Below the pieces are notes generated by a model. The model saw nothing but the letters and a program-made list of their open reading frames with translations. It was not told the origin of the DNA and did no database searches. This document shows positions 1-64,000 of a stretch of 64,000 bases of DNA, piece after piece; positions within the stretch are counted from its first letter, which is position 1, and the number at the start of each line of letters is the position of its first letter. The position numbers and the translations under genes are program-made. Source of the DNA: a virus; the IMG/VR virus record IMGVR_UViG_3300037420_001273; one strand, 5' to 3'.

Positions 1-167
1 CGAACGGCCCGGGAGATGAGTCGATCGACGATCGAAGATCGCCGACGGGTTGCAGCCTCGAGCTTGAGGCAGGTCAAGATCTCCTCTTCTGTCAGCTCGT
101 GGAGCACGCGGGAAAGCCCCGTGAACGACTCGAGCGCTTGGTCCGTGTAGAACTTACGAACTGACAT
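1..167 (-). CDS. Hypothetical protein, N-terminal part only (gene runs off left edge)
   Basis: Own translation from ATG at 167: MSVRKFYTDQALESFTGLSRVLHELTEEEILTCLKLEAATRRRSSIVDRLISRAV. It is open to the window edge and has G/C-rich third positions. It is truncated, so it is absent from the ORF track. Confidence 0.4.
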   Translation of the reverse strand, partial: MSVRKFYTDQALESFTGLSRVLHELTEEEILTCLKLEAATRRRSSIVDRLISRAV

Positions 168-280
168 AGAGGTTCGATGTGCAGCAAAAATTACAGGTGG
201 TGAAGGAGTAGTTTCAGTACTTTCTGCGTCGTCCGAATCCCCCCAAAGGGGGAAAAGCACCGAGTTCGGGGTGTGCAGAT

Positions 281-1033
281 TTAGCGGCGGGCCGTGCGCG
301 TTTGCGCTTTCGCCTTCGGCGCCGCGGTGAAGCCGCTCACGTCGGGCTCGGCCATCAGCAGCTTGCGCGCCTCGTCCTGCCGGCTAAGGTGCTGCTCGAG
401 GTTCTCGTTCGGCTGCGGGTTGCCGAAGCGCAGCGTCGCGTAGTCGGCGTTGTCGTCGAACGTGACCGTGGTGACCACGCCGACCGGCGGCACTTGCAGC
501 GAGCTGGCCAGCGAGCGCACGTAGGCGTCGTAGTTCTTGATGCCGGTGGGCGAGACCTTGAGCAGCCAGATCGGCGTGTCGTCGGTCGCATCGGCCGGCA
601 GCACAGCGAGCACGCGCGTGTTCTTGCACGCCTTGCCGGCGCCGTTCGAGCCGAACTCGTTCATCGGGCAGCTCTTGCAGTCGGTGGACTGCTTGACCGG
701 GCTGTTGTCGCTGGGCACGAGCGACTGCGGGTTGGTGCCGAGCGCGAAGCACGCCGGCGGCGTGATGTTCTTCGGATCGAACGTGCCTTCGTAGAAGAAG
801 TTCGCCGAGACGAAGTCGACGATCACAGCCTCGAGCTGCTGAGTCTTGTTGCCGTCCGGCAGCTTCAGCTCCTTGGTGTTGAGCACCTGGATGTTGATGC
901 CCGTCGCCGGCGCAACCCGGCTGTTCATTTCTTCGACCTGCTTGCGCAGCTGTTCCTGGATGCTCACGATCGCGCCGGACTTGCGCGTCGCGACGGCGGT
1001 GCTGGTAGCGGTCTTCTTGGCGGCAGTGGCCAT
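281..1033 (-). CDS. Conserved phage replication-module protein, function unknown (Cys cluster; an ssDNA-binding role is only speculation)
   Basis: 250-aa ORF with good codon bias. It carries a Cys cluster (PPACF ... DCKSCPMNEFGS ... GKACKN). It sits in the same operon as the polymerase, nuclease and helicase. Confidence 0.75.
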   Translation of the reverse strand: MATAAKKTATSTAVATRKSGAIVSIQEQLRKQVEEMNSRVAPATGINIQVLNTKELKLPDGNKTQQLEAVIVDFVSANFFYEGTFDPKNITPPACFALGTNPQSLVPSDNSPVKQSTDCKSCPMNEFGSNGAGKACKNTRVLAVLPADATDDTPIWLLKVSPTGIKNYDAYVRSLASSLQVPPVGVVTTVTFDDNADYATLRFGNPQPNENLEQHLSRQDEARKLLMAEPDVSGFTAAPKAKAQTRTARR

Positions 1034-1043
1034 GTCTTTCCTT

Positions 1044-1469
1044 TCAGTTCGAACGGAGGTTCAGCTTCTTGCGAGAGAAGCTCTCGGCGCCAGGCACCTT
1101 CTTGCCTTGCTCCCAGAGTTCACGGAACGCCGGATCGCTGGGCCGGCGTTGGAGGAGGTGCCAGTACTTGTGCTTCTGGATGTACGCGTACAGCGCGTCC
1201 CAGTCGGTGACGGTGGCGACGATCGTGCTCGTGACCGAGACGCTGGCTTTCTTGCCAGAGCCTTTGTCCGAGTTTTCGGCCTCGAGCTTGGCGAGCAGCT
1301 GCTGCTCGATCTCGGAGTACTTGGTCTCGATCTCGGAGACCTGGGCCTCGAGCGCTCGCTTGCGCTCACGTAGTTCGTGGAGCTCGTCGACCATGCCGCC
1401 GATCGTGCCGACCAGTCGCAGCTTGGTGGCGTGCGCGATGGCGGCGTCTTTGATTGCTTGTCTTGCCAT
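1044..1469 (-). CDS. Hypothetical coiled-coil protein
   Basis: 141-aa ORF. The central heptad-like segment is ELHELRERKRALEAQVSEIETKYSEIEQQLLAKLEAE. The dispersed TTAGATCG motif lies directly upstream (1473-1505). Confidence 0.7.
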   Translation of the reverse strand: MARQAIKDAAIAHATKLRLVGTIGGMVDELHELRERKRALEAQVSEIETKYSEIEQQLLAKLEAENSDKGSGKKASVSVTSTIVATVTDWDALYAYIQKHKYWHLLQRRPSDPAFRELWEQGKKVPGAESFSRKKLNLRSN

Positions 1470-1472
1470 ATC

Positions 1473-1505
1473 GAAGTTAGATCGTACTACGAAGTTAGAA
1501 CGAAG
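1473..1505. promoter_or_regulatory. Dispersed motif instance (GTTAGATCG ... GTTAGAACG)
   Basis: gaagttagatcgtactacgaagttagaacgaag, abutting the start codon at 1469. Confidence 0.55.
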
Positions 1506-1526
1506 TGCAACGGAAAAACGAACGAT

Positions 1527-1727
1527 TTACTCGTTCAACCGTTGCTTGGCGACCTCTGTCGCATGGGCCTCGATCGCGGCGGACCAGAGGGCCCGCAGGG
1601 AGTCGCCGCGTCGGTACGTGATGCATATGCCGCGCACTTCCAGATCGAAGGGAAGAGACGGGAACGGCCACTTGTCCTTAGCTGCCTCGGCCTCGAGGTA
1701 GTCGAGGATTTCTTTGTCGCTCAGCAT
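1527..1727 (-). CDS. Hypothetical small protein
   Basis: 66-aa ORF. It is co-oriented with the operon and its start lies 7 nt inside the end of the upstream ORF. Confidence 0.5.
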   Translation of the reverse strand: MLSDKEILDYLEAEAAKDKWPFPSLPFDLEVRGICITYRRGDSLRALWSAAIEAHATEVAKQRLNE

Positions 1728-1963
1728 GTCAGCCTCGCTTTGACTGCCTTAGCTTGTTGCTTGCGGTGTTCTTGGATGATCCAGCGGAGGGCCTTGATCC
1801 TGCTCTTAGCTGGATGAATCTGAAGAGTTCCATAGGCCTGAATAGCACAGACCCAAAAGAACTCATGCTCCGCTACTGCCCACCAAAAACCACCGCGGCT
1901 TGACCACTTCCATGCACTGCCAAAGGGTCCCGGGTTACTTGCTGTACTCGACGGCATAGCCAC
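1721..1963 (-). CDS. Hypothetical Trp-rich small protein
   Basis: 80-aa ORF (WKWSSRGGFWWAVAEHEFFWVC). It overlaps the polymerase 3-prime end by 29 nt. The region is locally more AT-rich. Confidence 0.4.
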   Translation of the reverse strand: MAMPSSTASNPGPFGSAWKWSSRGGFWWAVAEHEFFWVCAIQAYGTLQIHPAKSRIKALRWIIQEHRKQQAKAVKARLTC

Positions 1964-3959
1964 CCTCAGCGTTCAGTGGAATATCTGCACACCAGGCCGG
2001 TGGCGTGCGCATCACCTTGACCATGAAGTCGACGGCCTTCTGACCAACGGCCTTCTTCGCCAATGACACGACCTCGTCGTGCGTGGTCATGACAACCTGG
2101 TACACCTTGTCGATCGCGAGCAGCTGGCCCATCACGACGATCTTGGCCAGCGCCTGGACGATGTTCTCGCACAGCTTGCCGCCGTACAGCTTCGTAACGC
2201 CGTCGCGTGAGTCATAGACCCACGCATGTTCGAACTCTTCATCAGGGATCTGACGCAGGTGCGGGTAGTGCAGCGTCATGCCGTCAGGCAGATAGACGGT
2301 CTCCTTGTCCCAGCTCAAGCACTTCCAGCTGCCGGCGCGACCGACAGCCATGTCGGAGATGATCCGCTCGCAGATCTTCCAGCCGATCTGGATCTTGCTG
2401 TTCTTGCGGCGGTATGCCTGCACCGCCATGCGGCACGTGTTCTCGTCGAGGAACACCGGCGGGCCCATCGTGCCGAGCGCGAGCGTGTTCTGGAACTTCT
2501 TCCAGGCCGCCTGGTAGCCGAGCATGAGCACGGCGACCTTGCCGACGAAGCGCTCGTCCTTGTCGCTCTTCTCGATACGCCGGCCGTAGATCTTGTCGCT
2601 CTGCTTGCAGTACGGGTCGCGGTCCGTGTGATTGTCCGCGTCGCGGAACTCCTGCAGCAGGTCGAGCTGGTCCCACAGCCACGCATTCATGCGTGCTTCG
2701 ATCTGGCTCGAGTCGCACACGGCCAGGACATAGCCCGGCGGGGCTTTGATCGTCTTGCGCAGCTCGCTGCCGCGGCGCAGGTTCTGGAAGTTCGTCCCGT
2801 CACCGCCTCCGAGCCGCTTGGTGTGCGCGCCGGCGTATTTGTAGTACACCGGCAGGGGCAGTCCGTTTGCACCGAGCTTGAGGAACGTCGCCGCGCGGGT
2901 CTCTGTCCCGCTTGACTTCACCATGAGGCGCGCTTCGACCAGGTCGCGCACGCGGTCGTTCGAGTTCTCGAGCAGCTCGGTGAAGTCCAGGTCCGTCTTG
3001 CTGAACGCGTAGGTGTACTTCTTCGCGTCGTCACGCTGATCCTTGGGCTTCTTGATCCACGCCGGGCTGATCTTCATCGGCGGCTCGATGCCCTCGGCGC
3101 GCAGCAGCTCGGCGTAGCGGTCAGAGCCGATCAGCTTCTTGACGCGACGGATCGTCAGCTGTTCCTCGGTCGCCGTGGGCCCGAGCTTCTTGCGGTCCTC
3201 GCTGGTCAGCTTGATGTCTGCGGCCAGGTCGGCGAACGAGAGCAGCAGGGTGCGCTTGCGTTCCAGCTCGCGCTCGAGCTCTGCCCGGCAGCGGGCTTCG
3301 TCGAGCTTGAGCGCTGGTTGCGTGTACATCCGGCAGATGATGTGGATGAGCTCGAGCTCGTCGGCCGGCATCATCGGGAGCATCTGCTCGAAGATGCGCC
3401 GGGTCTCCTCGCCGTCCTGCATGCAGTACAGCATCGCGCGCTCGAGCTTCGCCTTGTCCTTGGCGAGCTCGGCCCAGTGCATGCCTTTGAAGTCCTCGGT
3501 GCCGCTGGCTGCTTTGCCGCGGCCACCCAGGAAGCGAGCCACTTCGTCCAGGCCCGCGCCGATGGAGTTGCTGAACAGCCCGCGTGCCATCGACAACGTG
3601 CAGTACAAGCGCTTGGGCTTGATGCCGTAGTGGTGGCTCAGGATGAGCCCGTCGAACTGCGTGTGGTGGCACAGCAAGCTGTGCGTCTCCCACGGGATCT
3701 TGCGCAGCTCGGTGGCGATCTTCGGGCCTGGCACGACCTTGGCGGGCTTGTTGCCCACCTGCAGGTACACCATCAGGGCTTCGAAGCGCGGATCGCGCAC
3801 GTACTGCGACGTGGTCAGCTTCTTGAGCGTGTACGTCTCGTCATAGAACGACTCGAAGTCCAGCGTGACGAGCCGCGACCAGTCGACTTTCTCGGTCGGG
3901 AACACCGGCCGCTCGATCACGAGCGACGCCGGCTTCTTGATGGCGGAGGACCAGCCCAT
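1935..3959 (-). CDS. Family A DNA polymerase with 3-5 exonuclease domain
   Basis: Motifs read from the 702-aa ORF: ExoI-like LDFESFYD, motif A CDSSQIEARMNAW, motif B RFVGKVAVLMLGYQAAW, motif C TTHDEVV. The start was moved to ATG 3959 (MGWSSAIKK), just downstream of the upstream stop at 3965-3967. Confidence 0.92.
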   Translation of the reverse strand: MGWSSAIKKPASLVIERPVFPTEKVDWSRLVTLDFESFYDETYTLKKLTTSQYVRDPRFEALMVYLQVGNKPAKVVPGPKIATELRKIPWETHSLLCHHTQFDGLILSHHYGIKPKRLYCTLSMARGLFSNSIGAGLDEVARFLGGRGKAASGTEDFKGMHWAELAKDKAKLERAMLYCMQDGEETRRIFEQMLPMMPADELELIHIICRMYTQPALKLDEARCRAELERELERKRTLLLSFADLAADIKLTSEDRKKLGPTATEEQLTIRRVKKLIGSDRYAELLRAEGIEPPMKISPAWIKKPKDQRDDAKKYTYAFSKTDLDFTELLENSNDRVRDLVEARLMVKSSGTETRAATFLKLGANGLPLPVYYKYAGAHTKRLGGGDGTNFQNLRRGSELRKTIKAPPGYVLAVCDSSQIEARMNAWLWDQLDLLQEFRDADNHTDRDPYCKQSDKIYGRRIEKSDKDERFVGKVAVLMLGYQAAWKKFQNTLALGTMGPPVFLDENTCRMAVQAYRRKNSKIQIGWKICERIISDMAVGRAGSWKCLSWDKETVYLPDGMTLHYPHLRQIPDEEFEHAWVYDSRDGVTKLYGGKLCENIVQALAKIVVMGQLLAIDKVYQVVMTTHDEVVSLAKKAVGQKAVDFMVKVMRTPPAWCADIPLNAEGGYAVEYSK

Positions 3960-3964
3960 GCGAC

Positions 3965-4378
3965 TCAGTGTTCTTGTAGCAACAGCATGACGACGACATC
4001 GACCGGTGCAATCAACCCGTCGATCGCGAGCTCGAACGTCCACGTGCCTTTAGGGAAGTCCGTGTACTCGATAGTTCTCGTCCACGCCGCCGGCTCGTCA
4101 TCTGCCGAAGAAAGACTGAGCACTGCCGTGTTGTTTGAAGCCACGGCGATCGTCAGCATTCCGGTCGGGTTGCTTCTCGCTTCCCAGTCGCGCATGACGA
4201 GAGGTGCGGCTTCAGTGGCAACGATGTCGAGCAGCCAGTACGCGCCTGCCGATTCAGCCATTGCCTTGACGCCCTCGGTGTAGATGAACCGCTTGTTGAA
4301 CGGATGTCGATAGCGGCCGTCGCTGCCACCGAGGTACTGGTCCATGACGGCTTGAAGTTCTTGTGGTGTTGCGCTCAT
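3965..4378 (-). CDS. Hypothetical protein
   Basis: The start was taken at MSATPQELQ (ATG 4378). This forms an ATGA overlap with the stop of the upstream ORF (4375). Length is 137 aa. Confidence 0.65.
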   Translation of the reverse strand: MSATPQELQAVMDQYLGGSDGRYRHPFNKRFIYTEGVKAMAESAGAYWLLDIVATEAAPLVMRDWEARSNPTGMLTIAVASNNTAVLSLSSADDEPAAWTRTIEYTDFPKGTWTFELAIDGLIAPVDVVVMLLLQEH

Positions 4379-4572
4379 TCGTGATCCTCGAGCTGGTTCG
4401 ACACGGCGTCGGCTGCGTACTGGCACAGGCAGTACTCGTCGACGAGACGGCGGATCTCGTCGTACTCGCGCGAGCCGTCGTCCATCATCTGGCATGCCTT
4501 CTTGCGCGCGAAGTCAGCACGCGTCTGCAGTTTCTCGTGCGCCTTCTTCCTGTCCTCGCTGAGGTAGTTCAT
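4375..4572 (-). CDS. Hypothetical small protein
   Basis: 65-aa ORF, ATGA-coupled to the downstream gene. Its 5-prime end overlaps the ORF at 4514-4912, so the true start may be the internal MMDDG. Confidence 0.5.
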   Translation of the reverse strand: MNYLSEDRKKAHEKLQTRADFARKKACQMMDDGSREYDEIRRLVDEYCLCQYAADAVSNQLEDHE

Positions 4573-4912
4573 TGCTTGACACTCCTGTGATTCGGTTGAT
4601 CAGCTTCTTCATCCTCCGGCGCGCGTTTCGGTTCTCGTTGTTCTGCGCGGTTGTTAGTCTCGGCATCTGCACGTCGCGGCCCACGCCGAGCGAATACATC
4701 GCTGCGTAGCGTGTGCTGCCGCGCCCCGTCCCTTCGTGCCAGCCGCTGCGATAAATAGCCTTGCGCTTGTGCGCTGCTCGGATGTACTCGTACACCGTGT
4801 TGATCCGCAGGCCGGTGCGCTCTTGTAGCTCCTTCACCGTGCACGGGCCCTCGCTGAATGCGAGCAGGATCTCTGCGAACGCGATCGCGTTGTTGTTCGG
4901 CGGTCGTCTCAC
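4514..4912 (-). CDS. Putative helix-turn-helix / winged-helix DNA-binding protein
   Basis: 132-aa ORF with an HTH-like segment, CTVKELQERTGLRINTVYEYIRAAHKRKAIY. Its start is ATGA-coupled to the helicase stop (4909). Confidence 0.55.
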   Translation of the reverse strand: MRRPPNNNAIAFAEILLAFSEGPCTVKELQERTGLRINTVYEYIRAAHKRKAIYRSGWHEGTGRGSTRYAAMYSLGVGRDVQMPRLTTAQNNENRNARRRMKKLINRITGVSSNELPQRGQEEGARETADAC

Positions 4913-6390
4913 GCAGCATCCTTGAGATCGAACTGCGACGTAAGACTTGCGAACAAGTCAAGGAGCGTGGTCATGCGTTCGTTTTTGCGCATCAAGATGT
5001 CGTAGTACACGCGCTGGTCGATCCGGCAGTCGCCGAGCACGACGATCGTCTCGGTCTTCTCCGTCTGGCCGATGCGGTGCTGGCGCTTGTTGCCTTGCTT
5101 CCACAGCTCGAGGTCCGCCGTCGGCGAGGGCCAGATCGTAGCCGTGCCCTTGGTCAACGTCAGACCGTGCGCCGCGCTCTTCGGGTGCGCGAACATGACG
5201 CGGTAGCGGCCCATCTGGTAGGCCAGCACCATCATGTCCCGCTCCTTGTCGTTCGTCGCTCCGTCGAGCACGCAATACGTCAGCCCGCGGCTCTCAGCCT
5301 CAGCGACCATCAGGTCACGCTGGTGCTGCCAGAGGAAGAACACGAGACTGTGCTTGCGCTGCTCGACCATGTCGAGCACGAGCTCGTAACGGCTGCTGTC
5401 GATGACATGGTAGTTGCCGTCGCTGTCGTAGACAGCGCCTGAGGCGATCTGCAGCAGCTTGCCGGCCAGCACCGCAGCGTTGAGTGCCGTGAGCGGCACC
5501 ACGCTGGCTTTCTTGCCAGTGCTCAGGTACTGCTTCATCGCCGCCGGCGAGGTGTCAGTGATCAGCGCAATCTGGTCGCGCTCCATCTGTTCGTAGACGC
5601 GCCGCATCTTCTGCGGCATCTCGAAGTCGACCACATAGTGGTGGTTCGGCGGGATGTCGACGCAGTCCTCGAACTTGTGCCGCACGACGATGTCACTGAG
5701 CAAGCCGAACACGGCTTCCTCGGCGCCTTCCTTGTCGACCCAGTCGATCATGTGCTGCTGTCGGCCGACTTGCTCAGGCACGCAGACGCTGTTGCGGAAC
5801 GCATAGAAGCTAGGTCCGAGACGCTGGCCGCCGTCGAGAATGGCAACCTGGTGCCAGACGTCCGTGATCGAGCGTCCGTTGGGTGTGCCGGTGAGGCCGG
5901 AGCGGTGCTTGAAGTACTTTGCGATCTTCCTGAGCGCCTTGCTGCGCTGGCTGGTGTGGTGCTTGAATGCCGTGATCTCGTCGACGATCAGCTCGCTGAA
6001 CTTCTTGAAGAACGCCGGCCGCTGATCTGCGACCCACTTCACTCCGTCCGTGTTCACGATGTAGACATCAGCATCGACGGCGAACGCGTGAGCACGGTTG
6101 TCAGCGCGGGCGATTGACACGCGCATGTCCGGGGCGAACTTCTTAAAGTCGTTGGCCCATGCGCTCTTGAGCAGCGAGCGTGGTGCTACCACTAGCGCGC
6201 AGCCACCGCCTTTGCGCCGGCGCTCGGCGAACGCCGTGACCCGCACGAACGTTTTGCCGGTGCCGGGGTCGCTGCAGTCATAGACGACCTCAGTCGTCTT
6301 GTCGTGCTTGAGGCTCACCTTCTGGTGCGCCATTGCTTGAGATTTCATGAAGGTGTTTGCGTAGTGCTTCGCGAGAAGCGGGCGGAACAT
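4909..6390 (-). CDS. SNF2-family (DEAD/DEAH-box-like) helicase
   Basis: Walker A DPGTGKT, DExx-like LIVDEITAFKH, motif VI-like KRQHRIGQTEKT. There are three in-frame ATGs (6390, 6348, 6333). Codons already end in G/C from 6390 onward. Confidence 0.9.
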   Translation of the reverse strand: MFRPLLAKHYANTFMKSQAMAHQKVSLKHDKTTEVVYDCSDPGTGKTFVRVTAFAERRRKGGGCALVVAPRSLLKSAWANDFKKFAPDMRVSIARADNRAHAFAVDADVYIVNTDGVKWVADQRPAFFKKFSELIVDEITAFKHHTSQRSKALRKIAKYFKHRSGLTGTPNGRSITDVWHQVAILDGGQRLGPSFYAFRNSVCVPEQVGRQQHMIDWVDKEGAEEAVFGLLSDIVVRHKFEDCVDIPPNHHYVVDFEMPQKMRRVYEQMERDQIALITDTSPAAMKQYLSTGKKASVVPLTALNAAVLAGKLLQIASGAVYDSDGNYHVIDSSRYELVLDMVEQRKHSLVFFLWQHQRDLMVAEAESRGLTYCVLDGATNDKERDMMVLAYQMGRYRVMFAHPKSAAHGLTLTKGTATIWPSPTADLELWKQGNKRQHRIGQTEKTETIVVLGDCRIDQRVYYDILMRKNERMTTLLDLFASLTSQFDLKDAA

Positions 6391-6550
6391 CTGTGCGCAG
6401 CAGCCAGCGTGTGATCTCGGTGATCTTCTCTTCGCGTGTATGCTTGTTCAGCTCGGCAGTCCAGAACTGGATTCGTTCGTGCCTTTTCTCTGCCAAAGGA
6501 CTCAACTCATCCCACGTGGTGATCATCTCAATGCACAAACGGACGTTCAT
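6290..6550 (-). CDS. Hypothetical small protein (3-prime 100 nt overlaps helicase out of frame)
   Basis: 86-aa ORF whose start is ATGA-coupled to the upstream 55-aa ORF. The N-terminal two thirds have good third-position G/C. The tail, which overlaps the helicase gene, does not. Confidence 0.4.
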   Translation of the reverse strand: MNVRLCIEMITTWDELSPLAEKRHERIQFWTAELNKHTREEKITEITRWLLRTDVPPASREALRKHLHEISSNGAPEGEPQARQDD

Positions 6551-6714
6551 TCATGCTCCCGACAAGCCCAGTGCCCGCCGTTGATACGCACGCAGGCAAG
6601 AGACGCCGTGCGGCGCGCTTCAATCTTCTGAGACGGCCTGGTCTCGGTGATGCAGAGCAGCAGCACGAGGTAGCCGATGATCGCGATCACGCTGCCGGCA
6701 ACGAAGAGTTTCAT
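6547..6714 (-). CDS. Small membrane protein (55 aa, below ORF-track cutoff)
   Basis: Own translation: MKLFVAGSVIAIIGYLVLLLCITETRPSQKIEARRTASLACVRINGGHWACREHE. There are ATGA overlaps at both ends (6711-6714 and 6547-6550). Confidence 0.45.
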   Translation of the reverse strand: MKLFVAGSVIAIIGYLVLLLCITETRPSQKIEARRTASLACVRINGGHWACREHE

Positions 6715-6935
6715 GTCCTAAGCCTCTCGGTGACTTCTGCGGCGAGCACGCGCTGGCATGCTTTGCACGTCGGCGTCTTGCTGGCTTGTCTCGGGTTCAC
6801 AGGCATGTGTCGGTCGCTACCGCAGCTGCATTCACGACACACGGCTGTGAGCGTGCGCTTGCGGTTCGTCCACACCCAAGTGAGATGCGTCTTCACTTCC
6901 TCTGCACTCCGTCTTGACAGTGTCCAGAGCCCCAC
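6711..6935 (-). CDS. Small Cys-rich (zinc-ribbon-like) protein
   Basis: 74-aa ORF with paired Cys motifs (CRECSCG ... CKACQ). It overlaps the nuclease 3-prime end by 43 nt. Confidence 0.5.
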   Translation of the reverse strand: MGLWTLSRRSAEEVKTHLTWVWTNRKRTLTAVCRECSCGSDRHMPVNPRQASKTPTCKACQRVLAAEVTERLRT

Positions 6936-7600
6936 GGGCCGTAGCCGCAGTACTGGCAGCTGAACACGTTCGCGTTGGTCGGGAACTCCGTTGCCGTGGT
7001 GATCTGCATGCCGCGGCGGTGAAAGTTCGACTTGAAGCGCAGCGCCTGGTCGCGCGTGAAGACCTTCTTCGTCGTGTCGTTCTGGTCGAAGTACCAGAGC
7101 TCCGTCTCCACCACCTCGAGCTTCGGGTAGCGCAGCACGGCGTTGAGCGCGTACAGCGTCATCTGTTCACCGTGCTTGACCTCGTTGCCGAACTTGCGGC
7201 CGGTCTTGTAGTCGATGACCGTGGCGTAGGTGTCGTCCCAGAACACGGTGGCGTCGAGCTTGCAGCGGTGCCAGGCCGTCTTCCAGTCCGTCGGCTCCCA
7301 CTCGTGATCGACAGCCCACTCGCCTTCGCAAGACACCAGGCCCTCCGCGTAGAGCACGCGCAACAGGTCGAGCTCGGGACCGAAATGCTTGGATGCCTCG
7401 GGTGCAAGGAGGTCGCTCTCGCCCTTGACGTACAGCTCCGCGCTGGCGTGGATGCGGGTGCCACGGTCGTTCGCGTGTTCCGTCTTGCCGGGAGGCAGGG
7501 GACGGACCGGCTCAGGGATGCGCTGGTCGCGCATGAGCCAGACGCGGTGCTTGCACTTGTCCCACTCAGCGAGGATGGAGTGACTCCAGGACTTGAGCAT
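6893..7600 (-). CDS. PD-(D/E)XK nuclease, Cas4/RecB-like with Cys cluster
   Basis: Core ATVIDYKTGRK (D/ExK), QxxxY motif EQMTLYAL, one N-terminal Cys (KCKHR) plus C-terminal CQYCGYGPWGSGHC, as in Cas4-type Fe-S nucleases. Confidence 0.85.
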   Translation of the reverse strand: MLKSWSHSILAEWDKCKHRVWLMRDQRIPEPVRPLPPGKTEHANDRGTRIHASAELYVKGESDLLAPEASKHFGPELDLLRVLYAEGLVSCEGEWAVDHEWEPTDWKTAWHRCKLDATVFWDDTYATVIDYKTGRKFGNEVKHGEQMTLYALNAVLRYPKLEVVETELWYFDQNDTTKKVFTRDQALRFKSNFHRRGMQITTATEFPTNANVFSCQYCGYGPWGSGHCQDGVQRK

Positions 7601-7611
7601 GTTGGAGTGTC

Positions 7612-7640
7612 GTAGTTAGATCGAAACACGATCTTAGACC
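7612..7640. promoter_or_regulatory. Dispersed motif instance
   Basis: gtagttagatcgaaacacgatcttagacc, just upstream of the nuclease gene start (7600). Confidence 0.55.
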
Positions 7641-8284
7641 AAAACACCCTCGGATTCATAGAGGTGGCGAGCGACTGCGGGGATGCGCTGAACGAAGCGT
7701 TCTTCGGTCCAGCACCAGCGCCTTTCGGCGTACTTCATCGTGTTCGCGATGGAGCTGATGTCGTTGATCTCGAAAGCGTGGGCAAGGGTACTGTGCAAAC
7801 CCCAACTGCTGACCCAGTGTTCCTTGTCTGTTAACTTCGACGCCACATACGCAACCTTGAAGATCTCTGTGATCTTCGCGATCAGTGCCTTGCGCCTGGC
7901 GGAGTCGATCTTTTTCCGCACCGGCGGGTCGAGCACGATGATGCTTCCGGCGGCATCGATCAGCAGGCGGCTGGTTGTATCGAACCTAGCGCCTTTGATT
8001 TTGCTCAGCGTGAACACGGTGCCGCCAGTGATCGATCGCTTTTTGCGGTCGAACTGCAAACCGACGTAGCTGCCGACGCGTCTGTCCCAGACAGCACACT
8101 GTGCGTATTGCTTGAACGGCGGCGGAACCGTGACGATGATCTCGCCGTTGGGCTTCCACCGCAGCGTCTCGTGCTTGTCGTACAGCAGCAGGATGTCGTC
8201 GTTCTGCGCACGAACGAGACAAGTGCAGTAGCTGAGCGGGCAGCCGATTGGGCCGCAGCGAGAGGACGCGTTGTTGTAGTTCAT
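7634..8284 (-). CDS. Hypothetical protein
   Basis: The start was taken at MNYNNASS (ATG 8284), which is ATGA-coupled to the upstream 57-aa ORF. Length is 216 aa. Confidence 0.65.
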   Translation of the reverse strand: MNYNNASSRCGPIGCPLSYCTCLVRAQNDDILLLYDKHETLRWKPNGEIIVTVPPPFKQYAQCAVWDRRVGSYVGLQFDRKKRSITGGTVFTLSKIKGARFDTTSRLLIDAAGSIIVLDPPVRKKIDSARRKALIAKITEIFKVAYVASKLTDKEHWVSSWGLHSTLAHAFEINDISSIANTMKYAERRWCWTEERFVQRIPAVARHLYESEGVLV

Positions 8285-8454
8285 TTCTTCTTGCCGACCA
8301 GGTCGAAGCAACTCAAGAGCGCGAACAAGTTCAAGCCGAACCAAGCCGTTGTGATCGCAACGGCTTGGAACGAGACACCTGGGACTTCAAGCGAAGCGCC
8401 CCAGATGATTCCTGTCAGCACGAAGTTTGCGGCGAACGTGATGAGATAGAACAT
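8281..8454 (-). CDS. Small membrane protein (57 aa, below ORF-track cutoff)
   Basis: Own translation: MFYLITFAANFVLTGIIWGASLEVPGVSFQAVAITTAWFGLNLFALLSCFDLVGKKK. It has two hydrophobic helices and is ATGA-coupled downstream. Confidence 0.45.
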   Translation of the reverse strand: MFYLITFAANFVLTGIIWGASLEVPGVSFQAVAITTAWFGLNLFALLSCFDLVGKKK

Positions 8455-8456
8455 AG

Positions 8457-8843
8457 TCAGAGTCCCAAGTCCGCGAGGTATTCGGCGAAGAACAGGCGCG
8501 TCCAGTCGGCTAAAACGGGGTCTTCTCCGTCAGCTTCGAGAACCCAGTTGCTGCCGGCCATGTCCATGAAGAGCTCAACTTCTTCAGGTAGCTCGCCGCT
8601 GTCAGTGAAGAGAGCCATGTCGCGGAAGGCAGTGCTCACCGGGCCGTACTGAAGATGTTCGTCGTCGGGGTGGATACGCCACGAACCTTCGGGGCCGGGC
8701 AGCGCAAGGACGTCAAGAGGTATATCAACGTCGCGCCAACCATCGTCATTCTCTGTGCGCTCATGCATGTACCCTACCGCCACATAGTCACGCTGGATGC
8801 GTGCACCGCGCGCTGCGGCGAATTGCATTCGTTTGAGGTTCAT
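8457..8843 (-). CDS. Hypothetical acidic protein
   Basis: 128-aa ORF. It starts 2 nt after the stop of the VWA gene. Confidence 0.6.
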   Translation of the reverse strand: MNLKRMQFAAARGARIQRDYVAVGYMHERTENDDGWRDVDIPLDVLALPGPEGSWRIHPDDEHLQYGPVSTAFRDMALFTDSGELPEEVELFMDMAGSNWVLEADGEDPVLADWTRLFFAEYLADLGL

Positions 8844-8845
8844 CG

Positions 8846-9966
8846 TCAGAGCTCCAGACGGACCGTTTCACCCCACGGGCCTTGCGTGTCGGTAGTAGCG
8901 CACCAGAGCACCGGGAACTGCACCGGCGCGTCGGGGAACGCGCCGTACATGTCGGTCAGGTAGATGAGCGCCTTCGGCTCGATGCCGTGCTTTTCGAGCC
9001 AGCGGAACGGGGGGCGGAAGTCAGTGCCGCCACCACCATGCGGCTTGACGAAGAACTCGTCCTCGGGGAGGAACTCGTCGACGTGGTTCACCGCAGCGTC
9101 GCAGTACATCACGATCGTCTTGCGCGGACGCACCTTGCTGCGGATGTCTTCGATCTCGGTCGCGAACGCAGTCAGCGTGGCCTGGTCGATCGAGCCGGAG
9201 GTGTCGATGACGGTGACGAGCTCACCCATCGACTCACTGTACATGCCGGGCAGGATGAGGCCGTGCGCGAGCATGCGCCGGTTCGGACGCGACCAGCTGT
9301 AGTCGTCTTTCGTGCGCTCGGTGACGAAGCGACGCAGCACGGCGCGCCAGTCGACCTTGCTCGCGGTGAGCTCATCGACGAACCGCTGCAGCGACGCAGG
9401 CAGTTTGCCTGCAGACTTGGCTGCATGCGCGGCCTGCATGACAGCGTCACGCCACTCGTCCCGTTGCGCCTCGGCCTCGTCTTCGTCGCCGCTGCCGTCC
9501 AGGACGACGTCCTGGCCTCTGTCGCCCTCGAGTTGGTCGGGCAGCAGGTTGTAGATCTGGTCCGCGGTGAAGTTCTTCCACGCCGGGTTCGGCTGGACCC
9601 AGTGCTTACCGAGCTGGAAGCCGGCGTCGACGATCATGTCATTGACGACATAGTCGGCGGCGATGTTCCACTTCGCCGCATTGCGCGAGCCACGGCGCGT
9701 CATGTGATCGAATACGCAGTGGCCGACCTCGTGCGCGACGGCGCTGCGCAGCAACGGGATCTCGGTCTCCATGACGAACGTCTCGTCGTAGTAGATCGTG
9801 CTGCCGTCAACGGCGAGCGTCGGCTTCAGGCCGCGCGACTTGAACATCGCGTGCGCTTCGGGCGGCATCGGCGTGAGCTTCAACCGAAGCGCCAGGGCGC
9901 CGAAGAACGGTTGCTCGATGAGCAGCGTGGCTCGGGCCTTGACCAGGCGCTTCAAGACTTGTTCGT

Positions 9967-9970
<4 letters not shown>
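8846..9970 (-). CDS. Zincin-like metallopeptidase (HExxH) fused to von Willebrand factor A domain
   Basis: HEVGH lies in the N-terminal half. A MIDAS-like VTVIDTSGSID and GGGGTDF lie in the C-terminal half. This architecture matches the metallopeptidase-VWA partners of MoxR ATPases (DUF2201-like, from memory). Confidence 0.85.
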
Positions 9971-10274
<304 letters not shown>

Positions 10275-10278
<4 letters not shown>

Positions 10279-10514
10279 TTGCGCTGTCTGTAGGAACAGT
10301 TGATGATGAACAACACGGCTGCCGTGTTGAGCTTCACGGTGCCACACTTATCGAGAACGGTGCTCGATGTAGGACCGTTCAAAGCGATCTCGCCGAGACC
10401 CTTCGTAGTGCCCCAATTGCGGACGACGCTTGCCTTCTCGAGTGTCTGCGCGTCAGCTTGTAGCTCTCCAATGAGCACCCAGCCGTTCGTGAGCACCACG
10501 ATCTTCTCGTTCAT
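10275..10514 (-). CDS. Hypothetical small protein
   Basis: 79-aa ORF (IVVLTNGWVLIGEL ... NWGTTKGLGEIALNGP). It is ATGA-coupled at both ends. Confidence 0.6.
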
Positions 10515-10726
10515 TTCGTCAACCTCAGTTGAATGACTTTGGACACGATCTCCTGCGCGTGCGGGAGAACTTCAGCGTTCTTTTCGATGTGGGCGATATA
10601 CTTGATGCGTTGAGAAGTTCTCCACCAGTTGCAGTACATCTGAGCTGTTTTGCCGAACATGTTCGGTTTCTCGATAGCAAGCGCTGCCAGCGCATGAGCG
10701 TAGAGATTGATCTTGTCGTGGTTCAC
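10511..10726 (-). CDS. Hypothetical small protein
   Basis: 71-aa ORF with 4-nt overlaps to both neighbours. Confidence 0.55.
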   Translation of the reverse strand: MNHDKINLYAHALAALAIEKPNMFGKTAQMYCNWWRTSQRIKYIAHIEKNAEVLPHAQEIVSKVIQLRLTK

Positions 10727-10974
10727 TGCAGCAGCTTCTTCGTGACTTCGTTGATCTCGTACCAGTCGCTTGCGAGTACCTCTTCGAATTCCGCGAGTAG
10801 GGCCTGCGCTTCAATGTCGCCGTTAGACGCCATCCGAACGCAGTCTCTGAAATCGTTGAAATGCGTGTCTGCGAGAGAAACGAACTTTGACTCTCCTGGG
10901 CGAAAGCTTTTGATCCTGTAGACCAGGTGCTTCCACGTCTCCAGTTCACGCTCAGTAACGAGTGCCTTCCTCAT
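10723..10974 (-). CDS. Hypothetical small protein
   Basis: 83-aa ORF with 4-nt overlaps to both neighbours. Confidence 0.6.
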   Translation of the reverse strand: MRKALVTERELETWKHLVYRIKSFRPGESKFVSLADTHFNDFRDCVRMASNGDIEAQALLAEFEEVLASDWYEINEVTKKLLQ

Positions 10975-11171
10975 GACTTCAACTTCTCTGCGACTTGGAA
11001 CGCGATCCAGCGCTCGTTGATCTCCAGTGCACGCGGCACACCGTCGGCTAGATCTTGTTCGAAGATCTCAAGGTCTTTACTCCACGAACGCGCGCTGGCT
11101 GTGTATTCATCGCCTTGAGATAAATCTGAGCATATCCAGAAATTTCCCCAGACGAACCACTGTTCTTTCAT
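10971..11171 (-). CDS. Hypothetical small protein
   Basis: 66-aa ORF with 4-nt overlaps to both neighbours. Confidence 0.55.
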   Translation of the reverse strand: MKEQWFVWGNFWICSDLSQGDEYTASARSWSKDLEIFEQDLADGVPRALEINERWIAFQVAEKLKS

Positions 11172-11455
11172 TCCGTCAGCTTCGCAATCACCAGGATGTA
11201 GCGCAGCTTCTCCTCGAGCGTGAGGTTTGCTGGAACGTCAAACACGTCCGGGTCGTTTTCTTGCCAGCTACGAAATTTGCCCCCGCGGCACCACTTGTTC
11301 GACTGTGCAGAGAAGAAGAATTTGTTGTCACCGTACACATAGCTGTAGAGCCTGTGTTCATCCCAGTTCCATTGCCCAGGTATCTGCGCTTTTTCGTGGC
11401 CTACGGTCAACAGACCTTCGATCGGCTCTGGAGCCGGGTCCTGGACCCACTTCAA
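11168..11455 (-). CDS. Hypothetical small protein
   Basis: 95-aa ORF with 4-nt overlaps to both neighbours. Confidence 0.6.
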   Translation of the reverse strand: MKWVQDPAPEPIEGLLTVGHEKAQIPGQWNWDEHRLYSYVYGDNKFFFSAQSNKWCRGGKFRSWQENDPDVFDVPANLTLEEKLRYILVIAKLTE

Positions 11456-11994
11456 TGCATTTCGCTCGGTTGCGGCGACAGCGACATGCGCCCGGTCACG
11501 CGCTCGTCAGGGTTTTCGCCGATCACGATCGGCTCACCGTCGGCCTTGCCCTTGTCGTCGAACGCCTGCGTCATCAGCGTGGTGTGTCCGGCCGTGTGCA
11601 CCTGCACCATCAGGCAAGTGCGCGAGCCGGGCAAGCCGTGGATCGAGCCGTCGTAAAACGGCTTGTCGCTGCGCATCATGCTGCCTTCGGTGAGCACGAT
11701 CCCGGCCACGATCTTGTCCGCTTCGAGCATTTCGCGGATGCCCTGGAGGGCGAAGTCCTTGCCGTTCGGCGTGTTGAGCAGCTTCGGCATCAGCCCTTCG
11801 GGCGCGAACTCGCCGCACACCTTGCCGTCAACGTCGTCAAAGCCGACGACCAGGAACATGTCCGGCTCGATCGTGGCTTGGTCCGCGGCGGTGTTGGGTA
11901 CCCAGTTCTCTTCGAAACACTGCGTTGCTGCGGCGAGCATCTCGCGGGCGAAACTCATCAGCGTCTTGCGCTGGTTGTCGGTCATGACGCGCAT
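11452..11994 (-). CDS. Hypothetical protein
   Basis: 180-aa ORF with good codon bias. It is coupled to the downstream gene. Confidence 0.7.
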   Translation of the reverse strand: MRVMTDNQRKTLMSFAREMLAAATQCFEENWVPNTAADQATIEPDMFLVVGFDDVDGKVCGEFAPEGLMPKLLNTPNGKDFALQGIREMLEADKIVAGIVLTEGSMMRSDKPFYDGSIHGLPGSRTCLMVQVHTAGHTTLMTQAFDDKGKADGEPIVIGENPDERVTGRMSLSPQPSEMH

Positions 11995-11996
11995 GT

Positions 11997-12551
11997 TCAG
12001 CTCCTGAAACTGGAGACGTCGATCTCGACGAGCTGCATCGGCTCGTCGACGGCGGGGGCGGGGACGGTAGCCGGAGGCGCTTTCGGTGCGTCGACGGTCA
12101 GGTGCCGAGTGGCGTCGATGAGCCCCATCGGACCGACGACAACCCCCTCGATGCGGACGAAGTACAGGTTGTTCGTGTAGTCGTAGATATTCGGCGGGTC
12201 CTCGTCGTCCTCGGTCTCCGGCTCGTCGGCGTAGTTGTAGGAAAAGCTGTCCGTGTTGCGCAGCACGCCTTCTTCTTGGTCGAAGTCGATGACCTGGTCG
12301 TCCTCGTCCGTCGACAGGATGAGCGGTGCTCCCAGCACGTTCGCGCGCACGAAGTGGATGTCATCGAGGCCGTGGTCGAGATAGAACTCTTCTCTCCACA
12401 GCGGGTTCTCAGGCACGAACACGAGCTCGCCGGCGCGCCAGTTGCTGTAATCGATGTACATCAGGCCCAGCGGCTCATTGCGCTTCGCACGCCCTTCGAT
12501 GATCGTAGCGATCTGCCTACGCAGCGCGTCGCACTTGTTGATCAGTAACAT
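11997..12551 (-). CDS. Hypothetical acidic protein
   Basis: 184-aa ORF containing an acidic tract, EPETEDDEDPP. Confidence 0.7.
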   Translation of the reverse strand: MLLINKCDALRRQIATIIEGRAKRNEPLGLMYIDYSNWRAGELVFVPENPLWREEFYLDHGLDDIHFVRANVLGAPLILSTDEDDQVIDFDQEEGVLRNTDSFSYNYADEPETEDDEDPPNIYDYTNNLYFVRIEGVVVGPMGLIDATRHLTVDAPKAPPATVPAPAVDEPMQLVEIDVSSFRS

Positions 12552-12675
12552 AGCCAGGTTCTCCTTCTCAAGGTCCCCGTGCTCTCCGGGGTGTCACGCG
12601 CTCACGACCCGACCGCGTTCATCGGGAAGGAAGGACTGCCGGGACCGGACTGGCTCCCGCCAGCCCCAGTCGTCC

Positions 12676-14112
12676 TTACACCTCGAGGCCGGCGTTGCGC
12701 AGCTTGGTCAACAGCTGCTCGGTCTCGGCGGAGGCGGTGCGCCGCACCAGCTCTTGCATCGTCGAGTCGACGGTCGGCTCGATGTCGCTGAGCTCGCTCT
12801 GCTCCTTGAGCAGGTTCAGCTGCATGCGCATGGTCTTCGCCGCCTCGACGAGCGCCTGCTCGCTCAGCTGCTTGACCTTCTCGCCCGGCTGCTGCAGGCG
12901 CAGCTGCGCCAGCTTCGCACGTTTGACCACCTCGGCGATGACCGCCGGGATGTGGCCCGCGAGCAGCTCACCGGCCTTGGTCAGGTCGGTGGCCTGGTCG
13001 ATCGACTCGGCGCCGTAGTGGCGCAGCAGCTTCTCGACCGCCTTCGCGTCCGGCGGCGTGACGTCGATCACGGCATCCAGGCGACCCGGGCGCAGCATCG
13101 CGGCGTTGATCTTCTTGAGCTCGTTCGTCGTCAAGACGACGATGAGATTCGCGCTCTTCGTGTCGATGCCGTCGATGATGTTGAGGATGTCGTCCATCGC
13201 GACGTCACGCTCGCCGCTGAGCGCGCGGTCGATGTCTTCGCAGAAGATCACGCAGGCCGGGCTCTGGTATTGCTTGGCGAACTCGATTGCGTCGGGCAGC
13301 TCGTCGGCGCGCGGTACATACAGGTACGTGATGCCGTGGTCGACGGCCAGCTTCGAGGCCACGCGGGCGGCCAGCGTCTTGCCGGTGCCGTAGGTGCCGC
13401 CCAGCAGCACGCCGCGCTTGATCGTCAGGCCGTTGTCGATGCAGTCCTGCACGCGCTCGATCGGCGTGAACAGGCTGGTCTCGACGGCAGCCATGACGTC
13501 GTCGCTGTAGATCAGCTGCTCGCGGCGGATGTCGGACGTGTCCATGAACTTCGGCTCGGGCATCTCCAGCGCCTGGCCGTTGTCGTCCTTGAAGCGCATC
13601 TTGATCGCCTGACCACGGTACAGGCTGAACTCGGCGGCTTCGCGACGCAACTCCTCGAAGATCTTCTGGATCGTCGCCTCGTCCTTGCGCTTGACGTTGG
13701 CCGACAGGTGGAACACGAACCGCGCGCCCTTCTTGCCGACGCCGGTTTGCAGCAGGCCGTCGACCTTGGGCAGGCTGAACGAGCCCCAGGGGACCTGGAT
13801 CTTGGAGGTCGGGCCGGTGTCGATCGAGATCAGCTGCGGCGGCTGCGGGCCGAAGAAGCCCGGGGTGGCGGTTGCGGCTGACCAGCCGAACTTGCGCGTC
13901 AGCACGCGATCCAGCAGGTACGCACCGTCCCAGGGGAAGACGTCGAACGTCTCCTGGATGCCGACGGCTTCCTCGAGGAACTGCTGCCGGCGCTTGAGCA
14001 GCTCGATCGCGTCGGTGATCGGCATGCCCTCGGGGAGGACCATCTTCTCGCCGTGGTAGACGATGTCGGCCACATGGGCCTGCGGGCCCGCATCTTTCAG
14101 GTTCTTGCTCAC
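12676..14112 (-). CDS. AAA+ ATPase (classical AAA clade, single ATPase domain with N-terminal extension)
   Basis: Walker A GGTYGTGKT, Walker B VIFCEDID, sensor-1 VLTTN, Arg-finger region LRPGRLD. The start is GTG, overlapping the upstream stop (GTGA). Confidence 0.88.
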   Translation of the reverse strand: MSKNLKDAGPQAHVADIVYHGEKMVLPEGMPITDAIELLKRRQQFLEEAVGIQETFDVFPWDGAYLLDRVLTRKFGWSAATATPGFFGPQPPQLISIDTGPTSKIQVPWGSFSLPKVDGLLQTGVGKKGARFVFHLSANVKRKDEATIQKIFEELRREAAEFSLYRGQAIKMRFKDDNGQALEMPEPKFMDTSDIRREQLIYSDDVMAAVETSLFTPIERVQDCIDNGLTIKRGVLLGGTYGTGKTLAARVASKLAVDHGITYLYVPRADELPDAIEFAKQYQSPACVIFCEDIDRALSGERDVAMDDILNIIDGIDTKSANLIVVLTTNELKKINAAMLRPGRLDAVIDVTPPDAKAVEKLLRHYGAESIDQATDLTKAGELLAGHIPAVIAEVVKRAKLAQLRLQQPGEKVKQLSEQALVEAAKTMRMQLNLLKEQSELSDIEPTVDSTMQELVRRTASAETEQLLTKLRNAGLEV

Positions 14113-14279
14113 GTAGGTTTCCTTCTTTCGGTCGATTGCAGGAGTGCCTTCTTGACCAGCTCGACCTGGTACCGTTCAAGAAGTCTTTGCGCGAATGCTT
14201 CGCCTTTGGCTGCGCGTTCTTGGGCTATGAAGTCATACGCCTCGCGTGCCTTGAACCAAGCGTCTATGTCGAATCTCAC
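14109..14279 (-). CDS. Hypothetical small helical protein (56 aa, below ORF-track cutoff)
   Basis: Own translation from GTG 14279: (M)RFDIDAWFKAREAYDFIAQERAAKGEAFAQRLLERYQVELVKKALLQSTERRKPT. There is a GTGA overlap with the AAA gene start and a GAAGG sequence upstream. Confidence 0.4.
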   Translation of the reverse strand: MRFDIDAWFKAREAYDFIAQERAAKGEAFAQRLLERYQVELVKKALLQSTERRKPT

Positions 14280-14293
14280 TTAGACCTTCGATT

Positions 14294-15322
14294 TCAGGTC
14301 AACACCTCGTGGTTCTTCACAGCCCAGTTCGTGAACGCCTTCGACTTGCTGATGCTCTCGTCGCGACGCACGCTGTCGCGCACGAACACGACCTGGAACT
14401 CCTCGGGCAGGCGCGAGGTGTACTGCATCAGAATGTCGAAGTTGTCCGGGGTGGCGCGGATGGCCAGGCTCGTGGTCAGCGCGTAGAGCACCGCCGGCTT
14501 GTCGCGGCCGGGCACCGGCGCTTCCTTCGGCTTGAGCATGATCACGTCCGGGTGGGGCAGCTCGCGGTACACGTTCAGGAACGTGAGGAACTCACCCGCA
14601 GCGCCTTCGCCGACGGTGCCCTTGAGCACCTCGCGCTCGACCGCCGGCGGCAGGTGGTTCTTGATGATGTCGTTGACGAACATCCAGCTGCGCGGGCTCG
14701 GAAACGCGCGCGGGTTGCTCGCAGCGTCGAATGAGTGCAACAGGTTCGACTTGAAGCGCAAGAACGCGAGTACCTCCTCGTGGATGCCGTTCTTGAGCGC
14801 CCAGTCGCTGAAGTCGTCCAGGTTCACCTCGAAGTCGAGGTGGATGAACCGGTTCGCCAGCGCGGCGGGCATGGCGTGTACGACCGAGCGGTCACTGGCA
14901 CGGTTGCCGGCGGCGATGATCGACCAGCCGTCGGGCAGGACGTACTCGCCGATGCGGCGGTCGAGGATGAGCTGGTAGCCCGCGGCCTGCACCGACGGCG
15001 GAGCGCTGTTCATCTCGTCGAGGAACAGCACGCCTTCGGACTCGTTCGGCACTTCCTTCGATCCCTTCTTGACCGTCATCGGGGGCAGGAAGTCCGGCGG
15101 CAGCCAGCTCATGACCTTCTTGACGGTGTCGGGCACGGGGAAGCCCTTCAGGTCGACCGGGTCGAGCAGGCTCATGCGCACGTCGCGGAACTCCTTGCAC
15201 TGGCTGTCGGCGACTTGGCGAGCGACAGCGGACTTGCCGACGCCGGGCGGGCCCCAGATGAAGACGGGGCGCTTCTTCTCGATGGCGACGTTGAGGGCCT
15301 TGGCGATGTCAGACGGTTTCAT
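14294..15322 (-). CDS. MoxR-like AAA+ ATPase
   Basis: Walker A GPPGVGKS, Walker B VLFLDEMNSA, IIAAGN sensor region. The 342-aa size is typical of MoxR/AAA_5 proteins that pair with VWA proteins. Confidence 0.88.
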   Translation of the reverse strand: MKPSDIAKALNVAIEKKRPVFIWGPPGVGKSAVARQVADSQCKEFRDVRMSLLDPVDLKGFPVPDTVKKVMSWLPPDFLPPMTVKKGSKEVPNESEGVLFLDEMNSAPPSVQAAGYQLILDRRIGEYVLPDGWSIIAAGNRASDRSVVHAMPAALANRFIHLDFEVNLDDFSDWALKNGIHEEVLAFLRFKSNLLHSFDAASNPRAFPSPRSWMFVNDIIKNHLPPAVEREVLKGTVGEGAAGEFLTFLNVYRELPHPDVIMLKPKEAPVPGRDKPAVLYALTTSLAIRATPDNFDILMQYTSRLPEEFQVVFVRDSVRRDESISKSKAFTNWAVKNHEVLT

Positions 15323-15356
15323 TCACGGGTCCTTTCTTCCGTGGGGTTGAGGGATT

Positions 15357-15605
15357 TCAGTCTTTTATGAGCTGCAGGTATGCGATCGCAGCTTCCTTGG
15401 TGTCGAAGCTTGGGTTGCTGATGCGTTCGTTTAGCGCTGGTATGTCCGAAACGATCCACCAGCGGTTGTCGTCAATGAAGCGCACAACGACAACAACGAT
15501 TCCCTTGATATTCCACTCTCCTTCGGTGTGGAGAAGCACGTCGTAGTGCCTGCCGAAAGGGCCGTAACTCAACGGCGGATTGCGTATCTGCTGTTCGATC
15601 TTCAT
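15357..15605 (-). CDS. Small paralog family member 1 (WW ... FDTxEAA motif)
   Basis: 82 aa. It contains NRWWIV ... SFDTKEAAIAYLQLIKD. See the paralog-array finding. Confidence 0.6.
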   Translation of the reverse strand: MKIEQQIRNPPLSYGPFGRHYDVLLHTEGEWNIKGIVVVVVRFIDDNRWWIVSDIPALNERISNPSFDTKEAAIAYLQLIKD

Positions 15606-15838
15606 GCCAGCAACCTCAGTGCGGCGTAGGCTGCTTCAGCGGTATCGAACGGGTCGATGTCTTCGAAGCGCTTCTCGTCGTGGGAATCGTCGGGAACAAT
15701 CCACCATTTATTGTCGGTTGCGAGTTGAGTAACGACGCAGTCGATGCCTTTGATCTGCGTGTTGAAGCTGTTGTCGTAGAACAGGTATACAACCGTGGTG
15801 CCGCGATGCGGTTCGCAGGCCGGTTTGAGCTTGAGCAC
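15602..15838 (-). CDS. Small paralog family member 2
   Basis: 78 aa with a GTG start. It contains NKWWIV ... PFDTAEAAYAALRLLA. Confidence 0.6.
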   Translation of the reverse strand: MLKLKPACEPHRGTTVVYLFYDNSFNTQIKGIDCVVTQLATDNKWWIVPDDSHDEKRFEDIDPFDTAEAAYAALRLLA

Positions 15839-15839
15839 C

Positions 15840-15995
15840 TTAGACCCCGAGACGAGTCTTCAGCGAGGCCAGCTCGATGGCCTTACGCTCGGCGTACTTC
15901 GGGTCTTTGGCCGCCTTGGCCTCGTCGATCGTGAAACGCTCGAGGGCGTGGCGGCGGCGTGCTTGGTGTGCTTGGGAGAGGGGTGCCTTCTTCAT
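15840..15995 (-). CDS. Hypothetical small basic protein
   Basis: The start was moved to MKKAPLS (ATG 15995) with GGAG upstream. The longer ORF-track version reads through the intergenic TTAGATCGAAC motif. Confidence 0.4.
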   Translation of the reverse strand: MKKAPLSQAHQARRRHALERFTIDEAKAAKDPKYAERKAIELASLKTRLGV

Positions 15996-16013
15996 GGCCT
16001 TGTAGGCTCCAAA

Positions 16014-16040
16014 GGTTAGATCGAACGAAGAGATTAGATC
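16014..16040. promoter_or_regulatory. Dispersed motif instance
   Basis: ggttagatcgaacgaagagattagatc, upstream of the ATG at 15995. Confidence 0.55.
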
Positions 16041-16073
16041 ATGCGACGAAGCGCGTGGTCTACTGGTTTTCAC

Positions 16074-16313
16074 TCACTGGCGTAGCGTGCGTGCAACTTC
16101 TTGCGCAAGGTGATCTCGCGCTGCAGCGATGTAGAGGCGCATGGCAGTGATCGTGTAGTACTGCAGATACGGAAACTCGCTGCGATAGAAATGTTGAGGG
16201 CAGAGGCTCCGCATACGCCGGCGTGTGCGTCGGTTGAGCAGCAACGTGATCGTCGGCGGCTTAGCTCGGTCGCACCTGGCTTCGAGCGTGTCGAGGAACT
16301 CGTGGTCAGTCAT
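16074..16313 (-). CDS. Hypothetical small protein
   Basis: The start was taken at MTDHEF (ATG 16313), which forms an ATGA overlap with the upstream stop. Length is 79 aa. Confidence 0.5.
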   Translation of the reverse strand: MTDHEFLDTLEARCDRAKPPTITLLLNRRTRRRMRSLCPQHFYRSEFPYLQYYTITAMRLYIAAARDHLAQEVARTLRQ

Positions 16314-16537
16314 TTGCGCAGACGTCCCCACGCGAGAGCTTCAGCAGCACTGTCGAACGTCTTCACGACGTCGTTGCTCAGGAGGTAGCGTCCGATCCAC
16401 TCGGCAGCTTCTTCCTGCGTGTCGAATCCAGGTGATGGATCGTTCCAGAAAGGCATCCACCAGCGACGGTAATGCGGGTCGAACCTGCCTGATGGCAGTT
16501 GAACGATGCGCACACGCGTACGGAAGGGGTTTTTCAT
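16310..16537 (-). CDS. Small paralog family member 3 (motif present twice)
   Basis: The start was taken at MKNPF (ATG 16537, ATGA overlap). It contains RRWWMP ... GFDTQEEAAEWIGR and a second TFDSAAEALAWG. Confidence 0.55.
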   Translation of the reverse strand: MKNPFRTRVRIVQLPSGRFDPHYRRWWMPFWNDPSPGFDTQEEAAEWIGRYLLSNDVVKTFDSAAEALAWGRLRK

Positions 16538-16722
16538 TTCTTCACCGGCGCTTGATGCTTCGCCCATTCTTCGAGCTGCTCTGCCGTCATCTCCTTGGGG
16601 CAGTACTCGAGCATGAGCGCATCGATCCTGGCTTGAAGAGCTTGCGCGTCTTCGTAGCGCACGTAACGGCCGTCTTCACGAACGACCATCGCGACATTGG
16701 GCTCGGGGTTGAATCGAATCAT
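16534..16722 (-). CDS. Hypothetical small protein
   Basis: The start was taken at MIRFNPEP (ATG 16722, ATGA overlap). Length is 62 aa. Confidence 0.5.
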   Translation of the reverse strand: MIRFNPEPNVAMVVREDGRYVRYEDAQALQARIDALMLEYCPKEMTAEQLEEWAKHQAPVKK

Positions 16723-16934
16723 TGCGTCAAGACCTTGTAGGCGTATGCAGCTTCGGCGGTGTCGAAGGGGCCGTAGTAACTGGCGGGTGGTGGGGCGGCG
16801 TTGTAGACCCAATACTTGCTGGTGCGGTATTCACGAACGACGCCCCAACTGTTTTCAGCATCTGCGACCCATAATTGGTCGTACCACATGCCCCACCACG
16901 AAAGATTCGTGGATTTGAGTGTCTCGGGCTTCAT
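16719..16934 (-). CDS. Small paralog family member 4
   Basis: The start was taken at MKPETL (ATG 16934, ATGA overlap). It contains SKYWVY ... GPFDTAEAAYAYKVLTQ. Confidence 0.6.
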   Translation of the reverse strand: MKPETLKSTNLSWWGMWYDQLWVADAENSWGVVREYRTSKYWVYNAAPPPASYYGPFDTAEAAYAYKVLTQ

Positions 16935-17203
16935 TCCTTGAGCAACAGCAGCGCTGTTTCCGCGGCTTCGAGTGTGTCGTACGGGCCGACGTTGTCGAAC
17001 TCCGCGTCTTCGTCGTGTGGTGTGATCCACCACTTGTCGTCGTCGAGGAACTGGCCGATGCCTACGCTGACGCCTTTGACAACTGGTGCGGAAGGTTTAG
17101 AGCCGCTACCGTACCAGTGGATGTATTTGCGTCGTGTAGGTATATGCACGAACGACACGTCGTACATGGGCTTCTCGACGTGGTGAGGCAGGAAATTGCT
17201 CAT
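16931..17203 (-). CDS. Small paralog family member 5
   Basis: The start was taken at MSNFL (ATG 17203, ATGA overlap). It contains DKWWIT ... GPYDTLEAAETALLLLKE. Confidence 0.6.
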   Translation of the reverse strand: MSNFLPHHVEKPMYDVSFVHIPTRRKYIHWYGSGSKPSAPVVKGVSVGIGQFLDDDKWWITPHDEDAEFDNVGPYDTLEAAETALLLLKE

Positions 17204-17424
17204 GACGTTAGCACCAGTACAACGTACGCAGCTTCGAACGTGTCGAAGGGACCGTTGACTACACCAACTTTGCGGAGTGTGTTGCGCACCCAAAACTTGT
17301 GGTTCGTGTCTTCCCAGATACGCCAGTGGTTAGACGGTTCTTTTATCCACCAATGCAGTATTTGGAAGCCGTAGCACGCGTTTATATCACCTTGTGTTGG
17401 TTGAAATGGACCTTTGAGCTTCAT
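17200..17424 (-). CDS. Small paralog family member 6
   Basis: 74 aa. It contains HKFWVR ... GPFDTFEAAYVVLVLTS. Confidence 0.6.
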   Translation of the reverse strand: MKLKGPFQPTQGDINACYGFQILHWWIKEPSNHWRIWEDTNHKFWVRNTLRKVGVVNGPFDTFEAAYVVLVLTS

Positions 17425-17429
17425 GCCTT

Positions 17430-17675
17430 TCAGTCTTTCATGAGCACGACGGCGGTGTGCGCGGCTTCGATGCTCGTGTACGGACCATAGCGCGACGGAT
17501 TCTCGAACTCACACGCTTCGATCCAGAACTCACCGTTCTTGTACTCGGCGATAAGTACCTCAACGCCCTTTATGGACCATTCGCTGTCGTTGCCGAACGG
17601 AGTAGCTGACCAATATCGCCTGATGCTTTGTTCTCGGCCGTTGTAGTTCACCGGCGGAAACGTGTGGAGCTTCAC
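17430..17675 (-). CDS. Small paralog family member 7
   Basis: 81 aa with a GTG start. It contains GEFWIE ... GPYTSIEAAHTAVVLMKD. Confidence 0.6.
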   Translation of the reverse strand: MKLHTFPPVNYNGREQSIRRYWSATPFGNDSEWSIKGVEVLIAEYKNGEFWIEACEFENPSRYGPYTSIEAAHTAVVLMKD

Positions 17676-17681
17676 GGGATG

Positions 17682-17908
17682 TCAGTCCTTGAGCAGCTGG
17701 ACGACAACATGAGCCTCTTTGAGCGTGTCGTAGGGACCGTACTCGAATGAGTTGGACATGTCTTGGTATGGGACGATGAAGAACTTGCCCCTGTGCTCGA
17801 GGCCATGTCTCCTTTTATGAACCAGCTACCTATGTCAGGTATCCAAATGTCTTTGTACTCTCTGTTGCGTGCGGTTTTGGCGATCCAATGAACTCGGCAG
17901 AGCTTCAT
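17682..17908 (-). pseudogene. Small paralog family member 8, split by a 1-nt frame change at an A4 run
   Basis: The N-terminus MKLCRVHWIAKTARNREYKDIWIPDIGSWFIK is in one frame. The family C-terminus, RRHGLEHRGKFFIVPYQDMSNSFEYGPYDTLKEAHVVVQLLKD, is in the -1 frame and stops at 17682. The junction is at ttttat on the plus strand (17813-17818). Confidence 0.55.
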
Positions 17909-20283
17909 CCCTTCGCTCCTACAGCTTTGAGCTCAGGCTTGCCGGTCGGTGCGAACAAGCGCTTGAAGCGGGGCCACTGCGTGAGGTCGCGCCACTGCAC
18001 CTTCAAGCCGTAGACGGGCTCGCCGTCGACGCGTACGCGCTCGGTGGTGATGCGATGATGCTTGACGAAGCTGGTGAATTTGTTCGGGCTGTCGGGGATC
18101 TTGCCGACGGTGTACTCGAAGATGGCACGCAGCTCGTCGCGAGCGATATTGCAGCGGCCGTCGTTCATGTCCGTGCGCTCGAGCAGGCTCTTGATCACGT
18201 TCTTGTAGTCCTCGACCTTCGCGATCGAGCTGGCGCTGCCGAGGTAGCGGCTGTCCGTCGGCAGCTGGTCGATGAAGAACTCCATGTCGCCCTTGAGCAG
18301 CGCGTTCGCGACGCTGTCGGCTGAGGACTCGGTCAGGTCCATCAATGTGTCACGGTCGGCGTTTTGCAGAACGTTGAAGACCTTCGCGCGGTCGACCTTG
18401 AGTGCGAGCAGGAAGTCGTGGAACGGCTGCAGCTCGCGCTCGATCGTGGCCAGGTCTTTCTCGGTCAGCACGATCTTGTTCGGCTGGTACTTCGCGACGT
18501 TGAAGCGTCGATCATCCTTGGTCACGCGCACGGGTGCTGAGGCGTTCGAGCAAAAGATCCACGCGGTGTAGTTGCGCACCAGGCGAGCAGTGGCATGCAT
18601 GCGGCGCACCGGGATGAACTCATCGGTGATGTACATGCGCAGGTCCGCCATGGCTCCGCGCTCGTTCGACAGTGCGTTGGTCTCGACCTCATCGACGGTG
18701 ATCAGCAGGTTGTTCTCGATGAAGTCGTTGAACTTCTCGTCGAGCTGCTTCATGCGGATGACGGTGGAGTGCTGCAGGCCGAAGAGCGGGCGCAGGATCT
18801 TCGCGACCAGCGTGCCCTTACCTGTGCCGGGGATGCCGTGAAAGACCCAGGCGGTGAGCGGACGATCGCGTTCCTGCAGCACGTAGGCCAGCCAGTTGAC
18901 GAAATGGTTGTACGAGTCCGTGTCGTTGCCGCACACGTGCTCGATGACCTTGCGGATCGTCTTCGGCATATGAGCGATAGGCTTGGCCTGCGCTTTCATG
19001 AAGGAGCTCAGCTGGAACGTGTTGATGACGCGGTTGTCGATGTCCACGCGTACGCTGTCGTGCGGGTCGAACACAAGGCGCCATTCGGGGATCACGCCGT
19101 CGGGCAGCTGTATGCCGTTGGCTTTGGCGAAGTCCATCAGGACCTTGGAGCTCTTGGTTGGTTCGAGCTCGAGCTCGTCGTTGACCGAATCGTAAGTGCC
19201 GCGCCAGTAACGGTCGGTAGCTGGATCGATGAACGCGAGCTTGAGTACGCCCTGGGAGTCCGCCTTCACCGGCTGGTGGTGGAGCTGCTCCCAGTACTCA
19301 GGTAGCAGCTCCTTGGTCAGATAGATCGGCTCGCCCTTGAAGTTGAAGATGAACTCGGGGTTGTTCTCGGGGTGGTAGTACGCCCAGGAGTCACCGCCAT
19401 TGAGATTGAAGTAGACGAAGCCGCGTTCTTGCTTGATCTCGGTGACGGAGCAGACGTCGGGCTTGACCAACACCTCCATGCCGCTGTGCATCTTGTACTG
19501 CGTCTTGCGCTTGGGCAGTCCGTCGGTGGCGCGCAGCTCGTCGATGCGCTTGTTGATGGACTCGCGGTTCTTGGCGACAGTCGGGACAGCGGTGATGGAC
19601 AAGCGTTCCTTGTCCTTGCGCACGAGCGTGATGCGCGGCTGGTTCTTTAGCGGGTCTTTCACGCCCTTGAGCACCGGCGAGGCGATGTAGATCAGCTTGT
19701 CGTTCTGGCTTGCGCTGGTGTCCAGCGGCCAGTGGATCGAGTTGCCGGTCTTGGTCAGCGTCATCGACTCACGCAGCAGCGGCGTGGAGAAGTTCAGGCC
19801 GATGAGCCACTGCTTGAGCTGCGGCGCAGGCATTGGCTTGTCGAGCAGCATGAATACGTGCGCGCGCAGCTGCTTGTTCTCGAGTCCGTAGCTGGCGGAC
19901 CATTGGACGATGTAGGAGACGTCGTTCAGGCCGAGCACGAACAGAACGTCGTCGACGGTGACGGTCGCTGTCTTGCCGTCCACGGTGGTGGTGTCGGGCA
20001 GTCCGTCGATGTCCAGGCAGATCCACTCGGTGGGCTCGTTGCTGTCCGTGGTGCCGGCACGCGACTCGTTGACGAGGGTGCGAGCCAGGTGGCCTTTGAG
20101 CAGGCAGTGGTTGAGCTTGGCGTGGTGCTTGAGCACAGCTTCGAAGTCGCGCAGGTCGCGCACGTTCGCTTCGTGGCTGGTGACTTCGTAGACGTGTGGG
20201 TAGGGGGTCTTCTTGAGCGTTCCCTGCGCAAGCTCGTAGGTCTTGGTCAGGGGCACTGTGGCTTCGAGGAAGTGCAGCTTCAT
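17905..20283 (-). CDS. Primase-helicase (N-terminal primase-like region plus P-loop NTPase)
   Basis: 792 aa. P-loop FHGIPGTGKGTL with downstream LLITVDEV. The overall architecture resembles VirE/D5-type phage or plasmid primase-helicases (from memory). It is the first long gene of the leftward operon. Confidence 0.9.
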   Translation of the reverse strand: MKLHFLEATVPLTKTYELAQGTLKKTPYPHVYEVTSHEANVRDLRDFEAVLKHHAKLNHCLLKGHLARTLVNESRAGTTDSNEPTEWICLDIDGLPDTTTVDGKTATVTVDDVLFVLGLNDVSYIVQWSASYGLENKQLRAHVFMLLDKPMPAPQLKQWLIGLNFSTPLLRESMTLTKTGNSIHWPLDTSASQNDKLIYIASPVLKGVKDPLKNQPRITLVRKDKERLSITAVPTVAKNRESINKRIDELRATDGLPKRKTQYKMHSGMEVLVKPDVCSVTEIKQERGFVYFNLNGGDSWAYYHPENNPEFIFNFKGEPIYLTKELLPEYWEQLHHQPVKADSQGVLKLAFIDPATDRYWRGTYDSVNDELELEPTKSSKVLMDFAKANGIQLPDGVIPEWRLVFDPHDSVRVDIDNRVINTFQLSSFMKAQAKPIAHMPKTIRKVIEHVCGNDTDSYNHFVNWLAYVLQERDRPLTAWVFHGIPGTGKGTLVAKILRPLFGLQHSTVIRMKQLDEKFNDFIENNLLITVDEVETNALSNERGAMADLRMYITDEFIPVRRMHATARLVRNYTAWIFCSNASAPVRVTKDDRRFNVAKYQPNKIVLTEKDLATIERELQPFHDFLLALKVDRAKVFNVLQNADRDTLMDLTESSADSVANALLKGDMEFFIDQLPTDSRYLGSASSIAKVEDYKNVIKSLLERTDMNDGRCNIARDELRAIFEYTVGKIPDSPNKFTSFVKHHRITTERVRVDGEPVYGLKVQWRDLTQWPRFKRLFAPTGKPELKAVGAKG

Positions 20284-20293
20284 GGGGCGCTCA

Positions 20294-20320
20294 GTGTAGA
20301 TCGAACGAAGACGTTAGAAC
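20294..20320. promoter_or_regulatory. Dispersed motif instance
   Basis: gtgtagatcgaacgaagacgttagaac, just upstream of the primase-helicase start (20283). Confidence 0.55.
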
Positions 20321-20389
20321 AGAGCTCAAGTTCCGGTCTGGATCGGGACAACGGAACGCCAAAAACGCGCCTAAGTCCTTGATTCTTAA

Positions 20390-20564
20390 GCTTTGTTCTA
20401 ATGTTCTGTTCCATTCTTGATTTTTCTTGTATGAAAGAGAAATACTTAATATACAGAGATACTATATAAAAAGTACTGTATGGAAAAGTATGTTGGGGGG
20501 AGTATCAAAAGTGCTCTCTCCTATAAAGAGTTGGAGAGATCGGAACGGAATTTTGGAACAGGGG
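20390..20564 (+). repeat. AT-rich structured element, copy A (22-bp closing stem around a 129-nt AT-rich interior)
   Basis: The left arm 20391-20412 pairs with the right arm 20542-20563 (16 Watson-Crick pairs, 5 G:T, 1 mismatch). The element shares TTGTTCTAA[TA]GTTCTGTTCCATTCTT (25/26 identical) and TCTCCTATAAAGA with copy B at 61868-61999. Confidence 0.8.
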
Positions 20565-20584
20565 GCCGGAGCCCCCTGCGTGCG

Positions 20585-21439
20585 TCACTCGATGGCGTTG
20601 AAGTGCTTGTGCTTGAGCTGCACGCCGAGCTGCTTCTTGAGCTCGCGCACGTCGGTGAACAGTGTCGCGAAGTCGAGCGACGACACGCGGTTATCGCGCC
20701 GGGCGTTGTCGACGCAGCGGTCGAGACCGCGCATCGCAGCGTTGAGCAACTTGAACTGCGTGCGCGCGTCCAAGTCGCCGAACGGGTCGTCGTGCATCGT
20801 GTCCAGGCTGATGTTCATGCAGTTGAACAACACGGTCAGCGACTTGGCTCGGTTCTTGTCGAAGTCGTGCAGGCGCACCTGCTCGAGCTTGTCCTTGGTC
20901 GCGAGGTCATGACGCAGCGCTTCGGCCAGTTCCTTGTCGCCGTCGGCGATGAGCTCGATGAGCTGCTCGTTCTTGGCGCGCGTCTCGGCGGTGACCGAGC
21001 GCAACCGCGGGTTGGAGATGACGTCGTGCAGTGCCGGGATCTTGGTCGAGTCGCCCTTATGGATGCGGTGCCAGATCTCTTCGCGGATGTCGAGCAGCAG
21101 AGCGATGCGCTGCTTCGTCTCCGTGACCTCGAAGCCTTGGTCCTGCAGGTTGGCTTCGTTCTCGTTCAGGCTCTCGACGAACGCGAGCATCGCCGCGTAC
21201 GAGTCGAACGTCGGCTCTTCCGTGTTCTGGTCGCCACGGTAGAAGTCGTTGAGCATCTGGCCGAGCGTGGCGGTGATGTTGCCGTCGGCGCTGAACGCGA
21301 TCGCGCGCATGACCTCATCCTTGATCCGGTCGTTGTCGATGGCTTCGGTCCAGTCGAGCAGATCGAACGAGAACGGGTTGAGCTGCGAGTGCACGGCAGC
21401 GGCTTGTTCGGGGGTCAGGACATGGGTTTGGTTGGCCAT
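20585..21439 (-). CDS. Hypothetical protein
   Basis: 284-aa ORF with good codon bias and GGAG upstream of the ATG. Confidence 0.75.
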   Translation of the reverse strand: MANQTHVLTPEQAAAVHSQLNPFSFDLLDWTEAIDNDRIKDEVMRAIAFSADGNITATLGQMLNDFYRGDQNTEEPTFDSYAAMLAFVESLNENEANLQDQGFEVTETKQRIALLLDIREEIWHRIHKGDSTKIPALHDVISNPRLRSVTAETRAKNEQLIELIADGDKELAEALRHDLATKDKLEQVRLHDFDKNRAKSLTVLFNCMNISLDTMHDDPFGDLDARTQFKLLNAAMRGLDRCVDNARRDNRVSSLDFATLFTDVRELKKQLGVQLKHKHFNAIE

Positions 21440-21529
21440 GATGAAGTTCTCCAGGTAAGTTGCGTTGAATGCCGGTTACGTCGAACGACTCCATCACTCA
21501 GGACGCTCGTCGTTCTTTCCGGCGGTATT

Positions 21530-21709
21530 TCACCCGTGGTTGAGCGTAAGCAAGGCGAGGGGCATGCCCAGATCCTCTTCGTGCTCGGCGACTTCGTCGA
21601 ACACGGGATCGTCGGACTCGGTGATGGGTTCTAGCTCGAGTTCATCGCGTGGTTGCTCCAGTAGATCGAACGAAGAGATGCGAACGCGAACGACAGCTAC
21701 GCGGGCCAT
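21530..21709 (-). CDS. Possible small acidic protein (59 aa, below ORF-track cutoff)
   Basis: Own translation: MARVAVVRVRISSFDLLEQPRDELELEPITESDDPVFDEVAEHEEDLGMPLALLTLNHG. It reads through the dispersed motif at 21661-21685 and overlaps the upstream ORF by 13 nt. The region may instead be an untranslated leader. Confidence 0.3.
   Translation of the reverse strand: MARVAVVRVRISSFDLLEQPRDELELEPITESDDPVFDEVAEHEEDLGMPLALLTLNHG
21661..21685. promoter_or_regulatory. Dispersed motif instance
   Basis: gtagatcgaacgaagagatgcgaac. Confidence 0.5.
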
Positions 21710-21828
21710 GCCAGCAGTACTCCCGTCGCTGCGAAGGCGGCGACGCCGCCGATCGTGTACAACGCGTCAGCGAGAGTGAAGCTGAGCGTGTGCACACGTT
21801 TGCCGATGATGAGGATGTGAATCTTCAT
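21697..21828 (-). CDS. Possible small membrane protein (43 aa)
   Basis: Internal start MKIHILIIGKRVHTLSFTLADALYTIGGVAAFAATGVLLAWPA. There is a TGATG junction with the upstream stop. The longer ORF-track version has an implausible N-terminus. Confidence 0.35.
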   Translation of the reverse strand: MKIHILIIGKRVHTLSFTLADALYTIGGVAAFAATGVLLAWPA

Positions 21829-22055
21829 CACTGCAACCTGAACTTCTTCAGGACTTCGTTGGCCTGCTCGGTGTTCTCGATCTTCGGCTCGATGTACGTG
21901 CCACCGAGTTGCTGCCGAGCGAAGGCTTGGGCGATGCGGCATTGCACTTCCAGGTCGACCATGAAGGTCAGAAAGATGAACTGCTCTTCGGGCAGGCCGT
22001 GCAAGAACGCGCGCAGCGCTTCGACGTCCTTAGGGTTGCTGGGTTGAAGGTCCAT
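21828..22055 (-). CDS. Hypothetical small protein
   Basis: 75-aa ORF with good codon bias. Confidence 0.55.
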   Translation of the reverse strand: MDLQPSNPKDVEALRAFLHGLPEEQFIFLTFMVDLEVQCRIAQAFARQQLGGTYIEPKIENTEQANEVLKKFRLQ

Positions 22056-22067
22056 GTGAGCTCTCCT

Positions 22068-22349
22068 CTAGAGCTTGTGGCTGATGCTGATCCAGCCAGG
22101 TTGGTACTTGCCGCGCTCGATGTAGCCGAACGCTTTGCGGCCGAGGCCGATGCACGCAGAGCAGGTCAGGGCGCTGATCGCCGCGACCATCATTCCGCTG
22201 TACGTGCCGTAGTGAAGGAAGTTCACCAGCACGAACACGGCGATATCGAGCGCAAGCGGGTGACTGAGCATCCACATGCGTCGCTTCCACGACAGCTTGC
22301 AGAACATCGTGATCAGGCCGATCGCGACGATGAGACCCATCTCGATCAT
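22068..22349 (-). CDS. Membrane protein (93 aa, about 3 TM segments)
   Basis: This is only the C-terminal part of the 262-aa track ORF. The start MIEMGLIVAIGL (ATG 22349) forms an ATGA overlap with the upstream gene. The upstream part of the long ORF is Arg-rich shadow sequence. Confidence 0.6.
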   Translation of the reverse strand: MIEMGLIVAIGLITMFCKLSWKRRMWMLSHPLALDIAVFVLVNFLHYGTYSGMMVAAISALTCSACIGLGRKAFGYIERGKYQPGWISISHKL

Positions 22350-22759
22350 GCGAACCTCCTTCGCGTCCACGTGGTGAACGCGTGCCAGTGCTGGTCGATG
22401 CGCCGGCCGACGATGTAGTCGAACGCGATGCTCGATGCCTGGATCGATGCATAGACTGCGAGTACGATGCCGACGCACCACAGCACCATCGAGAACACGC
22501 TTGAAGCGCTGAGCGTTATGGCGCTGAGCGCGATCGCTTCGGTCATCCAGCTGACCGAATAGCCCACGCCCAGGCCGAACAGCATCGATGCGATGACCGC
22601 GGTGATGGCGCGGCTCCAGTGCGGCACGTTCAGATGCGTGAACAGCCGCTTCTGCGCTTCGAGGTACTCGCGCCACAGGCGTGTTTCCTCGATGTCGTTG
22701 CTCAGTTGCTCGGTCGTGATCGTTGCCTTCTTCGACGTACGTGGCTTCTTCGTTTCCAT
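22346..22759 (-). CDS. Membrane protein (137 aa)
   Basis: A charged N-terminus is followed by hydrophobic helices (AITAVIASMLFGLGVGYSV ..., SVFSMVLWCVGIVLAVYA). AAGGAG lies upstream. Confidence 0.65.
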   Translation of the reverse strand: METKKPRTSKKATITTEQLSNDIEETRLWREYLEAQKRLFTHLNVPHWSRAITAVIASMLFGLGVGYSVSWMTEAIALSAITLSASSVFSMVLWCVGIVLAVYASIQASSIAFDYIVGRRIDQHWHAFTTWTRRRFA

Positions 22760-22798
22760 GAGTGATCTCCTTCGTTGTATCCACTCGGATACATCGGT

Positions 22799-22987
22799 TC
22801 AGATAGAACGAGGCCCGCGGTTTTTGCGGGCCTCGAACAACATCTCGCTGAGCCAAGACCGTTTGCGTCGGCGCTTGGCGCGCGATGGCTTCATCCAGTC
22901 GTCGCTCGGTAGCTTCTCGGCTTCGACACGACGCACTTGCTCAGCCAGCTCTTCGTTGCTGAGCCATTCGCTGCGGTTGCGCTTCAC
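22799..22987 (-). CDS. Small Arg-rich protein
   Basis: 62 aa with a basic tract, PSRAKRRRKRSW. The last 12 codons overlap the GC-rich hairpin at 22809-22835. Confidence 0.45.
   Translation of the reverse strand: MKRNRSEWLSNEELAEQVRRVEAEKLPSDDWMKPSRAKRRRKRSWLSEMLFEARKNRGPRSI
22809..22835 (-). promoter_or_regulatory. GC-rich hairpin with A-rich loop (minus-sense CGAGGCCCGC-AAAAACC-GCGGGCCUCG) followed by TTCTATCT box
   Basis: A 10-bp perfect stem. It has the same loop and the same following box type as the hairpin at 23426-23450. Confidence 0.45.
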
Positions 22988-23277
22988 CTCAGAGCCCCCG
23001 TCTGCCGGCGCACCGTTCCGCCGTTCTTTTTGGCTTCGTTCGACGCCCGAACAAAGTCTCCGGGCACTGCCGGATCGAACTCGTACACGCGCTTCGGTGC
23101 ACTCGCGTTCTGCTTGGCTGAACGCTTCGTGCTCAGTTGCTTGAACGCTTCGAGCTTGGACTGCAGCGCAGCCTTGTCGCCTTCGAGCTCCGCGATGCGC
23201 AGCCGCGCGGCTTCGAGCTGAGCGTTGCGCTCCGCCAGCGCCTGCGCGAGCTCCAGCTTGGTGGGCTTAGCGGCCAT
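22984..23277 (-). CDS. Hypothetical coiled-coil protein
   Basis: The start was moved to MAAKPTKLE (ATG 23277), preceded by GGAGG at 6-nt spacing. It contains a coiled-coil segment, LELAQALAERNAQLEAARLRIAELEGDKAALQSKLEAF. Confidence 0.6.
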   Translation of the reverse strand: MAAKPTKLELAQALAERNAQLEAARLRIAELEGDKAALQSKLEAFKQLSTKRSAKQNASAPKRVYEFDPAVPGDFVRASNEAKKNGGTVRRQTGALR

Positions 23278-23377
23278 GGCGCACCTCCACACAGCAGCGC
23301 AGCTGCTCGCTGTCGTTGAGCACGAGCACGTAGTGCGACGCAGCTGCGAGCGCGCAGATGATCAAGTACTTGGTCAT
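23267..23377 (-). CDS. Possible 36-aa hydrophobic peptide, first gene of leftward block
   Basis: MTKYLIICALAAASHYVLVLNDSEQLRCCVEVRHGR. AAGGAG lies 6 nt upstream of ATG 23377. Confidence 0.4.
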   Translation of the reverse strand: MTKYLIICALAAASHYVLVLNDSEQLRCCVEVRHGR

Positions 23378-23425
23378 CACGATCTCCTTGGGTTGATGAA
23401 CGAACACAACCTCATGAGATCGAAC

Positions 23426-23450
23426 AGGGCGCGCGGTTTTTGCGCGCCCT
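23426..23450 (-). promoter_or_regulatory. GC-rich hairpin with A-rich loop (minus-sense AGGGCGCGC-AAAAACC-GCGCGCCCU) followed by GTTCGATCT box
   Basis: A 9-bp perfect stem, about 50 nt upstream of the first leftward gene (ATG 23377). Confidence 0.45.
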
Positions 23451-23578
23451 GCCACCCGGAGCACAAAGGAATCCTTTTCCCCGGAGCGAAACACGAATCC
23501 GAAGTGGGGTGTCGAACGAGGCGACGGGGGAGGGGAGACTCAGTTCCCCGGCTATGCAGCTACAAAGCAAAAATATCT

Positions 23579-23606
23579 GGGGGTGTAAAAAAAACTTTAC
23601 ACCCCC
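23579..23606. promoter_or_regulatory. Perfect 11-bp inverted repeat in divergent control region
   Basis: gggggtgtaaa-aaaaac-tttacaccccc, lying between the leftward and rightward operons. Confidence 0.45.
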
Positions 23607-23651
23607 ATCCCCCTCGAACGCGACCGAACAAAAAAAATTTAGAAAACTGGC

Positions 23652-23674
23652 GTTCGATCGAAGTTCTATCTAAG
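23652..23674. promoter_or_regulatory. Dispersed motif instance (reverse orientation)
   Basis: gttcgatcgaagttctatctaag, about 10 nt upstream of the TerS start. Confidence 0.55.
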
Positions 23675-23684
23675 ATTGCGGGCT

Positions 23685-24293
23685 ATGGCAGCAGGACAGA
23701 TGCCCGCCCCTCATCGTCGCGGAAAGAACAACAAGGGAAGTGACTCGAAGACCCTGAAGGCGAACTACCGCGGGCTCGCCGACATGTCGCCGGCTGAGGT
23801 CGAGCAGCTGCCGGACGATGGCACGTGGAAGCCGAGCGAGAAGGCCCGCAACTTCGTCAAGCACTGGGCCTCCGGCGAGTCGATCCGCAACGCCGCCTAC
23901 AAGGCGGGCTATGGCTTAGACGCCGCGTACGCCTACAAGCTCGTGCGCCACCCCACAGTGCTGCGCATGTACAACGAGGAGAAGGTCAAGTACGAGCAGG
24001 CGGCGCAGATGACGCGCAAGAAGGTCATGGACGGCCTGCTCGAGGCCGTGGAGATGGCCAAGCTGATGGCCGAGCCCGCTTCGATGATCGCCGGCTGGCG
24101 CGAGATCGGGAAGATGTGCGGCTACTACGAGCCGGTGAAGAAGACGATCGACGTCAACGTCACCGGTAACGTCGTGATGGAGCGCCTGAACCGCCTGTCC
24201 GACGCCGAGCTGCTCAAGCTGATCACCCAGGAGGTCTCCAGTGTTGTCGAGCAAGAGCTCCTCACCGACGAATCCGGCGACGAAGACGCCTGA
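23685..24293 (+). CDS. Terminase small subunit
   Basis: It is the first gene of the rightward operon and lies directly upstream of TerL. It has an HTH-like region, SIRNAAYKAGYGLDAAYAYKLVRHP, and the size and shape of Terminase_2-type small subunits (from memory). An alternative TTG start is at 23676. Confidence 0.75.
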   Translation: MAAGQMPAPHRRGKNNKGSDSKTLKANYRGLADMSPAEVEQLPDDGTWKPSEKARNFVKHWASGESIRNAAYKAGYGLDAAYAYKLVRHPTVLRMYNEEKVKYEQAAQMTRKKVMDGLLEAVEMAKLMAEPASMIAGWREIGKMCGYYEPVKKTIDVNVTGNVVMERLNRLSDAELLKLITQEVSSVVEQELLTDESGDEDA

Positions 24294-26188
24294 ATTCGAC
24301 CCGCATGCCCCGTTCGTCGACGAAAAAGGCTACGACTACGACGACTTCGCGGCGTTCCTCGCCGGCCGCAAAGAAAACTGCTGGCGCAACCGCGAAATCG
24401 AAAGCATCTGGAGCGTCTCCGGCAAAGACCCCTCTCGCGCACGGCGCTACGTCGGCGCCGTGCGCCACTGCTACGACAAGGACGGAAACATCAACCTCGG
24501 GCTCGGCCGCCCCCAGCAGCGCTCCTTCCCGTTTTGACCCCGACTTCGAGCGCCAGCTCGAGTTCGCCAAGGCCAGCCCCGAGAACACCGCCCCTCTGCC
24601 TCCTTTGAACCCCCGGCGCCATGCGCTGGAGAAGGAGATGGCCAGCCGCGTGCTCGCGCGGCGGCGCCTGTTGCCGTTCGTGCAGCGCATGAACGAGCGC
24701 TACGACGCCGGTTGGGTGCACGAGGACATCTGCCACCGCCTGGAGAAGTTCAGCGACGACGTCGCCAAGGGGTTGTCGCCGCGGCTGATGCTCCTGATGC
24801 CCCCGCGGCATGGGAAGAGCGAGCTCGCGAGCAAGAACTTCCCGGCCTGGCACCTGGGCCGGCATCCGGACCACGAGTTCATCGCCTGCTCGTACAACCT
24901 GAGCCTGGCGATGGGCTTCAGCCGCAAGGTCAAGCAGATCATCGACGACCCGTCGTACCAGTCGGTCTTCGCAGAGACCCGCCTGGACCCGAACAACTCG
25001 TCGACCGAGGAGTGGGGCATCCACAACCAGCGCGGCGGCTACGTCGCAGCTGGTATCGGCGGCCCGATCACCGGCAAGGGCGCGCACGTGCTCGTGATCG
25101 ACGACCCGGTGAAGAACGCCGAGGAGGCGGACTCGGCCGACGCGCGCGAGAAGATCTGGGAGTGGTACCTGTCCACCGCGTACACGCGCCTGGCCCCCGG
25201 AGGGGGCGTGCTCGTGATCCAGACCTGGTGGCACGACGACGACCTGGCCGGGCGGCTGCAGCAGATGATGGCCCAGGCCGGCGAGCTCGACGACGACGTC
25301 GATCAGTTCGAGGTGGTCAAGTACCCCGCTATCGCGGAGCGCGACGAGTACCTGGACGAGACCACCGGCTTGATCGCGTACGACGAGGCGCCGGCGCAGG
25401 GCCGTCTGCTGCGTGCCCGCGGCGAGGCGCTGCACCCCAGCCGCTACGACCTGAAGAAGCTCAGCCGCATCCGGGCGCTCAACCGCAAGGGCGACGGCAC
25501 TGACGGGCGCTGGTGGTCGGCGCTGTACCAGCAGAACCCGGTGCCTGACGACGGCAGCTACTTCACCAAGGACCAGTTCCGGCGGGGGCCGATTCCGGCG
25601 AAGCCCGAGGCGCGCGTGTACATCGCGTGGGACTTCGCGATCAGCGAGAAGAAGCAGAACGACTACACCGTCGGCTCGGTGGGCCTGCAGGACGGCGACG
25701 ACGTCCTGCACGTCGCGGAGGTGGTGCGCTTCAAGTCCGGCGACGCTTTTTTCATCGTGGAATCTATCTTAGATCTAACGGCGAAGTGGTATAGTCCGTC
25801 CCTGATTCTGGGCTTCGAGGACGGGCAGATCTTCCGTGCGATCGAGGCGCTGTTGAAGAAGCGCATGCGCGAGCGGCGGATCTACCCGGCCGTCGAGGTC
25901 TTGAAGCCGATCACGGACAAGATGGCCCGAGCGCGGGCCCTTCAGGGTCGTATGCAGCAAGGCATGGTGAGTTTCAACGACCAGGCTCAGTGGTACGAGA
26001 CGGTCAGGGCCGAGATGCTGCGCTTTCCCGCCGGCGTTCACGACGACTGCGTCGACTCCCTCGCCTGGATGACGCAACTGGTCGTGGGGCGCGAGCCCCC
26101 GAGGAAGCCTCAGCCGCAGCGCATGAAGAGCTGGAAGGACAAGTTGTCCAACCTCGGCGCCGGTCAAGGCTCCCACATGTCCGCTTGA
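24241..26188 (+). CDS. Terminase large subunit; reading frame changes +1 at 24532-24537 (CCG TTT TGA C)
   Basis: Walker A-like LLMPPRHGKSE, Walker B VLVIDDP and a C-terminal nuclease region. The GTG at 24241 has AGGAGG 6 nt upstream. That frame carries the G/C third-position signal up to its stop at 24535-24537, and the TerL frame carries it from 24536 onward. An independent start at ATG 24638 is the alternative. Confidence 0.85.
25762..25786. promoter_or_regulatory. Dispersed motif instance inside TerL coding sequence (perfect palindrome TTAGATCTAA)
   Basis: atctatcttagatctaacggcgaag. It is encoded with codons that are rare here (tct, tta, cta, tat, agt). Confidence 0.5.
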
Positions 26189-26207
26189 AGCCCAGGAGCC
26201 CGAAAGC

Positions 26208-26417
26208 ATGGCCGTCCTCACCGCGAAGTCCCGCAACTCGTTGCGCTCCAGCACCTTCGGGCTGCCGAAGTCGCGCAAGTACCCGATGCCCGACAAGAGC
26301 CACGCGGCGAACGCCAAGAGCCGCGCGAGCCAGCAGCTGCACCGCGGCAACCTGAGCAAGAGCCAGTACAGCCAGATCGTCTCGAAGGCGAATCGCAAGC
26401 TGCGGGGGGCGTACTGA
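26208..26417 (+). CDS. Hypothetical small basic protein
   Basis: 69-aa ORF with AGGAG upstream (KYPMPDKSHAANAKSRASQQ). Confidence 0.6.
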   Translation: MAVLTAKSRNSLRSSTFGLPKSRKYPMPDKSHAANAKSRASQQLHRGNLSKSQYSQIVSKANRKLRGAY

Positions 26418-26674
26418 TGGCCCGCCGCCGCAAAGCCGTCTTCACCCACAAGGGCTGGATCGGCCTGGCGCCGATCTACATCGGCGCGCTCAACGGCCCC
26501 GACGACACCCCGCTCGACGTCATGGCGCGCTCCGCGTGGCTCGAGTGGTGGGCGAGCCTGAACTGCTCGGTCATCTACTTCATCGGCTGGCTGTTCGGCA
26601 CTGACCGAGCCCCGTTCGTCGTCACCGACGACGTCGACCCGCCGATTGTGCGCTACGTCGAGGAGGACGAGTGA
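26417..26674 (+). CDS. Hypothetical small protein
   Basis: 85-aa ORF, coupled to both neighbours. Confidence 0.6.
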   Translation: MARRRKAVFTHKGWIGLAPIYIGALNGPDDTPLDVMARSAWLEWWASLNCSVIYFIGWLFGTDRAPFVVTDDVDPPIVRYVEEDE

Positions 26675-26955
26675 CCCCTACCGACTTCGTGACCTGGCTT
26701 CAAGGCGTCGCCGACGTGCTCGGCGACGAGCCCCCGACGAAAGAGCGCTGGGAGCGCATCGTCAAGCAGCTGAGCGAGGTGCGCGTCACCCCCGCGCCGG
26801 CGCCGTTGACCTGGCCGACGCTGAACCCGCCGCCTGTACCCGTCCAGCCGCCGGCGTGGCCGACGTGGACTGTCTGGAGCGCTGGGAACTGCGGCCCCGA
26901 GGTCACCAGCACCGCGGTCATCGACTTCTCGAAGACCACGACGCACCGTCTATGA
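26671..26955 (+). CDS. Hypothetical Pro-rich protein
   Basis: 94-aa ORF with GTGA coupling upstream and ATGA coupling downstream. Confidence 0.55.
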   Translation: MTPTDFVTWLQGVADVLGDEPPTKERWERIVKQLSEVRVTPAPAPLTWPTLNPPPVPVQPPAWPTWTVWSAGNCGPEVTSTAVIDFSKTTTHRL

Positions 26956-27314
26956 GCCACAACGTCGCCGCAGAGCTCGTAGCGCGCTGCTTCGCCACGC
27001 GCACGGCGGCGCACTTCGCGCACCTGAAGACGAAGAGTTACGCCGCGCACGTGGCGCTCAACGAGTTCTACGACGCCGTCATCGAGCATGCGGACGCGTT
27101 CGCCGAGTGCTACCAGGGCGTGTTCGGCGTGATCCAGAACTACCCCGAGTACCCGTGTCCGAGCGGAGAGCTAAAGCCGATCGTCGAGCTGCGCGACTGG
27201 CTGTCGCAGAACCGCCAGGCGGCCAGCCGCGGCGAGACCGAGCTGGGCAACCTTATCGACGAGATCAAGACGGTGTGTGACCGCGCCATCTACAAGCTGG
27301 TGAACCTCAAGTGA
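26952..27314 (+). CDS. Hypothetical helical protein (120 aa)
   Basis: The start was taken at MSHNVAAEL (ATG 26952, ATGA overlap). Only this C-terminal part of the 222-aa track ORF looks coding. Confidence 0.65.
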   Translation: MSHNVAAELVARCFATRTAAHFAHLKTKSYAAHVALNEFYDAVIEHADAFAECYQGVFGVIQNYPEYPCPSGELKPIVELRDWLSQNRQAASRGETELGNLIDEIKTVCDRAIYKLVNLK

Positions 27315-27568
27315 TCGACTTCAAGCAGATCGACAAGCAGGGTCACTTCTTCGCAGGCGGCTGCATCGCGTCGGCTGTCGCCGCAGTGGCGGTGCCGCAC
27401 CTTAACCGCGTCGGCTTCGTGCTGGCGTTTTTCGCCGCCGCCATCGTCGGCGTGTGCAAGGAGCTATGGGACGGGCACCACACAGGGCATGTCAAGGACT
27501 GGGACGACGCACGAGCCACCGCGCTGGGCGCACTCGTGATGACGGCCTGGCTGTTCGCCTGGAGCTGA
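27311..27568 (+). CDS. Small membrane protein
   Basis: 85 aa with about 3 hydrophobic segments. It is coupled upstream. Confidence 0.6.
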   Translation: MIDFKQIDKQGHFFAGGCIASAVAAVAVPHLNRVGFVLAFFAAAIVGVCKELWDGHHTGHVKDWDDARATALGALVMTAWLFAWS

Positions 27569-27573
27569 TCGAC

Positions 27574-28083
27574 GTGGCAATTTCGAAAGCTGCAAAAGCC
27601 GCGTACGACCGCGAATACCGCGCTCGTAACAAGGAGCGCATCGCAGCGCGGAAGGCTGCTTACGTCGCACAACACAAGGAACAAGAGGCCGCTCGCGTGC
27701 GTGCGTGGATAGAAACGAACCCCGAGCGGGCGAAGGAAATCAAGAGTCGTTGCCGCGAAAAACGCGCAGAGCAAGAGCGTGCGTACCAAAGACACGTAGC
27801 CCCAAAGAAGGCTGAGTACATGCGGCAATACCGCAAACAGAAGCCGCACGTTTGGAAGAAGGAAACCGCGCAACGGCGACGCAGTCTCGGCGCTGCAACA
27901 CCGCCGTGGGCAGACCGACGCGCACTGGATGCCATTTGGCGCGCCGCACGCAGCGCGGGGTTGCATGTAGACCACATAGTCCCGTTGCGAGGGAAGTTTG
28001 TTTGTGGCTTGAACGTTCCGTGGAATCTGCAGTTGCTGGACCCCAAGGCGAACCGACAGAAAGGAAATCGCCATGCCTATTGA
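27574..28083 (+). CDS. HNH endonuclease
   Basis: HVDHIVPLRGKFVCGLNVPWNLQLLDPKANRQKGNR. The start was set to GTG 27574, after the upstream stop. The N-terminus of the longer track ORF overlaps the previous gene. Confidence 0.8.
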   Translation: MAISKAAKAAYDREYRARNKERIAARKAAYVAQHKEQEAARVRAWIETNPERAKEIKSRCREKRAEQERAYQRHVAPKKAEYMRQYRKQKPHVWKKETAQRRRSLGAATPPWADRRALDAIWRAARSAGLHVDHIVPLRGKFVCGLNVPWNLQLLDPKANRQKGNRHAY

Positions 28084-30211
28084 TACCGTCGCAGCGACCA
28101 AGGTCTGGAATCGTTATGCCTGGACGCGCGACAACGGTCACACGGACTTCGTCCTGAAGGCCGACAAGTGCGAGAAGTTCTTCGCCGGCGAGCAGTGGGA
28201 CCCGGCGGACCTGGTCAAGCTGCGCGCGTCGCGCCGGCCTGCGCTCACGATCAACAAGATCCTGTCGACCCTGGCCAACGTCATGGGCGAGCAGATCTAC
28301 AACCGCTCGGAGATCGCGTTCCGGCCGCGCTCAGGCGCGCCCTCGGAGGTCGCCGAGGCGCTGACGAAGGTCTTCAAGCAGATCTCGGACAACAACCAGC
28401 TGGACTGGAAGCGCTCGGACATGTTCGCCGACGGCTGTATCACCAGCCGCGGCTTCCTGGACGTGCGCCTGGACTTCACCGACGCGATGCAGGGCGAGGT
28501 CCGCATCGACAAGCTGAACCCGAAGAACGTGATCGTCGACCCTGACGGGGAGGACTACGACCCCGACACGTGGGCCGACGTGATGATCACGAAGTGGGTC
28601 ACGGCCGACGACATCGCCGTGCTCTACAACCCCGAGGACGCTGAGCTGCTGCGCAACCGCGAGCAGAGCTATTTCCCCTACGGCTACGACTCGATCCAGG
28701 CCAACCGCGACCGCTTCGGCAACCGCCTGAACCCGATGTACAACGGGGTGTACGACGAGTCGAGCGTGATGCGCAACATCCGCGTGATCGAGCGCCAGTA
28801 CCGCGTGCTCGACCGCCAGATGCACTTCATGTCGCCCGAGACCGGGGACATGCGGCCGATTCCGAAGGAGTTCGACCGCAACAAGATCGCCTGGTTCGTC
28901 GACAAGTTCGGCTTCCAGGTCGTGCCGAAGCTGGTGCGCCGCATCAAGTGGTGCGTCGTGGCTGACAACGTGCTGCTGCACGAGGACTGGAGCCCGTACA
29001 AGCACTTCACCGTCGTGCCGTTCTTCCCGTACTTCCGGCACGGGAACACGATCGGCCTGGTCGAGAACCTGCTCGGGCCGCAGGAGCTGCTGAACAAGGT
29101 CTCCAGCCAGGAGCTGCACGTGGTCAACACCACGGCGAACTCAGGCTGGAAGATCAAGGCCGGCGCGCTGCTCAACATGAGCATCGAGGAGCTCGAGCAG
29201 CGTGGCGCCGAGAGCGGCCTGGTGGTCGAGATCAACGGCGACCCGGAGAAGGACGCCGTCAAGATCCAGCCGAACCAGGTCCCGCAGGGGCTGGATCGCG
29301 TCAGCTACAAGGCCGAGGAGCACATCAAGACGATCTCCGGCGTGCCTGACAGCGTGCAGGGCTTCGACCGTGAGGACGTCGCCGCGAAGGCGATCCAGGC
29401 CAAGCGCCAGGCCGCGGCCACGAACATGGCCAAGCCGCTGGACAGCCTGACGCGCTCGGACTTCATTCTCGCGCGCAACGTGCTCGACCTGGTGCAGGAG
29501 TTCTACACCGAGCCGCGCCTGCTCACGATCACGAAGGACCGCATCACCGGCGAGACCGAGACGTTCGGCATCAACCAGCCCACCGCCGAGGGTGAGATCG
29601 TCAACGACCTGACGCTCGGCGAGTACGACGTGGTCATCAGCTCGGTGCCGCAGCGCGAGACGCTGGAGGACAGCCAGTTCGACCAGGCCGTGGCGCTGAA
29701 GGAGCTCGGGGTCGCGATTCCCGACAGCGTGCTCATCGAGAACAGCCGCCTGATGCGCAAGAGCGACATCCTCAAGCAGATGCAGGGTGACGCCGAGTCG
29801 CCCGAGGCGCAGATGCAGAAGCAGCTGCAGATGCGTGCGCAGGCCGCTGAGGTCAGCAAGCTCGAGGGCGAGGCCGCGGCGAAGCACGCCGACGCCGGCC
29901 TGCGCCAGGCCAAGACCCAGGAGACGATGGTCAAGGCGCACAAGGAGGCGGTCACGCCCCCTGAGGACAACGGCATCCACGTGAAGATGATGGAGGCCGA
30001 GGCCGACATGGAGCTCGAGGACCGCAAGTTCGAGCACCAGAAGGCCCTGGACTACGCCGAGCTGCAGCACAAGATGCGCCTCGAGAAAGCCCAGGCGGAG
30101 CAGGACGCGCAGCTCAAGGCCGAGCAGGCCGCCACTGAGCGCCAGATCCGCATCCAGCAAGCGGCGCAGCAAGCGTCGAATCCGAAGCAACCCAGCAAGC
30201 AAGGAGCGTGA
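28073..30211 (+). CDS. Portal protein
   Basis: 712 aa, lying between the terminase block and the scaffold. It has a long C-terminal coiled-coil (QMQKQLQMRAQAAEVSKLEGEAAAKH ...), reminiscent of portal barrel extensions. Confidence 0.85.
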   Translation: MPIDTVAATKVWNRYAWTRDNGHTDFVLKADKCEKFFAGEQWDPADLVKLRASRRPALTINKILSTLANVMGEQIYNRSEIAFRPRSGAPSEVAEALTKVFKQISDNNQLDWKRSDMFADGCITSRGFLDVRLDFTDAMQGEVRIDKLNPKNVIVDPDGEDYDPDTWADVMITKWVTADDIAVLYNPEDAELLRNREQSYFPYGYDSIQANRDRFGNRLNPMYNGVYDESSVMRNIRVIERQYRVLDRQMHFMSPETGDMRPIPKEFDRNKIAWFVDKFGFQVVPKLVRRIKWCVVADNVLLHEDWSPYKHFTVVPFFPYFRHGNTIGLVENLLGPQELLNKVSSQELHVVNTTANSGWKIKAGALLNMSIEELEQRGAESGLVVEINGDPEKDAVKIQPNQVPQGLDRVSYKAEEHIKTISGVPDSVQGFDREDVAAKAIQAKRQAAATNMAKPLDSLTRSDFILARNVLDLVQEFYTEPRLLTITKDRITGETETFGINQPTAEGEIVNDLTLGEYDVVISSVPQRETLEDSQFDQAVALKELGVAIPDSVLIENSRLMRKSDILKQMQGDAESPEAQMQKQLQMRAQAAEVSKLEGEAAAKHADAGLRQAKTQETMVKAHKEAVTPPEDNGIHVKMMEAEADMELEDRKFEHQKALDYAELQHKMRLEKAQAEQDAQLKAEQAATERQIRIQQAAQQASNPKQPSKQGA

Positions 30212-31236
30212 ACATGAGCATGTTGCTCAAGAAACTGCTGCACCCGTACCTCATGGCACCGGCCGACGACGGCGGCTCCGGCGGCGGTGCAGTCGACCGC
30301 GGCGACGACTTCACGCCCACCGAGGACGACGACACCCCGGACCCGCAGAAGGCTGAGGCCACCGACGAGGACAAGAAGAAGGTCGGCGTCAGCGACGAGC
30401 TCGACGAGGAAGAAGAGCCCAAGAGCGAAGAGGAAGAAGAGCAGAAGGACGAGAAGAAGGACAAGAAGAAGGACTCGCGCATGCCGCTGGCGCGGCACAA
30501 GGAGATCCTCGAGCGCGAGCGCGCGCAGCGCAAGGCACTCGAGGACGAGCTGGCTCGCTTCAAGCAGGGCGACAAGATCGCCGCGACGAACGAGGAGATC
30601 ACCAAGGCGGAGAACAACCTCCTGGCCTTGGAGAAGGAGTACCACAAGCTGATCGCCGACGGCGAGTCGGACAAGGCCGTCGACAAGATGGGCGAGATCC
30701 GCCGCCTGGAGCGTGCGATCCAGGACAAGCGCACCGAGATGCTCACGCAGGCCGCCGAGACGCGCGCCGCCGAGCGCGTGCGCTACGACCTGACGCTCGA
30801 GCGTCTCGAGGAGGCGTACCCGACGATCAACGAGGACTCGGACGACTTCGACCAGGGGGTCGCCGACGAGGTGATCGACGTCAAGCTCGCGTTCCAGGCC
30901 CGCGGCTACCCGGCCAGCCAGGCGCTGCAGCGCGCGGTGAAGTACGTGCTCGGCGAGCCGAAGAACCGCGCCCAGGAGCGCGCGGTGAACTCCGAGGCGC
31001 GCGTCGACAAGGAGGACGTGGCCAAGAAGGTCGCCGAGGAGCGCGCCGCCGCTGCGCGCAAGAAAGCTGCCGACACCGCCGGCAAGCAGCCTCCGAGCAC
31101 GGCGAAGATCGGGCAGGACAGCGACAAGTCCGGCGGCGGCATTAACGCGCGTGACGTGATGAAGATGAGCCAGGACGACTTCTCGAAGCTCGACGAGGCG
31201 ACCCTGGCCAAGCTGCGCGGCGACGAGCTCGTCTGA
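30208..31236 (+). CDS. Scaffolding protein
   Basis: 342 aa, highly charged coiled-coil (EEEEPKSEEEEEQKDEKKDKKKD). It lies between the portal and capsid genes. Confidence 0.7.
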   Translation: MNMSMLLKKLLHPYLMAPADDGGSGGGAVDRGDDFTPTEDDDTPDPQKAEATDEDKKKVGVSDELDEEEEPKSEEEEEQKDEKKDKKKDSRMPLARHKEILERERAQRKALEDELARFKQGDKIAATNEEITKAENNLLALEKEYHKLIADGESDKAVDKMGEIRRLERAIQDKRTEMLTQAAETRAAERVRYDLTLERLEEAYPTINEDSDDFDQGVADEVIDVKLAFQARGYPASQALQRAVKYVLGEPKNRAQERAVNSEARVDKEDVAKKVAEERAAAARKKAADTAGKQPPSTAKIGQDSDKSGGGINARDVMKMSQDDFSKLDEATLAKLRGDELV

Positions 31237-31248
31237 AGGGGGTAGCGC

Positions 31249-31521
31249 ATGCGCCCGTTCGTTGGTCAGAGCGTCTTGGTCAAGGGGCCGTACAGCAACG
31301 GCTCCAGCGTCCACCCGGCTGTCATCACCCGAGTGCACAGCCACAACGACCTCGAGGAGGGGCCGGTCTGCGTGAACCTGACGGTGTTCTTGGACTGTGC
31401 GTCGCCGGTGAGTCACCCGTCGGTGTACCTGTACCGCAACACCGGCGCTGCCCAGGCCGCCCTCGCGCTGGTGCCTCGGCACTATGCAGCCCCTCACGTA
31501 GCGTATCTGCCCGAAGAATGA
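31249..31521 (+). CDS. Hypothetical small protein
   Basis: 90-aa ORF in the head module. Confidence 0.55.
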   Translation: MRPFVGQSVLVKGPYSNGSSVHPAVITRVHSHNDLEEGPVCVNLTVFLDCASPVSHPSVYLYRNTGAAQAALALVPRHYAAPHVAYLPEE

Positions 31522-31814
31522 GCGCCTGGCGTGTTCTCGTGCGCCGGCTGTACGAGCTTGGTGGCGAGGGCACGCGCGATCAGTTCGACGACTTCTCCAT
31601 GTCGGCCGGCAGCAGCAACTGGGCGGTCGAGCGTGCGAAAGCGCTGGGGTTGATCGAGCTCGTCGACAAGCGCCGGCAACGACCGCGGTGGCGCCTTACT
31701 GAGCTCGGGCGCCGGTACTGTGAAGGCGAAGCCGAGCTCCGGCACGCACCACGCATAACCGGCGGGAAAGCCGCCGACTACATCGCAGCGAGTTGGTTGT
31801 CATGTCTGAAATGA
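31518..31814 (+). CDS. Putative winged-helix protein
   Basis: 98 aa. ALGLIELVDKRRQRPRWRLTELGRRY resembles a wHTH recognition helix plus wing. Confidence 0.5.
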   Translation: MSAWRVLVRRLYELGGEGTRDQFDDFSMSAGSSNWAVERAKALGLIELVDKRRQRPRWRLTELGRRYCEGEAELRHAPRITGGKAADYIAASWLSCLK

Positions 31815-32176
31815 ACCGCAGCCAGGAAGACGAGATCCTCCGCCAGGCGAAGGAGATCGAGAAGCGCCGCAGCGAGGAGTACGCCGCGCAGTCGCGCGAG
31901 ACCATGCACCGCGTCGAGACCGGCCAGCCGCCGTACACCGACACGGAGCTGATCTACGCCGCCACGGCGCGCTGCAAGTGCGGCGCCGGCTTCGCGTACC
32001 CGCGCGCGCCGTTCCGGAGCGGCATGTGGGTCTGCGCGGCGCTGCTCAAGAGCGGCGACCGTTCGATGCAGGAGCAATCTAAGCACGACGCGTCGCTGCC
32101 GTTCATGTTCTACGAGGTCAAGAGCGAGGACCAGCCGAGCGCATACGGCTGGACGACGCGACCGAAATCGAAGTAA
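31811..32176 (+). CDS. Hypothetical protein
   Basis: The start was taken at ATG 31811 (ATGA overlap). An alternative ATG is at 31802. It contains Cys pairs (CKCG ... C). Confidence 0.55.
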   Translation: MNRSQEDEILRQAKEIEKRRSEEYAAQSRETMHRVETGQPPYTDTELIYAATARCKCGAGFAYPRAPFRSGMWVCAALLKSGDRSMQEQSKHDASLPFMFYEVKSEDQPSAYGWTTRPKSK

Positions 32177-32239
32177 GATCGAAACGCCTCGCAAGGGCAG
32201 TTGCTTGTCTCCCTCCCCCTCTGGGCACGCCCAGTTCAA

Positions 32240-32266
32240 GAGCCGCTTGTCAAGCGGCTCTTTTTT
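32240..32266 (+). terminator. Rho-independent terminator
   Basis: gagccgc-ttgtcaa-gcggctc followed by tttttt, downstream of the gene ending at 32176. Confidence 0.7.
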
Positions 32267-32275
32267 CGATTACAT

Positions 32276-32286
32276 TTCGATCTAAC
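32276..32286. promoter_or_regulatory. Dispersed motif instance in capsid-gene leader
   Basis: ttcgatctaac, directly after the terminator. A related gttctctaacttcgac lies at 32357-32372. Confidence 0.5.
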
Positions 32287-32389
32287 ACGTTCGCAGAGCA
32301 CGACAGCCTCTGCAACCCTCTCGCCCAGTCGGAGCGACATCTCGACGAAAGGAGCTGTTCTCTAACTTCGACGAGAGGAGGGGCCTACC

Positions 32390-33502
32390 ATGGCTCTTAC
32401 CAATTTCGGTCTGTTGACGACGGAGCAGAAAACCGTCTGGTCGATGGACCTGTGGAAGCAAGCTCGCAACCAGAGCTTCATCAACCGTTTCCTGGGCAAG
32501 GGCCCGAACTCGATGGTGCAACACATCACCGAGTTGAAGAAGACCGAGAAGGGCGCTCGCGCGGTCATCACGCTGCTGGCCGACCTGACCGGTGACGGCG
32601 TCGCCGGCGACCGCACGCTGGAAGGCAACGAAGAGGCGATGCAGACCTTCGACCAGGTCATCCGCATCGACCAGCTGCGTCACGCCAACCGGCACGAAGG
32701 TCGCATGGCCGACCAGAAGTCGATCGTCGAGTTCCGCAACAACAGCCGCGATGTGCTCGCGTACTGGCTGGCGGACCGCATCGACCAGCTGGCGTTCCTG
32801 ACCCTGTCCGGCGTCTCGTACGCGAACAAGAACACCGGCGTCGCCCGCACGGGTTCGGACCTGCCGTACCTGGAGTTCGCCGCCGACGTGGCCACGCCGT
32901 CGAGCAACCGCCGCCTGCGCTGGGACGCCACCAACGGCGTGCTGGTGTCGAGCGCCGCGACCTCGGGCATCGCTTCCACCGACCTGCCGCAGTGGGCCAC
33001 CTTCGTCGCGCTGAAGGCGTACGCGAAGGAGCGCTACATCCGCGGCATCAAGGACGGCAACGGCGAGGAGACCTTCCACGCGTTCCTGACCCCGCAGGCG
33101 ATGTCGCGCCTGAAGCTGGACAACAACTACATGCTGAACCTGCGGCACTCGCAAGAGCGCGGCAACAGCAACGAGCTGTTCACCGGCACCTCGGTCAAGA
33201 TCGACGGCATCTACCTGCACGAGTTCCGCCACGTGTACAACACGCGCCTCGCGGCGTCGGGTTCGAAGTGGGGTTCTGGCGGCACGGTCGACGGCTGCCA
33301 GATCCTGTTCTGCGGCGCCCAAGCGCTCGGCATGGCCGACATCGGCGCGCCGGAGTGGGTCGAGAAGGGCTTCGACTACGAGAACCAGCAGGGCATCTCG
33401 GTCGGCAAGATCCTCGGCTTCCTGAAGCCGAAGTTCGGCAACATCTACGAGAGCGGCAGCGTCGAAGACTTCGGCGTGATCAGCTGCTACGTGGCGCAAT
33501 AA
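32390..33502 (+). CDS. Major capsid protein (HK97-fold type)
   Basis: 370 aa with AGGAGG upstream. It has its own leader and a stable hairpin after the next gene. The N-terminus MALTNFGLLTTEQKTVWS and overall pattern recall N4 gp56-type capsid proteins (from memory, unverified). Confidence 0.85.
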   Translation: MALTNFGLLTTEQKTVWSMDLWKQARNQSFINRFLGKGPNSMVQHITELKKTEKGARAVITLLADLTGDGVAGDRTLEGNEEAMQTFDQVIRIDQLRHANRHEGRMADQKSIVEFRNNSRDVLAYWLADRIDQLAFLTLSGVSYANKNTGVARTGSDLPYLEFAADVATPSSNRRLRWDATNGVLVSSAATSGIASTDLPQWATFVALKAYAKERYIRGIKDGNGEETFHAFLTPQAMSRLKLDNNYMLNLRHSQERGNSNELFTGTSVKIDGIYLHEFRHVYNTRLAASGSKWGSGGTVDGCQILFCGAQALGMADIGAPEWVEKGFDYENQQGISVGKILGFLKPKFGNIYESGSVEDFGVISCYVAQ

Positions 33503-33514
33503 GGAGGCTGAAAC

Positions 33515-33961
33515 ATGTCTGTCCTGAAAGCCTCGCGCACCGCGCAGTACGCCCTGTGGGCGGAGTTCACCTGGAACTACAACGACACTGCGGTCGATAC
33601 CGTCGCCGGTACGTCCAAGACGTTCGGTTCCACGTTCGGCGACAACCTGGTGTTCGACTGCATCCCGCTGCCGCCGAACGCCACCGTCGTCGGCGGTGAG
33701 CTGGTGGTCGAGACGGCGTACGCCGGCCCGACCGCAGCCACGGTGTCGATCGGCGACTCGGTGTCCGCCACCCGCTACGGCTCGACTGTCGACATGAAGA
33801 CCGCCGCCCGCACCGCGCTGACCCTCACGGGTTTCCGCGGCGCCGGCGAGAACATCCGCATCACCCAGAACGTGACGGTCGCCAACGCGACCGCCGGCAA
33901 GGTGACGCTGCGGGTGGCCTACGTGGTCCAGAGCCGCGCGCAAGAAACCCAGATCGCCTGA
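33515..33961 (+). CDS. Putative capsid decoration / accessory head protein
   Basis: 148 aa, immediately after the capsid gene with AAGGAGG upstream. The function is inferred from position only. Confidence 0.55.
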   Translation: MSVLKASRTAQYALWAEFTWNYNDTAVDTVAGTSKTFGSTFGDNLVFDCIPLPPNATVVGGELVVETAYAGPTAATVSIGDSVSATRYGSTVDMKTAARTALTLTGFRGAGENIRITQNVTVANATAGKVTLRVAYVVQSRAQETQIA

Positions 33962-33968
33962 TCTGGTT

Positions 33969-33994
33969 GACGGGGGCTTCGGCCCCCGTCTCTT
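33969..33994 (+). terminator. GC-rich hairpin with UUCG tetraloop (terminator or mRNA stabiliser)
   Basis: gacgggggc-ttcg-gcccccgtc followed by tctt, directly after the stop at 33961. Confidence 0.5.
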
Positions 33995-34012
33995 AACCCC
34001 AAGGAGTCGTCG

Positions 34013-34384
34013 ATGAATTTCGTGATGATGCGCGATCGCACGATCGCGTCGGTGCACGGTCACGCCGTGGAGTTCAAGAAGGGCGTGGCAACGCACGTCC
34101 CGCCGGTGATGTACGACGAGGTCATGGCCGCGGGTGCGGTGCCGGAAGAAGAGTTGCCCGAGGAAGAGCCGAAGGCCAACGACGCCGAGCCGACCGACCC
34201 GAGCGAGCGCAAGGCGCTCGTCATGGCCGCGATCGAGCAAATCGCGCTGAAGAATTCGCGCGAGGACTTCACCGCCTCCGGCGCGCCGCACGGCAAGGCC
34301 CTGGCCGCCGTGCTCGGCTTCCGAGTCGACAACAAGGAGCGCGATCTCCTGTGGGCTGAATTCCAGAAGAAGGGCCAGGAGTGA
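34013..34384 (+). CDS. Hypothetical protein
   Basis: 123-aa ORF with AAGGAG upstream. Confidence 0.6.
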   Translation: MNFVMMRDRTIASVHGHAVEFKKGVATHVPPVMYDEVMAAGAVPEEELPEEEPKANDAEPTDPSERKALVMAAIEQIALKNSREDFTASGAPHGKALAAVLGFRVDNKERDLLWAEFQKKGQE

Positions 34385-35034
34385 GCCCCGCAGACCTCCT
34401 CGACCTGTTCCGCTCGGAGATGTCCGACTGGGCGGAGCCGTTCCTCTGGAGCGACGAGGAGGTCTACGGCTACATCGATGACGCGCAGAAGATGTTCTGC
34501 CGTCTGACCGACGGGATCTCCGACGCGACGACCGAGGAGGTCACGCAGCTGCAGGTCGACATCGGCACGACCTGGCTGGACACGCACCCGTCGATCCTGA
34601 AGATCCGCGACTGCTACCGCACCGACACCGGCCGCGGCGTCGACGTGATCAACCGCGAGGACATGGCCACGCGGCGCATGTTCTTCGACGGCGTGCCTGG
34701 CGTGCTGCGCGCGCTCGTCATCGGCATGGAGGCCGACAAGGCGCGTGTGTACCCGGACTCGAGCGAAGCCGTGACGCTGCAGCTGACGGTGTTCCGTCTT
34801 CCGCTCGCCGACGTCACCGAGTCTTCGCAGACCTTCGAAATCGCACCTGAGCATCACCGGCACCTGCTGGGCTGGGTCAAGCACCTGGCGTACGACAAGC
34901 AGGACGCCGAGACCCAGGACAAGAAGAAGTCGGCTGAGTTCGAGGCGGCGTTCCGCCGCTACTGCACTCAGTCTACGGATGAAGAGCGGCGCAAGCGTCA
35001 CAAACCCCGCGCCGTGGCCTACGGCGGTCTATGA
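34381..35034 (+). CDS. Putative head completion / adaptor protein
   Basis: 217 aa with GTGA coupling. The function is inferred from its position after the capsid genes. Confidence 0.55.
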   Translation: MSPADLLDLFRSEMSDWAEPFLWSDEEVYGYIDDAQKMFCRLTDGISDATTEEVTQLQVDIGTTWLDTHPSILKIRDCYRTDTGRGVDVINREDMATRRMFFDGVPGVLRALVIGMEADKARVYPDSSEAVTLQLTVFRLPLADVTESSQTFEIAPEHHRHLLGWVKHLAYDKQDAETQDKKKSAEFEAAFRRYCTQSTDEERRKRHKPRAVAYGGL

Positions 35035-35453
35035 GGACGGAAATGGCAGCAGAAACCGCCGGCGCTGGAACCGCAGCAGCGATCAAGTACATCGGCCTCC
35101 CCGCGATCGCCGGCGCGATGTCCGCCGGCCTGGGCTTCGCCGTGTTGTGGCCGAAGACAGCCAAGGAAGCCGCTGCGCGCTTCACGACTGCGATCCTCTC
35201 GAGCTGCCTGTTTGGCCCATTCGCGATCGCGTCGCTGCACGCGAAGTGGCCTGAGCTCTTCGCCTCAGCTGCGCAGATGGCTGTGCAGTCCGACATGCCG
35301 CCGCTGGTGGGCTGGGTCGCCGTCGTGGCACCGCTGCTCGTGCTGTGCGGCCTGCCCGCCTGGTGGGTGCTCGGCTGGGTGATGCGCGCGCTCGACAAAC
35401 GCAAGGACAAGGACCTCGGCGAGATCGTCGACGAGGTGAAAGGGAAGCTCTAA
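35031..35453 (+). CDS. Membrane protein, holin-like topology
   Basis: 140 aa. It has three hydrophobic segments and a charged C-terminus, RALDKRKDKDLGEIVDEVKGKL. It is not adjacent to the endolysin gene. Confidence 0.55.
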   Translation: MRTEMAAETAGAGTAAAIKYIGLPAIAGAMSAGLGFAVLWPKTAKEAAARFTTAILSSCLFGPFAIASLHAKWPELFASAAQMAVQSDMPPLVGWVAVVAPLLVLCGLPAWWVLGWVMRALDKRKDKDLGEIVDEVKGKL

Positions 35454-36053
35454 GTGGCCACTCGCGAAGATCTGGTCATCGAGCAGGGTCGCACCTTCCA
35501 CACGGTCGTCCGCTGGGAGGTCGAGCCGCTGGTGTACCGGCCCATCACCGCGATCGCACAGAGTGCGCCGGCGCGCTTAACGGTGCCCGCGCACGGTGTC
35601 GTCGATGGCTGGCGCGTGGCCGTGGTCGACGCGAAGGGCATGACCGAGCTGAACGCCCGCAAGAACCCTCCAGCGCTGTCCGACTTCCACCGCGTGAACG
35701 CCGTCGACTCGAACACGCTCGACCTGCGCAGCGTGAGCTCAGCCAGCTTCAAGCCCTACCGCTCTGGCGGTTACATCGCGTACTACACACCGGCTGACCT
35801 GACCAGCTACACGGCGCGCATGACGATCAAGAACAAGATCGGCGGCACCGTGTACACGCAGCTCTCTACGACCGGCGGGACCATCGTGCTCGATCCGACC
35901 CTGCGCACGATCACGCTGTCGCTGACTGCTGAGACCACCGCCGCGCTGACCTTCACGAAGGGTGTTTACGACCTGGAGATGGTGTCGCCCACCGACGTCG
36001 TGACAGCGATCCTGTACGGCTCTGTTTCCTTGACCAAAGAGGTGACCACGTGA
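35454..36053 (+). CDS. Virion structural protein candidate
   Basis: 199 aa with a GTG start. It is beta-rich. Confidence 0.6.
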   Translation: MATREDLVIEQGRTFHTVVRWEVEPLVYRPITAIAQSAPARLTVPAHGVVDGWRVAVVDAKGMTELNARKNPPALSDFHRVNAVDSNTLDLRSVSSASFKPYRSGGYIAYYTPADLTSYTARMTIKNKIGGTVYTQLSTTGGTIVLDPTLRTITLSLTAETTAALTFTKGVYDLEMVSPTDVVTAILYGSVSLTKEVTT

Positions 36054-36256
36054 GCGACCTGATCTACACCACCAAAGGCGATTTGCCGATCGACTCGCTC
36101 GTCAAGACCGAGACCGTTGTCGACAACGACAACGAGTACACGGTCGCGACGGAATATCGGCTCAAAGACGACCCGACCGGCGAGGTGGTGCGCCGAGACG
36201 TTCACGTGACGCTGAAGCAGGGGCCCGTCCTGTTCGGCGAGCAAGCCACCCTCTGA
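36050..36256 (+). CDS. Hypothetical small protein
   Basis: 68 aa with GTGA coupling. Confidence 0.5.
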   Translation: MSDLIYTTKGDLPIDSLVKTETVVDNDNEYTVATEYRLKDDPTGEVVRRDVHVTLKQGPVLFGEQATL

Positions 36257-36266
36257 AGGAGCCACC

Positions 36267-36722
36267 ATGGCCAATTCTCAAGCTATCTGCACCTCCTTCA
36301 AGGGGGAAATCCTGTCGGGCGTTCATGCGCTCGGCACCACTGTCACGCGCGGCGGCACGACTGCTGACACGGTCAAAGCGGCGCTGTACCTGGCGACCGG
36401 CTCGATCGGCGCTGCCACCACGGCGTACTCGGCGACCAACGAGGTCTCGGGCACCAACTACACCGCCGGCGGCGTGACCGTCACCAACGGCACCGCGCCG
36501 TCGACCTCGGGTACCACGGCGATCTGGACGCCCAGTGCGTCGATCACGTACACGAACGTAACGCTGTCGACGTCGTTCGACTGCGTGCTGCTCTACAACA
36601 GCACCCAATCGAACAAGGCGATCGCCGCGTACATCTTCGGCGCGCAGACGATCACCGCCGGCACCCTGACGCTCACGATGCCCACGAACGACGCCTCGAA
36701 CGCGCTGCTCCGTATCGCGTAA
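36267..36722 (+). CDS. Virion structural protein candidate (about 150-aa family, copy 1)
   Basis: 151 aa with GGAG upstream. It shares size and pattern with the ORFs at 46026-46523 and 46559-47002. Confidence 0.65.
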   Translation: MANSQAICTSFKGEILSGVHALGTTVTRGGTTADTVKAALYLATGSIGAATTAYSATNEVSGTNYTAGGVTVTNGTAPSTSGTTAIWTPSASITYTNVTLSTSFDCVLLYNSTQSNKAIAAYIFGAQTITAGTLTLTMPTNDASNALLRIA

Positions 36723-36758
36723 TCGAACCTCGAACGACGATCGAAGGAGGTGCCTTAG

Positions 36759-37067
36759 ATGGCTACCAAACTGAGCGACAGCCAGTCCGTCAGCGCGACC
36801 GGCACGTCGAACATTGCTTTCGCAGCGGAGCCCCTCGGCGGCTTCACCGCGCAAGCTTCGCTGGGCACGGCCACGTCGGCGACCGTGAAGGTGCAGGTGC
36901 GCGTCAACTCGACCAACTGGGTCGATGCCGCCATCTTCAGCCTGAGCTCGGGTGGCACGACCACTGACCTGGTCAACGTCTGGCCTCCGTACAACCAAGC
37001 ACGCTGGAACGTGACCGCCGTCGCCGGCGGCACGCTGCTGCTCGACGCCGTCGGCGTGGGGGTCTGA
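36759..37067 (+). CDS. Hypothetical structural protein
   Basis: 102 aa with GAAGGAGG upstream. Confidence 0.6.
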   Translation: MATKLSDSQSVSATGTSNIAFAAEPLGGFTAQASLGTATSATVKVQVRVNSTNWVDAAIFSLSSGGTTTDLVNVWPPYNQARWNVTAVAGGTLLLDAVGVGV

Positions 37068-37068
37068 C

Positions 37069-37995
37069 ATGCCTGTTCAGAACTACCGCGTCACGTCCGG
37101 CGTGCCGATGCCTTGGGCCGAGATCGTCGGCGGCGGTGGACTGGATGTCACCGGCGTCACGTACAACACCAATGGCACCGTTGCCACGTATACCGCCAAC
37201 GGCCGCACGTGGACGTTGAGCTACCTGAGCGACGGTCGCCCCGACACCGAGACGTCTAGCGGCTTCACCCGTCAGTACACGTACGACGCTTCCGGCAACT
37301 TCACCGGCGTGTCGGGCGCCGGGGTCGCGACGAACCAGACCAACAGCGGCACCTTGGCGAACCGACCAAGCAGCGCACTCGCCGGCGACCGGTATTTCTG
37401 CACCGACGTCGGCCCGCACGGCGTGATGACCGAGTACAAGGCATCCGGCTACTGGGGCCCGGCTGGTACGCAGTTGTTGGAGTCCTTGCTCGGCACCACC
37501 TCGTCGCCGGTGTCGAACACGCTCACCAACGCGAATACCACGTCAACGTTGTTCAAGGCGCCAGATGGCACGACGCAGCTGATCCGTACGATCCCGGCGA
37601 ACCTGCTGACGCTCGGCAAGTCGCGCCTGCGCATCCACGTGCGCCCGAAGCGCACGCAGACCAGCGGCACGAACTCGATCACCGTCTACATGAAGCTCGG
37701 CACTGCCGGCACGACGTCCGACGGCAGCATCAGCAGTAACAGCGTAGGCGCAACCGACGGGATCTCGGCGCACCTGATGTACGACCTGATGCTGACCAAC
37801 CTGTCAGGCAAGGTCGAGTCGTACGGCAACCTGGGCCCCAACGCCACCGCCACGACCGCCGGCGAGATCTCGGGCACTATCACGTTCACGCCGGCGAACG
37901 CGTGGATCATCTCGATCGGAATCACCGGTGTGAACGCGGCCGACACCGGCACGACCATATACCTTACCGACGTCGCGGTCGAATGGTTGGCGTGA
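37069..37995 (+). CDS. Tail-associated protein candidate
   Basis: 308-aa ORF in the tail region. Confidence 0.65.
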   Translation: MPVQNYRVTSGVPMPWAEIVGGGGLDVTGVTYNTNGTVATYTANGRTWTLSYLSDGRPDTETSSGFTRQYTYDASGNFTGVSGAGVATNQTNSGTLANRPSSALAGDRYFCTDVGPHGVMTEYKASGYWGPAGTQLLESLLGTTSSPVSNTLTNANTTSTLFKAPDGTTQLIRTIPANLLTLGKSRLRIHVRPKRTQTSGTNSITVYMKLGTAGTTSDGSISSNSVGATDGISAHLMYDLMLTNLSGKVESYGNLGPNATATTAGEISGTITFTPANAWIISIGITGVNAADTGTTIYLTDVAVEWLA

Positions 37996-38007
37996 AGGGA
38001 CACTCTT

Positions 38008-39663
38008 ATGTCCCTTCTGCCGATGTATCAATCGCGGTATCACAAGCCATCCACGACGGCGGCGATCTTTCGCGGCCCTCGTGTAGCGGCGATTGACTAC
38101 ACCGCGACTGTCGACACGGTGCGCCGTGACCTGACGGCGAAGTTCGACATCGTCCTGCGCAACGGCAGCAGCATCGCGAGCAACTTCACCTCGCTGGGCG
38201 CCTACACCGCCTTCATCCAGGGCGTGAAGGCGATCAACCCGACGATCAAGTGGCTGAACTACGTCATCGTCAACCAGTGGAACACGTCGAACGGTGCGTG
38301 GAGCGCGCTGGCGAACGATCTCAACGCGACGGGCGGTAAGGGCGGCCTTGATGGGAAGCCTTGGTGGGTTTTCGACGCCGGCACGAGCACGCAGCTTTTG
38401 CTCGACGGCTCGCCGATGGTCAACCTCACCACGGCGGTCGCCGCCGACTCGAATGGCGACCGCTGGCCCCAGGTGTGCGGCAAGTGGTGGATCAACACGA
38501 TGTATTCGGGCGCGCTGGGCGCGGCCCTGGGCATGGACGGCGTGTGGACCGATAACACGTTCTACGCCCCGCGCAAGAGCAACGACGCGAATCTGAAGAT
38601 CGGCGACATCAACCTTGACGGTGTCAACGAAACAATCGGCGGTGATGGCCGCGCGTCGAGCTCCACCATCCGAGCCGCCTACCGCACCGGTGTCCAGGCG
38701 TTCTGGACGCAGATGTCATCGCTGCACTCCGGGCTGAAGATCGGCGGCAACAGCGATTACGACGCGAGCGCGCAGAAGGCGTCGGTCGACACCACCGAAC
38801 TCACCGGCCGCTGCGACTATCCCTTCCTGGAGTCGTGCACCGGCAAGAGCTTCTCGACTGAGAACAGCGCCGGCTTCAGCGGCTGGATGACCTGGTACGC
38901 GTCGGCCGAGAACGGCTGCAAGGCCGGCGGTAGCGTGTGGGTGCATGCCTCGGCGGATTCGGTGACCAACGCCAGCCGCGCCTATCGGATCGCGCGCTAC
39001 ATCCTCGCAGTCGCGCACTTGCGTAACGGCTACGCGTGCGTGGCCGACAATCCGAGCGGCGGCTCCAACCAGCCCATCTGGTACAGCGATTTCGACCCGC
39101 TTGTCGCGAACATCGGCACGGCCGTCGATCCGGTGCAGACCGCGGCTTGGTCGAGCAACGTGTGGCGCCGGCGTTATCAGAACGGCGCCGTCTTCGTGGT
39201 CCCGACGGACACCCATGGCGGCTACTTCCGCCTCGGTGGCCTGTCGCTGATCCGCACCGCCAACGTAGTCACGCTTTCCGGCTCTGGGCTGACGGGGCAC
39301 GGCGCCGTGGCCGGCGACCTCATCCGCTGGGAGATGGACGGCGTCACGCCAGCTGACGGCAGCTTCAAGGGCTGCTTCGCGATCACCGCCGTCACGGCGA
39401 CCTCGATCTCATGGGCACAGACAGGCGCCGCCGACACCTCTTCGCTGACGGGCGTCGAGATGGGCTGGTGGGCGCTGCAGACGACGATCGACCTGACTGG
39501 TCAGGGCTATAAGCGCATCCTCACCACGAGCGACGCGCACAACAACTACGACGGCACGCTCGTCAGCGGCTCGGCGCCGGTCTATACGTCGCAGAACGAC
39601 GGCACAGCCTGCGGCCTGGTCAAGTTGTGGGCCGGCGACGGACTAGTGGTGGTAGCAGCATGA
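38008..39663 (+). CDS. Tail enzyme candidate, glycoside-hydrolase-like
   Basis: 551 aa. The pattern around DGVWTDN, GWMTWY and neighbouring aromatic or acidic residues resembles TIM-barrel glycosidase-like families (weak, from memory). Confidence 0.6.
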   Translation: MSLLPMYQSRYHKPSTTAAIFRGPRVAAIDYTATVDTVRRDLTAKFDIVLRNGSSIASNFTSLGAYTAFIQGVKAINPTIKWLNYVIVNQWNTSNGAWSALANDLNATGGKGGLDGKPWWVFDAGTSTQLLLDGSPMVNLTTAVAADSNGDRWPQVCGKWWINTMYSGALGAALGMDGVWTDNTFYAPRKSNDANLKIGDINLDGVNETIGGDGRASSSTIRAAYRTGVQAFWTQMSSLHSGLKIGGNSDYDASAQKASVDTTELTGRCDYPFLESCTGKSFSTENSAGFSGWMTWYASAENGCKAGGSVWVHASADSVTNASRAYRIARYILAVAHLRNGYACVADNPSGGSNQPIWYSDFDPLVANIGTAVDPVQTAAWSSNVWRRRYQNGAVFVVPTDTHGGYFRLGGLSLIRTANVVTLSGSGLTGHGAVAGDLIRWEMDGVTPADGSFKGCFAITAVTATSISWAQTGAADTSSLTGVEMGWWALQTTIDLTGQGYKRILTTSDAHNNYDGTLVSGSAPVYTSQNDGTACGLVKLWAGDGLVVVAA

Positions 39664-40135
39664 GCCCCGCAGCCAGCAGCATCCATTGCTCCGGCTCCGG
39701 CACTGAGGAGACGACGACGTGAACCTCAGCCGGCGTGGTCGTCCACCACACTTCGGAGTTGGGCCCGCCGTCCATCGAGGCGATGTTCAAGCCCATCCAC
39801 AGACTCAGCCCTTCCTCGGGGCTGGTGAACGCCATGAAATCGAGCAGCTGATTGGTTGCAACGCGGTAGTCCAAGCGCGCCACAACGCTGGCCTGCGTGT
39901 TGCCGAAGACCGGCATCCACGAGGCGGCATGCAGGCATTCGTTTGGAGTTACGACGCCGTCGCCGTTCATGTCGTCGACCGTCAGCAAGGCTTGCAGCGC
40001 GAACGGCTTGATCATCCACGAGATGTTCTGCGGCAGTTCGTTGTCGAGTCCGCTGACAGTGATCGACAAGTCGAAGGGCTGAGCGTGGGCGCAACAGATC
40101 CCCGCGGCGAGCACCGTCCCGACGAGCAGCTTCAT
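39620..40135 (-). CDS. Secreted PEP-CTERM protein (moron, opposite strand)
   Basis: Signal peptide MKLLVGTVLAAGICCAHA-QP. EF-hand/dockerin-like DDMNGDGVVTPNE. C-terminal VPEPEQWMLLAAGLMLLPPLVRRR, which is PEP plus a TM helix plus an Arg cluster. Third positions are strongly G/C and GGAGA lies upstream. Confidence 0.8.
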   Translation of the reverse strand: MKLLVGTVLAAGICCAHAQPFDLSITVSGLDNELPQNISWMIKPFALQALLTVDDMNGDGVVTPNECLHAASWMPVFGNTQASVVARLDYRVATNQLLDFMAFTSPEEGLSLWMGLNIASMDGGPNSEVWWTTTPAEVHVVVSSVPEPEQWMLLAAGLMLLPPLVRRRPTT

Positions 40136-40213
40136 GTCCGTCTCCGTTGTTATGCCCGAGACGATACGCAGCAGACGCTGTACCTGAATCCCACGAATGA
40201 GGGATGACGCCCC

Positions 40214-41377
40214 ATGTCGAACAACACCACTCTGAACCTCGGCTCCGGCGGCGACGTAGTTCGCACGTTAGATCGTCAGTCGAACGGCACGAAGACGCAG
40301 GTCGTACAGCTGGACGTCGGGGGTGCGTCCACCAACGCCGAAGCGCTCCTGACCGGCGGGCAGCAGACGATGGCGAACTCGTTGCCCGTCGTCATCGCAT
40401 CTAATCAGTCCGGCGTCGCAACCCTGACGCAAGACGCGACCGGCACCGGCATCACGTCGCTGGCTGATGGCGCCGGCGCGGTGGGCTTGATGTCGTCGAT
40501 GTGCGCGACGAACTACGTCGTCTCGACCGCCAACAGCACGACCACGCAGCTGGCCGCGAGCGCGACGTTCAACGGCACGATCGAGACGGTGTTCAACCAG
40601 CAGGCAGTGTCGATCCTGCTGACGTGCGACCAGAACTGCACGCTGACCGTCAACCAGTACATCGACTCCGGCGGCACGCGCGTCAGCAGCACGTGGACTT
40701 TCAGCGTCACGGCGGGCTCGCCCTTCAGCCGCTGCCTGGTGGCCAACGGCAACTACATCAAGTTCTCGCTGCAGAACAATGGCGGCTCGACGACGACCAC
40801 GCTGAACCTGAACGTCGCCTACGGCACGCTGCCGAACTCGACGCAGCTGGGCAACAACAGCACGGCGATCAACGAGATCGGCGGCACGCAGGTATCGACG
40901 CCGTACTTGCCGGTGTTCAAGACGAACACCAGCCGCACGTTCGTTCACCTCTGGGCCGTGGCTGCGGCAGCCGGCACGACCGGCACCGAGACCGCGATCA
41001 CGCTGACGCGCTCCGGCGCGGCCGGCGCGTCGACGACCACCGGTACCAGCTTCACGCCGACCAGCGGCAAGCGCTTTCGCATCACGTCGATGTCGTTCGC
41101 CACGCGCGGCAACGCGACTGCGACCGTGCAGACCACGACGTTCGCGCTGCGCGTGAACACCGCCGGCGCTGTCACTACGACTTCGAACATCTGGTTCTCG
41201 GCGCGCTCAGCGACGCCGGCCACGGCCAGCGCCTGGGACCGCTACGCACTCAACTTCGGCGACGACGGGCCTGAGCTGGTCGGTGACGGCACGCTGCAGT
41301 ACGGCGTGACGGCGGCGGCGACGTACACAACCAACGCGCCGACGTGGGACGTCGAAATCACCGGCTACGAGTTCTGA
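40214..41377 (+). CDS. Virion structural protein (receptor-binding candidate)
   Basis: 387 aa, S/T/N-rich and beta-type in composition. Confidence 0.7.
   Translation: MSNNTTLNLGSGGDVVRTLDRQSNGTKTQVVQLDVGGASTNAEALLTGGQQTMANSLPVVIASNQSGVATLTQDATGTGITSLADGAGAVGLMSSMCATNYVVSTANSTTTQLAASATFNGTIETVFNQQAVSILLTCDQNCTLTVNQYIDSGGTRVSSTWTFSVTAGSPFSRCLVANGNYIKFSLQNNGGSTTTTLNLNVAYGTLPNSTQLGNNSTAINEIGGTQVSTPYLPVFKTNTSRTFVHLWAVAAAAGTTGTETAITLTRSGAAGASTTTGTSFTPTSGKRFRITSMSFATRGNATATVQTTTFALRVNTAGAVTTTSNIWFSARSATPATASAWDRYALNFGDDGPELVGDGTLQYGVTAAATYTTNAPTWDVEITGYEF
40267..40287. promoter_or_regulatory. Dispersed motif instance inside coding sequence
   Basis: gttagatcgtcagtcgaacgg, within codons 18-25 of the gene at 40214-41377. 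Confidence 0.4.
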
Positions 41378-41397
41378 TCTAACGTCTAACGAAGATC
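41371..41397. promoter_or_regulatory. Dispersed motif instance
   Basis: gttctgatctaacgtctaacgaagatc, abutting the GTG at 41398. Confidence 0.55.
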
Positions 41398-43692
41398 GTG
41401 CTGCTGTTCCATCAGAACCTGCTGAACGGCAATCGCTACGTGAATCATCACGTGGCGGGCACGTGGCTGCCCGGACTGCGCGAACGCGCGCAGATCATGT
41501 TCTTCAGCGCGAACCAGGCGAGCGCGGCGCTCACTGGGTCGAGCGCCACTACGACCGCCGGAACTGCTGCGCCCACGATCTCAGTCGCGCTTACCGGTAC
41601 GACGGCCTCCACTGGCCAGGGCTCGTTCCCGCTCGTCTATGGCATCGGTACCCGTGTGGTCAATCCGCACGTGGCCGGGCGCTGGGTACCTGATGTCGCG
41701 GAGCGCGCGAAGCTGCTCCTGTTCTCGGCCACCCTGAGCAACGTTGCGCTCGCTGGCTCGAGTGCTACCGCCTCCGCGGGGTCCGCCACGGCGGCAATCA
41801 GCACGGCTCTGACTGGCGTCGGTGCAACCTCAGCAGTCGGCGCGATCACGTCGTCGTCGACTGTCGCCCTGACCGGCTCCGCGTCGACGGCCTCCGCGGG
41901 CACGATGGCGCCGACGCACACGGCTGCGCTGTCCGGGAGCGCCGCCACTGGCGCCCAAGGCAGCGTGTCGGCCAGCGGCAGCGGCTCAGCCTCGCTCAGC
42001 GGCTCGGCTGCTACGGCCTCCACCGGTACGCCGGCGGTGACGCACACCGTGGCCCTGACGGGCGCTTCAGCCACGTCTGCGCAAGGCTCCGTCATCCCCG
42101 GGCTGCAGCTCACCGGTGCCCAGGCAACCGGCGCTGCGGGCACGCTCGGCGTCGCCGCTGCGATCCCGCTCACCGGCGCCTCGAACACTGCTGCGGCGGG
42201 CGCGCTGTCCGCCGGCGTGACGCTCGCGCTGAACGGGCAGGGCGCCGTGATCGCTCAGGGCCAGTTCTCGGCGGTGTTCGATGCCTATGGCGCACGGGCG
42301 GTCAACCGCCACGTTGCGGGCACCTGGTCGCCGGTGATGCACCAGCGAGCCGTGGTGATGATGACCGGCGGCTCCCTGGTCGGTCAGCAGGCGAGTGCAG
42401 CCGCCGGGGCGATGACGACTTCGCGCACGATCGCGCTCACCGGCGCCGCCGCTACGGCGCAGGCTGGGGCGCTCTCGGCGAACCAACCTGCCGGCGTCAA
42501 CCCAACCGTCACCGGCTGGTGGACCGGCGCTGTCGTCAAGCGTTTCTCGTTGCTGGCGCCCGGCATCGAGCTGATCGGTGTGTCGGCCGCGGCGTCCACC
42601 GGTGTTCTCTCGCCTGTGCGCAGCATCGCGCTCACCGGCTCGATTGCCACGGCCGCAGCTGGTTCGCTCGCCGCGACGATCCGCGTGGCGCCGAGCGGTT
42701 TGTCCGCTACGGGCGCACAGGGTTCTGTTGGGCCGGCTCAGCCTCTGGTCGGCAGCAGCCTGACTGGCGCCACAGGTACGCTGAACCTCGTCAACTCGCC
42801 TGCGCTGAGCAACGCGCTCGCCAGCACCTCCGCCGGCAACCTCGGCGAGCTGGTGTCTGCATTCGCGCTCACCGGTGGCTCTGCTACGTCGCTCACCGGT
42901 ACTGCCGCGCCGGCTATCACGATCGCGCTCACCGGCGCCGCCGCTACGGCCGCCGGCGGTACGCTGTCTGCATCCAAATCCCTCAACGGCGCTGCCGCCA
43001 CGGCTGCGGCCGGCACGCTCGGCGTGACGACCAGCATCGCGCTGACCGGCTCGGCTGCTGCGGGCGCGCAGGGCTCGGTTGGTACGAGCTTCGCCGGCAA
43101 CGTGAGCCTGACCGGCTCTGCTGCGACGGCCGCGGCTGGCGTTCCTGGCGTCTCAGTCACGATCGCGCTGTCTGGCGCCGGTGCAGCCGCCGCGGTGGGC
43201 TCCGTCGGCCAGTCGCGCGCTGTCAGCACCAGCGGCGCGGCGGCCTCGAGCGTCGCAGGCAGCGTCGCTGCGGTCATCGCGAAGGCGCTCGCCGGCGCGC
43301 AGGCTGCGATGCAGGCCGGTGCCGTCAATATCCAGGGCGACTCCACGATCGCGCTCACTGGTACCGGCGCAGCGGCTGCGCAAGGGTCTCTCAGCTCGAG
43401 CTTCGCGGTCGGCGTTACCGGCGCGCAACTGGTCGCGGCGCAGGGCGCTGTCGACAAGGTGCTCGGCGCCGCGCTGTACGGCGCGTCCTTGAGCGCTCAG
43501 GCGGGTACCTTCATCGTCACCGGCGGCGTCATCGGCAGCGACGGCGGCGTGACCTCGCCCATCTACGCCCGCACGTTCATTGACCAGCGCACCGCCCAGA
43601 CGTTTATCGACGATCGCTTCGCTCACACCACAGACGGCGATACGAGTGCATCGACGTCTGACTCTGACATCGCTGCTTACACCCGGGAGTGA
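41398..43692 (+). CDS. Ala/Gly/Ser/Thr-rich repeat fibre-like protein
   Basis: 764 aa with a GTG start. It contains about 28 copies of a roughly 20-aa ALTG-x-x-AT-x-x-x-G unit, punctuated by four VN-x-HVAG-x-W-x-P ... RA units. Confidence 0.7.
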   Translation: MLLFHQNLLNGNRYVNHHVAGTWLPGLRERAQIMFFSANQASAALTGSSATTTAGTAAPTISVALTGTTASTGQGSFPLVYGIGTRVVNPHVAGRWVPDVAERAKLLLFSATLSNVALAGSSATASAGSATAAISTALTGVGATSAVGAITSSSTVALTGSASTASAGTMAPTHTAALSGSAATGAQGSVSASGSGSASLSGSAATASTGTPAVTHTVALTGASATSAQGSVIPGLQLTGAQATGAAGTLGVAAAIPLTGASNTAAAGALSAGVTLALNGQGAVIAQGQFSAVFDAYGARAVNRHVAGTWSPVMHQRAVVMMTGGSLVGQQASAAAGAMTTSRTIALTGAAATAQAGALSANQPAGVNPTVTGWWTGAVVKRFSLLAPGIELIGVSAAASTGVLSPVRSIALTGSIATAAAGSLAATIRVAPSGLSATGAQGSVGPAQPLVGSSLTGATGTLNLVNSPALSNALASTSAGNLGELVSAFALTGGSATSLTGTAAPAITIALTGAAATAAGGTLSASKSLNGAAATAAAGTLGVTTSIALTGSAAAGAQGSVGTSFAGNVSLTGSAATAAAGVPGVSVTIALSGAGAAAAVGSVGQSRAVSTSGAAASSVAGSVAAVIAKALAGAQAAMQAGAVNIQGDSTIALTGTGAAAAQGSLSSSFAVGVTGAQLVAAQGAVDKVLGAALYGASLSAQAGTFIVTGGVIGSDGGVTSPIYARTFIDQRTAQTFIDDRFAHTTDGDTSASTSDSDIAAYTRE

Positions 43693-44150
43693 CCATGCAG
43701 TTGAGCCCCCACTTCTCTCTGGCCGAATTCACGGTGACGCAGCACCGCGAGATCGACAACACGCTACCGCCGGACCTGTATAACGAGGCCCGTCGCACCT
43801 GCCAGCTGCTCGAGCGCGTGCGCGACTTCCTGTCGAACAAGCTCGGGCGCGAGGTGCCGCTCACGCTGTCCAGCGGCTATCGCTGTCTCGAGCTCAACCG
43901 CGCCGTGGGCTCGGCGGACTCGAGCGACCACATCAAGGCGATGGCCGCCGACATGGTCGCGCCGGTGTTCGGCACGCCGCTGAAGATCGCGAGCACGCTC
44001 GCGCCCTACGTCGATCAGCTCGGAGTGGGGCAGCTGATTCACGAGTACGGCCGCTGGGTCCACCTGTCGACCCGCACGCCGGACAAGACGCTGAACCGGA
44101 TCATCACGATCAGCGGTGCGGGGACGTTCGTAGGAGTGCTGCCTTGCTGA
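43689..44150 (+). CDS. Endolysin, Peptidase_M15 (VanY-like zinc peptidase) family
   Basis: SGYRCLELNRAVGSADSSDHIKAMAADM plus WVHLS supply the H-x6-D ... H zinc ligands. A GTG at 43689 overlaps the upstream stop, and an ATG lies at 43695. Confidence 0.85.
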   Translation: MTMQLSPHFSLAEFTVTQHREIDNTLPPDLYNEARRTCQLLERVRDFLSNKLGREVPLTLSSGYRCLELNRAVGSADSSDHIKAMAADMVAPVFGTPLKIASTLAPYVDQLGVGQLIHEYGRWVHLSTRTPDKTLNRIITISGAGTFVGVLPC

Positions 44151-44614
44151 CCGACATCCGCACGTACATCGCGGTCGCCCTGTTAGTCGCCGGCTTCGGC
44201 GCCGGGCACTGGTGGGTTCAAACAAGCTGGGACAAGGCTGAAGCGGCCCGAACGTCTCAGCAGCTCGCGCAAGAGCAGGAATTGCGCCGCTTCGAGCAGG
44301 CGCGCGCCGCCAAGACTCAGGAGATCCAAAGTGACCAAGCCCTCAAGCAAGCGCGCCTGGCTCGCGCTGCATCTGACGATCACGTTGCTGTGCTCGGCCT
44401 GCGCGAGCAGCTCGATGCCATCCGCAACGACGCCGAAACAAACCCCGCCGCCTGCCGAGCTAATGCAGAGCGAGTCCGAGTCCTCGCAGGATTACTCGCA
44501 GAGGGCGTTGGACTGGTTCAAGAAGGTAAAGAACGCGTTGGACGGCTTGATGCCCGGCTAACTGGACTGCAAGCCATCGAAGGAGACGTGCGCGTAGCCG
44601 CGCCTCCGAAATGA
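44144..44614 (+). CDS. i-spanin (Rz-like)
   Basis: An N-terminal TM helix (IAVALLVAGFGAGHWWV) is followed by a coiled-coil. It lies directly after the endolysin gene. Confidence 0.75.
   Translation: MLTDIRTYIAVALLVAGFGAGHWWVQTSWDKAEAARTSQQLAQEQELRRFEQARAAKTQEIQSDQALKQARLARAASDDHVAVLGLREQLDAIRNDAETNPAACRANAERVRVLAGLLAEGVGLVQEGKERVGRLDARLTGLQAIEGDVRVAAPPK
44331..44561 (+). CDS. o-spanin (Rz1-like), embedded in the +1 frame of the i-spanin gene
   Basis: GTG start with AGGAG 7 nt upstream. It has a lipoprotein-type signal ending LLCSAC and a Pro-rich mature part, TTPKQTPPPAEL. Confidence 0.65.
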   Translation: MTKPSSKRAWLALHLTITLLCSACASSSMPSATTPKQTPPPAELMQSESESSQDYSQRALDWFKKVKNALDGLMPG

Positions 44615-44697
44615 ATCAGCGGTGGTTGTCCGCCAGCAGAGGGTGCGGACCGCTGTGGGGCGCTCACGAACCCCTATCCAACCCTCTGTCGCTCCTG

Positions 44698-44724
44698 CCG
44701 GCGGGTTTTGCCTTGGCCCGCCGG
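44698..44724 (+). terminator. Possible terminator hairpin after lysis cassette
   Basis: ccggcggg-ttttgccttgg-cccgccgg. There is no clear U tract. Confidence 0.3.
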
Positions 44725-44740
44725 CGGGTGCACCTAAAAG

Positions 44741-44778
44741 TCGAATATCGAAGTTAGATCGAACCTATAATCGAACGG
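44741..44778. promoter_or_regulatory. Dispersed motif instance
   Basis: tcgaatatcgaagttagatcgaacctataatcgaacgg, abutting the ATG at 44779. Confidence 0.55.
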
Positions 44779-46029
44779 ATGACCGCGAACGACCGCCAGA
44801 AGTCCCTCGGCCCGTTCTCGCTGGGGGTCAACAACCGTCTGCCCGACTTTAAGTTGCGGACCAAAGACGGCGACTTCGTTCGCTCTGCCGTCAACGTCGA
44901 CCTGACCACGGAAGGCTCGTTCAAGCGCCGCGGCGGAACGCTCAAGCTCATCGCTGGTGACCAAGCATCTTCGCTGTGGTCAGACGAGGACGACGCCTTC
45001 TACTTGGATTCGGGGACGCTCTATCGCCTCAGCGGTAGCGTTTCCTCGCCAGTCCGCGTTCCGCTTGCGAGCGGGCTTCCGAACAAAAGCTTCAGCTACA
45101 CGCGCGCCGGCGCCGAGATTTACGCGAGCAACGGGCAGCAGCTGTACCGGATCAGCGGTAATTCACTCCTCGTCGCTGGTGTTCCGCTCATTGCGCCGGA
45201 ACCGGACGTGACCGCCGCGTCTGGAGGCTCGCTGCCCGCCGGCGAGTACCAGGTGTGTTTCACCTATGTCGCGGAGGATCTGGAAGAAAGCGGCTCAACC
45301 GTACCTGTACGTGTGAGTGTCGGCCTCAACGGAGCGCTGTCGTTCACCAACATCCCGACGCCGCCCGCGGGGGCAGTGCTGCGCGTCTACATGACTTCGG
45401 TGAACGATAACGTCCTGCTGCGCGCGTTTGACATGCCGGCGTCTGGGAGCTTCACTCTTACCGCGCGGCCTACGCTGGGCTCGCGCTGCATGACATTGCT
45501 GCTGCGGCCGATGCCGGCTGGCGACGTCGTGCGCTGGTTGAACGGCCGCTTGTACGTCGCCGCCGGCGACACCGTGTACTACAGCGAGCCCTACGCGCCG
45601 ACGCTGTTCAACCCGGCGCGCAACTACATCCTGTTCCCTTCGACTATCTCCATGCTGGAGACGTGCCAAAACGGCCTGTACGTCGCCGCCGACCAGACCT
45701 ACTGGCTTGGTGGTGATCCAAGCGGCGCGTCGCTCGACCCAGTGCTCCCGTATGGAGCTGTTCCCGGCTCGAGCGTGCAGTCGCCGGTGAAGAACGAGTG
45801 CTTTTGGATGAGCGTGCGCGGTCTCGTACGCGGCGATCAGAACGGCGTAGCCACCAACTTGCAAGAGGCGTTCGTTGCGGTGGAGCCTGCACAAGCAGGC
45901 TCCACTTTGTTTCGCGAGCAGGACGGCGTCCGCCAGGTGCTGTCGTCGCTCTTCGGTGGCGAGCAGACCGTGACGGCTGCTCGCAGCTACATGGACGCGG
46001 AAGTGATCCGCAAGGAGACCATTCTATGA
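44779..46029 (+). CDS. Tail structural protein candidate
   Basis: 416 aa. The dispersed motif lies directly upstream. Confidence 0.7.
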   Translation: MTANDRQKSLGPFSLGVNNRLPDFKLRTKDGDFVRSAVNVDLTTEGSFKRRGGTLKLIAGDQASSLWSDEDDAFYLDSGTLYRLSGSVSSPVRVPLASGLPNKSFSYTRAGAEIYASNGQQLYRISGNSLLVAGVPLIAPEPDVTAASGGSLPAGEYQVCFTYVAEDLEESGSTVPVRVSVGLNGALSFTNIPTPPAGAVLRVYMTSVNDNVLLRAFDMPASGSFTLTARPTLGSRCMTLLLRPMPAGDVVRWLNGRLYVAAGDTVYYSEPYAPTLFNPARNYILFPSTISMLETCQNGLYVAADQTYWLGGDPSGASLDPVLPYGAVPGSSVQSPVKNECFWMSVRGLVRGDQNGVATNLQEAFVAVEPAQAGSTLFREQDGVRQVLSSLFGGEQTVTAARSYMDAEVIRKETIL

Positions 46030-46523
46030 ACACGTGCCTGGAAGGCGGTTTCGAGTACCTCGTCGAGGTCGTCAAAGACGGGCGCGTCGTGGACAGCGAG
46101 CGTGTATGCAACCTGATGCCGAGCGAAGGCATCACGTACATGCTCAATACCACGTTCAAGGGCGGCGCGCAGGTAACTGGCTGGTACGTCGGCCTCTACG
46201 AAGGCAACTACACGCCGTCGTCGTCAGACACCGCGGCGGCGCTGCCGGCACTTGCGACGGAATGCACGGCGTACGCAGAGACGGCGCGCGTGCAGTGGGT
46301 GTCCGGGGCTGTGTCGAGCGGCACGCTCGACAACGTGTCATCGCGCGCCGAGTTCACGTTCAACGCGACGAAGACCGTCTATGGCGGGTTCATCACCTCG
46401 AGCGCGACCAAAGGGTCGACCTCGGGCGTGCTGTCGTCTGTTGTTCGCTTCGCTTCTCCCAAGTCCCTCGACAGCGGCAGCGTGCTGCGCGTGACCGCGG
46501 GTTTCACTCTCGCTTCGGCCTGA
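46026..46523 (+). CDS. Virion structural protein candidate (about 150-aa family, copy 2)
   Basis: The start was taken at MNTCLEGG (ATG 46026, ATGA overlap). Length is 165 aa. Confidence 0.7.
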   Translation: MNTCLEGGFEYLVEVVKDGRVVDSERVCNLMPSEGITYMLNTTFKGGAQVTGWYVGLYEGNYTPSSSDTAAALPALATECTAYAETARVQWVSGAVSSGTLDNVSSRAEFTFNATKTVYGGFITSSATKGSTSGVLSSVVRFASPKSLDSGSVLRVTAGFTLASA

Positions 46524-46558
46524 AATCGAAGCTCTTAGTTAGATCGAAGGAATGAACC
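46524..46558. promoter_or_regulatory. Dispersed motif instance merged with ribosome-binding site
   Basis: aatcgaagctcttagttagatcgaaggaatgaacc, then the ATG at 46559. Confidence 0.55.
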
Positions 46559-47002
46559 ATGGCCCTGAAACTCTCCACTGGTCTGCGCAACAAGCTGCTT
46601 GACACTGGCTCGCTCAAGTCCACTTTCGCTGCCGGCTTCATCAAGATCTACGCCGGCACCGTGCCGGCCGACGCCGACTCGTCCATCGGCTCGGCCACCC
46701 TGCTGTGCACTATCTCGGTGAGCAGCTCCGGCACCGGCATCAACTTCGCAACCAGCGCGTCCGGCGGTTCCATCTCCAAAGCGTCGGGCGAAACCTGGAG
46801 CGGTGTCAACGCCGCTACCGGCACGGCGACGTTCTATCGCCACGTGGCTGTCGGTGACGACGGTACCTCCAGCACCACGCAAGCACGCATGCAAGGCCTG
46901 GTTGGCACCGCCGGCGCAGAGCTGAACTTGACTTCGGTGTCACTGAATTCCGGCGCCACGCAGGCGATCGACTACTACACCGTCGCGCTGCCGACGTTCT
47001 GA
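46559..47002 (+). CDS. Virion structural protein candidate (about 150-aa family, copy 3)
   Basis: 147 aa. The motif plus GAAGGA lies upstream. Confidence 0.7.
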   Translation: MALKLSTGLRNKLLDTGSLKSTFAAGFIKIYAGTVPADADSSIGSATLLCTISVSSSGTGINFATSASGGSISKASGETWSGVNAATGTATFYRHVAVGDDGTSSTTQARMQGLVGTAGAELNLTSVSLNSGATQAIDYYTVALPTF

Positions 47003-47003
47003 C

Positions 47004-47948
47004 GTGTCCAAGGTCACTCGTTCTGGCTTGACGGCCGTTGGGTCCGTCGCCGTGTCTGGCGACGGAACAACGGCGTTCGTCGGTCAGTACTCCGCAAGCA
47101 GCGTGTACGAGTACACGTGGTCCGGCGGTGCGTGGACCTACGCCAACACGATCTCGACTTCGTTCCCTGCGCGGTTGGGTGCGTCGAGTGACGGCACGAC
47201 GCTCGTGTCGACTGACGGCTACGACTTCCATACGTACCAGAAGACCAGTGGTACGTGGAGCCAGGTCGACTTGCTTTCTCTCACAGGGAACGATTCGCTC
47301 GACAACAACATCAGGATCAAGCCTGATGCGAGTTTGATGTGCGTGTCCGGGTGGGACACCAGCACAGGTCAACGGTATCTTTGGACTTATCAGCGGTCCG
47401 GTTTAGCTTGGTCCAGAGTCGACTCGATCAACACAGGTCCAAACAGCACTCGCCTCATGATCGGGGGCTTCGATGCCTCGGGCTATCTGTACGTTTACTA
47501 CACAAACGACAGTACGACATACGAGGTTCGCAAGTACGTTCGCAGTGGCGCCAGCTGGTCCCTCGTGACAACGACAGCTGTGTCGTCCTACGCGAACATC
47601 AACAACATCAGCGATTTCGTCGCTGACTACAACACTGGAGCGACCTGGTTCTTCGGCCACTCGAGCGCCACCAGCACGTACTACGACGGCGTACGCAAGT
47701 ACGTGTCGGCTGCGTACGCGTCGACGATCAACGCTGACTTCACAGACGGCACCGAATCGATCTTCGGTCAAGCCGTCGATGTCAGCTCAGATGGTTCGGT
47801 ACTTGTTGCGAACTACAGAAACGTCACCGCGAACCAGTTCGGCTTCTACTACACCGGGGGCGGTTCTCCGCCGCCACCCCCGCCTCCGCCGCCGCCAGGC
47901 ACGTCTGTGTTCTGGACCGACTTCCAACACACCTATGAAGTTCCCTAA
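47004..47948 (+). CDS. Beta-propeller-like tail protein with C-terminal Pro10 tract
   Basis: 314 aa with a GTG start. It has repeated S-x-DG-[TS]-x-[LV]-V blades and GGGSPPPPPPPPPPGTS near the C-terminus. Confidence 0.7.
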   Translation: MSKVTRSGLTAVGSVAVSGDGTTAFVGQYSASSVYEYTWSGGAWTYANTISTSFPARLGASSDGTTLVSTDGYDFHTYQKTSGTWSQVDLLSLTGNDSLDNNIRIKPDASLMCVSGWDTSTGQRYLWTYQRSGLAWSRVDSINTGPNSTRLMIGGFDASGYLYVYYTNDSTTYEVRKYVRSGASWSLVTTTAVSSYANINNISDFVADYNTGATWFFGHSSATSTYYDGVRKYVSAAYASTINADFTDGTESIFGQAVDVSSDGSVLVANYRNVTANQFGFYYTGGGSPPPPPPPPPPGTSVFWTDFQHTYEVP

Positions 47949-49587
47949 GCAGCGTACGCTGGGCTTCTCGGTGGTCGGCACGGACCAAGTATGGGGGCTC
48001 GAGCAAGTGGACTGCCCGTACCTGACGCGCACGAGCCCAGAGTCGCTCACGCGCAAGGCCGGGCCGTTCGTCAATGTGTACAAGCTAGATGAGACTCCGT
48101 CCCCGCCGGCGGCGACGTTCCACCTGTGGGGCGACGTCCTCACGACTGCGGGCCTCACGACTGGTACGTTTACGAAGACCTCAAAGAGTCTCGCTGCATA
48201 CGGCTCAGTGATCACTGACAGCACTTACGCGCTGACTACTTCGTTCGACGTGTACGCCGGCAACCAGTACATCCTGCGTCTGGCGCGGAACACGAGCAGC
48301 ACGGCGTTCTGGCCAGTACTCGTGCGACCTACGCTTGGAAACGAATACGCGCCGCTGCCAGCGAACGCAGGCAACTCGATCTCGTTCTTCAGCACGATGA
48401 AGCTTTCGGGCGGAGCCACTTTGAACGAGTATCAGCGTGGCTTGTCGATCTTTGCGACGGGTACTGACGGAACGGCTTATCGCTTCGGATTCAGCGGTAT
48501 GTGGCAAGACACAGCCACTACTCCGATCTGGGTGAACGGCGGTCCTAACGACGGTTTCCTCGCTACTAGCTTGCGTTACCGCGAGCAGCGCTGCTGGTTC
48601 TCGGACACGGCGAGCTTCGAGGTGACGACCAAGACTTTCAACGAGACTTCGCGCGAGTCTTCGCCGACGTACGTACAACAGATTGGCAAGGGCAAGCTAC
48701 TCGCGCTGCAGACCGTCATGGAGCAAGCAGCCAGCGTTGATTTCAACGGCACGGACTACGTGACGACGTTTCAGCCGTTTGTGCTTCCTAAGCTCTGGAG
48801 CTCGAGCGACCACGGCGCCACCTGGTCATCGACGCCCGCTAGCTTCTTGCTGCCGTACCTGTACTACACCGCGAACAACAACGGTGCGTTCGGCGGTGCT
48901 TGGACAGTCAACTACGCGACCCTTGGCGACCGGCTTGTGGTGAGCAACCGACAGCTGTTGAACATGGCCAGCGGCGCGCGATTCATCTACGTCGGCAACA
49001 GCACTGTGCTTCTTATCGTGCCGTTCTGCTACCTCGGCGGTACCGGGCCGGGCGAGCAGTGGGCTACGCTGCTATTCCGCAGCACAGCTGGCGGCGCGTT
49101 CACGCGTGTCACTTGGCCTGCCGACGCTTGGATTGCGTCCTCACAGACGAGCGTTTCCGAGCCGTTCCTGACATCACTGATCGGATACTTCTACAACGGC
49201 TGCTGGTCGCTCGGTCCTGGACACGCGTTCGTGCCCGTGCAGTACGCGAGCGGCGCCGTGAAGATTCTTTACACACAGGACTCTGGCAACACATGGACGT
49301 TGTCGCCGGCGGTGCCTACCGATGTCGTGTATCCGTTGACTGGCGCGTTCTACGCTACACCGTTGACGACCGGCGTAGCGCTCGTCCCTAAGCTGGACAC
49401 GTCAGCGAACACGCTGACGTGGATGCGTACTACGTCCACCTTCGACGTGTACACGCCCGTCGGCAATGTCCAGGCCGGTTCTGCGTTGGCGCCTGCGGTG
49501 AGTGACCTCAGCGGCTACGCTGGTCGCTTCTTCATCAACCTCGGTGGTCGGTTCAACCCGGCCTACCCGAACGAGTTCGACCAATGA
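47935..49587 (+). CDS. BNR/Asp-box repeat protein (sialidase-like beta-propeller tail spike candidate)
   Basis: The start was taken at MKFPKQ (ATG 47935). Asp-box motifs are SSDHGATWS and QDSGNTWT. Confidence 0.72.
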   Translation: MKFPKQRTLGFSVVGTDQVWGLEQVDCPYLTRTSPESLTRKAGPFVNVYKLDETPSPPAATFHLWGDVLTTAGLTTGTFTKTSKSLAAYGSVITDSTYALTTSFDVYAGNQYILRLARNTSSTAFWPVLVRPTLGNEYAPLPANAGNSISFFSTMKLSGGATLNEYQRGLSIFATGTDGTAYRFGFSGMWQDTATTPIWVNGGPNDGFLATSLRYREQRCWFSDTASFEVTTKTFNETSRESSPTYVQQIGKGKLLALQTVMEQAASVDFNGTDYVTTFQPFVLPKLWSSSDHGATWSSTPASFLLPYLYYTANNNGAFGGAWTVNYATLGDRLVVSNRQLLNMASGARFIYVGNSTVLLIVPFCYLGGTGPGEQWATLLFRSTAGGAFTRVTWPADAWIASSQTSVSEPFLTSLIGYFYNGCWSLGPGHAFVPVQYASGAVKILYTQDSGNTWTLSPAVPTDVVYPLTGAFYATPLTTGVALVPKLDTSANTLTWMRTTSTFDVYTPVGNVQAGSALAPAVSDLSGYAGRFFINLGGRFNPAYPNEFDQ

Positions 49588-51848
49588 CCAGCGCGCTGTA
49601 CAAAGACCTCGGCCAGGTTATCGGCGACTACAACAACAACGGCGTCCCGGACTATCTGGAGACGATGTCTGGCGGAGCTACGCCGAACAAGATCTACTCG
49701 TACAAAGTGGTACAGGACACCTGGACTACTTTGTACAACGTCGATGGTACCGGCAGCAGCACCAGCAGCGCGCTGTACGGAACGATCACGTCGACGACTT
49801 ACTCGTCGAAGACGCACGTATCGTCGTTTACGTCGAGCTCCGGTGTTTCCGGCTCAGGTGATGTGCTGTACGCGTCGTGGACCGGCACAACGATGCAGAC
49901 CGTTGCGATGGAGCTCACGGTCTTGACTGAGGACGCGGTAACGCCGGCGATTGAGCCGAGCGGCACTGTCCCCGGCGCGAACGTCGTGCTCATCGACCCT
50001 GGCTCCCCAGCTGTCCCCGGCTACTTCAGTACGGAAAAGGAGCTCGTGTGCGAGTTCGTCTCGGCGGAGCCGACATCGTTCGAACCTGGGCAGGTGTACC
50101 TACCGCCCGACAGCGGTCCGGGCTCGCCTGGGGGAGCAGCGCGCGTGTGCTCCGTACAGGACGTGCAGGTCTGGCACGAACCTGTCCCGGCGCGCGCGCC
50201 CACGTACAGCAACGTCGACTCGCCGAGTGTGAAGTTCGCGCGCGATCTGAACCTCGGCTGGAGTGATGGCGCTCGCTCTGTCGCGCGGCCTAAGCGTGAC
50301 GCGTTCCTGCAGTTTACGGTCGGGAGCACGCTCATCGGTGCGGTCGTCGGTTTCGAAGACACGGCGAACCTGGACTCTTCGATCGACGCCACTTTGCTGG
50401 CGTACGCGTACCCAAGCGACGACTGGTCTACGTACACACTCGATCCAGCGCCGATCACAGACGAGTCGTTCATGTGGACGTACATCCGCAACGGCGTCGT
50501 GATCCGCGACGGCGAGCTGTTCACGTTCGAGCGGTTCGGTTCGCAGAACTACCTCTCCACAATCGCAACTGGCGACGTAGTGCGCGTTGAGCGCAACCTG
50601 CGCCGCATGCGCTGGTACAAGAACGGCACTCTGCTCAAGGAGAGCCTACTGGAGCGCTCCTATCGCCCCACCAGCATGGTGGCGATGCTCTACGCCGGCG
50701 GCGACTACATCGACACGCCGAGTGTCGGTGACCTCCTGGTCAATCAAGCGTACGTCTACGTGTCTCCGCTGGAAGCGCTCGGCGGCGCCGCGATCGCGCA
50801 AGCCGGCGTGTTCATGCAGTTCATGACCGTATCAGCCGGCGCGTACCCGGTCATCTCGTTGCCGCATCTGAGCGTGTTCGCCGCCGACCACGTCTCTGGG
50901 CAAGCGTCGCTTTCGCTGCCGTATCTGGCTGTGACCGCGCATAACACTGCGGTATCCATCACTCCGCGGTTCGCCATCGCCACAGTGGGGCTACCTACGA
51001 TGCAAGCTGCTGCGGTCGGCACTACCGGTGGCACCGGTCAAGCCAGCGTGTCCACGAAGAAGATCGTGGCGCTCGGCTGGGATCACGTCGGTGGCATGGC
51101 TGCTGTAGATACGCCGACGTTGTATGCCTTCGGTCTCGAGGAAGGCAATGGCAACGCCACTATCGGCGGTCTCCTGACGGTCACGCCGTCGCTGACGGCG
51201 TACAGCGCGATCGTAGTGACGATGACGTCCACTGGCACGATCACGAACGCAGTGGCGTACCAGGTCGTGAAGGATGCCAGCGCTACTACCGGTATCGGGG
51301 CCGCCACGACCTGGTCGTCGACGTCGATCCTGCAAGCGCTGTTGAGCAACGTCCTGAGCATCGGCAGCGCGGTGCCTGTGTACGAACAACCGACGCAAGC
51401 CTGGGTTGTGAACATCGACAGCGGAGCCAGTACGTCATACGAGAGCTATGACTTCAACTCGTATGCGATCTTCGACGGGCACTACCTGGGAGTGAAGAAC
51501 GACGGCCTCTACCTGCTCGAGGGTGACGATGACGACGGAACGCCGATCCGCGCATCGATTTCGTTGGGCAAGCAGAACTTCGACACTTCCTTGCTCAAGC
51601 GCCCGCAGTACTGCTACGTCGGGGTGTCGTCCAGCGGAACGGTCTTCATGAAAGTGACTGACGCCAGCGGCACTGAGTACGTCTATGCAGCGCGGCGTGC
51701 CGACCAACAACTGGCTACGCAGCGGTTTGACCTCGGGAAGGGGCTGCGGGCGAACTACTTCACTTTCGAGCTCTTCAACGGCGACGGTGCGGACTTCGAG
51801 TTCAACACCGTCGAATTCCAGCTCGCTGAGCTGACCCGGAGGATCTGA
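49584..51848 (+). CDS. Large tail / virion structural protein
   Basis: 754-aa ORF with ATGA coupling. Confidence 0.72.
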   Translation: MTSALYKDLGQVIGDYNNNGVPDYLETMSGGATPNKIYSYKVVQDTWTTLYNVDGTGSSTSSALYGTITSTTYSSKTHVSSFTSSSGVSGSGDVLYASWTGTTMQTVAMELTVLTEDAVTPAIEPSGTVPGANVVLIDPGSPAVPGYFSTEKELVCEFVSAEPTSFEPGQVYLPPDSGPGSPGGAARVCSVQDVQVWHEPVPARAPTYSNVDSPSVKFARDLNLGWSDGARSVARPKRDAFLQFTVGSTLIGAVVGFEDTANLDSSIDATLLAYAYPSDDWSTYTLDPAPITDESFMWTYIRNGVVIRDGELFTFERFGSQNYLSTIATGDVVRVERNLRRMRWYKNGTLLKESLLERSYRPTSMVAMLYAGGDYIDTPSVGDLLVNQAYVYVSPLEALGGAAIAQAGVFMQFMTVSAGAYPVISLPHLSVFAADHVSGQASLSLPYLAVTAHNTAVSITPRFAIATVGLPTMQAAAVGTTGGTGQASVSTKKIVALGWDHVGGMAAVDTPTLYAFGLEEGNGNATIGGLLTVTPSLTAYSAIVVTMTSTGTITNAVAYQVVKDASATTGIGAATTWSSTSILQALLSNVLSIGSAVPVYEQPTQAWVVNIDSGASTSYESYDFNSYAIFDGHYLGVKNDGLYLLEGDDDDGTPIRASISLGKQNFDTSLLKRPQYCYVGVSSSGTVFMKVTDASGTEYVYAARRADQQLATQRFDLGKGLRANYFTFELFNGDGADFEFNTVEFQLAELTRRI

Positions 51849-51850
51849 CT

Positions 51851-52873
51851 ATGTCCAGCTTCCCGCTGCCTGACCCGCCCAGCACTGTTGCCTACGCGGT
51901 CACTGCCGCGAGCCGCATCTTCAACGGCTTGTGGGAGACCGCGCAGGAGAAGTCCGTCAAGTTCGACGCGCGCCTGGATGACACAACGGCGAACGTCCCG
52001 GCGTCGATGGCGCTGGCGCCGGCGCCCGTGATCTCCGGCTTCACCACTCCGACGTTGCCGACGCCGCCCACGAGCATGAACGCCTCTGACCTCGAGGCGC
52101 TTTACAACAACAATGTGAGCGCGCTGGAAGAGCTGCTGGTCAGCTCTTACTCGGACTACCTGGCTACTTACTTCCCAGCTGGGACGTACTTGTCGCAGGC
52201 TCAGTCGTGGATCGAAAACGTGCTGAGCACCGGCGGCACTGGCGTGAATCCGACCGTCGAGGCGCAGCTGTGGGAGCGAGATCGCGCGCGTGTGCTGCAA
52301 GAAGCCGCCCGCATGGAGGAGGAGCTGCTGACGACCTGGGCTGGTCGGCGCTTCCCGCTGCCGCCTGGCGCACTCACGTATCAGGTCCTGCAAGTCCGCA
52401 AAGACTCCTCGGACAAGATCGCCGAGAGCTCGCGCAACACGGCGATCAAGGTCTACGAGATTCAGGTAGAGCAAGCGCGTTTTGCCGTTCAGCAGGCGCT
52501 TGCGCTGCGACAGCAGGCCGTGCAGGCGGCAGGGGAATACATGCGCAATCTGGCGTTGGCGCCGCAGATCGGCGCGACGCTCGCCGCAGCTCTCGCTGAT
52601 GCGCAGGCTCGCCTGGCCAGCGTGACGACGGAGTACTACAAGGCACTGATCGCTGCGCAGGAGATCCCTCTGCGCGTAGCGACCACGAACGCCGAGCTGG
52701 CGGTGCGCGTCGAAGAGCTGCGCGGCCGGCTGGATGTGGATCTGATCGACAAGCGCGTTCAGGCAGCGATCGGCGCGGCTCAGATGTACAGCACGCAGGC
52801 GGCGGCGGCCTTCAACGCGCTGCACAGCCAGGCTGCCATCAGCTCGAGCGACAGCGTGAGCACTTCGCTCTAA
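51851..52873 (+). CDS. Virion internal protein candidate
   Basis: 340 aa, helical and Ala/Gln-rich. Confidence 0.65.
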   Translation: MSSFPLPDPPSTVAYAVTAASRIFNGLWETAQEKSVKFDARLDDTTANVPASMALAPAPVISGFTTPTLPTPPTSMNASDLEALYNNNVSALEELLVSSYSDYLATYFPAGTYLSQAQSWIENVLSTGGTGVNPTVEAQLWERDRARVLQEAARMEEELLTTWAGRRFPLPPGALTYQVLQVRKDSSDKIAESSRNTAIKVYEIQVEQARFAVQQALALRQQAVQAAGEYMRNLALAPQIGATLAAALADAQARLASVTTEYYKALIAAQEIPLRVATTNAELAVRVEELRGRLDVDLIDKRVQAAIGAAQMYSTQAAAAFNALHSQAAISSSDSVSTSL

Positions 52874-53058
52874 CGGAAGAAGAACTGACCGATGCCGACG
52901 AACAACCCGATTGCTGTTGCGACGGCGAAGATCGCCCAGAGCAGCCACTGCGCCCAGCGCCGCGGCTGCTCAAGGTACCAGTTCTTGTTGTCCAGCAGCG
53001 ACTGGATCTCCTGGATAGGTTGAGGCGTCAGCTCTTCGACCACGTTCTTGAGTTTCAT
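52870..53058 (-). CDS. Small C-tail-anchored membrane protein on opposite strand
   Basis: The start was taken at MKLKNVVEEL (ATG 53058). It has a C-terminal TM helix, WLLWAIFAVATAIGLFVGIGQFFF. It is convergent with the upstream plus-strand gene, with a 4-nt overlap. Confidence 0.45.
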   Translation of the reverse strand: MKLKNVVEELTPQPIQEIQSLLDNKNWYLEQPRRWAQWLLWAIFAVATAIGLFVGIGQFFFR

Positions 53059-53085
53059 GGCCGGGCTTCTAGCACACGCCTGCAA

Positions 53086-53112
53086 ATCGTACAATCTAAG
53101 TTAGATCGAAGG
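53086..53112. promoter_or_regulatory. Dispersed motif instance merged with ribosome-binding site
   Basis: atcgtacaatctaagttagatcgaagg, continuing agtcccg to the ATG at 53120. Confidence 0.55.
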
Positions 53113-53119
53113 AGTCCCG

Positions 53120-54889
53120 ATGGCCAGTCTGCGAATCCCCGTTGGCGAGGCAACCGAGATCAACCCGGAGCGCATCAACGTCGGCCCTGACGGCCGCGCC
53201 ATCCCCTCGATGGAGCCGAAGCCGCTCGGCGCCCGCGGCCCGCAGTTCAACCGCACGATGGTCGGCTCCACGCCGGCGCCTACCGCGCCCGCACAGGTGG
53301 CCACGACTCCAGCGGCGGCTCAATCCCTGCGTACCCGCGTGGCCACGGGCGTCGGCCGCACCGTCGGCTCGGCCGCGCGCGTCGCGCTTTCGCCCGCCGC
53401 GCTTCTCGGCGCTGCTGCGACCAGCGGCTACGGCACGTACCACATCAACGATCCCGAGATCGACTCGTCGGCCGGCGGGACGCTGAACTACATCAAGAAC
53501 GGCGAGGGCGGCAAACTCCTTCGCTCGCTCTCCAACGGCGCCCTCGAGACCGGCCTGGACCTGGCGCACGGCGGCGCCGGCATGATCGACTCGATCGCCG
53601 GCACGCACCTGCAGCAGAGCCTGCGCGATCGCGTCCAGTCCGACCTCGGTGACCAGATCCGCATCGGCCAGCCCGCCGCGGCTGCTGCCGTCGCACCGGC
53701 GTCGCCTGCGGGCAGTGCGAACCCGGCTCAGGAGAACTTCCGCGCGGCGGAGCTGGCTGGCGCCAGCCCCAGCGCCCCGTTGCAGACGCAGGAGGCGAAC
53801 TACCAGAGCCCGGCGCTGCGCAATGTCAGCACGATCCCTGGCACCAGCACGGCGGACACGCTGCGACAGATCGACACGATCCGCGGCTTGGGCGGCAATC
53901 CGATGGACCCGTACGGCTCCGGCGCTCACGGTCCCGACGGCTCCGGCGGGCTGGCCAGCATCGGCTCTGGCGGCTCGATCTCGAGCGACGCACATGCCAA
54001 GTTCGATCAATTCGCGCAGCGCGAAACCCTGCGTGGTCAGATCCGCGATGCGCTGTCGAGCCGCAATCCGCACGACCGCGCAGCGGCGATGCAGCTCGCC
54101 GGCCAGGCCGAAGGAATCGCCGGTAACGAGCGCGTGGCGGGGCTTCGCGAAGCCGGTGAAAACGCGCGCGCCTCGGCCCAGCTCGGCTTGTCGCGCTACC
54201 TCGGCGACCGCAACGCCCAGCTGCAACTGCGTGGGCAGGACATCACGCGCGAGGGCCACATGATCAACGCTGCCGGCCAGCGCGCGCAGCTGCTCTACAA
54301 CATCAACAAAGACCAGCGCGACTTCAACCTGCGCAAGGACGAGGTCGACAACGCCGAGCGCGAGCGCGGCCAGAAGAGCATCAGCGACTGGTTGCAGTCG
54401 TCGTTCCAGACGACCGACGCGAACGGCAAGGCGGTGCCCGACAGCGCGCGCATCGCTTCGTTCACCCAGGCGTCCACCCGCATGCTGGGCAACGTCATCA
54501 ACCAGTTCAAGAACGACCCGGACCCGGCCAAGCGGGCCTACGCCGAGAAACTGTCGAAGCAGGGCCTGCAAGCGCTCGACCCCGAGGACCGCGCCGCGAT
54601 GCTCACGCTGTTCGGCCGCATGGAGCGCTTCCAGCAAGCGCGCAGCGGCATCGTGCCGGGCACCGCCAGCGGGGCGGTCTCAGGCAGCCTGAATGACTAC
54701 GAGATCGTCGGCCACGAGCCCGGGCTGCTGCAGGACCGCTACCGCCTGCGCGGCGGCCAGTCGATCCCGGTCAATGACGTGCGCTACCGCGAGGGCCCGG
54801 CGAACCTGGTCCTGCCTGACGTCGGGAAGACCCCGACCACTGACCTCGGTCCGACCCCGCAGGAGCGCGAGCGCCTGCGCCAGCGATAA
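53120..54889 (+). CDS. Virion internal / ejection protein candidate
   Basis: 589 aa. The motif plus GAAGGAG lies upstream. Confidence 0.72.
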   Translation: MASLRIPVGEATEINPERINVGPDGRAIPSMEPKPLGARGPQFNRTMVGSTPAPTAPAQVATTPAAAQSLRTRVATGVGRTVGSAARVALSPAALLGAAATSGYGTYHINDPEIDSSAGGTLNYIKNGEGGKLLRSLSNGALETGLDLAHGGAGMIDSIAGTHLQQSLRDRVQSDLGDQIRIGQPAAAAAVAPASPAGSANPAQENFRAAELAGASPSAPLQTQEANYQSPALRNVSTIPGTSTADTLRQIDTIRGLGGNPMDPYGSGAHGPDGSGGLASIGSGGSISSDAHAKFDQFAQRETLRGQIRDALSSRNPHDRAAAMQLAGQAEGIAGNERVAGLREAGENARASAQLGLSRYLGDRNAQLQLRGQDITREGHMINAAGQRAQLLYNINKDQRDFNLRKDEVDNAERERGQKSISDWLQSSFQTTDANGKAVPDSARIASFTQASTRMLGNVINQFKNDPDPAKRAYAEKLSKQGLQALDPEDRAAMLTLFGRMERFQQARSGIVPGTASGAVSGSLNDYEIVGHEPGLLQDRYRLRGGQSIPVNDVRYREGPANLVLPDVGKTPTTDLGPTPQERERLRQR

Positions 54890-54898
54890 GGAGCGCGC

Positions 54899-57800
54899 AT
54901 GGGGCTTCTGGCAGACCTGCTCGCCCAGCAGGAAGCGCAACAGGCTGAGCCGACGCTCGGCGAATCGTTCGGCGCCGGCCTGCGCTCAGGGGGCCTGGCC
55001 GCCGGCGGTCAGCTGGCCACCCTGGGCGGCTCAGTCCTCGACTCGCCCGAGCTGCTGGCCACCGGCCGGCGCCTGCGCGGCGAGGCTGCTGCCGCGGCTC
55101 CTGTCGTCGGCTCGCTGCGCGACGTGCACAGCCTGGGCGACTTCGGCCACTACGCCGCCGGCCTGGCGGGCGGCATGGTGCCTACCGCAGGCGCTGCGCT
55201 CGGCGCCGGGCTGCTCACGCGCGACCCGCGCAAGGCGACCCTGGCCGGTACCGCGGCGCTGTCGCCGCTCGAGGTGGGCGACGTGCTGCAGCGTCAGGAA
55301 GAGGCCGGCCAGCCGCTCGACCTGCGCACCGCGGTGCCTGCTGGCGTGGCCTCGGCCGCGGTGCAGAACGTGCTGCCCGGCGCGGCGCGCGCGGCGAAGA
55401 TTCCCGGCGGAGCCCTGGCGGCGATCCCTGAGCAGGCGGCGCTGGCCGGCGGCAGCGAGGCGATCAAGCAGCAGGGCGCTGGCCAGCAGCTGGACCCCGA
55501 GGCGATCAAGGAAGCCGCCGCGGGCGGCGCCGTCATGGGCGCGCCGGTGGCAGCGGTCCACGGTCTGAGCGCGAACAAGTCGAAGCTGAAGAACCTCTAC
55601 GAGGGCGCGCGCGGCAAGGTCGACGAGAGCCTGGATCGCGTCTCGAAAGGCATTCCGCTGGGCGACCTCAAGGAGTTCGGCGATGCCCAGGGCGATAAGC
55701 TCAATGACCTGGTCAAGCGCAGCGACGAGCTGGGCGTCGAGAAGGCGAAGCAGTGGGGGCAGGAGCTCCTGGCCAAGGGCGGCTTGACGCCCGAGAAGCA
55801 GGCCGAGCTCGTGCAGGCGATGTCGAACCTGCACGACGACGCGAACCGCATGCTGGTCGCCGGCATGAAGAAGGCCCAGGACCTGGGCAGCGACGCGCTC
55901 GACCATGTCAACGCGTTCGCCGACCACGCCAAGGAGCTCTGGGCCGGCGCGAAGTCGAAGGCCGCCGAGGCCGCCGGCAAGAAGAGCGAGGACTACAGCG
56001 GCCTGCGCGCCGCGATCGCAGACGTGATCCAGAACGTCGCCGGGCCGGCGCTGCGCGAGCGGCATCCTGAGCTGCTGAACAACCCCGAGGCGATCGACAA
56101 GCTCGCCGGCGGCATGCGCTACGCGGCTGAGTCCCTGGCGCGCGACGGTCACCTGGACGAGAAGACGACCTCGCTGATGCACGACTTCTTCGGCGACGAC
56201 ACCCGCTCGGTGCTCGAGGAGCTGCACGGCGTGGTCGCGAACCAGAAGGATCAGCCGGCCACCGAGCGCTACTTCAAGGGCCTGAACGAGATCGCCGACA
56301 ACGAGCGCCAAGGCCTGCAGCTGCGCGAGGTCGTGGCGAAGTACGCGAAGGACAAGGACGCCGCCGAGGTCGACGCCGCGGTGAACAACATCCGCCGCAT
56401 CCTCAACGGCGACACGACGAAAGACCTGCACGGCGAGCAGAAGGCATACGAAGAGCGCCGCCTGATGGACCTGATCCATCAGGAGTTCGGCGCCGACACC
56501 GACAAGGTCCTGGCCGCGTTCGAGAAAGACACCAAGCGCGCCAAGTACAGCGCCGTCGGCCCGGCCGAAGACCCTGAGCTGGTCAAGACGCTGGAGCAGC
56601 CCGGCGACCAGGCAGCGCTGCTGAACAAGGGCGAGCCGGTCGAGAGCCCGCAGACGCACCGCGCGAACTACGACAGCGAGAGCCGCGCCGAGCGCATGAT
56701 CCGCGAGGCCGAGGCGAAGTATCCCGACGTCAAGGCGCGCTTCCTCAGCCACGACGAGGCGGTGCAGCATGGCCTTGTAGACGAGGGCGCCCAGACGCCG
56801 GAGGGCCACGGCTACGTCGCTGCATTCAAGACCGCCGGCTCCGACAAGCTGACCGACGCCGAGCTGTCGTCGATGCGCTTCGCGCACGACAAGACGAACG
56901 CGCGCAGCAACCCCAGCCTGGTCGACTTCGGCACCGGCGGCTACTACGACGCCCGCAAGGTGACCAGCGTCATGCACGCGAAGCTGGGCGACCAGCTGCC
57001 CGACGCCGGGACTGACGTGCGCCTGGCGCGCGCGTTCATGAACGGCGTCGGGCAGCTCGCCGAGAAGACGGGAGAGGCGCCCAAGCTCAACGACACGATC
57101 GTCATCGGCCAGATCAACGGTGCTCCGCTCACGTGGGGCGAGGCGAAGAAGCTGACGGCCGTCGAGGGCGGGCGCAACTATGACGCTGAGCTGCAGGCGC
57201 TACGCAAGCAGTACAGCGAGGCGCGCGCTCGGCGCGACGAGCGCGGCATGGACGAGACCGCGCGCAAGGCACAACGTGTCAAAGACGCTCGTGACGAGGA
57301 GATCGCCGGCCGCGAGGACCGTGCGGACAAGCCCGTCGACGAGAGCTTACGCGAGCAGGGCAAGCAGGAGGCTGACCCCGACGGCCAGATCCACGAAGCC
57401 GCGGCGGCACTGAGCCCGAACGAGCTCGAGCGCAAGAACCCGGTGCCCAGCGCCAAGCCGACGCCCGCCGACGCGCTGCGCGCGCTGGACAGCAAGCTCA
57501 AGCGCATGGAAGCCAGTGCGGTCAAGGCTGTGCGCGACGCCGGCGCTGCGGCGCGCGAGCTGGCCAAGCAGTGGAAGACCCTGGACGACGAGCAGCGTCA
57601 GATGCTGCTCAGCCTGGTCAAACAGCACGACATGACGAAGGCGGTGGCCCTGGTCAAGGAGCTGACCGCGCCGGCCAAGGAGGTGCCGGCCAGCGGCCCA
57701 AAAGCGCTGCTGGACAAAGCGCGTTCGCCGGACTCGACCTTCCTTGAGCGCGTAGCGAAGAACGACGACGCCAAGGGCCTGCAGCGCGCCGTAGAGGAGC

Positions 57801-60373
57801 TCAACCGCCACGACGGTACCGAGCGTGCCGTGGACGCGATCAACGAGCGCCTGGGCCAGCTGGTGCAGGACCCCGACGTCGCCTACAGCCTGCAGCGCAC
57901 GCGCGAGGGCAAGTCGATCTCGCCGGCGAAAGAGGCCGAGGTCCGCGAGCACATCGAGAAGGTCCTGGGCCCGCAGGTGCGTGTCGAGACCGCGAAACTG
58001 GCCCACGCCGGCGACTTCCATCGTGTCAACGGCGAGGACGTCATCCGCGTTAGCACCCACGCGCTGAACCCGATGAGCGTGGCGTACCACGAGAGCCTGC
58101 ACGGCTTCTTCGCCCAGCTGCGCGACGCCGGCCTGCACGAGGTCACGAAGCCGCTGCTCAAGGCCGCGGAGAGCGCCCACGTCATGGGGCAGCTGCGCGA
58201 GCTGCTGCGCAAGGAGCCTGAGGCGCTCAAGCAACTCGAGAACCCCGAGGAGCGGGTCGCCTACATGTACCAGTTCTGGGCCAACGGGAAGCTGACCGTC
58301 GGCCCGGCGGCGAAGAACGTGTTCCAGCGCGTCGCCGACATGTTCCGCCGCGTGCTGGGCATCTGGTCGAACGACGAGCGCGCGCTGCACGTCATGGAGT
58401 ACTTCCAGCGCGGTGACTTCGCCAAGGACGCTCACGACCCGTCTGCCGCCGGCCGCGCGCTGCTCGAGCCCGGGCGCAATGCTGCGCTGGAGAAGGTGAA
58501 GGCGATGACGCAGCCGCTGGCGCGCCTGGCCGACACACTGGGCACCGCCGGCGCGGCGCGCCTGCGCGACACGAAGGTGCCGGCGCTGCTCGAGCTCACC
58601 GACCGTATGAAGGGCTCCCTGACGGGCCAGAACGAAGACCCTGGGTTCCTGCCGGCTGCTCGCATCGAGCGCACGCGCGTGATGAACGAGCTGGGTGCGA
58701 AGCTGAGCCAGTTCAGCAAGGAGGCCCTGCACGAGGCCCTGGAGGCGATGCAGGCCGGCGCCAAGCCCGCCAGCACCGAGGCGAAGGCTGCGCGGCTGCA
58801 CGTGCGCAAGGCGCTGGACGCGCTGTTTGACTACATGAGCGCCGCCGGCGTGAAGGTCGGTGACCTGGGCTACGGCAAGGACTACTTCCCGCGCGTCTAC
58901 GACCCGGACTTCATCAGCCGACACCAGGACGAGTTCCGCACGCTGCTCGAGGCCCACGGCGTCAAGGACCCCACCGGCGTGATGGCGCGGATCATGGCGA
59001 ACGACGGCTCGTTCCTGACCATCGAGACGCCGAAGCCGGGCATGCAACACCTGAAGGAGCGGGTGCTGGCGCACATCCCTGATGCGCAGCTGCGTCCGTT
59101 CATGCGCAAGGACCTGTTCGAGATCATGAACAGCTACGTCACGCAGGCGGCGCGGCGCGCGGAGTGGGCGCGGCGCTTCGGCGACGACGGAAAAGGCATC
59201 CAGGAGCTGCTGGCGCGCGCCAAGGAAGAAGGCGCCAGCGCGGAGCAACTGAAGACCGCGGACGACTTCATCCATGCGATCGACGGCACGCTGGGTGACA
59301 ACCTGAACCCGACGGCGCGGCGTCTGTTCGGCAACGCGATCGTCTACCAGAACATCCGCCTGCTGCCGCTGGCGATCTTCTCGTCGGTGGTCGACCCCCT
59401 GGGCATCGTCGTGCGCGGCGGCACGGTGGGCGATGCCTGGAGCACGTTCAAGCGCGGTGTCCGCGAGACGGTCAAGAACTTCAAGAGCGCGCCGGACAAA
59501 GACGCCGCCACTGAGCTGGCTGAGACGATGGGCGTGGTAGACAACGCTGCGCTGGTGCATACGCTGGGCGCCCTGTACAGCCAGGGCATGGTCGGCGACA
59601 CCGCGCGCAAGATCAACGACACGTTCTTCCGCTTCAACCTCATGGAGCAGTTCAACATCTCCATGCGGGTCGGCGCCACTGAGGCGGCGCTGAAGTTCAT
59701 CGCCCGACACGCCGGCGGCGAGAGCGAGCACAGCGCGCGCTACATGGCCGAGCTGGGGCTCGAGAAGAGCGACGTCAAGCTCGACGACGCCGGGCGGCCG
59801 GTGATCAACGACAAGGTCCGCCTGGCGGCCAACAAGTGGGTCGACGGCGCCGTGCTGCGCCCTGACGCGGCCGACAAGCCGATCTGGATGAGTGACCCGC
59901 ACTGGGCGCTCATCGCGCACCTGAAGCAGTTCGTCTACAGCTTCCACGAGACGATCCTCAAGCGCGTCGTGCACGAGTACCAGCACGGCAACTACAAGCC
60001 GGCGATGGCGATGGCGGCGTACGTGCCCGTGATGATCGCCTCGGACCTTGTCAAGGGCCTCATCCAGGGCGGCGGACAGCAGCCTGACTGGAAGGACAAG
60101 TGGGGCGCGGAGGACTATCTCTGGTCCGGCGTGCAGCGCGCGGGGCTGTTGGGCAGCGGCCAGTTCCTCGCCGACATGGCCGGCGACATCAAGGAAGGGG
60201 GCGTAGGCGTCGGCGCCCTGGGCGGGCCGACGATCGAGCAGTTCACCGACGCCGTGCGCGTGCTCGAGGGCCGGGAGATGTTCCACAGCTTCGCCCTGAA
60301 GAGCATGCCGGCGAACGCGCTGTACGCGACGCTGGCCGGCGGCCAGGCGACTGACCCGAAGTTCGCGGACTAA
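54899..60373 (+). CDS. Giant virion protein (1824 aa) with zincin HExxH motif; ejection / polyvalent protein candidate
   Basis: The N-terminus has Gly/Ala-rich hydrophobic segments. HESLH lies at residues 1064-1068 (nt 58088-58102) in the context VAYHESLHGFFAQL. Confidence 0.85.
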   Translation: MGLLADLLAQQEAQQAEPTLGESFGAGLRSGGLAAGGQLATLGGSVLDSPELLATGRRLRGEAAAAAPVVGSLRDVHSLGDFGHYAAGLAGGMVPTAGAALGAGLLTRDPRKATLAGTAALSPLEVGDVLQRQEEAGQPLDLRTAVPAGVASAAVQNVLPGAARAAKIPGGALAAIPEQAALAGGSEAIKQQGAGQQLDPEAIKEAAAGGAVMGAPVAAVHGLSANKSKLKNLYEGARGKVDESLDRVSKGIPLGDLKEFGDAQGDKLNDLVKRSDELGVEKAKQWGQELLAKGGLTPEKQAELVQAMSNLHDDANRMLVAGMKKAQDLGSDALDHVNAFADHAKELWAGAKSKAAEAAGKKSEDYSGLRAAIADVIQNVAGPALRERHPELLNNPEAIDKLAGGMRYAAESLARDGHLDEKTTSLMHDFFGDDTRSVLEELHGVVANQKDQPATERYFKGLNEIADNERQGLQLREVVAKYAKDKDAAEVDAAVNNIRRILNGDTTKDLHGEQKAYEERRLMDLIHQEFGADTDKVLAAFEKDTKRAKYSAVGPAEDPELVKTLEQPGDQAALLNKGEPVESPQTHRANYDSESRAERMIREAEAKYPDVKARFLSHDEAVQHGLVDEGAQTPEGHGYVAAFKTAGSDKLTDAELSSMRFAHDKTNARSNPSLVDFGTGGYYDARKVTSVMHAKLGDQLPDAGTDVRLARAFMNGVGQLAEKTGEAPKLNDTIVIGQINGAPLTWGEAKKLTAVEGGRNYDAELQALRKQYSEARARRDERGMDETARKAQRVKDARDEEIAGREDRADKPVDESLREQGKQEADPDGQIHEAAAALSPNELERKNPVPSAKPTPADALRALDSKLKRMEASAVKAVRDAGAAARELAKQWKTLDDEQRQMLLSLVKQHDMTKAVALVKELTAPAKEVPASGPKALLDKARSPDSTFLERVAKNDDAKGLQRAVEELNRHDGTERAVDAINERLGQLVQDPDVAYSLQRTREGKSISPAKEAEVREHIEKVLGPQVRVETAKLAHAGDFHRVNGEDVIRVSTHALNPMSVAYHESLHGFFAQLRDAGLHEVTKPLLKAAESAHVMGQLRELLRKEPEALKQLENPEERVAYMYQFWANGKLTVGPAAKNVFQRVADMFRRVLGIWSNDERALHVMEYFQRGDFAKDAHDPSAAGRALLEPGRNAALEKVKAMTQPLARLADTLGTAGAARLRDTKVPALLELTDRMKGSLTGQNEDPGFLPAARIERTRVMNELGAKLSQFSKEALHEALEAMQAGAKPASTEAKAARLHVRKALDALFDYMSAAGVKVGDLGYGKDYFPRVYDPDFISRHQDEFRTLLEAHGVKDPTGVMARIMANDGSFLTIETPKPGMQHLKERVLAHIPDAQLRPFMRKDLFEIMNSYVTQAARRAEWARRFGDDGKGIQELLARAKEEGASAEQLKTADDFIHAIDGTLGDNLNPTARRLFGNAIVYQNIRLLPLAIFSSVVDPLGIVVRGGTVGDAWSTFKRGVRETVKNFKSAPDKDAATELAETMGVVDNAALVHTLGALYSQGMVGDTARKINDTFFRFNLMEQFNISMRVGATEAALKFIARHAGGESEHSARYMAELGLEKSDVKLDDAGRPVINDKVRLAANKWVDGAVLRPDAADKPIWMSDPHWALIAHLKQFVYSFHETILKRVVHEYQHGNYKPAMAMAAYVPVMIASDLVKGLIQGGGQQPDWKDKWGAEDYLWSGVQRAGLLGSGQFLADMAGDIKEGGVGVGALGGPTIEQFTDAVRVLEGREMFHSFALKSMPANALYATLAGGQATDPKFAD

Positions 60374-60376
60374 AGC

Positions 60377-60805
60377 ATGACCACCATCCTCGCCGACGTT
60401 CGCATGGGGGTGATGGTTTCGGATTCCAACCTCAGCGACGGCGAGAGGGTCAGCAGGACGCGCAAGGTCTGGCGCGTGCGCGACGAGCTGATCGGTTGCG
60501 CTGGGACGTTCCATGAGATCGAGGCTTTCGTAGCCTGGTACCGCGGCGGCATGCAGGACAAGCCCCGCTTTCCGAGCGTGAGCGCGCTCGTGTTGACGCA
60601 GCAGGGTCTGCTGCACTTCGCCGGAACCGACATGCCCATCCACGTGCAGAACGGCCGCGAGGCCGTGGGCACCGGGGCGATGGCGGCGATGGCTGTGTTC
60701 GAAGCCCTGAAGTTCACCGATCCGCGCAAGGCAGTGCAGATCGTTTGCAAACACGACGCCGGCTCCCGTGGGCCGGTGAGGGTCTACCGCCTTAAGAAAG
60801 CGTGA
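60377..60805 (+). CDS. HslV / proteasome-beta-like Ntn hydrolase (142 aa)
   Basis: The N-terminal MTTILAD gives Thr directly after Met, as in HslV (MTTIVSV). RKVWRV aligns with the HslV VKKVRRL region. AVGTGAMAAMAV aligns with HslV AIGSGGPYAQAA (comparison from memory). Confidence 0.65.
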   Translation: MTTILADVRMGVMVSDSNLSDGERVSRTRKVWRVRDELIGCAGTFHEIEAFVAWYRGGMQDKPRFPSVSALVLTQQGLLHFAGTDMPIHVQNGREAVGTGAMAAMAVFEALKFTDPRKAVQIVCKHDAGSRGPVRVYRLKKA

Positions 60806-60806
60806 C

Positions 60807-61856
60807 ATGCCTACTCCTCGCCTGCCCGACGACAAAGCCCTCGAGGCCGCCGACGCGTACCGCCGCCTCGGCCTCGAAGGCTACAAGCTGATCCCAGGGA
60901 TCAACCCCAAGACGTTCGAGGCGCGCGTGAGCGTCGCCGTAGCGCGCGGGTTCGTCGACCGGCGGGAACGGCGTAGCGTGCCGTTCCTGGGCAAAGAGCT
61001 CGAGGTGGTGAGCGCGCCGGAGACCGAGGAGTCGATCGAAGAGCTGATCGCCCGCAAGAAGACCCACATGCAACGCGCGATGGCGCACGAGGAGTGGGCG
61101 CAGCTCATCCCGGTGCAGGTGAAGACCGAAGGGCCGATCGGCCTGTTCCTCGTCGGTGACCCCCACATCGACGACGACTACTGCGACATTGCGCAGCTCG
61201 AGCACGACCTGTCGACCGTCGGCCGCACACCGGGGTTCTTCGCCGGCCACGTCGGCGACATCACGAACAACTGGGTCGGGCGACTGAAGGCGTTGTACGC
61301 GAGCCAGTCGACGCGCTTCAGCGACGGGCTGCGGCTGGCCGAGTGGATGTTCAGCCTGTGCCCGAATCTTTTCGTCGTCAACGGAAACCACGACTGCTGG
61401 GAGAAGGGCACCGACCTGCTGCGCTTCATCGTCAAGGCCGGCGCGCATCAGTCACACGGCGTGCGCATGGCGCTGCGCTGGCCGAACGGCAAGGAGCTAC
61501 GCGTGCACTGCCGGCACGACTTCCCGGGCAAGAGCCAGTTCAGCGACACGCACGGCATGAAGCGCGAGATCCTGTTCGGGCACCGCGACCACATCCTGGT
61601 CGCCGGCCACACGCACGTCGACGAAGGGCGCATCGAGCCAAGCGTCGAGGGCGACGCGCACTGGTTCTTCCGCGTCAGCGGCTACAAGGTCATCGACGAC
61701 TTCGCCAAGGAGAAGGGCTTCCGCCCGAAGCGCCTGGCACCAGGCGTGGCGCTGGTGCTCGACCCGTCGCAATCCAAGCCGGCTGAGCGGATCAAGCCGT
61801 TCTGGTGCGTAGATCGCGCGGCGTGGTACCTGAACAAGCTGCGCGAAGGCGCCTGA
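60807..61856 (+). CDS. Calcineurin-like metallophosphoesterase with N-terminal extension
   Basis: Motifs VGDPHID, GDITNN, GNHD and AGHTH. Confidence 0.85.
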   Translation: MPTPRLPDDKALEAADAYRRLGLEGYKLIPGINPKTFEARVSVAVARGFVDRRERRSVPFLGKELEVVSAPETEESIEELIARKKTHMQRAMAHEEWAQLIPVQVKTEGPIGLFLVGDPHIDDDYCDIAQLEHDLSTVGRTPGFFAGHVGDITNNWVGRLKALYASQSTRFSDGLRLAEWMFSLCPNLFVVNGNHDCWEKGTDLLRFIVKAGAHQSHGVRMALRWPNGKELRVHCRHDFPGKSQFSDTHGMKREILFGHRDHILVAGHTHVDEGRIEPSVEGDAHWFFRVSGYKVIDDFAKEKGFRPKRLAPGVALVLDPSQSKPAERIKPFWCVDRAAWYLNKLREGA

Positions 61857-61867
61857 GTCTCTCTATA

Positions 61868-61999
61868 CCCTTGTTCTAAAGTTCTGTTCCATTCTTACTT
61901 TCTTATGTGAGAAAAAATAATAGATATTCATAATATATTAAGGGTCCACAAGAGTCTCCTATAAAGATGTTCGCGGTGGAACAGAACTTTGGTACGGAG
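61868..61999 (+). repeat. AT-rich structured element, copy B (22-position closing stem around an 87-nt AT-rich interior)
   Basis: The left arm 61869-61890 pairs with the right arm 61978-61999 (17 Watson-Crick pairs, 3 G:T, 2 mismatches). It shares conserved boxes with copy A at 20390-20564. Confidence 0.8.
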
Positions 62000-62062
62000 C
62001 CTTTCACACACGTGTGGGCTCTTCGCTGCGTCACGACACGCGGTCTCTAACGGCGGTGAAGA

Positions 62063-62072
62063 TGGCGGTACA
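62063..62072 (+). promoter_or_regulatory. Putative integrase arm-type site (TGGCGGTACA), left arm
   Basis: The identical 10-mer recurs at 62245-62254 on the other side of the att core. A related cggcggtg lies at 62051-62058. Confidence 0.5.
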
Positions 62073-62107
62073 GCGCTAAGTGCGCGCCGCTGCTTCAGTT
62101 CTTCCGC

Positions 62108-62152
62108 CTCTTAATCCGTTGGTCGTAGGTTCGAATCCTACAGGGCCCACCA
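62108..62152 (+). other. attP core: 3-prime 45 nt of a tRNA-Lys(CUU) (anticodon loop to CCA), not an intact tRNA gene
   Basis: ctcttaa (loop, anticodon CTT), tccgt, tggtc, gtagg-ttcgaat-cctac (T arm), agggccc-a-cca. The 5-prime anticodon-stem strand, D arm and 5-prime acceptor strand are missing upstream. Confidence 0.8.
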
Positions 62153-62187
62153 AAATTTCCTTGTGGATCAGGCACTTAGCGACACCG

Positions 62188-62204
62188 TCGAAGTGCGATC
62201 TAAC
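62188..62204. promoter_or_regulatory. Dispersed motif instance between att core and int
   Basis: tcgaagtgcgatctaac. Confidence 0.5.
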
Positions 62205-62230
62205 TCCCCACACAAGCCGACCAGACTTGC

Positions 62231-62262
62231 CAACCGCCAGCACGTGGCGGTACAACCGCCAG
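62231..62262 (+). promoter_or_regulatory. Putative arm-type repeats (CAACCGCCAG x2 direct, with TGGCGGTACA between)
   Basis: caaccgccag occurs at 62231-62240 and 62253-62262. tggcggtaca at 62245-62254 matches 62063-62072. Confidence 0.5.
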
Positions 62263-62286
62263 ACCTAACGACGACACGAGGCAAGC

Positions 62287-63423
62287 GTGGCTGGTGTACG
62301 CAAGATCAAGAAGACCGGGAAGTGGGAGGTGGCGGTGCGCCACAAGGACCTGCCAAACGGCCGCAAGTTCTTCACGTTCGACGACGAGGCCGCAGCGCGT
62401 GAATATGCGCGTCAGTGGGACGGCCTCGTCGAGCGCGGCGCGGCGCTGCCTTCGGAACTTCTCGAGCACACGCCGGCGCACCTGAAGACGCCGCTGGCCG
62501 TCGCGATCCGCGAGTGGCTGAACACCGGCAGACCATCGACGTCGGACCAGGAGCTGCTCGCGCTGCTCGTGCATGAGGTCGGCGCCGTGACGTTCGCTGA
62601 GTTCAAGTACGCGTGGGTCGAGCGTTGGATCGAAGCGATGAAGCTGCGACGCAACTTCGCGCCCGGCACGATCCGCAAGCGCGTCGGCGCTCTGTCGCGC
62701 GCGATCGACGCGTACCTTCGCAAGCACGAGCTCGAGCTGCAGAACCCGCTCAAGCTGCTGCCAGACCGGTACTCGGTCTACAACGACGTCGACGCGGAGA
62801 AAGTTCAGGCCGTTGGCTTGAAGGTCAAGCGCGACGAGGTTCGGCAGCGCCGGCTGGAGCCGGGCGAAGAGCAGCGCATCATGGCGCAGCTCAAGGACCG
62901 GCCGCACCTGCGGTTGCTGTTCCTGGTGATCCTGCACACCGGCGCGCGCTTGAAGGAAGCGTACACGCTCATGCGCAAGCAGATCGACTTGAAGGCGAAG
63001 GTGATCCGCTTCAAGAAGAGCAAGCAGTGGTATGGGAAGGTGGCGTTCAAGGACGTGCCGATCAAGCCGGAGCTCTACGTGGTGCTCGAAGCGCATATGC
63101 GCGAGCACCCGGGGCTGCCGACGGCTGATCTGTTCCCGTGGTTGGAGCACTACGGGGATGAGCGCGCCGTGTCGGCGCACCTGAGCGAGCAGTTCGCTCG
63201 TGTGTTTGAAGCAGCTGGCTGCGAGGGCCTGAAAGAACACGACCTGAGGCACGAGGCCACGTGCCGTTGGTATGAGTTGCGCGGCGCTAACGGCACCTGG
63301 TTGCTACACGACAAGGAGATCCACCGCATCATGGGCTGGAGCGAGAAGTCGACGATGTCGCAGCTCTACGCCTCGTTCCGCGGCGAGGACCTAGCAGCCA
63401 GGCTCTGGGGTACTGGAGCGTAA
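62287..63423 (+). CDS. int: Tyrosine recombinase / phage integrase
   Basis: 378 aa with a GTG start. Catalytic signature: HTGARLKEA (Arg), HDLRHEATCRW (H-x-x-R), MSQLYASFR (Tyr). It lies adjacent to the tRNA-derived att core. Confidence 0.92.
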   Translation: MAGVRKIKKTGKWEVAVRHKDLPNGRKFFTFDDEAAAREYARQWDGLVERGAALPSELLEHTPAHLKTPLAVAIREWLNTGRPSTSDQELLALLVHEVGAVTFAEFKYAWVERWIEAMKLRRNFAPGTIRKRVGALSRAIDAYLRKHELELQNPLKLLPDRYSVYNDVDAEKVQAVGLKVKRDEVRQRRLEPGEEQRIMAQLKDRPHLRLLFLVILHTGARLKEAYTLMRKQIDLKAKVIRFKKSKQWYGKVAFKDVPIKPELYVVLEAHMREHPGLPTADLFPWLEHYGDERAVSAHLSEQFARVFEAAGCEGLKEHDLRHEATCRWYELRGANGTWLLHDKEIHRIMGWSEKSTMSQLYASFRGEDLAARLWGTGA

Positions 63424-63792
63424 ACGAGCCAGCTCCTGCCGGAGAGATGCGGTTTCCTCGATCCACTGGCCTTGGTCGGAAAGGTACTGCAGCGCTTGTT
63501 CCTTGACCTTCCGCTCCGCTGCTTCGGCGCGACGGAGTGCACGAGCCGCCGCGTCGCCCGCAGACCGAACCAGTTCATCGCGCGCAGCCTCTTGCGTCAC
63601 CGCGCGCATGGTCTGCTTGAACTGCTCGATCTCTGCCTGGAGGGATGCGATGAGGGCGGTGGCTTGGGCGTGATGCGCAAGCGCCACCATAGGTCCAGCG
63701 AGCGACGCGCGCGGCAGGAACAGCGTCTTGCCTTCCTCGATGCTCGTGACCATCGCCACCACCGGCAGCTCGTCGGGCTTGCGCTCATCCAT
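63391..63792 (-). CDS. Hypothetical coiled-coil protein
   Basis: The start was taken at MDERKPDEL (ATG 63792). It is convergent with int and overlaps it by 33 nt. Confidence 0.45.
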   Translation of the reverse strand: MDERKPDELPVVAMVTSIEEGKTLFLPRASLAGPMVALAHHAQATALIASLQAEIEQFKQTMRAVTQEAARDELVRSAGDAAARALRRAEAAERKVKEQALQYLSDQGQWIEETASLRQELARLRSSTPEPGC

Positions 63793-63907
63793 GGCGGGAC
63801 TCCTGCTCGGTGGGTCGACGAGACCATCCGAAGAACCACGCGCCATCCTTGCCGAGCAGGCCGGTCATGCGCCAGCCGAAGACGTTGGCGTTGATGAGCA
63901 GCTTCAT
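63785..63907 (-). CDS. Possible 40-aa peptide
   Basis: Own translation: MKLLINANVFGWRMTGLLGKDGAWFFGWSRRPTEQESRHG. There is an ATGA overlap upstream and an 8-nt overlap downstream. Confidence 0.3.
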   Translation of the reverse strand: MKLLINANVFGWRMTGLLGKDGAWFFGWSRRPTEQESRHG

Positions 63908-64000
63908 TGCTTCCCCTCCTGCGCCGCGGTGAGGGCGGCCCGCAAGGCAATCGCGTGCTGGTAGAGCGCACCGTCCGGTCGCCCGGAAGCATCGGAGTCG
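63904..64000 (-). CDS. C-terminal fragment of an ORF entering from the right edge
   Basis: It reads ...SDASGRPDGALYQHAIALRAALTAAQEGKQ and then stops. Third positions are G/C-rich. Confidence 0.3.
   Translation of the reverse strand, partial: DSDASGRPDGALYQHAIALRAALTAAQEGKQ

Follow-up and report, generated by a model that had tools for sequence, protein, structure and literature searches.

Genome Context and Enrichment of the Decamer

The window (the whole 64,000-nt stretch of viral DNA analyzed here) is a nearly complete genome of an uncultured, temperate, podovirus-like phage of Burkholderiales hosts, laid out as an integrase and two divergent arms; the integrase gene (62287–63423) marks the phage as temperate. 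Genomes of this group are strongly mosaic, the left arm being almost unrelated among relatives with a common head module. Pseudomonas phage KPP25 is a distant relative that lacks the motif described below. Intergenic DNA accounts for 4,227 nt (6.6% of the window; GC 56%).

The recurrence of the decamer TTAGATC[GT]AA (TTAGATCKAA), reported in the initial annotation, is real. Over the whole window there are eight exact matches vs. 0.01 expected, and 25 matches to GTTAGATCGAAC with ≤2 mismatches vs. 3.07 expected; the top over-represented 10-mer is AGTTAGATCG. Under a Markov model trained on the intergenic 4,227 nt only (1000 simulations), the degenerate palindrome TTMGATCKAA occurs seven times exactly (0.018 expected, simulation maximum 1) and 14 times with ≤1 mismatch (0.45 expected, simulation maximum 3), and the top intergenic hexamers (TTCGAT, TCTAAC, TTAGAT, and TAGATC) are all motif-derived. 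The composition of AT-rich spacers, which had been named as the explanation that would dispose of the motif, thus does not account for it.

Box Grammar and Phasing

Although the single 10-mer had been taken as the unit, the arrays are built from phased 5-bp boxes. The decamer marks the place where boxes TC(T/G)AA and their complement TT(A/C)GA meet in alternating orientation, and the full form of the array is TTCGATCTAA-s-TTAGATCGAA. Across 93 distinct intergenic sites from the window and its relatives, the extended consensus TCnAAc|TTCGATCTAAsTTMGA consists of alternating inverted 5-mers. The spacing of neighboring 10-mers peaks sharply at 11 bp (13 cases), followed by 7 bp (four) and 18 bp (three), and these spacings are nearly missing from shuffles. 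A distance of 11 bp corresponds to one helical turn.

The central GATC, earlier read as a Dam-type site, arises simply where a TTAGA box abuts a TCGAA box. A Dam-type methylation switch coupling expression to replication is highly improbable: GATC is central in the commonest form of the motif, but no DNA methylase or methyltransferase was found among the window's proteins, only about 20 of the 459 GATC sites spread throughout the window lie within the motif, and functional-looking variants without GATC occur (TTAGAACGAA, TTCTATCTAA, and TCTAAsTTAGA arrays). We also counted against it that Dam is not known to be typical of Burkholderiales.

Among 80 intergenic sites, 53 are oriented toward a gene start and 27 the other way; this use of both orientations is easier to reconcile with a dyad site than with an RNA signal or a simple promoter. 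The bias with transcription is 2:1 overall and, by a hand tally of site contexts, approximately 13:3 in the early arms. A pure dyad operator does not predict such a bias, which speaks against operators.

Sites in the Two Arms

Sequences as described in the initial annotation are present at every coordinate that it listed. In the left arm and the divergent control region, the sites are:

1472–1507, plus strand: composite site of two units, GTTAGATCGTAC and GTTAGAACGAAG, 18 bp apart, filling the gap upstream of leftward gene 1044–1469 (DUF7307/Pam3 gp33-like).
7611–7646, plus strand: composite site GTTAGATCGAAA ... CTTAGACC, 18-bp spacing, upstream of leftward PD-(D/E)XK nuclease gene 6893–7600.
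14269–14291, unstranded: weaker box cluster TCGAATCTCACTTAGACCTTCGA between leftward genes 14109–14279 and 14294–15322.
16011–16046, plus strand: composite site GGTTAGATCGAAC GAAGAGA TTAGATC upstream of small leftward gene 15840–15995.
20291–20320, plus strand: composite site TGTAGATCGAAC GAAGACG TTAGAAC upstream of primase/helicase gene 17905–20283.
21656–21685, plus strand: composite site AGTAGATCGAAC GAAGAGA TGCGAAC upstream of a small leftward ORF (ATG 21645).
22794–22811, plus strand: degenerate copy GTTCAGATAGAACG directly after hairpin 22809–22835, about 35 nt ahead of the Shine-Dalgarno (SD) sequence and ATG of leftward gene 22346–22759.
23410–23427, plus strand: copy ATGAGATCGAAC directly after a GC-rich hairpin (about 23426–23450), about 33 nt ahead of the SD and ATG (23377) of the first leftward gene.
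23648–23678, minus strand: two 10-mers, TTCGATCGAA and TTCTATCTAA, 11 bp apart, in the divergent control region, with an A/T tract upstream.

The early-arm consensus GT(T)AGATCGAACGAAGAnnTTAGAAC proposed previously is correct, with two units 18 bp apart at five composite sites (1472–1507, 7611–7646, 16011–16046, 20291–20320, and 21656–21685), and neither of the leftward genes starting at 1469 and 7600 has an SD sequence, as had been noted. The cluster at 14269–14291 was missing from the earlier site list. Orthologous sites occur upstream of the orthologue of 1044–1469 in L197 and L198 (also composite), before the primase orthologue in L006, and, for 21656–21685, at L006 4278; the 7611–7646 site is retained in a 96%-identical variant, in which one change there is toward consensus.

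In the right arm, outside the capsid promoter, the sites are:

25764–25781, unstranded: TTAGATCTAA, a perfect palindrome within the large terminase gene, at codons S-I-L-D-L-T.
32166–32186, plus strand: copy AATCGAAGTAAGATCGAAAC at the stop codon of 31793–32176, upstream of the capsid terminator/promoter; common to the window, L006, and L007.
36731–36750, plus strand: weak copy CGAACGACGATCGAAGGAGG that leads into the SD of gene 36759–37067.
40263–40287, plus strand: copy GTTAGATCGTCAGTCGAACGG inside the 5′ end of gene 40214–41377 (codons T-L-D-R-Q-S-N), facing leftward moron 39620–40135.
41370–41397, minus strand: box array GATCTAAC-GTCTAAC-GAAGATC with a 7-bp period, in a gap of 20 nt ahead of gene 41398–43692, which starts with GTG.
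44741–44778, plus strand: array TCGAAT|ATCGAAG|TTAGATC|GAAC, then TATAAT, 7 nt, and the ATG of gene 44779–46029; downstream of the lysis genes and terminator-like hairpin 44685–44705.
46524–46558, plus strand: array ATCGAAG|CTCTTAG|TTAGATC|GAAGGAA, overlapping hairpin 46512–46532 and running into the SD of gene 46559–47002.
53086–53113, unstranded: near-complete 21-bp dyad TACAATCTAA-G-TTAGATCGAA running into GAAGGAG, between divergent genes 52870–53058 (leftward small membrane ORF) and 53120–54889.
62188–62208, minus strand: copy TCGAAGTGCGATCTAAC, lying 83 nt ahead of the integrase gene.

Weak copies lie at 22797, 36738, and 52861. The perfect palindrome previously assigned to 25769–25778 is present, but it lies within terminase coding sequence, and relatives preserve its peptide context (...SILDLTAK...) with synonymous substitutions; the palindrome is probably a chance product of coding, outside the box system. 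Membership of the coding-region copy at 40263–40287 is uncertain. The abutment of start codons holds at most sites, although it is partly a by-product of very short intergenic gaps.

This placement bears on the possibility that the motif acts in mRNA, as an unstructured A/U-rich element 5′ of the ribosome-binding site that serves as a translation or inter-cistron processing signal, with enhancement or regulation through, e.g., S1 or a phage RNA-binding protein. Most copies precede start codons by 6–20 nt, in many cases fused to GAAGGAG or standing in for the SD, late sites show less structure than their shuffles (z = +1.0 to +1.6), and the start-associated sequences of Cluster K mycobacteriophages provide a precedent for a start-linked repeat without a known reader (PMC3203893). 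We nevertheless regard an RNA signal as unlikely: relatives carry these boxes in promoter spacers that are not transcribed, genes are preceded by copies in either orientation, and the asymmetric form is reversed between the capsid leader (TCTAACTTCGA) and the region before 44779 (TCGAAGTTAGA). Phasing at 11 bp reflects the DNA helix, spacing to the ATG varies between 0 and about 100 nt, inspection by eye gave no convincing pairing with the 16S 3′ end, and folding was no better than in shuffles at 11 of 12 sites, which disfavors the RNA-structure or processing role suggested earlier.

The Capsid Promoter Module and Promoter-Like Hexamers

Two features lie at the capsid gene:

32238–32286, plus strand: capsid promoter module.
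32357–32372, minus strand: pair of boxes, TCTAAcTTCGA, within the 5′ leader of the capsid gene, followed 18 nt later by the ATG.

In the module, terminator hairpin 32238–32262 holds the −35 element TTGTCA (32247–32252) in its loop and is followed by a T-run, TTCGAT, the −10 element TACATT (32271–32276), and TCGATCTAAC, which covers the discriminator/+1 region. In a simple sigma70 scan this was the sole sensibly placed sigma70-like match in the window, and no canonical sigma70 promoter was detected at the other motif sites. Sixty-five distinct relatives retain the architecture (hairpin with TTGnnn loop, T-run, TAnnnT, and conserved leader). Where the boxes fall around it differs: downstream of the −10 for the window's subgroup, in the spacer separating −35 from −10 for L017, L025, L037, L041, L046, L049, L067, and L069, and nowhere for other relatives. 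The box pair at 32357–32372 occupies the position of a terminator-like third hairpin found in most relatives.

At many sites the TA of TCTAA starts a good −10-like hexamer (TACACT, TATAAT, TAAGAT, or TAAAAT), an observation that speaks against operators. On the sense strand of 20291–20320, TTCGATC-TACACT is followed after 11 nt by ATG. In the divergent control region, the −10-like TAAGAT (23671–23676) lies 8 nt ahead of the ATG (23685) of the terS-like first right-arm gene, and the arrangement GATC-TAnnnT, 6–8 nt, ATG before this gene is common to the window and L006, L025, L038, L050, L056, and L193; its occurrence in seven phages suggests that the boxes may be part of a promoter.

A phage-specific promoter, one of the roles suggested earlier, is a live if somewhat doubtful alternative: the motif would form the core of promoters that belong to the phage but are used by host RNA polymerase, perhaps with a phage specificity factor. 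TTCGATC would then span about −19 to −13 with a −10-like TAnnnT behind it, and transcripts would have very short leaders or be leaderless. Consistent with this, T stands at hexamer position 6 in 53 of the 93 intergenic sites (p about 5e-11 vs. 25%), the hexamers include TACACT (five), TATAAT (two), and TAAGAT (three), sites directly behind terminator-like hairpins leave little other promoter room, sites are preferentially oriented to downstream genes, the ‘wrong-way’ copies at 40263 and 53101 face leftward morons, and canonical sigma70 promoters are otherwise nearly missing. However, the next box largely explains the position-6 T, since G at +14 (58/93) and A at +15 (50/93) are equally enriched. 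One third of sites are directed away from any gene, box position relative to the conserved capsid −10 differs between relatives, no convincing −35 was seen by eye at the right spacing, and neither a sigma factor nor an RNA polymerase was detected among the proteins of the window. In addition, a host-polymerase feature should not be patchy among relatives with common host orders.

Conservation and Candidate Readers

The motif occurs in 48 of 93 related loci, with at least two sites in 27, and its presence among the 93 is independent of portal similarity. Such patchiness would be expected of a motif that moves together with a regulator gene, and not of one that mirrors host RNA polymerase. The check in related phages that had been proposed bore the motif out: boxes stand at orthologous places in about half of the 93 loci, and sites are kept there although the proteins are only 46–76% identical. 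In relatives, the boxes recur around the capsid promoter, ahead of the first right-arm gene, behind terminator-like hairpins, and immediately 5′ of SDs.

Given the mosaicism of these genomes, the repeats might mainly be recombination linkers or boundaries at gene junctions that promote modular exchange, with regulation secondary. Copies flank the lineage-specific insert 31249–32176 and adjoin morons 39620–40135 and 52870–53058, and Cluster O repeats flank an inserted gene (PMC4351075). We consider this very unlikely: repeats of 10–20 bp offer little length for homologous exchange; recombination does not require dyad grammar, helical phasing, or a fixed relation to the capsid −10; and sites at orthologous positions are conserved without gene replacement.

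Both orientations, 11-bp phasing, orthologous conservation, and the shifting box position around one conserved capsid promoter, which takes in its untranscribed spacer, uphold the earlier proposal of a DNA-level dyad element tied to gene starts and promoters, and we infer that a protein reads it. The two helix-turn-helix proteins put forward as readers do not fit: homologues of 31518–31814 occur in two of the 93 related loci and 4514–4912 has none beyond near-identical copies of this phage, vs. 48 loci with the motif. Both thus fail the co-occurrence test, and no reader protein was found.

Proposed Function as Operator Arrays

The sites lie over the capsid discriminator/+1, over the −10 of the first right-arm gene promoter, after terminator-like hairpins (1519–1537, in the sense direction at 1472–1507; 22809–22835; 32238–32262; 44685–44705; 46512–46532), and in short gaps of both arms. 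We give an even chance to the leading explanation, that the boxes are operator arrays on double-stranded DNA for one putative phage-encoded, module-specific DNA-binding regulator, which would probably bind as a dimer and cooperatively. Because the sites are on or beside the starts of transcription units, occupancy would control initiation; bound regulator might also block read-through as a roadblock. Control would be exerted at about 15–20 places at once, and would most likely hold the prophage silent or set the timing of early and late expression. Enrichment, box grammar, conservation at orthologous sites, variable box position at the capsid promoter, the dyad between divergent genes, patchy presence among relatives, and a temperate phage without a detected RNA polymerase or sigma factor all favor this explanation. 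The operator-at-promoter arrangement is directly seen at one or two places only.

Comparison With Known Systems

On the operator reading, the boxes join a kind of phage control element already known from stoperators and the Cluster O dyad repeats, with a new sequence and in a new phage group. P1 C1, IncP KorA (operator GTTTAGCTAAAC), and pSM19035 omega are each a single regulator with many short operators that overlap the −10 or −35 of scattered promoters, with omega binding arrays whose 7-bp units are oriented directly or inversely. The system described here differs in box sequence, 11-bp phasing, and positions just upstream of SD sequences, and no C1, KorA, or omega homologues were detected for the window phage.

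Like the start-associated sequences (SAS/ESAS) of Cluster K, the boxes form a conserved repeat a few nucleotides from start codons, there found across subclusters (PMC3203893). The Cluster K SAS, however, is asymmetric, contains the SD, and has one orientation in the non-structural half only, whereas the boxes have dyad symmetry and occur in both arms and both orientations, with some copies in untranscribed promoter DNA. The 17-bp dyad repeat of Cluster O mycobacteriophages, TGTTCGGNNNCCGAACA, to which no reader or function has been assigned, is likewise a short dyad in tens of copies, between ORFs or near ORF ends in both transcription directions (PMC4351075). Its sequence and host differ, and it is invariant and single, whereas the boxes described here are degenerate, are strung into phased arrays, and coincide in part with identifiable promoter elements.

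The stoperators of Cluster A mycobacteriophages, bound by L5 gp71-type repressor, are proposed to silence initiation and elongation (PMC9283540). They resemble the boxes in comprising >20 short sites across a temperate phage genome, at promoters and in short intergenic gaps of both arms, with orientation correlated with transcription (PMC9283540). The host and phage type are unrelated (here Burkholderiales, podovirus-like), and no gp71-like protein was detected in the window. Cluster A stoperators are 13-bp, asymmetric, monomer-bound, and strictly orientation-dependent, whereas the sites described here are dyad box arrays with a 2:1 bias.

Genome Organization and Relatives

The 64-kb window represents a near-complete phage genome (GC ~63%) with two divergent arms, in which genes at 1-23,400 run leftward and those from 23,685 onward run rightward:

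1-23,400, leftward: family A DNA polymerase, SNF2 helicase, and PD-(D/E)XK nuclease
Left arm, leftward: DUF2201 metallopeptidase/VWA protein, two AAA ATPases, and a DUF5906 primase-helicase
From 23,685, rightward: terS-like gene, large terminase, P22-type portal, scaffold, and adaptor
32390-33502, rightward: major capsid gene
Right arm, rightward: M15 endolysin, spanin-like gene, and tail and injection proteins, including an 1824-aa protein
62287-63423, rightward arm: tyrosine integrase

A nucleotide search returned no matches to the window among cultured phages; the nearest of these are the Pseudomonas phages KPP25 and phiR18, with 45-48% protein identity (terminase, portal). IMG/VR holds 327 portal relatives, from which 80 loci (61-77% identity) were retrieved, and prophage copies are present in genomes of Burkholderiales and Rhodocyclaceae (Herminiimonas, Janthinobacterium, Verminephrobacter, Polaromonas, and Caldimonas). 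Orthologues of the leftmost window genes are located, in relatives, ~8 kb downstream of the 1824-aa gene; thus, the window ends are joined in the circular map, with a few kb absent from the window. Left arms of relatives, sought via the primase, AAA ATPase, and DNA polymerase genes, yielded either nothing or a motif-free different phage group. Just upstream of the portal gene is an HNH endonuclease-like ORF (27454-28083; HVDHIVPL...NLQLL..KANRQKGN), which was found in only 4 of 93 related loci.

Enrichment and Structure of the Motif

The near-palindromic decamer TTAGATC[GT]AA, which the initial annotation described as dispersed over about 20 sites, is genuinely recurrent: TTAGATCKAA occurs eight times in the window vs. 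0.01 expected, GTTAGATCGAAC occurs 25 times with ≤2 mismatches vs. 3.07 expected, and AGTTAGATCG is the top over-represented 10-mer. The enrichment persists under a stricter composition control, namely a Markov model of intergenic DNA alone (4,227 nt, GC 56%; 1000 simulations), by which TTMGATCKAA is present in seven exact copies vs. 0.018 expected, and in 14 copies with ≤1 mismatch vs. 0.45 expected (maximum of 3 in 1000 simulations). The top intergenic hexamers are each a fragment of the motif, and the density of TCTAA is ~48-fold higher in intergenic than in coding DNA. Exact 14- and 15-mer motif strings gave matches in IMG/VR that are almost all due to chance, in unrelated contigs.

The coordinates and early-arm consensus originally reported were correct on re-check, and most of the listed sites hold up, apart from a few weak copies and those at 25769 and 40267, which lie within coding sequence. 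The copy at 25769, previously singled out as a perfect palindrome, falls in the terminase gene and encodes SILDLT, a peptide that is kept in relatives with synonymously changed codons. There are ~15-20 sites in both arms, nearly all intergenic, and the presence of the integrase places these dispersed sites in a temperate phage.

When 93 distinct intergenic sites, drawn from both the window and its relatives, were pooled, the consensus lengthened to TCnAAc|TTCGATCTAAsTTMGA, a series of the 5-bp boxes TC(T/G)AA and TT(A/C)GA whose orientation alternates. Each site is a degenerate palindrome and the extended consensus a dyad; the full dyad, TTCGATCTAA-s-TTAGATCGAA (21-bp sequence: TTCGATCTAAGTTAGATCGAA), is nearly intact at 53086-53113 in the window, as well as upstream of the capsid genes of three relatives (L032, L038, and L051). 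Neighboring 10-mers most often lie 11 bp apart (13 distinct cases); smaller peaks fall at 7 bp and at 18 bp, the 18-bp class comprising the five composite early-arm sites; almost no neighbors at such spacings occur in shuffled controls. A T at position 6 of the hexamer (53 of 93 sites) was considered as independent evidence of a -10 element and rejected: the G (58/93) and A (50/93) of the following box are enriched to a matching degree, so the T mostly reflects box grammar.

The central GATC, formerly read as a Dam-type site, is the junction of a TTAGA box with a TCGAA or TCTAA box. A methyltransferase was not found among the window proteins (Pfam, PHROGs), and GATC is frequent throughout the window (459 vs. 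277 expected). Motif variants lacking GATC occur, and GATC is thus not essential to the motif.

Promoter Context and Conservation

A scan of the window identified TTGTCA-18-TACATT (32247-32276), upstream of the major capsid gene, as the only sensibly placed sigma70-like promoter, the other two matches being inside or antisense to genes. Only 32247-32276 passes the scan for sigma70 -35 and -10 hexamers 16-18 bp apart; at the other box sites a -10-like TAnnnT is present and a -35 is absent. Alignment of 65 distinct capsid-upstream regions showed that this promoter is kept across the clade, in the order: hairpin with a TTGnnn loop, T-run, TAnnnT hexamer (TAGAAT, TACACT, TACATT, or TATCAT), ~110-nt leader, Shine-Dalgarno sequence (SD), and ATG. 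In the subgroup that includes the window, TCGATCTAA directly follows the capsid -10. In eight relatives (L017, L025, L037, L041, L046, L049, L067, and L069) box arrays such as ATCTAAg|CTCTAAa|TTAGATt occupy the -35/-10 spacer, flanked by a -35 of TTGACA or TTGATC, and many other relatives have the capsid promoter without any boxes.

Elsewhere, the first right-arm gene of the window and six relatives is preceded by an A/T tract, GATC-TAnnnT, 6-8 nt, and the ATG. Terminator-like hairpins directly precede five sites, and the late sites at 44741, 46524, and 53086 (the last between divergent genes) share an array of two forward boxes and one reverse box just 5' of the SD.

The conservation check proposed in the initial annotation came out positive, with composite or single sites at orthologous positions in phages whose proteins are only 46-76% identical to those of the window: before the primase gene (L006), before the DUF7307 gene (L197, L198), and in the capsid leader (L003, L006, L067, L074, and L193). 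Boxes are present in 48 of the 93 related loci, with at least two sites in 27, and their presence is unrelated to portal similarity. The motif marks probable transcription-unit boundaries, and can guide the annotation of starts that have no SD.

Recognition Level and Function of the Boxes

Recognition as double-stranded DNA is favored over recognition at the RNA level, because boxes lie in untranscribed promoter spacers, occur in both orientations (53 sites toward genes, 27 away), and are phased in a manner that matches the DNA helical repeat. The suggestion of RNA processing or translation signals fares poorly, in that 11 of 12 sites fold as RNA with no more stability than shuffled sequences (late sites being worse); no Rfam covariance model matched the window at gathering thresholds.

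We favor the reading of the boxes as promoter-associated operator arrays, at about even odds. It draws on the dyad grammar and phasing, the variable position of the boxes around a conserved -10, their patchy distribution (48/93 loci), and the absence of a phage RNA polymerase or sigma factor (none among ~90 ORFs using Pfam and PHROGs, by which a novel factor could escape). The patchy distribution suggests that boxes are carried along by a regulatory module that phages exchange, and are not a reflection of the host polymerase. The main rival, which is not mutually exclusive with operator arrays, is that the boxes constitute the promoter core proper; this we regard as unlikely. A good -10-like hexamer often starts at the TA of TCTAA, its distance to the ATG is conserved before the first right-arm gene, orientation is biased (2:1 overall, ~13:3 in the early arms by our tally), and at some sites the gap from terminator to start codon leaves no room for another promoter. 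However, promoters of a phage-encoded RNA polymerase or sigma factor (T7-, SPO1-, or T4-late-like) would be expected to be uniformly oriented toward the transcribed genes and fixed in position relative to the start, whereas a third of the sites have the opposite orientation and the offset from the capsid -10 varies among relatives. Judged by eye, none of the alternative sigma consensus sequences (ECF/RpoE GGAACTT-N16-TCTRA, sigma54, and sigma28), the IHF, H-NS, and boxA motifs, or complementarity to the 16S 3'-end fits the spacing.

No protein that might recognize the boxes was identified, either by searching all ORFs against Pfam and PHROGs or by co-occurrence of window proteins with the motif among related loci. 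Two helix-turn-helix proteins had been put forward. The wHTH-like protein at 31518-31814 has a weak PHROG regulator match and homologues in only 2 of 93 loci; the wHTH at 4514-4912 has a weak Sulfolobus_pRN match and TFE-like PDB matches (E ~0.3), with homologues only in near-identical copies of the same phage (5.8 billion proteins). On this distribution neither can be the conserved reader, and either could be a local one. A wHTH-like ORF of one relative with an orthologous site (L198) was also brought into the comparison, and showed no similarity. The 21-bp dyad offers a ready bait toward the regulator.

The operator arrays might form part of stoperator-like genome-wide control in temperate podoviruses of Burkholderiales that make up a large uncultured clade. 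Such a system would be built of 5-bp boxes, with dyad arrays phased at 11 bp and fused to promoter -10 elements, and one regulator would both gate initiation and block read-through; leaderless or near-leaderless mRNAs would serve to express several genes, the first right-arm gene among them, and the regulator and box type would be swapped among relatives as an "immunity-like" module. As a combined scheme, we consider this improbable.

Capsid Leader and Other Features

The capsid 5' leader (32277-32389, ~110 nt) is structured and conserved in at least 28 diverse relatives (same region compared in L003-L081, L188, and L193). The 4-6 bp stem of hairpin 1 varies in sequence, and many of the changes are compensatory (for each of four pairs, both sides are changed in 8-18 sequences and pairing is broken in at most one), whereas its loop, C(A/C)CGA(C/A)A(G)C, is nearly invariant. 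Hairpin 2 has the loop (G)ACGACA(C) on a variable stem, and in most relatives a third hairpin combines a GNRA tetraloop with a U-run, and is terminator- or attenuator-like. A conserved CCUUCG pairs with the SD in MFE folds. The leader has no Rfam match, and seems to serve the late operon as a riboregulator, or as a leader of the antitermination type, that has yet to be described.

Further features of the window are:

39620-40135, minus strand: leftward moron within the rightward late operon; from the translation, the product is predicted to be secreted, with a signal peptide at its N-terminus and a PEP-CTERM-like sorting signal at its C-terminus (...VPEPEQWMLLAAGLMLLPPLVRRR)
52870-53058, minus strand: second small leftward ORF (62 aa) between late genes, divergent from the dyad site 53086-53113, with a hydrophobic C-terminus and good coding statistics
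15357-17675, minus strand: small early genes, at least five of them, that form a tandem paralogous family and share (from translations) the C-terminal motif ...W(W/I)(I/V)...(P)(F/Y)DT.EAA..A(L/V).L(L/I), with no Pfam or PHROG match
9967-10347, minus strand: ORF with a long low-complexity (GNGYGYGDGD)-type repeat, of which CCGTTGCCGT and GCCGTAGCCG are among the most over-represented 10-mers of the window
23578-23607: strong hairpin with a 13-bp stem (TGGGGGTGTAAA...TTTACACCCCCA), located midway through the divergent control region and followed on the minus strand by a T-rich tail; it suggests that a boundary element, or a short transcript running leftward, lies between the arms

The TTAGATCGAA motif is absent from KPP25, which has its own over-represented word, TGTTACGAAATT(T) (4-6 copies), and a long CCAGCC-type coding repeat. 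In motif-negative relatives no other dispersed repeats were found, only local iteron-like arrays; those of L010 (2966-3223; eight GATTGGAAG copies in both orientations) and L039 (5753-5817; six tandem 13-bp GTACGTATTGCTC repeats) are possibly replication origins.

Comparison With Known Systems

The stoperators of Cluster A, the repeat of Cluster O, and the start-associated sequences (SAS) of Cluster K phages are closest in behavior to the window element; analogies may also be drawn to the global operators of P1 C1 and IncP KorA and to the omega heptad arrays. Operators and stoperators of Cluster A mycobacteriophages are asymmetric, monomer-bound, and strictly oriented (PMC9283540). Their sites, more than 20 in number, are spread over the promoters and short intergenic gaps of phages that are temperate, and the window phage shares this arrangement, whereas its site is a dyad with an orientation of 53:27. 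Pfam and PHROGs gave no match to a gp71-like immunity repressor; a few kb of the genome lie outside the window, and small repressors are easily missed. Cluster O phages carry a dispersed 17-bp dyad repeat of unknown function (PMC4351075), and the window motif resembles it in being both dispersed and dyad-symmetric. Cluster K SAS are asymmetric 13-mers that contain the SD and are linked to start codons, lying 3-7 bp before them in one orientation and in the non-structural half only (PMC3203893); unlike these, the window motif has another sequence, is a dyad, and occurs in both arms at variable distance.

The cis-regulatory element is real and is conserved across the clade. No description of its sequence, grammar, or host group seems to exist, since a literature search for the motif strings yielded nothing relevant (primers only). 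The motif provides a sequence handle on, and an entry point into, regulation in a widespread uncultured phage group. If the roadblock or the leaderless aspect is true, a mode of genome-wide silencing studied until now in mycobacteriophages would extend to Gram-negative phages. The window element fails the defining features of each of these families, and belongs with them in a broader category, that of short regulator sites scattered over a phage genome.

Follow-up and report, generated by a model that had tools for sequence, protein, structure and literature searches.

A tandem array of small, mostly acidic and fast-diverging proteins in the replication module of a KPP25-like phage

Organization of the array

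The window, which comprises the whole analysed stretch of 64,000 nucleotides of the IMG/VR virus record IMGVR_UViG_3300037420_001273, carries on its minus strand a block of small genes located between a DUF5906 primase-helicase gene and a MoxR-like ATPase gene (Table 1), as described in the initial annotation. The coordinates given there for seven intact minus-strand ORFs (O1 to O7) proved exact, the C-terminal motifs and aromatic strand elements quoted for the copies are present, and three unrelated small ORFs (I1 to I3) are indeed interleaved; the family HMM gives no match to I1, and I2 has none in Pfam or PHROG. JGI gene calling omitted O6 and O8 on three contigs. Most copies had been reported to be joined by ATGA/GTGA stop-start overlaps, and such 4-nt overlaps join 8 of the 12 pairs of adjacent genes from the primase through to the ATPase. 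No promoter-like or minus-strand terminator-like site was detected between the primase, the array and the two AAA+ ATPase genes, which, judged by their sequence, form a single minus-strand transcription unit. The array lies inside a replication module, which also contains an HNH endonuclease gene, and outside any classic early or anti-defence island.

Table 1. Position and properties of the genes and other features of the array and its flanks.
Feature	Coordinates	Strand	Description
AAA_5 / MoxR-like ATPase	14294..15322	-	downstream flank
O1	15357..15605	-	family member, 82 aa, pI 5.6; intact ORF
O2	15602..15838	-	family member, 78 aa, pI 4.7; HRGT turn motif; most canonical copy
I1	15840..15995	-	unrelated interleaved ORF, 51 aa, basic, pI 10.4; outside family HMM
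Intergenic gap	15996..16073		78 nt, sole sizeable gap within block
Inverted repeat	16035-16062		11 pairs; inside the 78-nt gap
I2	16074..16313	-	unrelated interleaved ORF, 79 aa, basic, pI 10.0
O3	16310..16537	-	motif look-alike, 75 aa, basic; two F-D-[TS]-x-x-E-A motifs
I3	16534..16722	-	unrelated interleaved ORF, 62 aa, acidic
O4	16719..16934	-	family member, 71 aa; divergent Trp-rich subgroup with O6
O5	16931..17203	-	family member, 90 aa, acidic, net charge -6
O6	17200..17424	-	family member, 74 aa; divergent subgroup with O4
O7	17430..17675	-	family member, 81 aa
O8 locus	17672..17908	-	frameshifted family member; intact 78-aa ORF
O8 C-terminal remnant	17682..17825	-	-1 frame, ending …GKFFIVPYQDMSNSFEYGPYDTLKEAHVVVQLLKD and stop; found by leave-one-out HMM
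DUF5906 primase-helicase	17905..20283	-	upstream flank; translationally coupled to array

The eighth copy, O8, had been annotated as an intact gene at 17682-17908, a span whose 227 nt are not divisible by 3. A 78-aa ORF starts with the ATG at 17908 and stops at 17672; it is ATGA-coupled to the primase stop and GTGA-coupled to the O7 start, and only its N-terminal ~35 residues are family-like, the final ~45 being out of frame and Ser/Thr-rich. The -1 frame (17682-17825) contains the stretch GKFFIV...GPYDTLKEAHVVVQLLKD, for which there is no usable start codon, and the change of frame must, to judge from the two reading frames, be placed between 17825 and 17790, near a GGGG run (17788-17791). 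The O8 sequence, frameshift included, is identical in three other metagenome samples; the frameshifted remnant is thus fixed in the population, in agreement with a birth-and-death turnover of the copies.

Family membership and occurrence in other phages

The relatedness of the copies was assessed with profiles built without the tested copy (leave-one-out HMM) and with profiles built from members outside the window phage only (external-only HMM). Among the 1,267 six-frame ORFs of the window, the leave-one-out HMMs recovered O1, O2 and O4 to O8 at E-values of 5e-6 to 1e-11, the best ORF outside the array reaching E 0.3 or worse, and no extra family copy was found elsewhere in the window by HMM search. 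Leave-one-out and external-only values were, respectively, 2e-11 and 1e-13 for O1, 6.7e-11 and 2e-13 for O5, 4.7e-10 and at most 2.5e-6 for O7, 4.8e-6 and 2.5e-6 for the C-terminal remnant of O8, 2.6e-7 and 6.5e-4 for O4, and 2.5e-7 and just 0.02 for O6, while O2 was recovered by the external-only HMM at 1.5e-25. BLASTP between array copies gave E-values down to 1e-8 to 1e-13 (4e-10 for O4 versus O6). By these profiles, seven of the eight paralogs initially proposed are related to one another, the frameshifted O8 being among them, and O3 is a look-alike. The N-terminal halves, described as barely alignable, are poorly conserved, and conservation is concentrated in a C-terminal core.

O3 has only RRWW and GFDTQEEA in common with the family: its leave-one-out HMM gave E 8.5, the external-only HMM did not recover it, and hhalign against the family returned a probability of 5%. 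Its sole database relative is its own ortholog P0009, from which it is separated by a dN/dS of 0.07, indicative of strong purifying selection. A weak match of O3 (residues 57-70) to the RNase H1 N-terminal / Cauli_VI domain (PF01693) scored 12.6 bits (E 0.17) for a gathering score of 21 bits, and the family aligned to the human RNase H1 hybrid-binding-domain sequence with an hhalign probability of 1.6%. The short motif is all that O3 shares with the family, to which it cannot be shown to belong.

Beyond the window, the family consists of about 65 sequence clusters (50% identity) of metagenome proteins of 75-98 aa, with the pattern HR..I.G..V..D.KWWI.P..D.GP[FY]DT.E.A..L, in which the core residues WW, GP, A and L are at least 90% conserved (about 69 proteins). 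It has no match among Pfam, PHROG or NCBIfam models, and tblastn found no member in deposited phages. This is a previously undescribed, mostly acidic protein family, with a median pI of 4.77 and a median net charge of -6 over 69 members, 58 of which have a pI below 5.5 and one a pI above 8; the window copies that are not acidic are O3, O6 and the reconstructed O8.

Tandem arrays of 4-11 copies were found in five other phage contig groups with GC contents of 41-62%: five copies in L005 (GC 0.51), four in L010 (GC 0.41), at least four in L009 (GC 0.62), seven strong and four weak copies on a 481-kb contig (L015), and four copies on a 205-kb contig (L017), the array-bearing phages spanning about 70 kb to 481 kb. 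The best match of O2 is a copy in a GC-41% jumbo-phage contig (50% identity, E 7.5e-21), to which it is nearer than to any paralog in its own array. Since arrays moreover recur in unrelated phages, either the duplications are old or copies move between phages, and the local amplification first proposed, correct in that the family is multi-copy, is too simple. An array is absent both from KPP25, which among isolated phages is closest to the window phage, and from Atu_ph07, which among them is closest to the jumbo contigs, and the arrays are therefore dispensable.

These comparisons bear on whether the copies could be replication accessory subunits or adaptors that tune the adjacent primase-helicase or AAA+ ATPases of the phage instead of acting on the host. 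Such a role, which we consider improbable, would agree with the coupling of the array to the primase stop codon within the primase-ATPase transcription unit, and with the position of the array after a VWA-domain gene in one jumbo-phage clade, VWA proteins being the usual partners of MoxR ATPases. The neighbours are, however, not conserved: the VWA gene pair reflects clade synteny, as it is kept in Atu_ph07 without the array, the neighbours of the L015 array are unrelated to those of other arrays, and no window gene has a homolog among the jumbo-phage flanks. In addition, KPP25-type phages, which lack such genes, replicate with a homologous primase, and several fast-diverging copies are unexpected for a core replication cofactor. 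Because neighbour genes are not common to the different phage groups, genomic context points to no target.

Predicted fold and divergence

The AlphaFold (AF2) model of O2 (pLDDT 96, pTM 0.85) shows five β-strands followed by a C-terminal helix, and conservation falls on the core strands and the helix of this predicted fold; the model of O7 has a pLDDT of 81. No significant match to the pLDDT-96 model, and none to an AP2 structure, was found in the PDB by Foldseek. The DUF2188 domain (PF09954), which had been suggested as a relative and which presumably, like the family, is a small domain with a Trp in one strand and a helix capped by F-x-T-x-x-E-A, matched none of the eight ORFs at E<=1 and none of 71 family members at E<=0.1.

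Among the known systems compared, AP2/ERF (PF00847) resembles the family in part of its architecture, as both have a short β-sheet and then a helix capped by [LG]-G-x-[FY]-[DE]-T-x-E-E-A, and the copies might accordingly be stand-alone AP2-like nucleic-acid-binding domains (regulators or HNH-AP2 leftovers) that read DNA via the β-sheet. Strands 3-5 and the helix of the AF2 models follow the AP2 order, Foldseek gave weak matches to the AP2 structures 6sy0 and 7et4 (E ~4, with the weaker model) and to phage AP2 or 'HNH endonuclease family' proteins (probability up to 0.99 but E >= 0.2), and one HNH-endonuclease PHROG is a weak match to O1 (E 0.12), an HNH gene being present in the same module. 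An exhaustive family-profile search also reached the genuine AP2-repeat proteins P0016, P0024, P0066 and P0067 (E 1e-8 to 5e-4), which served as PF00847 controls (67-214 bits, E 2e-18 to 2e-64). The hhalign alignment of the family with AP2, in spite of its probability of 82%, is confined to 14 columns of a domain of ~50 residues, those of the G-x-F-D-T-x-E-E-A strand/helix cap, and PF00847 matches none of the eight ORFs at E<=1 and none of the 71 family members at E<=0.1. Furthermore, the family is acidic instead of basic, the Arg/Trp-rich, DNA-contacting sheet of AP2 with its conserved Arg/Lys residues is missing from it, its model has two extra N-terminal strands, and the presence of the same cap motif in unrelated small domains counts against AP2 kinship, which we regard as a doubtful explanation with a small chance of being correct. 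The AP2 repeats themselves weakly match SPOR, DUF1816 and YflT.

T7 Gp2, a 64-aa acidic inhibitor of the host RNA polymerase (PDB 2WNM, 2LMC) encoded by a single-copy gene, resembles the family in being small, acidic and built of a β-sheet plus helix, and both contain K-[FW]-W-x-x-V … [YF]-x-[ED]-T-x-[DE]-E-A with similar spacing, exactly the stretch that hhalign aligns. Kinship found no support, as the hhalign probability is 1.1% (Gp2 query sequence checked against 2wnm_A) and neither the sequence hits in the PDB nor the Foldseek hits include Gp2; its strand order, β-β-α-β, differs from the β5-α of the family model.

The divergence of the array was determined by comparison with a sister variant of the window phage, whose array proteins are 63-77% identical to those of the window (69% for O1 versus P0010, 63% for O2 versus P0007), compared to 99.7-100% for the flanking ATPases (341/342 residues for the AAA_5 / MoxR-like ATPase). 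Among the interleaved ORFs, I1 has an ortholog of 90% identity in L013, and the C-terminal half of I3 is replaced in the sister variant L014. The strong divergence noted in the initial annotation is borne out by a dN of 0.11-0.26 in the array versus 0.001 in the flanking ATPases (100-250 times), with a dS of 0.28-0.67 versus 0.07-0.19 in the neighbours and a dN/dS of 0.38-0.54 versus 0.01 in the flanking ATPases. Positive selection was not found in the sister-variant comparison and is not demonstrated, as dN/dS is never above 1. The raised dS points to recombination with more distantly related alleles rather than to faster evolution in situ. Allele exchange and relaxed constraint explain the data no less well than positive selection. 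The array also uses more A/T-ending codons than its neighbours, as had been observed (GC3 0.67 versus 0.89).

It is very unlikely that the copies are decaying, functionless duplicates, genomic filler that stays open by chance, even though one copy is frameshifted, O6 has a weak codon bias (GC3 0.55, the lowest in the array), O6 and O8 were both passed over by the JGI gene calling, and a dN/dS of 0.4-0.6 would also fit a strongly relaxed constraint. The conservation of WW, GP, A and L extends over phage contigs with GC contents of 0.41 to 0.62, pooled dN/dS drops from 0.62 N-terminal to the WW strand to 0.26 C-terminally, the array frames follow the coding pattern GC3 > GC1 > GC2, the fold is predicted with confidence, and start-stop coupling has been kept.

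Possible role in phage-host interaction

The array has the traits of an accessory multigene family, namely tandem paralogs, variable presence and copy number, and divergence far above that of its flanks, and its composition, fast divergence and absence from the nearest isolated relatives fit accessory, arms-race genes. Clusters of small accessory genes in other phages, such as the SPO1 host-takeover module, the T4 hyperplastic regions and anti-defence islands, are likewise tightly packed, variable, fast-evolving and dispensable; they consist mostly of unrelated genes, whereas the array represents one family in 4-11 tandem copies. Several observations count against a host-directed role: no homology to characterised anti-defence or takeover proteins was found, the array lies within the replication module, O3, O6 and the reconstructed O8 are not acidic, dN/dS does not rise above 1 while the raised dS points to recombination, and the neighbours differ between phage groups. 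The occurrence of tandem arrays in unrelated giant phages and their much faster divergence than neighbouring genes put the family among the good candidates for a part in host interaction or counter-defence, and its acidity is better explained by protein binding or mimicry than by DNA binding. We therefore infer, tentatively and with somewhat less than even confidence, that the array is a diversified set of small binders for host takeover or counter-defence.

As such a set, the block would encode small, soluble, mostly acidic proteins on one compact scaffold (β5 plus C-terminal helix), and its genes would be transcribed together with the replication genes and translationally coupled to them. 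Two conserved elements, the D-x-K-W-W-I strand and the G-P-[FY]-D-T-x-E-A strand-to-helix cap, would form the core that holds the fold, and the N-terminal β-hairpin and loops, free to vary, would probably be the specificity surface. Each copy would have a binding partner of its own, either a host protein or one from a competing element, and the cassette would be kept as a multi-allele library that is renewed by duplication, allele exchange and loss. T7 Gp2, which binds and blocks a host enzyme, provides a model for the action of such a protein.

A more far-reaching version, which we think unlikely though worth stating, is that the arrays of ~70-kb KPP25-like to 200-480-kb jumbo phages are tandem libraries of diversified binders on a new fold, in which each copy neutralises a different host defence or enzyme, with the WW/GPFDT elements as scaffold and the N-terminal hairpin as hypervariable paratope; this would amount to a phage-encoded, germline-diversified inhibitor repertoire.

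At minimum, the array reveals a new family, about 65 clusters in size at 50% identity, that Pfam, PHROGs and NCBIfam lack; its confident predicted structure makes it tractable experimentally, and its tandem arrays, which recur in unrelated phages, are a simple mark by which further cassettes can be located in genomes. If the proteins are host-directed binders, they would readily supply novel inhibitors directed at bacterial defence systems or at essential enzymes, and would be a clear natural case of a multi-copy, rapidly renewed phage repertoire built on one scaffold.

Organization of the array within the replication module

The window covers part of a phage genome; its 792-aa primase-helicase is 42% identical to its counterpart in Pseudomonas phage KPP25 (Kochitakasuvirus); megablast found no DNA-level relative among deposited phages, and the sequence is also present on a 70,027-bp JGI metagenome contig. 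The replication module occupies the minus strand from approximately 21.4 kb down to approximately 2 kb and includes the block of small ORFs that carries the array, located between the primase and ATPase genes. Eight related ORFs had been placed there by the initial annotation, and seven of them (O1 to O7) were found exactly as described, while the eighth, O8, annotated at 17682-17908, spans 227 nt and is frameshifted. Stop-start overlaps were confirmed: eight of the 12 junctions from primase to ATPase consist of 4-nt ATGA or GTGA overlaps, and no sigma-70-like promoter or minus-strand terminator-like site was found in 14000-21800, so that the block is considered part of one translationally coupled transcription unit. 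Its only real intergenic gap, which separates two of the interleaved ORFs (I2 and I1), contains an 11-pair inverted repeat, which might serve in RNA processing or attenuation, or bind protein, and so divide the array into two sub-operons. The array also uses more A/T-ending codons, as had been noticed, with a third-position GC content of 0.67 versus 0.89 in eight neighbouring genes; this value is lowered in the interleaved ORFs too (0.68-0.79).

Coordinates of the array, its surroundings in the window and features of external loci
Feature	Coordinates	Strand	Remarks
284-aa gene		-	Part of the replication module
Primase	17905-20283	-
Small-ORF block with array	15357-17908	-
O1	15357-15605	-
O2	15602-15838	-	Most canonical window copy
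I1	15840-15995		Interleaved, outside the family
Intergenic gap	15996-16073		78 nt
Inverted repeat	16035-16062
I2	16074-16313		Interleaved, outside the family
O3	16310-16537	-
I3	16534-16722		Interleaved, outside the family; compared with L014 382-642
O4	16719-16934	-
O5	16931-17203	-
O6	17200-17424	-
O7	17430-17675	-
O8 locus	17672-17908	-	Family segment 17682-17825
AAA_5/MoxR-like ATPase	14294-15322	-
56-aa ORF	14109-14279		Between the two ATPases; L013 1792-1995 in the sister variant
Second AAA ATPase	12676-14112	-
HNH endonuclease	8846-9970	-	374 aa; phrog_1314, E 7e-97; may be a mobile homing element
Exonuclease, helicase, DNA polymerase		-	Other replication-module genes
L015 sub-array	5748-7313		481-kb contig ERZ929261 k127_515909
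L021 ORF	35809-36036		Erwinia phage Cronus (MH059636, T4-like), 75-aa hypothetical protein

Paralogy, which had been proposed for all eight ORFs, holds for seven of them. Run against 1,267 six-frame ORFs, leave-one-out HMMs recovered these seven with E-values from 5e-6 down to 1e-11, and the top non-array ORF was never below E 0.3; pairwise BLASTP connected O2-O5 (2e-13), O1-O2 (8e-11), O4-O6 (4e-10), O5-O7 (1e-8) and O7-O8 (7e-8). No additional copies were found elsewhere in the window. By sequence comparison, O3 is not demonstrably a family member: its leave-one-out HMM gave E 8.5 and hhalign a probability of 5%, and it did not match an HMM built from external members only. O3 is basic, contains the motif F-D-[TS]-x-x-E-A twice and is strongly constrained (dN/dS 0.07); a word-indexed protein search gave its own ortholog as sole database relative.

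The O8 ORF opens with an ATG at 17908 overlapping the primase stop (ATGA), encodes 78 aa, and stops at 17672, where a GTGA overlap couples it to the start of O7. Beyond '…SWFIKGD' it continues into a Ser/Thr-rich tail read out of frame, and the family segment '…GKFFIV…GPYDTLKEAHVVVQLLKD' is found in the -1 frame, where it has no start codon. The frame change is confined to 17825-17790, with a GGGG run at 17788-17791. An assembly error was rejected, since 15300-17960 is 100% identical, frameshift included, in three contigs from other samples. A programmed -1 frameshift is unlikely as well: an A_AAA_G stretch (17811-17819) falls in the permitted window, but it is not a canonical X_XXY_YYZ heptamer, the conserved I-K-G runs on in frame 1 beyond it, and the downstream RNA is not more structured than shuffles (z -0.47). 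O8 is best read as a frameshifted remnant, more likely a pseudogene. A chimeric protein composed of the family N-terminus and the out-of-frame tail may be made, given the intact and coupled 78-aa ORF.

The family and its tandem arrays in other phages

A word-indexed profile search retrieved just three orthologs besides the proteins of the window itself. An exhaustive profile search retrieved 73 proteins at E<=1e-3, approximately 65 of which are 75-98 aa long and conform to one coherent pattern, in which H-R at the turn of a hairpin is followed by I-x-G, D-x-K-W-W-I-x-P, D-x-G-P-[FY]-D-T-x-E-x-A, and L-x-L. An HMM built from 60 members from outside the window recognized O2 (1.5e-25), O1 (1e-13), O5 (2e-13), O7 (1e-9), the O8 remnant (2.5e-6), O4 (6.5e-4) and O6 (0.02), the last two forming a divergent Trp-rich subgroup. 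The exhaustive search also retrieved two long proteins, P0013 of 714 aa and P0044 of 543 aa, made up of 5-10 tandem repeats that each end in F-[FY]-D-T-x-E-E-A. Pfam does not identify them as AP2, and they show that other repeat families use this cap motif too. Pfam-A, PHROGs v4 and NCBIfam gave no match for any of 71 or 69 family members, tblastn with two members (O5 and P0012) against 50,697 deposited phages found nothing, and pattern scans of IMG/VR found nothing useful. When collections of genomes and metagenomes were scanned with a strict degenerate-DNA pattern, each scan yielded a single chance match; this pattern is too narrow to prove absence.

Every longer external locus retrieved contained several adjacent copies: five at L005/L006/L008 (GC 0.51), four at L010/L011 (GC 0.41), at least four on the 1.5-kb contig L009 (GC 0.62), four on the 205-kb contig L017 (GC 0.485), and seven strong copies plus four weaker derivatives on L015 (GC 0.46). 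The family is undescribed, with tandem arrays across diverse phages as its hallmark. The four L015 derivatives, adjacent ORFs of 126-135 aa as called, match the family profile only in its C-terminal half (E 1e-2 to 8e-7) and appear to form an extended sub-array, older than the seven canonical copies and lying upstream of them.

Three of these phage contigs (L005, L010 and L017) have the 490-kb Agrobacterium phage Atu_ph07 as a relative. That phage retains the conserved VWA and ~260-aa gene pair preceding the array in the contigs, but lacks the array; likewise, no family copy is present near the primase of KPP25. The arrays thus represent accessory insertions in variable slots. A role as adaptors of the replication machinery, among whose genes the window array is located, is quite unlikely. 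We rejected a functional link with MoxR/VWA proteins, based on the window array adjoining the MoxR-like ATPase and the jumbo-phage arrays coming after a VWA gene: the VWA pair reflects plain clade synteny, being present in Atu_ph07 without an array, and L015 and the window have no common flanking homologs. O2 is closest to the jumbo-phage copy L010_c3 (50% identity, E 7.5e-21), its best window paralog reaching 43%; the paralogs are therefore old, or copies were exchanged between phages, and the local amplification initially suggested was not a recent burst.

Divergence from a sister variant

A sister variant (L013 and L014) comes from one of the same samples. Its DNA matches the window at 100% from 11154 to ~13100 and at ~95-98% from ~13100 to 15320, through the two ATPases, with almost no amino-acid change; the step at ~13100 points to a recombination breakpoint within the AAA ATPase gene. 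The array does diverge fast, as had been claimed: whereas the ATPases are identical at 341/342 and 477/478 positions (dN/dS 0.01), protein identity is 63% for O2, 69% for O1 and 77% for O4, and DNA identity over O1 and O2 is only 53-92% per 60-nt bin. These three copies display dN of 0.11-0.26 and dN/dS of 0.38-0.54, the pooled ratio falling from 0.62 in the N-terminal segment preceding the WW strand to 0.26 over the strand itself and what follows, values that do not show positive selection on the array. Functionless decay is a very unlikely reading of the array. Because dS is elevated as well (0.28-0.67 versus 0.07-0.19), mosaic allele exchange probably contributes to the divergence. Within the block, I3 is clearly mosaic through recombination: the sister variant keeps its first ~27 residues, and the remainder is unrelated (62 aa in the window, 86 aa in the variant). 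In the 56-aa ORF that separates the two ATPases, the variant carries an insertion of 11 residues and dN/dS is about 1.3, its two large neighbours being essentially invariant.

Predicted structure and possible function

AlphaFold2 modelled O7 with 10 sequences at pLDDT 81, and O2 with 69 sequences at pLDDT 96 and pTM 0.85. The O2 model comprises strands 2-11, 14-22, 32-39, 45-49 and 61-64 and a helix at 67-77. Conserved positions fall in the β1-β2 turn (H-R), at the beginning of β3, in β4 (W-W-I) and β5 (G-P-F-D-T), and along the helix (E, A, L); the variable parts are β1, β2 and the loops. Foldseek found nothing significant for either model in the PDB (best E 0.4 for O7 and 2.3 for O2; TM <=0.47), or for O7 in BFVD (best E 0.12), which for so small a predicted protein should be read as 'no recognisable match', not as proof of a new fold. 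The top BFVD matches included small proteins of phages labelled AP2 or 'HNH endonuclease family', together with a 75-aa protein of Erwinia phage Cronus (TM ~0.6). The latter, presumably the L021 ORF (…RWEFSLWEF…YVDTFPTVEAAIKAARELK), has a comparable arrangement of β-strands and a capped helix ('F-P-T-V-E-A-A'); with E 3 against the family HMM it was not counted as a member, and could be a very distant relative from a phage in culture.

Resemblances to known domains are treated as such, and not as memberships. The family profile reaches true AP2 repeats, but hhalign aligned only 14 columns, covering the strand/helix-cap motif that is also found in several unrelated small domains, no member matches PF00847, and the proteins are acidic (median pI 4.77, charge -6), all of which argues against AP2-type DNA binding; AP2-like nucleic-acid binding is quite unlikely. 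AP2 and the RNase H1 N-terminal domain were both rejected as the family's identity, with no Pfam support and hhalign limited to this 14-residue motif, and the DUF2188 likeness suggested in the initial annotation was rejected too, likewise with no Pfam support. A deeper profile reached ASAP1 SH3 domains (E 0.016-0.03) via the 'EDQEWWI' strand, which we treat as a chance motif, the pLDDT-96 model having no SH3 among its PDB matches, and a resemblance to T7 Gp2 was rejected at an hhalign probability of 1.1%.

The array is real, with two factual corrections, and belongs to something broader than was initially seen, the surprise being limited since unknown small phage gene families are common. The reading we tentatively favour is a repertoire of putative host-directed binders for counter-defence or host takeover, a functional role that we infer from small acidic proteins with one scaffold and a variable face, their tandem repetition in unrelated phages, their dispensability, fast turnover (including a pseudogene) and poor codon adaptation, and their presumed expression alongside replication genes of the early or middle phase. 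The family is a worthwhile experimental target because its arrays recur, its confidently predicted fold is unmatched, and its divergence contrasts sharply with that of its neighbours.

Follow-up and report, generated by a model that had tools for sequence, protein, structure and literature searches.

What do two short AT-rich islands, 41.5 kb apart in a phage genome of about 70 kb, contribute to that genome? One of them (copy A, 20390-20564) lies next to the gene for a primase-helicase and the other (copy B, 61868-61999) where the late operon ends, distant from copy A, and in both the two ends can be paired as a long stem, which raises the question of whether the islands work as RNA or as DNA. 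We analysed the window, by which we mean the whole stretch of 64,000 nucleotides (IMG/VR record IMGVR_UViG_3300037420_001273), together with metagenomic relatives and the cultured Pseudomonas phage KPP25. The earlier note on this DNA had read the islands as a structured RNA and had listed a protein-bound origin beside the primase-helicase gene among its alternatives; the comparative evidence favours the latter. With a probability of about 0.7, in our estimate, both islands are replication-origin-type double-stranded DNA sites bound by the phage primase-helicase, a function that we infer from their architecture and context.

Two homologous islands in the window

The two islands had been described as homologous from inspection of the letters, and this was confirmed, with exact blocks in common (Table 1). 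The left ends of both copies read TTGTTCTAA[T/A]GTTCTGTTCCATTCTT. With up to three mismatches allowed, the window contains two occurrences of the 16-mer GTTCTGTTCCATTCTT and no more, for a chance expectation of 0.12, and none of 100 shuffles reached two occurrences. The box TCTCCTATAAAGA is likewise found at no other window site at up to two mismatches, and the right ends carry GGAACGGAATTTTGGAAC in copy A (20544-20561) and GGAACAGAACTTTGGTAC in copy B. Together, the copies are the only strongly AT-rich islands of the window, whose overall GC content is about 0.62.

The arms had also been linked to GTTCTAA-type half-sites, correctly: each arm is an array of a short unit, RTTCY, and the arrays on the two sides of the AT-rich region have at least two units each, in opposite orientation. 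The copy A core between them is a candidate DNA-unwinding region. Further units lie outside copy A, and clusters comparable to these are found in KPP25 and in four relatives (L065, L073, L122 and L127); in the window, in relatives and in KPP25, such extra units beyond the island are placed where they could not form the stem.

Table 1. Positions of the repeat arrays, cores, boxes and neighbouring genes in the window.
Feature	Position	Strand	Remarks
Primase-helicase gene, 792 aa	17905..20283	-	DUF5906, NrS-1-type SF3 helicase; Pfam and DNA-primase PHROG hits
Outlying RTTCY units outside copy A	20314..20360	.	TTAGAAC at 20314-20320; inverted pair GTTCC...GGAAC at about 20331-20357
Copy A left repeat array TTGTTCTAATGTTCTGTTCCATTCTT	20393..20418	+	4-5 RTTCY units, single orientation
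Copy A core	20419..20516	.	Very AT-rich, T-rich then A-rich; 100-nt GC 0.26
Copy A box TCTCCTATAAAGA	20517..20529	+	Exact match to copy B box
Copy A right array GATCGGAACGGAATTTTGGAAC	20541..20561	-	3 RTTCY units, opposite orientation; 3' arm of the "stem"
GC-rich hairpin GGGGGC-CGGA-GCCCCC	20561..20576	-	Directly past the stop codon of the 284-aa gene
284-aa gene	20585-21439	-	
Copy B left repeat array TTGTTCTAAAGTTCTGTTCCATTCTT	61871..61896	+	4 RTTCY units
Copy B AT-rich core	61897..61954	.	100-nt GC 0.28
Copy B box TCTCCTATAAAGA	61955..61967	+	
Copy B right inverted repeat array GGAACAGAACTTTGGTAC	61979..61996	-	2 RTTCY units, inverted

Copy A has the terminator-like hairpin of the 284-aa gene on one side and the primase-helicase gene on the other; it precedes the ATG of the primase-helicase by about 110 nt and is about 2.4 kb from the point at which early and late genes diverge. 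The hairpin was not called by a strict terminator scan; it has counterparts at this position in relatives and is probably the terminator of the 284-aa gene, outside the repeat element. Between the island and the ATG lies a conserved 25-nt promoter-like motif belonging to the primase. At the other locus, a giant virion-protein gene proved to be the suitable anchor for copy B, and copy B lies upstream of attP and an integrase gene, 105 nt from an att core that corresponds to the 3' half of tRNA-Lys. ARAGORN found no tRNA or tmRNA, the tRNA-like stretch at 62105-62155 being a 3' half only. A 349-aa phosphoesterase-like gene also adjoins copy B; its relatives are mostly in phages of about 44 kb and have no downstream island, which shows that copy B does not belong with it.

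The layout in relatives and its match to the primase-helicase

Relatives of the window phage were found by an alignment-based search of IMG/VR; a single-protein search of IMG/VR with the primase gave nothing. More than 400 relatives came to light. In almost all of about 78 metagenomic relatives, whose primases are 45-71% identical, an AT-rich island lies 60-250 nt upstream of the primase gene (minimum 80-nt GC 0.12-0.33, compared with 0.5-0.64 for the locus), so that the site and a gene for an SF3 helicase/primase of initiator type stand side by side in almost all relatives, although not in KPP25. These islands follow a common plan of two to three tandem short units (where the copy A left array sits), an AT-rich core, a CCTATA-type box and inverted units. 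Boxes of the CCTATA(W)A(G) type occupy the matching place in most relatives and in KPP25, while the word of the unit varies by phage (GTTCTAAAG, CTTCCAAT, CTTATACT, TTACAC, TTCTAC or TGTTCAA, and TGTTACGA in KPP25).

The second island recurs as well. We selected the near-complete IMG/VR relatives with both anchor genes present and an island at each place, which yielded 12 genomes; all 12 have one island upstream of the primase and another just past the giant virion-protein gene, and in L232 and L234 an island likewise follows the giant-protein genes. In these 12 relatives and in KPP25, the second island follows the giant virion-protein gene, carries the same repeat as the first and lies 39-62% of the genome away from it. 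Relative to copy A, copy B is direct in nine of the 12 genomes and inverted in three. In KPP25 (64.1 kb) there are two islands and no others, at 26441-26621 and 58291-58471, with 31.85 kb between them; neither adjoins the primase gene, located 12 kb from the first. Two copies per genome are a family trait, and the two-site layout recurs across a large, little-studied family of phages of about 65 kb. In the more distant Aeromonas phage phiA008, examined as an outgroup, just one island was convincing.

The unit of A is also that of B in every genome, and the two often have extended, nearly identical stretches in common (92% over 171 nt, 93% over 58 nt and 98.7% over 158 nt). As judged from these alignments, the two copies change in concert within each genome, each pair keeping to its own word.

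We next consider the protein that may read these words. PDB entry 6k9c, the NrS-1 helicase, matches residues 417-673 of the window primase-helicase (E = 4e-36, or 9e-50 with a profile); sequence and profile searches of the PDB with this protein returned the NrS-1 helicase core only, with no P4 alpha, and its match to TIGR01613 is far below the cut-off. An AlphaFold model of residues 660-792 (pLDDT 87.7) predicts a strand-helix-helix-beta-hairpin arrangement that is winged-helix-like. The best Foldseek matches of this C-terminal domain are winged-helix DNA binders (TcpK, Orc1/Cdc6, PadR and MarR), all of them weak at E-values of at least 8.5e-3, and the origin-binding domain of P4 alpha (1KA8) was absent from the top 50 matches.

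The type of repeat co-varies statistically with this predicted winged-helix domain of the SF3 primase-helicase. Repeat classes were assigned by counts of TTNNA cores, as 7-mer counting proved too noisy for an automatic classifier and was dropped. In the resulting covariation statistics, which correct for kinship only in part, identity within minus between repeat classes was highest at residues 721-770 (0.15-0.16, compared with 0.057 overall), the effect was 0.088 with identity in the rest of the protein controlled (z = 8.1; 0 of 300 permutations reached it), and residue 751 separated 14 phages that have Arg and GTTC-rich islands (at least five GTTC in 11 of the 14) from 72 others that have Trp (at least five GTTC in two of the 72; p = 1e-9, Fisher's exact test). 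The contrast extends to close kin: the window phage combines Arg751 with GTTCY units, whereas its closest relative (L062), 72% identical to it overall, combines Trp751 with TTCTAC/TTACAT/TTCCAA units. At this statistical level, then, the repeat word is matched to the putative DNA-binding domain of the initiator, and we propose that the primase-helicase reads the repeats via its C-terminal domain, residues ~700-780 (17944-18186).

An origin-type reading and its alternatives

In the reading that we favour, the opposed arrays of a phage-specific iteron (RTTCY in TTGTTCTAA / GTTCTGTTCC) flank in each island a very AT-rich core that would melt easily, with a conserved CCTATAAAG-type box adjoining the core. 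The phage SF3 primase-helicase, of the NrS-1, P4 alpha and SaPI Rep kind, would recognise the repeats through its winged-helix-like domain, assemble on either side of the core, melt it and prime DNA synthesis. Copy A is the likely primary origin because its forks would move with transcription both ways. Forks from copy B would meet late and early transcription head-on, which argues against copy B as an ordinary origin; it may bind the same protein and serve either as a second origin or as a cis partner of copy A resembling crr of P4, acting by looping, handcuffing or fork arrest.

A stronger form of this proposal, which we advance only tentatively and hold to be rather doubtful, is an obligatory two-site replicon. 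Concertedly evolving islands on roughly opposite sides of a 60-70-kb genome would then be used together family-wide, the SF3 primase-helicase engaging the second island by looping, handcuffing or fork arrest, so that this island, instead of being a redundant origin, would act as a crr-like partner or as a programmed meeting point that licenses or terminates replication. If true, the ori/crr principle of P4, a satellite of 11.6 kb, would hold for autonomous phages as well, and for a large family of them.

Among the readings that compete with an origin, transcriptional control fares best, although we consider it unlikely. The repeats would be repressor or activator operators and the AT-rich cores promoters, of the primase operon at copy A and of the integrase gene at copy B. 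Promoter-operator regions are typically AT-rich islands with repeated protein sites, and the islands fit this type; the primase gene lies downstream of copy A, attP and the integrase gene lie downstream of copy B, the TATA-rich boxes are conserved, and in some relatives TTGATTTATATAC beside the repeats resembles promoter hexamers read toward the primase. However, a sigma-70 scan found nothing acceptable at copy A and one weak promoter-like pair at copy B, and the primase already possesses the conserved 25-nt promoter-like motif. No one direction of transcription suits both copies, their relative orientation flips in 3 of the 12 genomes, and in KPP25, L232 and L234 island B follows late genes or stands among them, without any evident gene to control. 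The covariation of repeat type with the helicase C-terminal domain also speaks against control. Origins often overlap promoters, and the islands may have a secondary regulatory role beside origin function.

Some other DNA transaction with a phage-specific binder is slightly less likely again: partition, packaging or termination, or, at copy B, attP arm sites. The att core and the integrase gene near copy B invite the last of these. Plasmid-prophages have scattered centromere sites, which the two dispersed repeat clusters recall, and copy B lies roughly at the meeting point of forks from copy A. Against this, nothing att-like surrounds copy A, and both islands are present in KPP25, whose annotation lists no integrase (a later paper reports an integrase-like protein in its genus); an attP arm region was accordingly rejected. 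No partition genes were seen near either copy, packaging sites are normally single, and an AT-rich core with opposed repeats and an SF3 initiator gene is a specific signature of origins.

That the islands are transcribed, and that a G:U-tolerant stem closes a non-coding RNA, an RNase III site or a terminator-like barrier, is very improbable, even though the stem itself withstood scrutiny. A 22-position inverted repeat closes each copy, as had been claimed, and was never matched by shuffled sequence: in either copy, 21 positions of the best 22-mer pairing are Watson-Crick or G:T, while shuffles of copy A averaged 16.7 and never exceeded 19, those of copy B averaged 15.1 and never exceeded 18, and 0 of 200 reached the observed score. 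We counted 17 Watson-Crick pairs, three G:T, one A:C and one other in the copy B stem, and G:T exceeds A:C in both window copies. RNAfold reproduced the closing stem and, at copy A, gave the plus strand a far better fold than the minus strand (-62.8 kcal/mol, z -6.1, and -38.4, respectively), the corresponding values at copy B being -35.4 (z -2.5) and -33.2.

A plus-strand RNA under selection for G:U pairing, inferred in the earlier note from these same two stems, nevertheless finds no support among the related islands. When 106 non-redundant homologous islands were searched for inverted repeats without regard to strand, 32 G:T and 37 A:C mismatches emerged, that is, no bias toward G:T, and the position and partner of the best stem vary from phage to phage. 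Of 105 islands folded on both strands, 57 folded better as plus and 47 as minus (mean difference -0.34 kcal/mol), z-scores were similar between strands (-2.2 vs -2.5), and the strand difference tracked G+T content (r = -0.62). This absence of strand-specific conservation weakens the RNA reading. A hairpin would also leave the tandem direct repeats and the outlying units unexplained, every genome has one copy running along and the other against the surrounding transcription, and the inversion of copy B in three genomes is equally awkward for it. Scans for sigma-70 promoters and terminators found no pair framing either copy; Rfam gave no match for the whole window at gathering thresholds or for the two islands at permissive E-values, the output consisting only of chance miRNA-like hits and a partial tRNA.

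The long stem is two opposed repeat arrays, and its G:T excess is local composition. A caution for genome scanning follows from this case: opposed protein-binding repeats around an AT-rich core mimic a long RNA stem, and an excess of G:U within one genome can be purely compositional.

Finally, a MITE-like mobile inverted-repeat element inserted twice, another alternative raised from the letters, would account for terminal inverted repeats of about 22 nt, a foreign-looking AT-rich composition and two copies, but we reject it as next to incredible, since target-site duplications are absent at both copies, the left arm (19 specified bases) has no copy in 185,579 reference genomes (GTDB), the 16-mer has 61 matches in IMG/VR, every one of them in an unrelated AT-rich contig without an adjoining TTGTTCTAA, and the islands hold the same two syntenic positions across phages of the family with primases only 42-71% identical, each phage with its own repeat word.

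The origin-type reading has consequences beyond the window. We found nothing on origins, repeats or AT-rich islands in the literature on KPP25 and, in searchable papers, no described origin for the KPP25 (Kochitakasuvirus) group or its metagenomic relatives. KPP25-type phages serve in therapy-oriented work on Pseudomonas aeruginosa, and the two KPP25 islands provide a concrete origin candidate in a cultured phage. The analysis suggests which domain reads the sites and shows a conserved two-site layout; the repeat words paired with variants of the C-terminal domain form a natural data set on initiator-DNA specificity. If the two-site replicon proposed above is real, Arg751 with GTTC and Trp751 with TTCCA/TTATA would be matched protein-iteron pairs for dissecting how SF3 initiators read DNA.

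Comparison with known replication systems

Origins of iteron plasmids and phage lambda place initiator repeats beside an AT-rich unwinding element (PMC4980987, PMC7466680). These origins use host DnaA, whereas the window has no DnaA box (TTATCCACA), relaxed pattern included, and clustered TTATCCACA boxes are present in the corresponding intergenic region of two relatives only (L122 and L138), where they speak for an origin-type site. A DnaA-dependent origin was considered for the window and rejected, such clusters being absent. The iteron plasmid Rep and lambda O proteins are not helicases and recruit host DnaB, and the iterons are 17-22 bp long and mostly direct.

A further comparison is with eukaryotic viral origins. 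Those of SV40 and polyoma large T, papillomavirus E1 and herpes simplex virus (oriS/oriL with UL9) have inverted short repeats beside AT-rich tracts. The initiator helicase, SF3 in the case of large T and E1, assembles at such origins as two opposed hexamers, and HSV carries several homologous origin copies per genome. The working principle is alike, but there is no sequence relationship, and hosts and origin-binding domains differ.

The origins of SaPI elements (Staphylococcus aureus pathogenicity islands) offer a nearer likeness. Their initiators, Rep and PriRep, are self-loading SF3 helicases that structurally resemble the NrS-1 helicase most closely, and a C-terminal winged helix lets them bind penta- or hexanucleotide iterons (PMC9371898). 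Six to twelve of these surround a central AT-rich region, at least two per side and in opposed orientation, and the iteron word differs between elements and matches the element's own Rep (PMC9371898). In PriRep5 the SF3 helicase is fused to a primase (PMC9371898); P4 alpha and pRN1 ORF904 similarly unite primase, SF3 helicase and winged helix in one polypeptide (PMC2777425). The window likewise has opposed short repeats around an AT-rich core, a primase-helicase with the same best PDB relative, and repeat words that are element-specific across its family; the C-terminal domain, which the model predicts to be winged-helix-like, may be a further resemblance. There are differences too. The SaPI ori is one site immediately downstream of rep, whereas here the gene has the site upstream of it, and a homologous second one is found at a distance of about half a genome. 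SaPIs are 15-kb satellites, whereas the present phages are podovirus-like, of 60-70 kb and with Gram-negative hosts, and the PDB sequence and profile searches detected no similarity between SaPI Reps and the window primase-helicase. Neither the SaPI model nor that of P4 includes anything like the CCTATAAAG-type box.

The second site finds its closest parallel in satellite phage P4. P4 alpha has a primase of the DnaG/Toprim type, whereas the N-terminal 400 residues of the window protein are without assignment; and crr of P4 is structurally unlike ori, whereas copies A and B are near-copies, each with an AT-rich core of its own. The ori and crr of P4 reportedly carry the same alpha-bound octamer iterons about 40% of the genome apart, and crr is said to be orientation-independent. 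The islands described here match this two-site design and its variable relative orientation: at the sequence level, the window, KPP25 and the 12 paired relatives all have a distant second site with the same iterons, and among the 12 it occurs in either orientation.

AT-rich islands in the window and its relatives

The earlier note had described two homologous AT-rich islands, here copy A and copy B, and both their coordinates and the blocks common to them were confirmed on the sequence. They are the only strongly AT-rich islands in the window, the GC content of which is ~62%. The best 22-position pairing closing each copy comprises 21 Watson-Crick or G:T pairs, against maxima of 19 and 18 in 200 shuffles, and both closing stems were recovered by RNAfold. 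The short unit RTTCY is clustered at these two islands only, with outliers at 20314-20360. The minus strand carries the early and replication genes over positions 1 to ~22.9 kb; the late and structural genes occupy the plus strand between ~23 and 61.86 kb. Among cultured phages, Pseudomonas phage KPP25 (Kochitakasuvirus; primase identity 42%) is the nearest relative. Contigs as long as 70,027 bp encode an identical 349-aa protein, so a genome size of ~70 kb is probable for the phage.

Features of the window and of related phages (window positions unless a phage or locus is named)
Feature	Position	Strand	Remark
Copy A	20390-20564		AT-rich island
Copy B	61868-61999		AT-rich island
DUF5906 primase-helicase gene	17905-20283	minus
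Internal virion protein, 1824 aa	54899-60373
Tyrosine integrase gene	62287-63423
tRNA-Lys(CTT) 3' half	62105-62155		includes T-arm and CCA end; resembles att core
GC hairpin	20561-20576		between copy A right arm and upstream gene's stop codon
25-nt motif, strong copies	1478-1502, 7617-7641, 16017-16041, 20297-20321, 21662-21686		minus-strand early-gene region
25-nt motif, weaker matches	4924, 23654, 44737, 46522
GTGTGGGCTCTTCGCTGCG	62012-62030		window version of TTCGGGGCTnTTCGCnGCG
TTCGGGGCTnTTCGCnGCG site in relatives	L232 13078, L319 4523, L320 5503, L322 4945, L323 4601, L335 4575, L337 2820, L340 4614, L341 4406, L349 4319, L358 4705	late-gene	near island B
12-nt-period tandem repeats	10021-10295		14 overlapping copies; several candidate ORFs on both strands overlap
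54-nt GC-rich unit	41859-43397		nine dispersed copies inside 764-aa late ORF (41398-43692)
KPP25 islands	26441-26621, 58291-58471
phiA008 island	2841-3041
phiA008 short AT-rich hairpin	45151-45251

Loci around primase homologues (80 metagenomic and 79 from IMG/VR) were compared, and almost every one carries an AT-rich island 60-250 nt upstream of primase, with a minimum GC of 0.12-0.33. In the closest relative, L062 (primase ~71-72% identical), the island occupies the same place and its arms differ in sequence from those of the window, yet form an inverted repeat. Read in the plus orientation of the window, the islands follow a common plan: a flanking box resembling CTAAGTCATTGATTTATATAC or (A)CCTATATA, a short unit in two or three tandem copies, a core that is T-rich and then A-rich, a box of the form (T)TCCTATA(W)A(G) (TCTCCTATAAAGA in the window), inverted copies of the same short unit and, finally, the upstream gene's terminator hairpin. 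The CCTATAAAG box is a conserved island component. The unit itself is phage-specific (GTTCTAAAG, CTTCCAAT, CTTATACT, TTACAC, TTCTAC, TGTTCAA and others), and extra copies are frequently found outside the island in relatives. Two loci, L122 and L138, have two or three perfect DnaA boxes (TTATCCACA) in the intergenic region that elsewhere holds the primase-side island (island A), which suggests that some family members recruit host DnaA.

Several other motifs occur near the islands. The left flank of many islands, of the A and the B type alike, carries a conserved, partly palindromic TGCTTAAAAATGAGGCA box (for example L074, L080, L081, L082; L065, L123, L234), and that of L234 and L238 a GTCTTATATAAGAC palindrome; both may be sites for a second factor. 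Between the right arm of island A and the upstream-gene stop, a GCAGTCCGT(A/T)G...CCAGG motif recurs in several relatives (for example L064, L079, L080, L081, L082 and L119), and GCCCATA(G/A)A...CCTGG takes its place in other relatives; the window lacks this type of motif and has a plain GC hairpin instead. Near island B, the counterpart of copy B, 11 relatives share the ~20-nt TTCGGGGCTnTTCGCnGCG site, a possible packaging or termination site that is never near island A and is followed by non-conserved sequence.

In the window, a 25-nt motif that reads TAGATCGAACGAAGAnnTTAGAWC on the plus strand was matched 10 times (chance expectation 0.46). Two of the copies, those at 20297 and 1478, precede candidate minus-strand starts by 8-13 nt (primase ATG 20283; ORF 1469), related motifs are found upstream of primase in relatives, and the TGTTCTAA end is similar to the island repeat; the motif resembles a phage-specific promoter or leader element. 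The tRNA-Lys 3' half, where ARAGORN reported no complete tRNA, begins 105 nt beyond the right end of copy B, and together with the downstream integrase gene it looks like an attP-int module. The 12-nt-period and 54-nt repeats are probably repetitive protein segments.

Paired islands within genomes

KPP25 (64.1 kb; GC 0.60) has exactly two islands, at a spacing of 31.85 kb; the two are homologous, and in both TGTTACGA/GTCACGA units flank an AT-rich core. Since the second lies just 3' of the giant virion-protein gene, this gene was used as an anchor in relatives, and giant-protein loci were paired with primase loci on the same IMG/VR contig. In 12 of 12 near-complete relatives, a set defined by the presence of an island at both places, island A is found upstream of primase and island B immediately past the giant protein gene, the two being separated by 39-62% of the contig. 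Island B was also found in L232 and L234, and L236 has no island after the giant protein gene. A and B share one orientation in nine genomes and have opposite orientations in three.

Islands A and B of one genome often share long near-identical blocks (92%/171 nt, 93%/58 nt, 98.7%/158 nt). Because the repeat word is common to both within a genome and differs between genomes, we infer that the two copies evolve in concert. Other relatives of the 349-aa gene that neighbors copy B have no island, so copy B is not tied to this gene. Several independent metagenome contigs of the window phage (L144, L147, L148, L149) end at copy B or close to it, 30-500 bp beyond the 349-aa gene, a pattern that fits assembly breaks at a repeated island. 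In the distant Aeromonas phage phiA008 (L385/L386; primase 26% identical), one strong AT-rich island with pyrimidine repeats lies 2.8 kb into the early operon, and the giant protein gene is followed by only a short AT-rich hairpin, with no repeat island; given this single island, the two-island design may be limited to the KPP25-like clade.

Alternative functions of the islands

Promoter or operator activity may be a secondary regulatory role of the islands, but a single direction fails to account for both copies, and primase is preceded by a conserved motif of its own. Roles as an attP arm, in partition or in packaging fit one copy at best.

The earlier note favored a structured plus-strand RNA, citing G:U-compatible pairs in the stems. 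For copy A, the plus strand folds much better than the minus strand (RNAfold). The G:U bias did not extend to the family: a strand-neutral inverted-repeat search of 106 non-redundant islands yielded 32 G:T versus 37 A:C mismatches. Nor is the pairing kept in homologues, as the elements joined by the best repeats vary between phages (repeat arrays, outlying repeats, CTCTATATA boxes). When 105 islands were folded on both strands, there was no preference (plus better in 57, minus in 47; mean plus-minus difference -0.34 kcal/mol; z -2.2 versus -2.5), and the difference correlates with G+T content (r = -0.62). Within each genome, one copy is co-directional with neighboring genes and the other antiparallel. 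Scans of both window copies revealed no promoter or terminator framing the islands, and the window and both islands had no Rfam match. Thus, a plus-strand structured RNA is not supported, and these observations favor double-stranded DNA sites. The excess of G:U in the window is a local compositional effect, with more T in the left array and more G in the right. Lastly, a MITE, another earlier suggestion, is excluded by synteny, the lack of target duplications and the lack of other copies in database pattern scans.

A candidate initiator and comparison with known origins

Residues 417-673 of the primase-helicase match the SF3 helicase of the NrS-1 primase-polymerase. Relatives were classed by the repeat core that dominates their islands (TTCCA, TTCTA or TTACA). 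Identity within classes exceeds that between classes most strongly at residues 721-770, which remain strongest after regressing out rest-of-protein identity (coefficient 0.088, z = 8.1, 0/300 label permutations), statistics that are not fully corrected for shared ancestry. Residues 660-792 are confidently modeled as a winged-helix-like fold (pLDDT 87.7), and fold matches of the C-terminal domain are to winged-helix DNA binders, albeit weak. Class-specific residues are located in helix 733-742 (PNKFTSFVKH), a putative recognition helix in the model, and in the beta-hairpin that follows. TTACAC-type phages have A/G/R/Q at 734/741/743/744 versus N/K/H/R otherwise, and residue 751 is Arg in 14 phages with GTTC-rich islands and Trp in 72 others (again not fully corrected for shared ancestry). 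Despite 72% identity overall, the window phage and L062 have different residues at 751, and their repeat words are different too.

Comparative sequence evidence thus supports the protein-bound origin that the earlier note listed as an alternative, and supports its extension to a conserved two-site design. Phage P4 likewise has two iteron-bearing cis sites, ori and crr, the latter active in either orientation. Copy A lies ~2.4 kb from the early/late divergence point, a position similar to those of the first KPP25 island (~2.5 kb) and the phiA008 island (~2.8 kb). Forks from A would be co-directional with transcription both ways and meet near B. On this basis A is more likely than B to be the primary origin, which would leave B as a second origin, a crr-like partner or the meeting point. 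Our literature search found no published description of origins in the KPP25-like phage group.

The order of primase, SF3 helicase and winged helix is common to P4 alpha and pRN1 ORF904 (PMC2777425). SaPI origins, a described counterpart of the island architecture, carry oppositely oriented iterons, two or more on either side of an AT-rich region, and are served by Rep and PriRep, self-loading SF3 helicases structurally closest to the NrS-1 helicase, with a C-terminal winged helix that reads 5-6-nt iterons (PMC9371898). By analogy with these systems and with P4 ori and crr, we read the islands as probable initiator-binding, origin-type sites.
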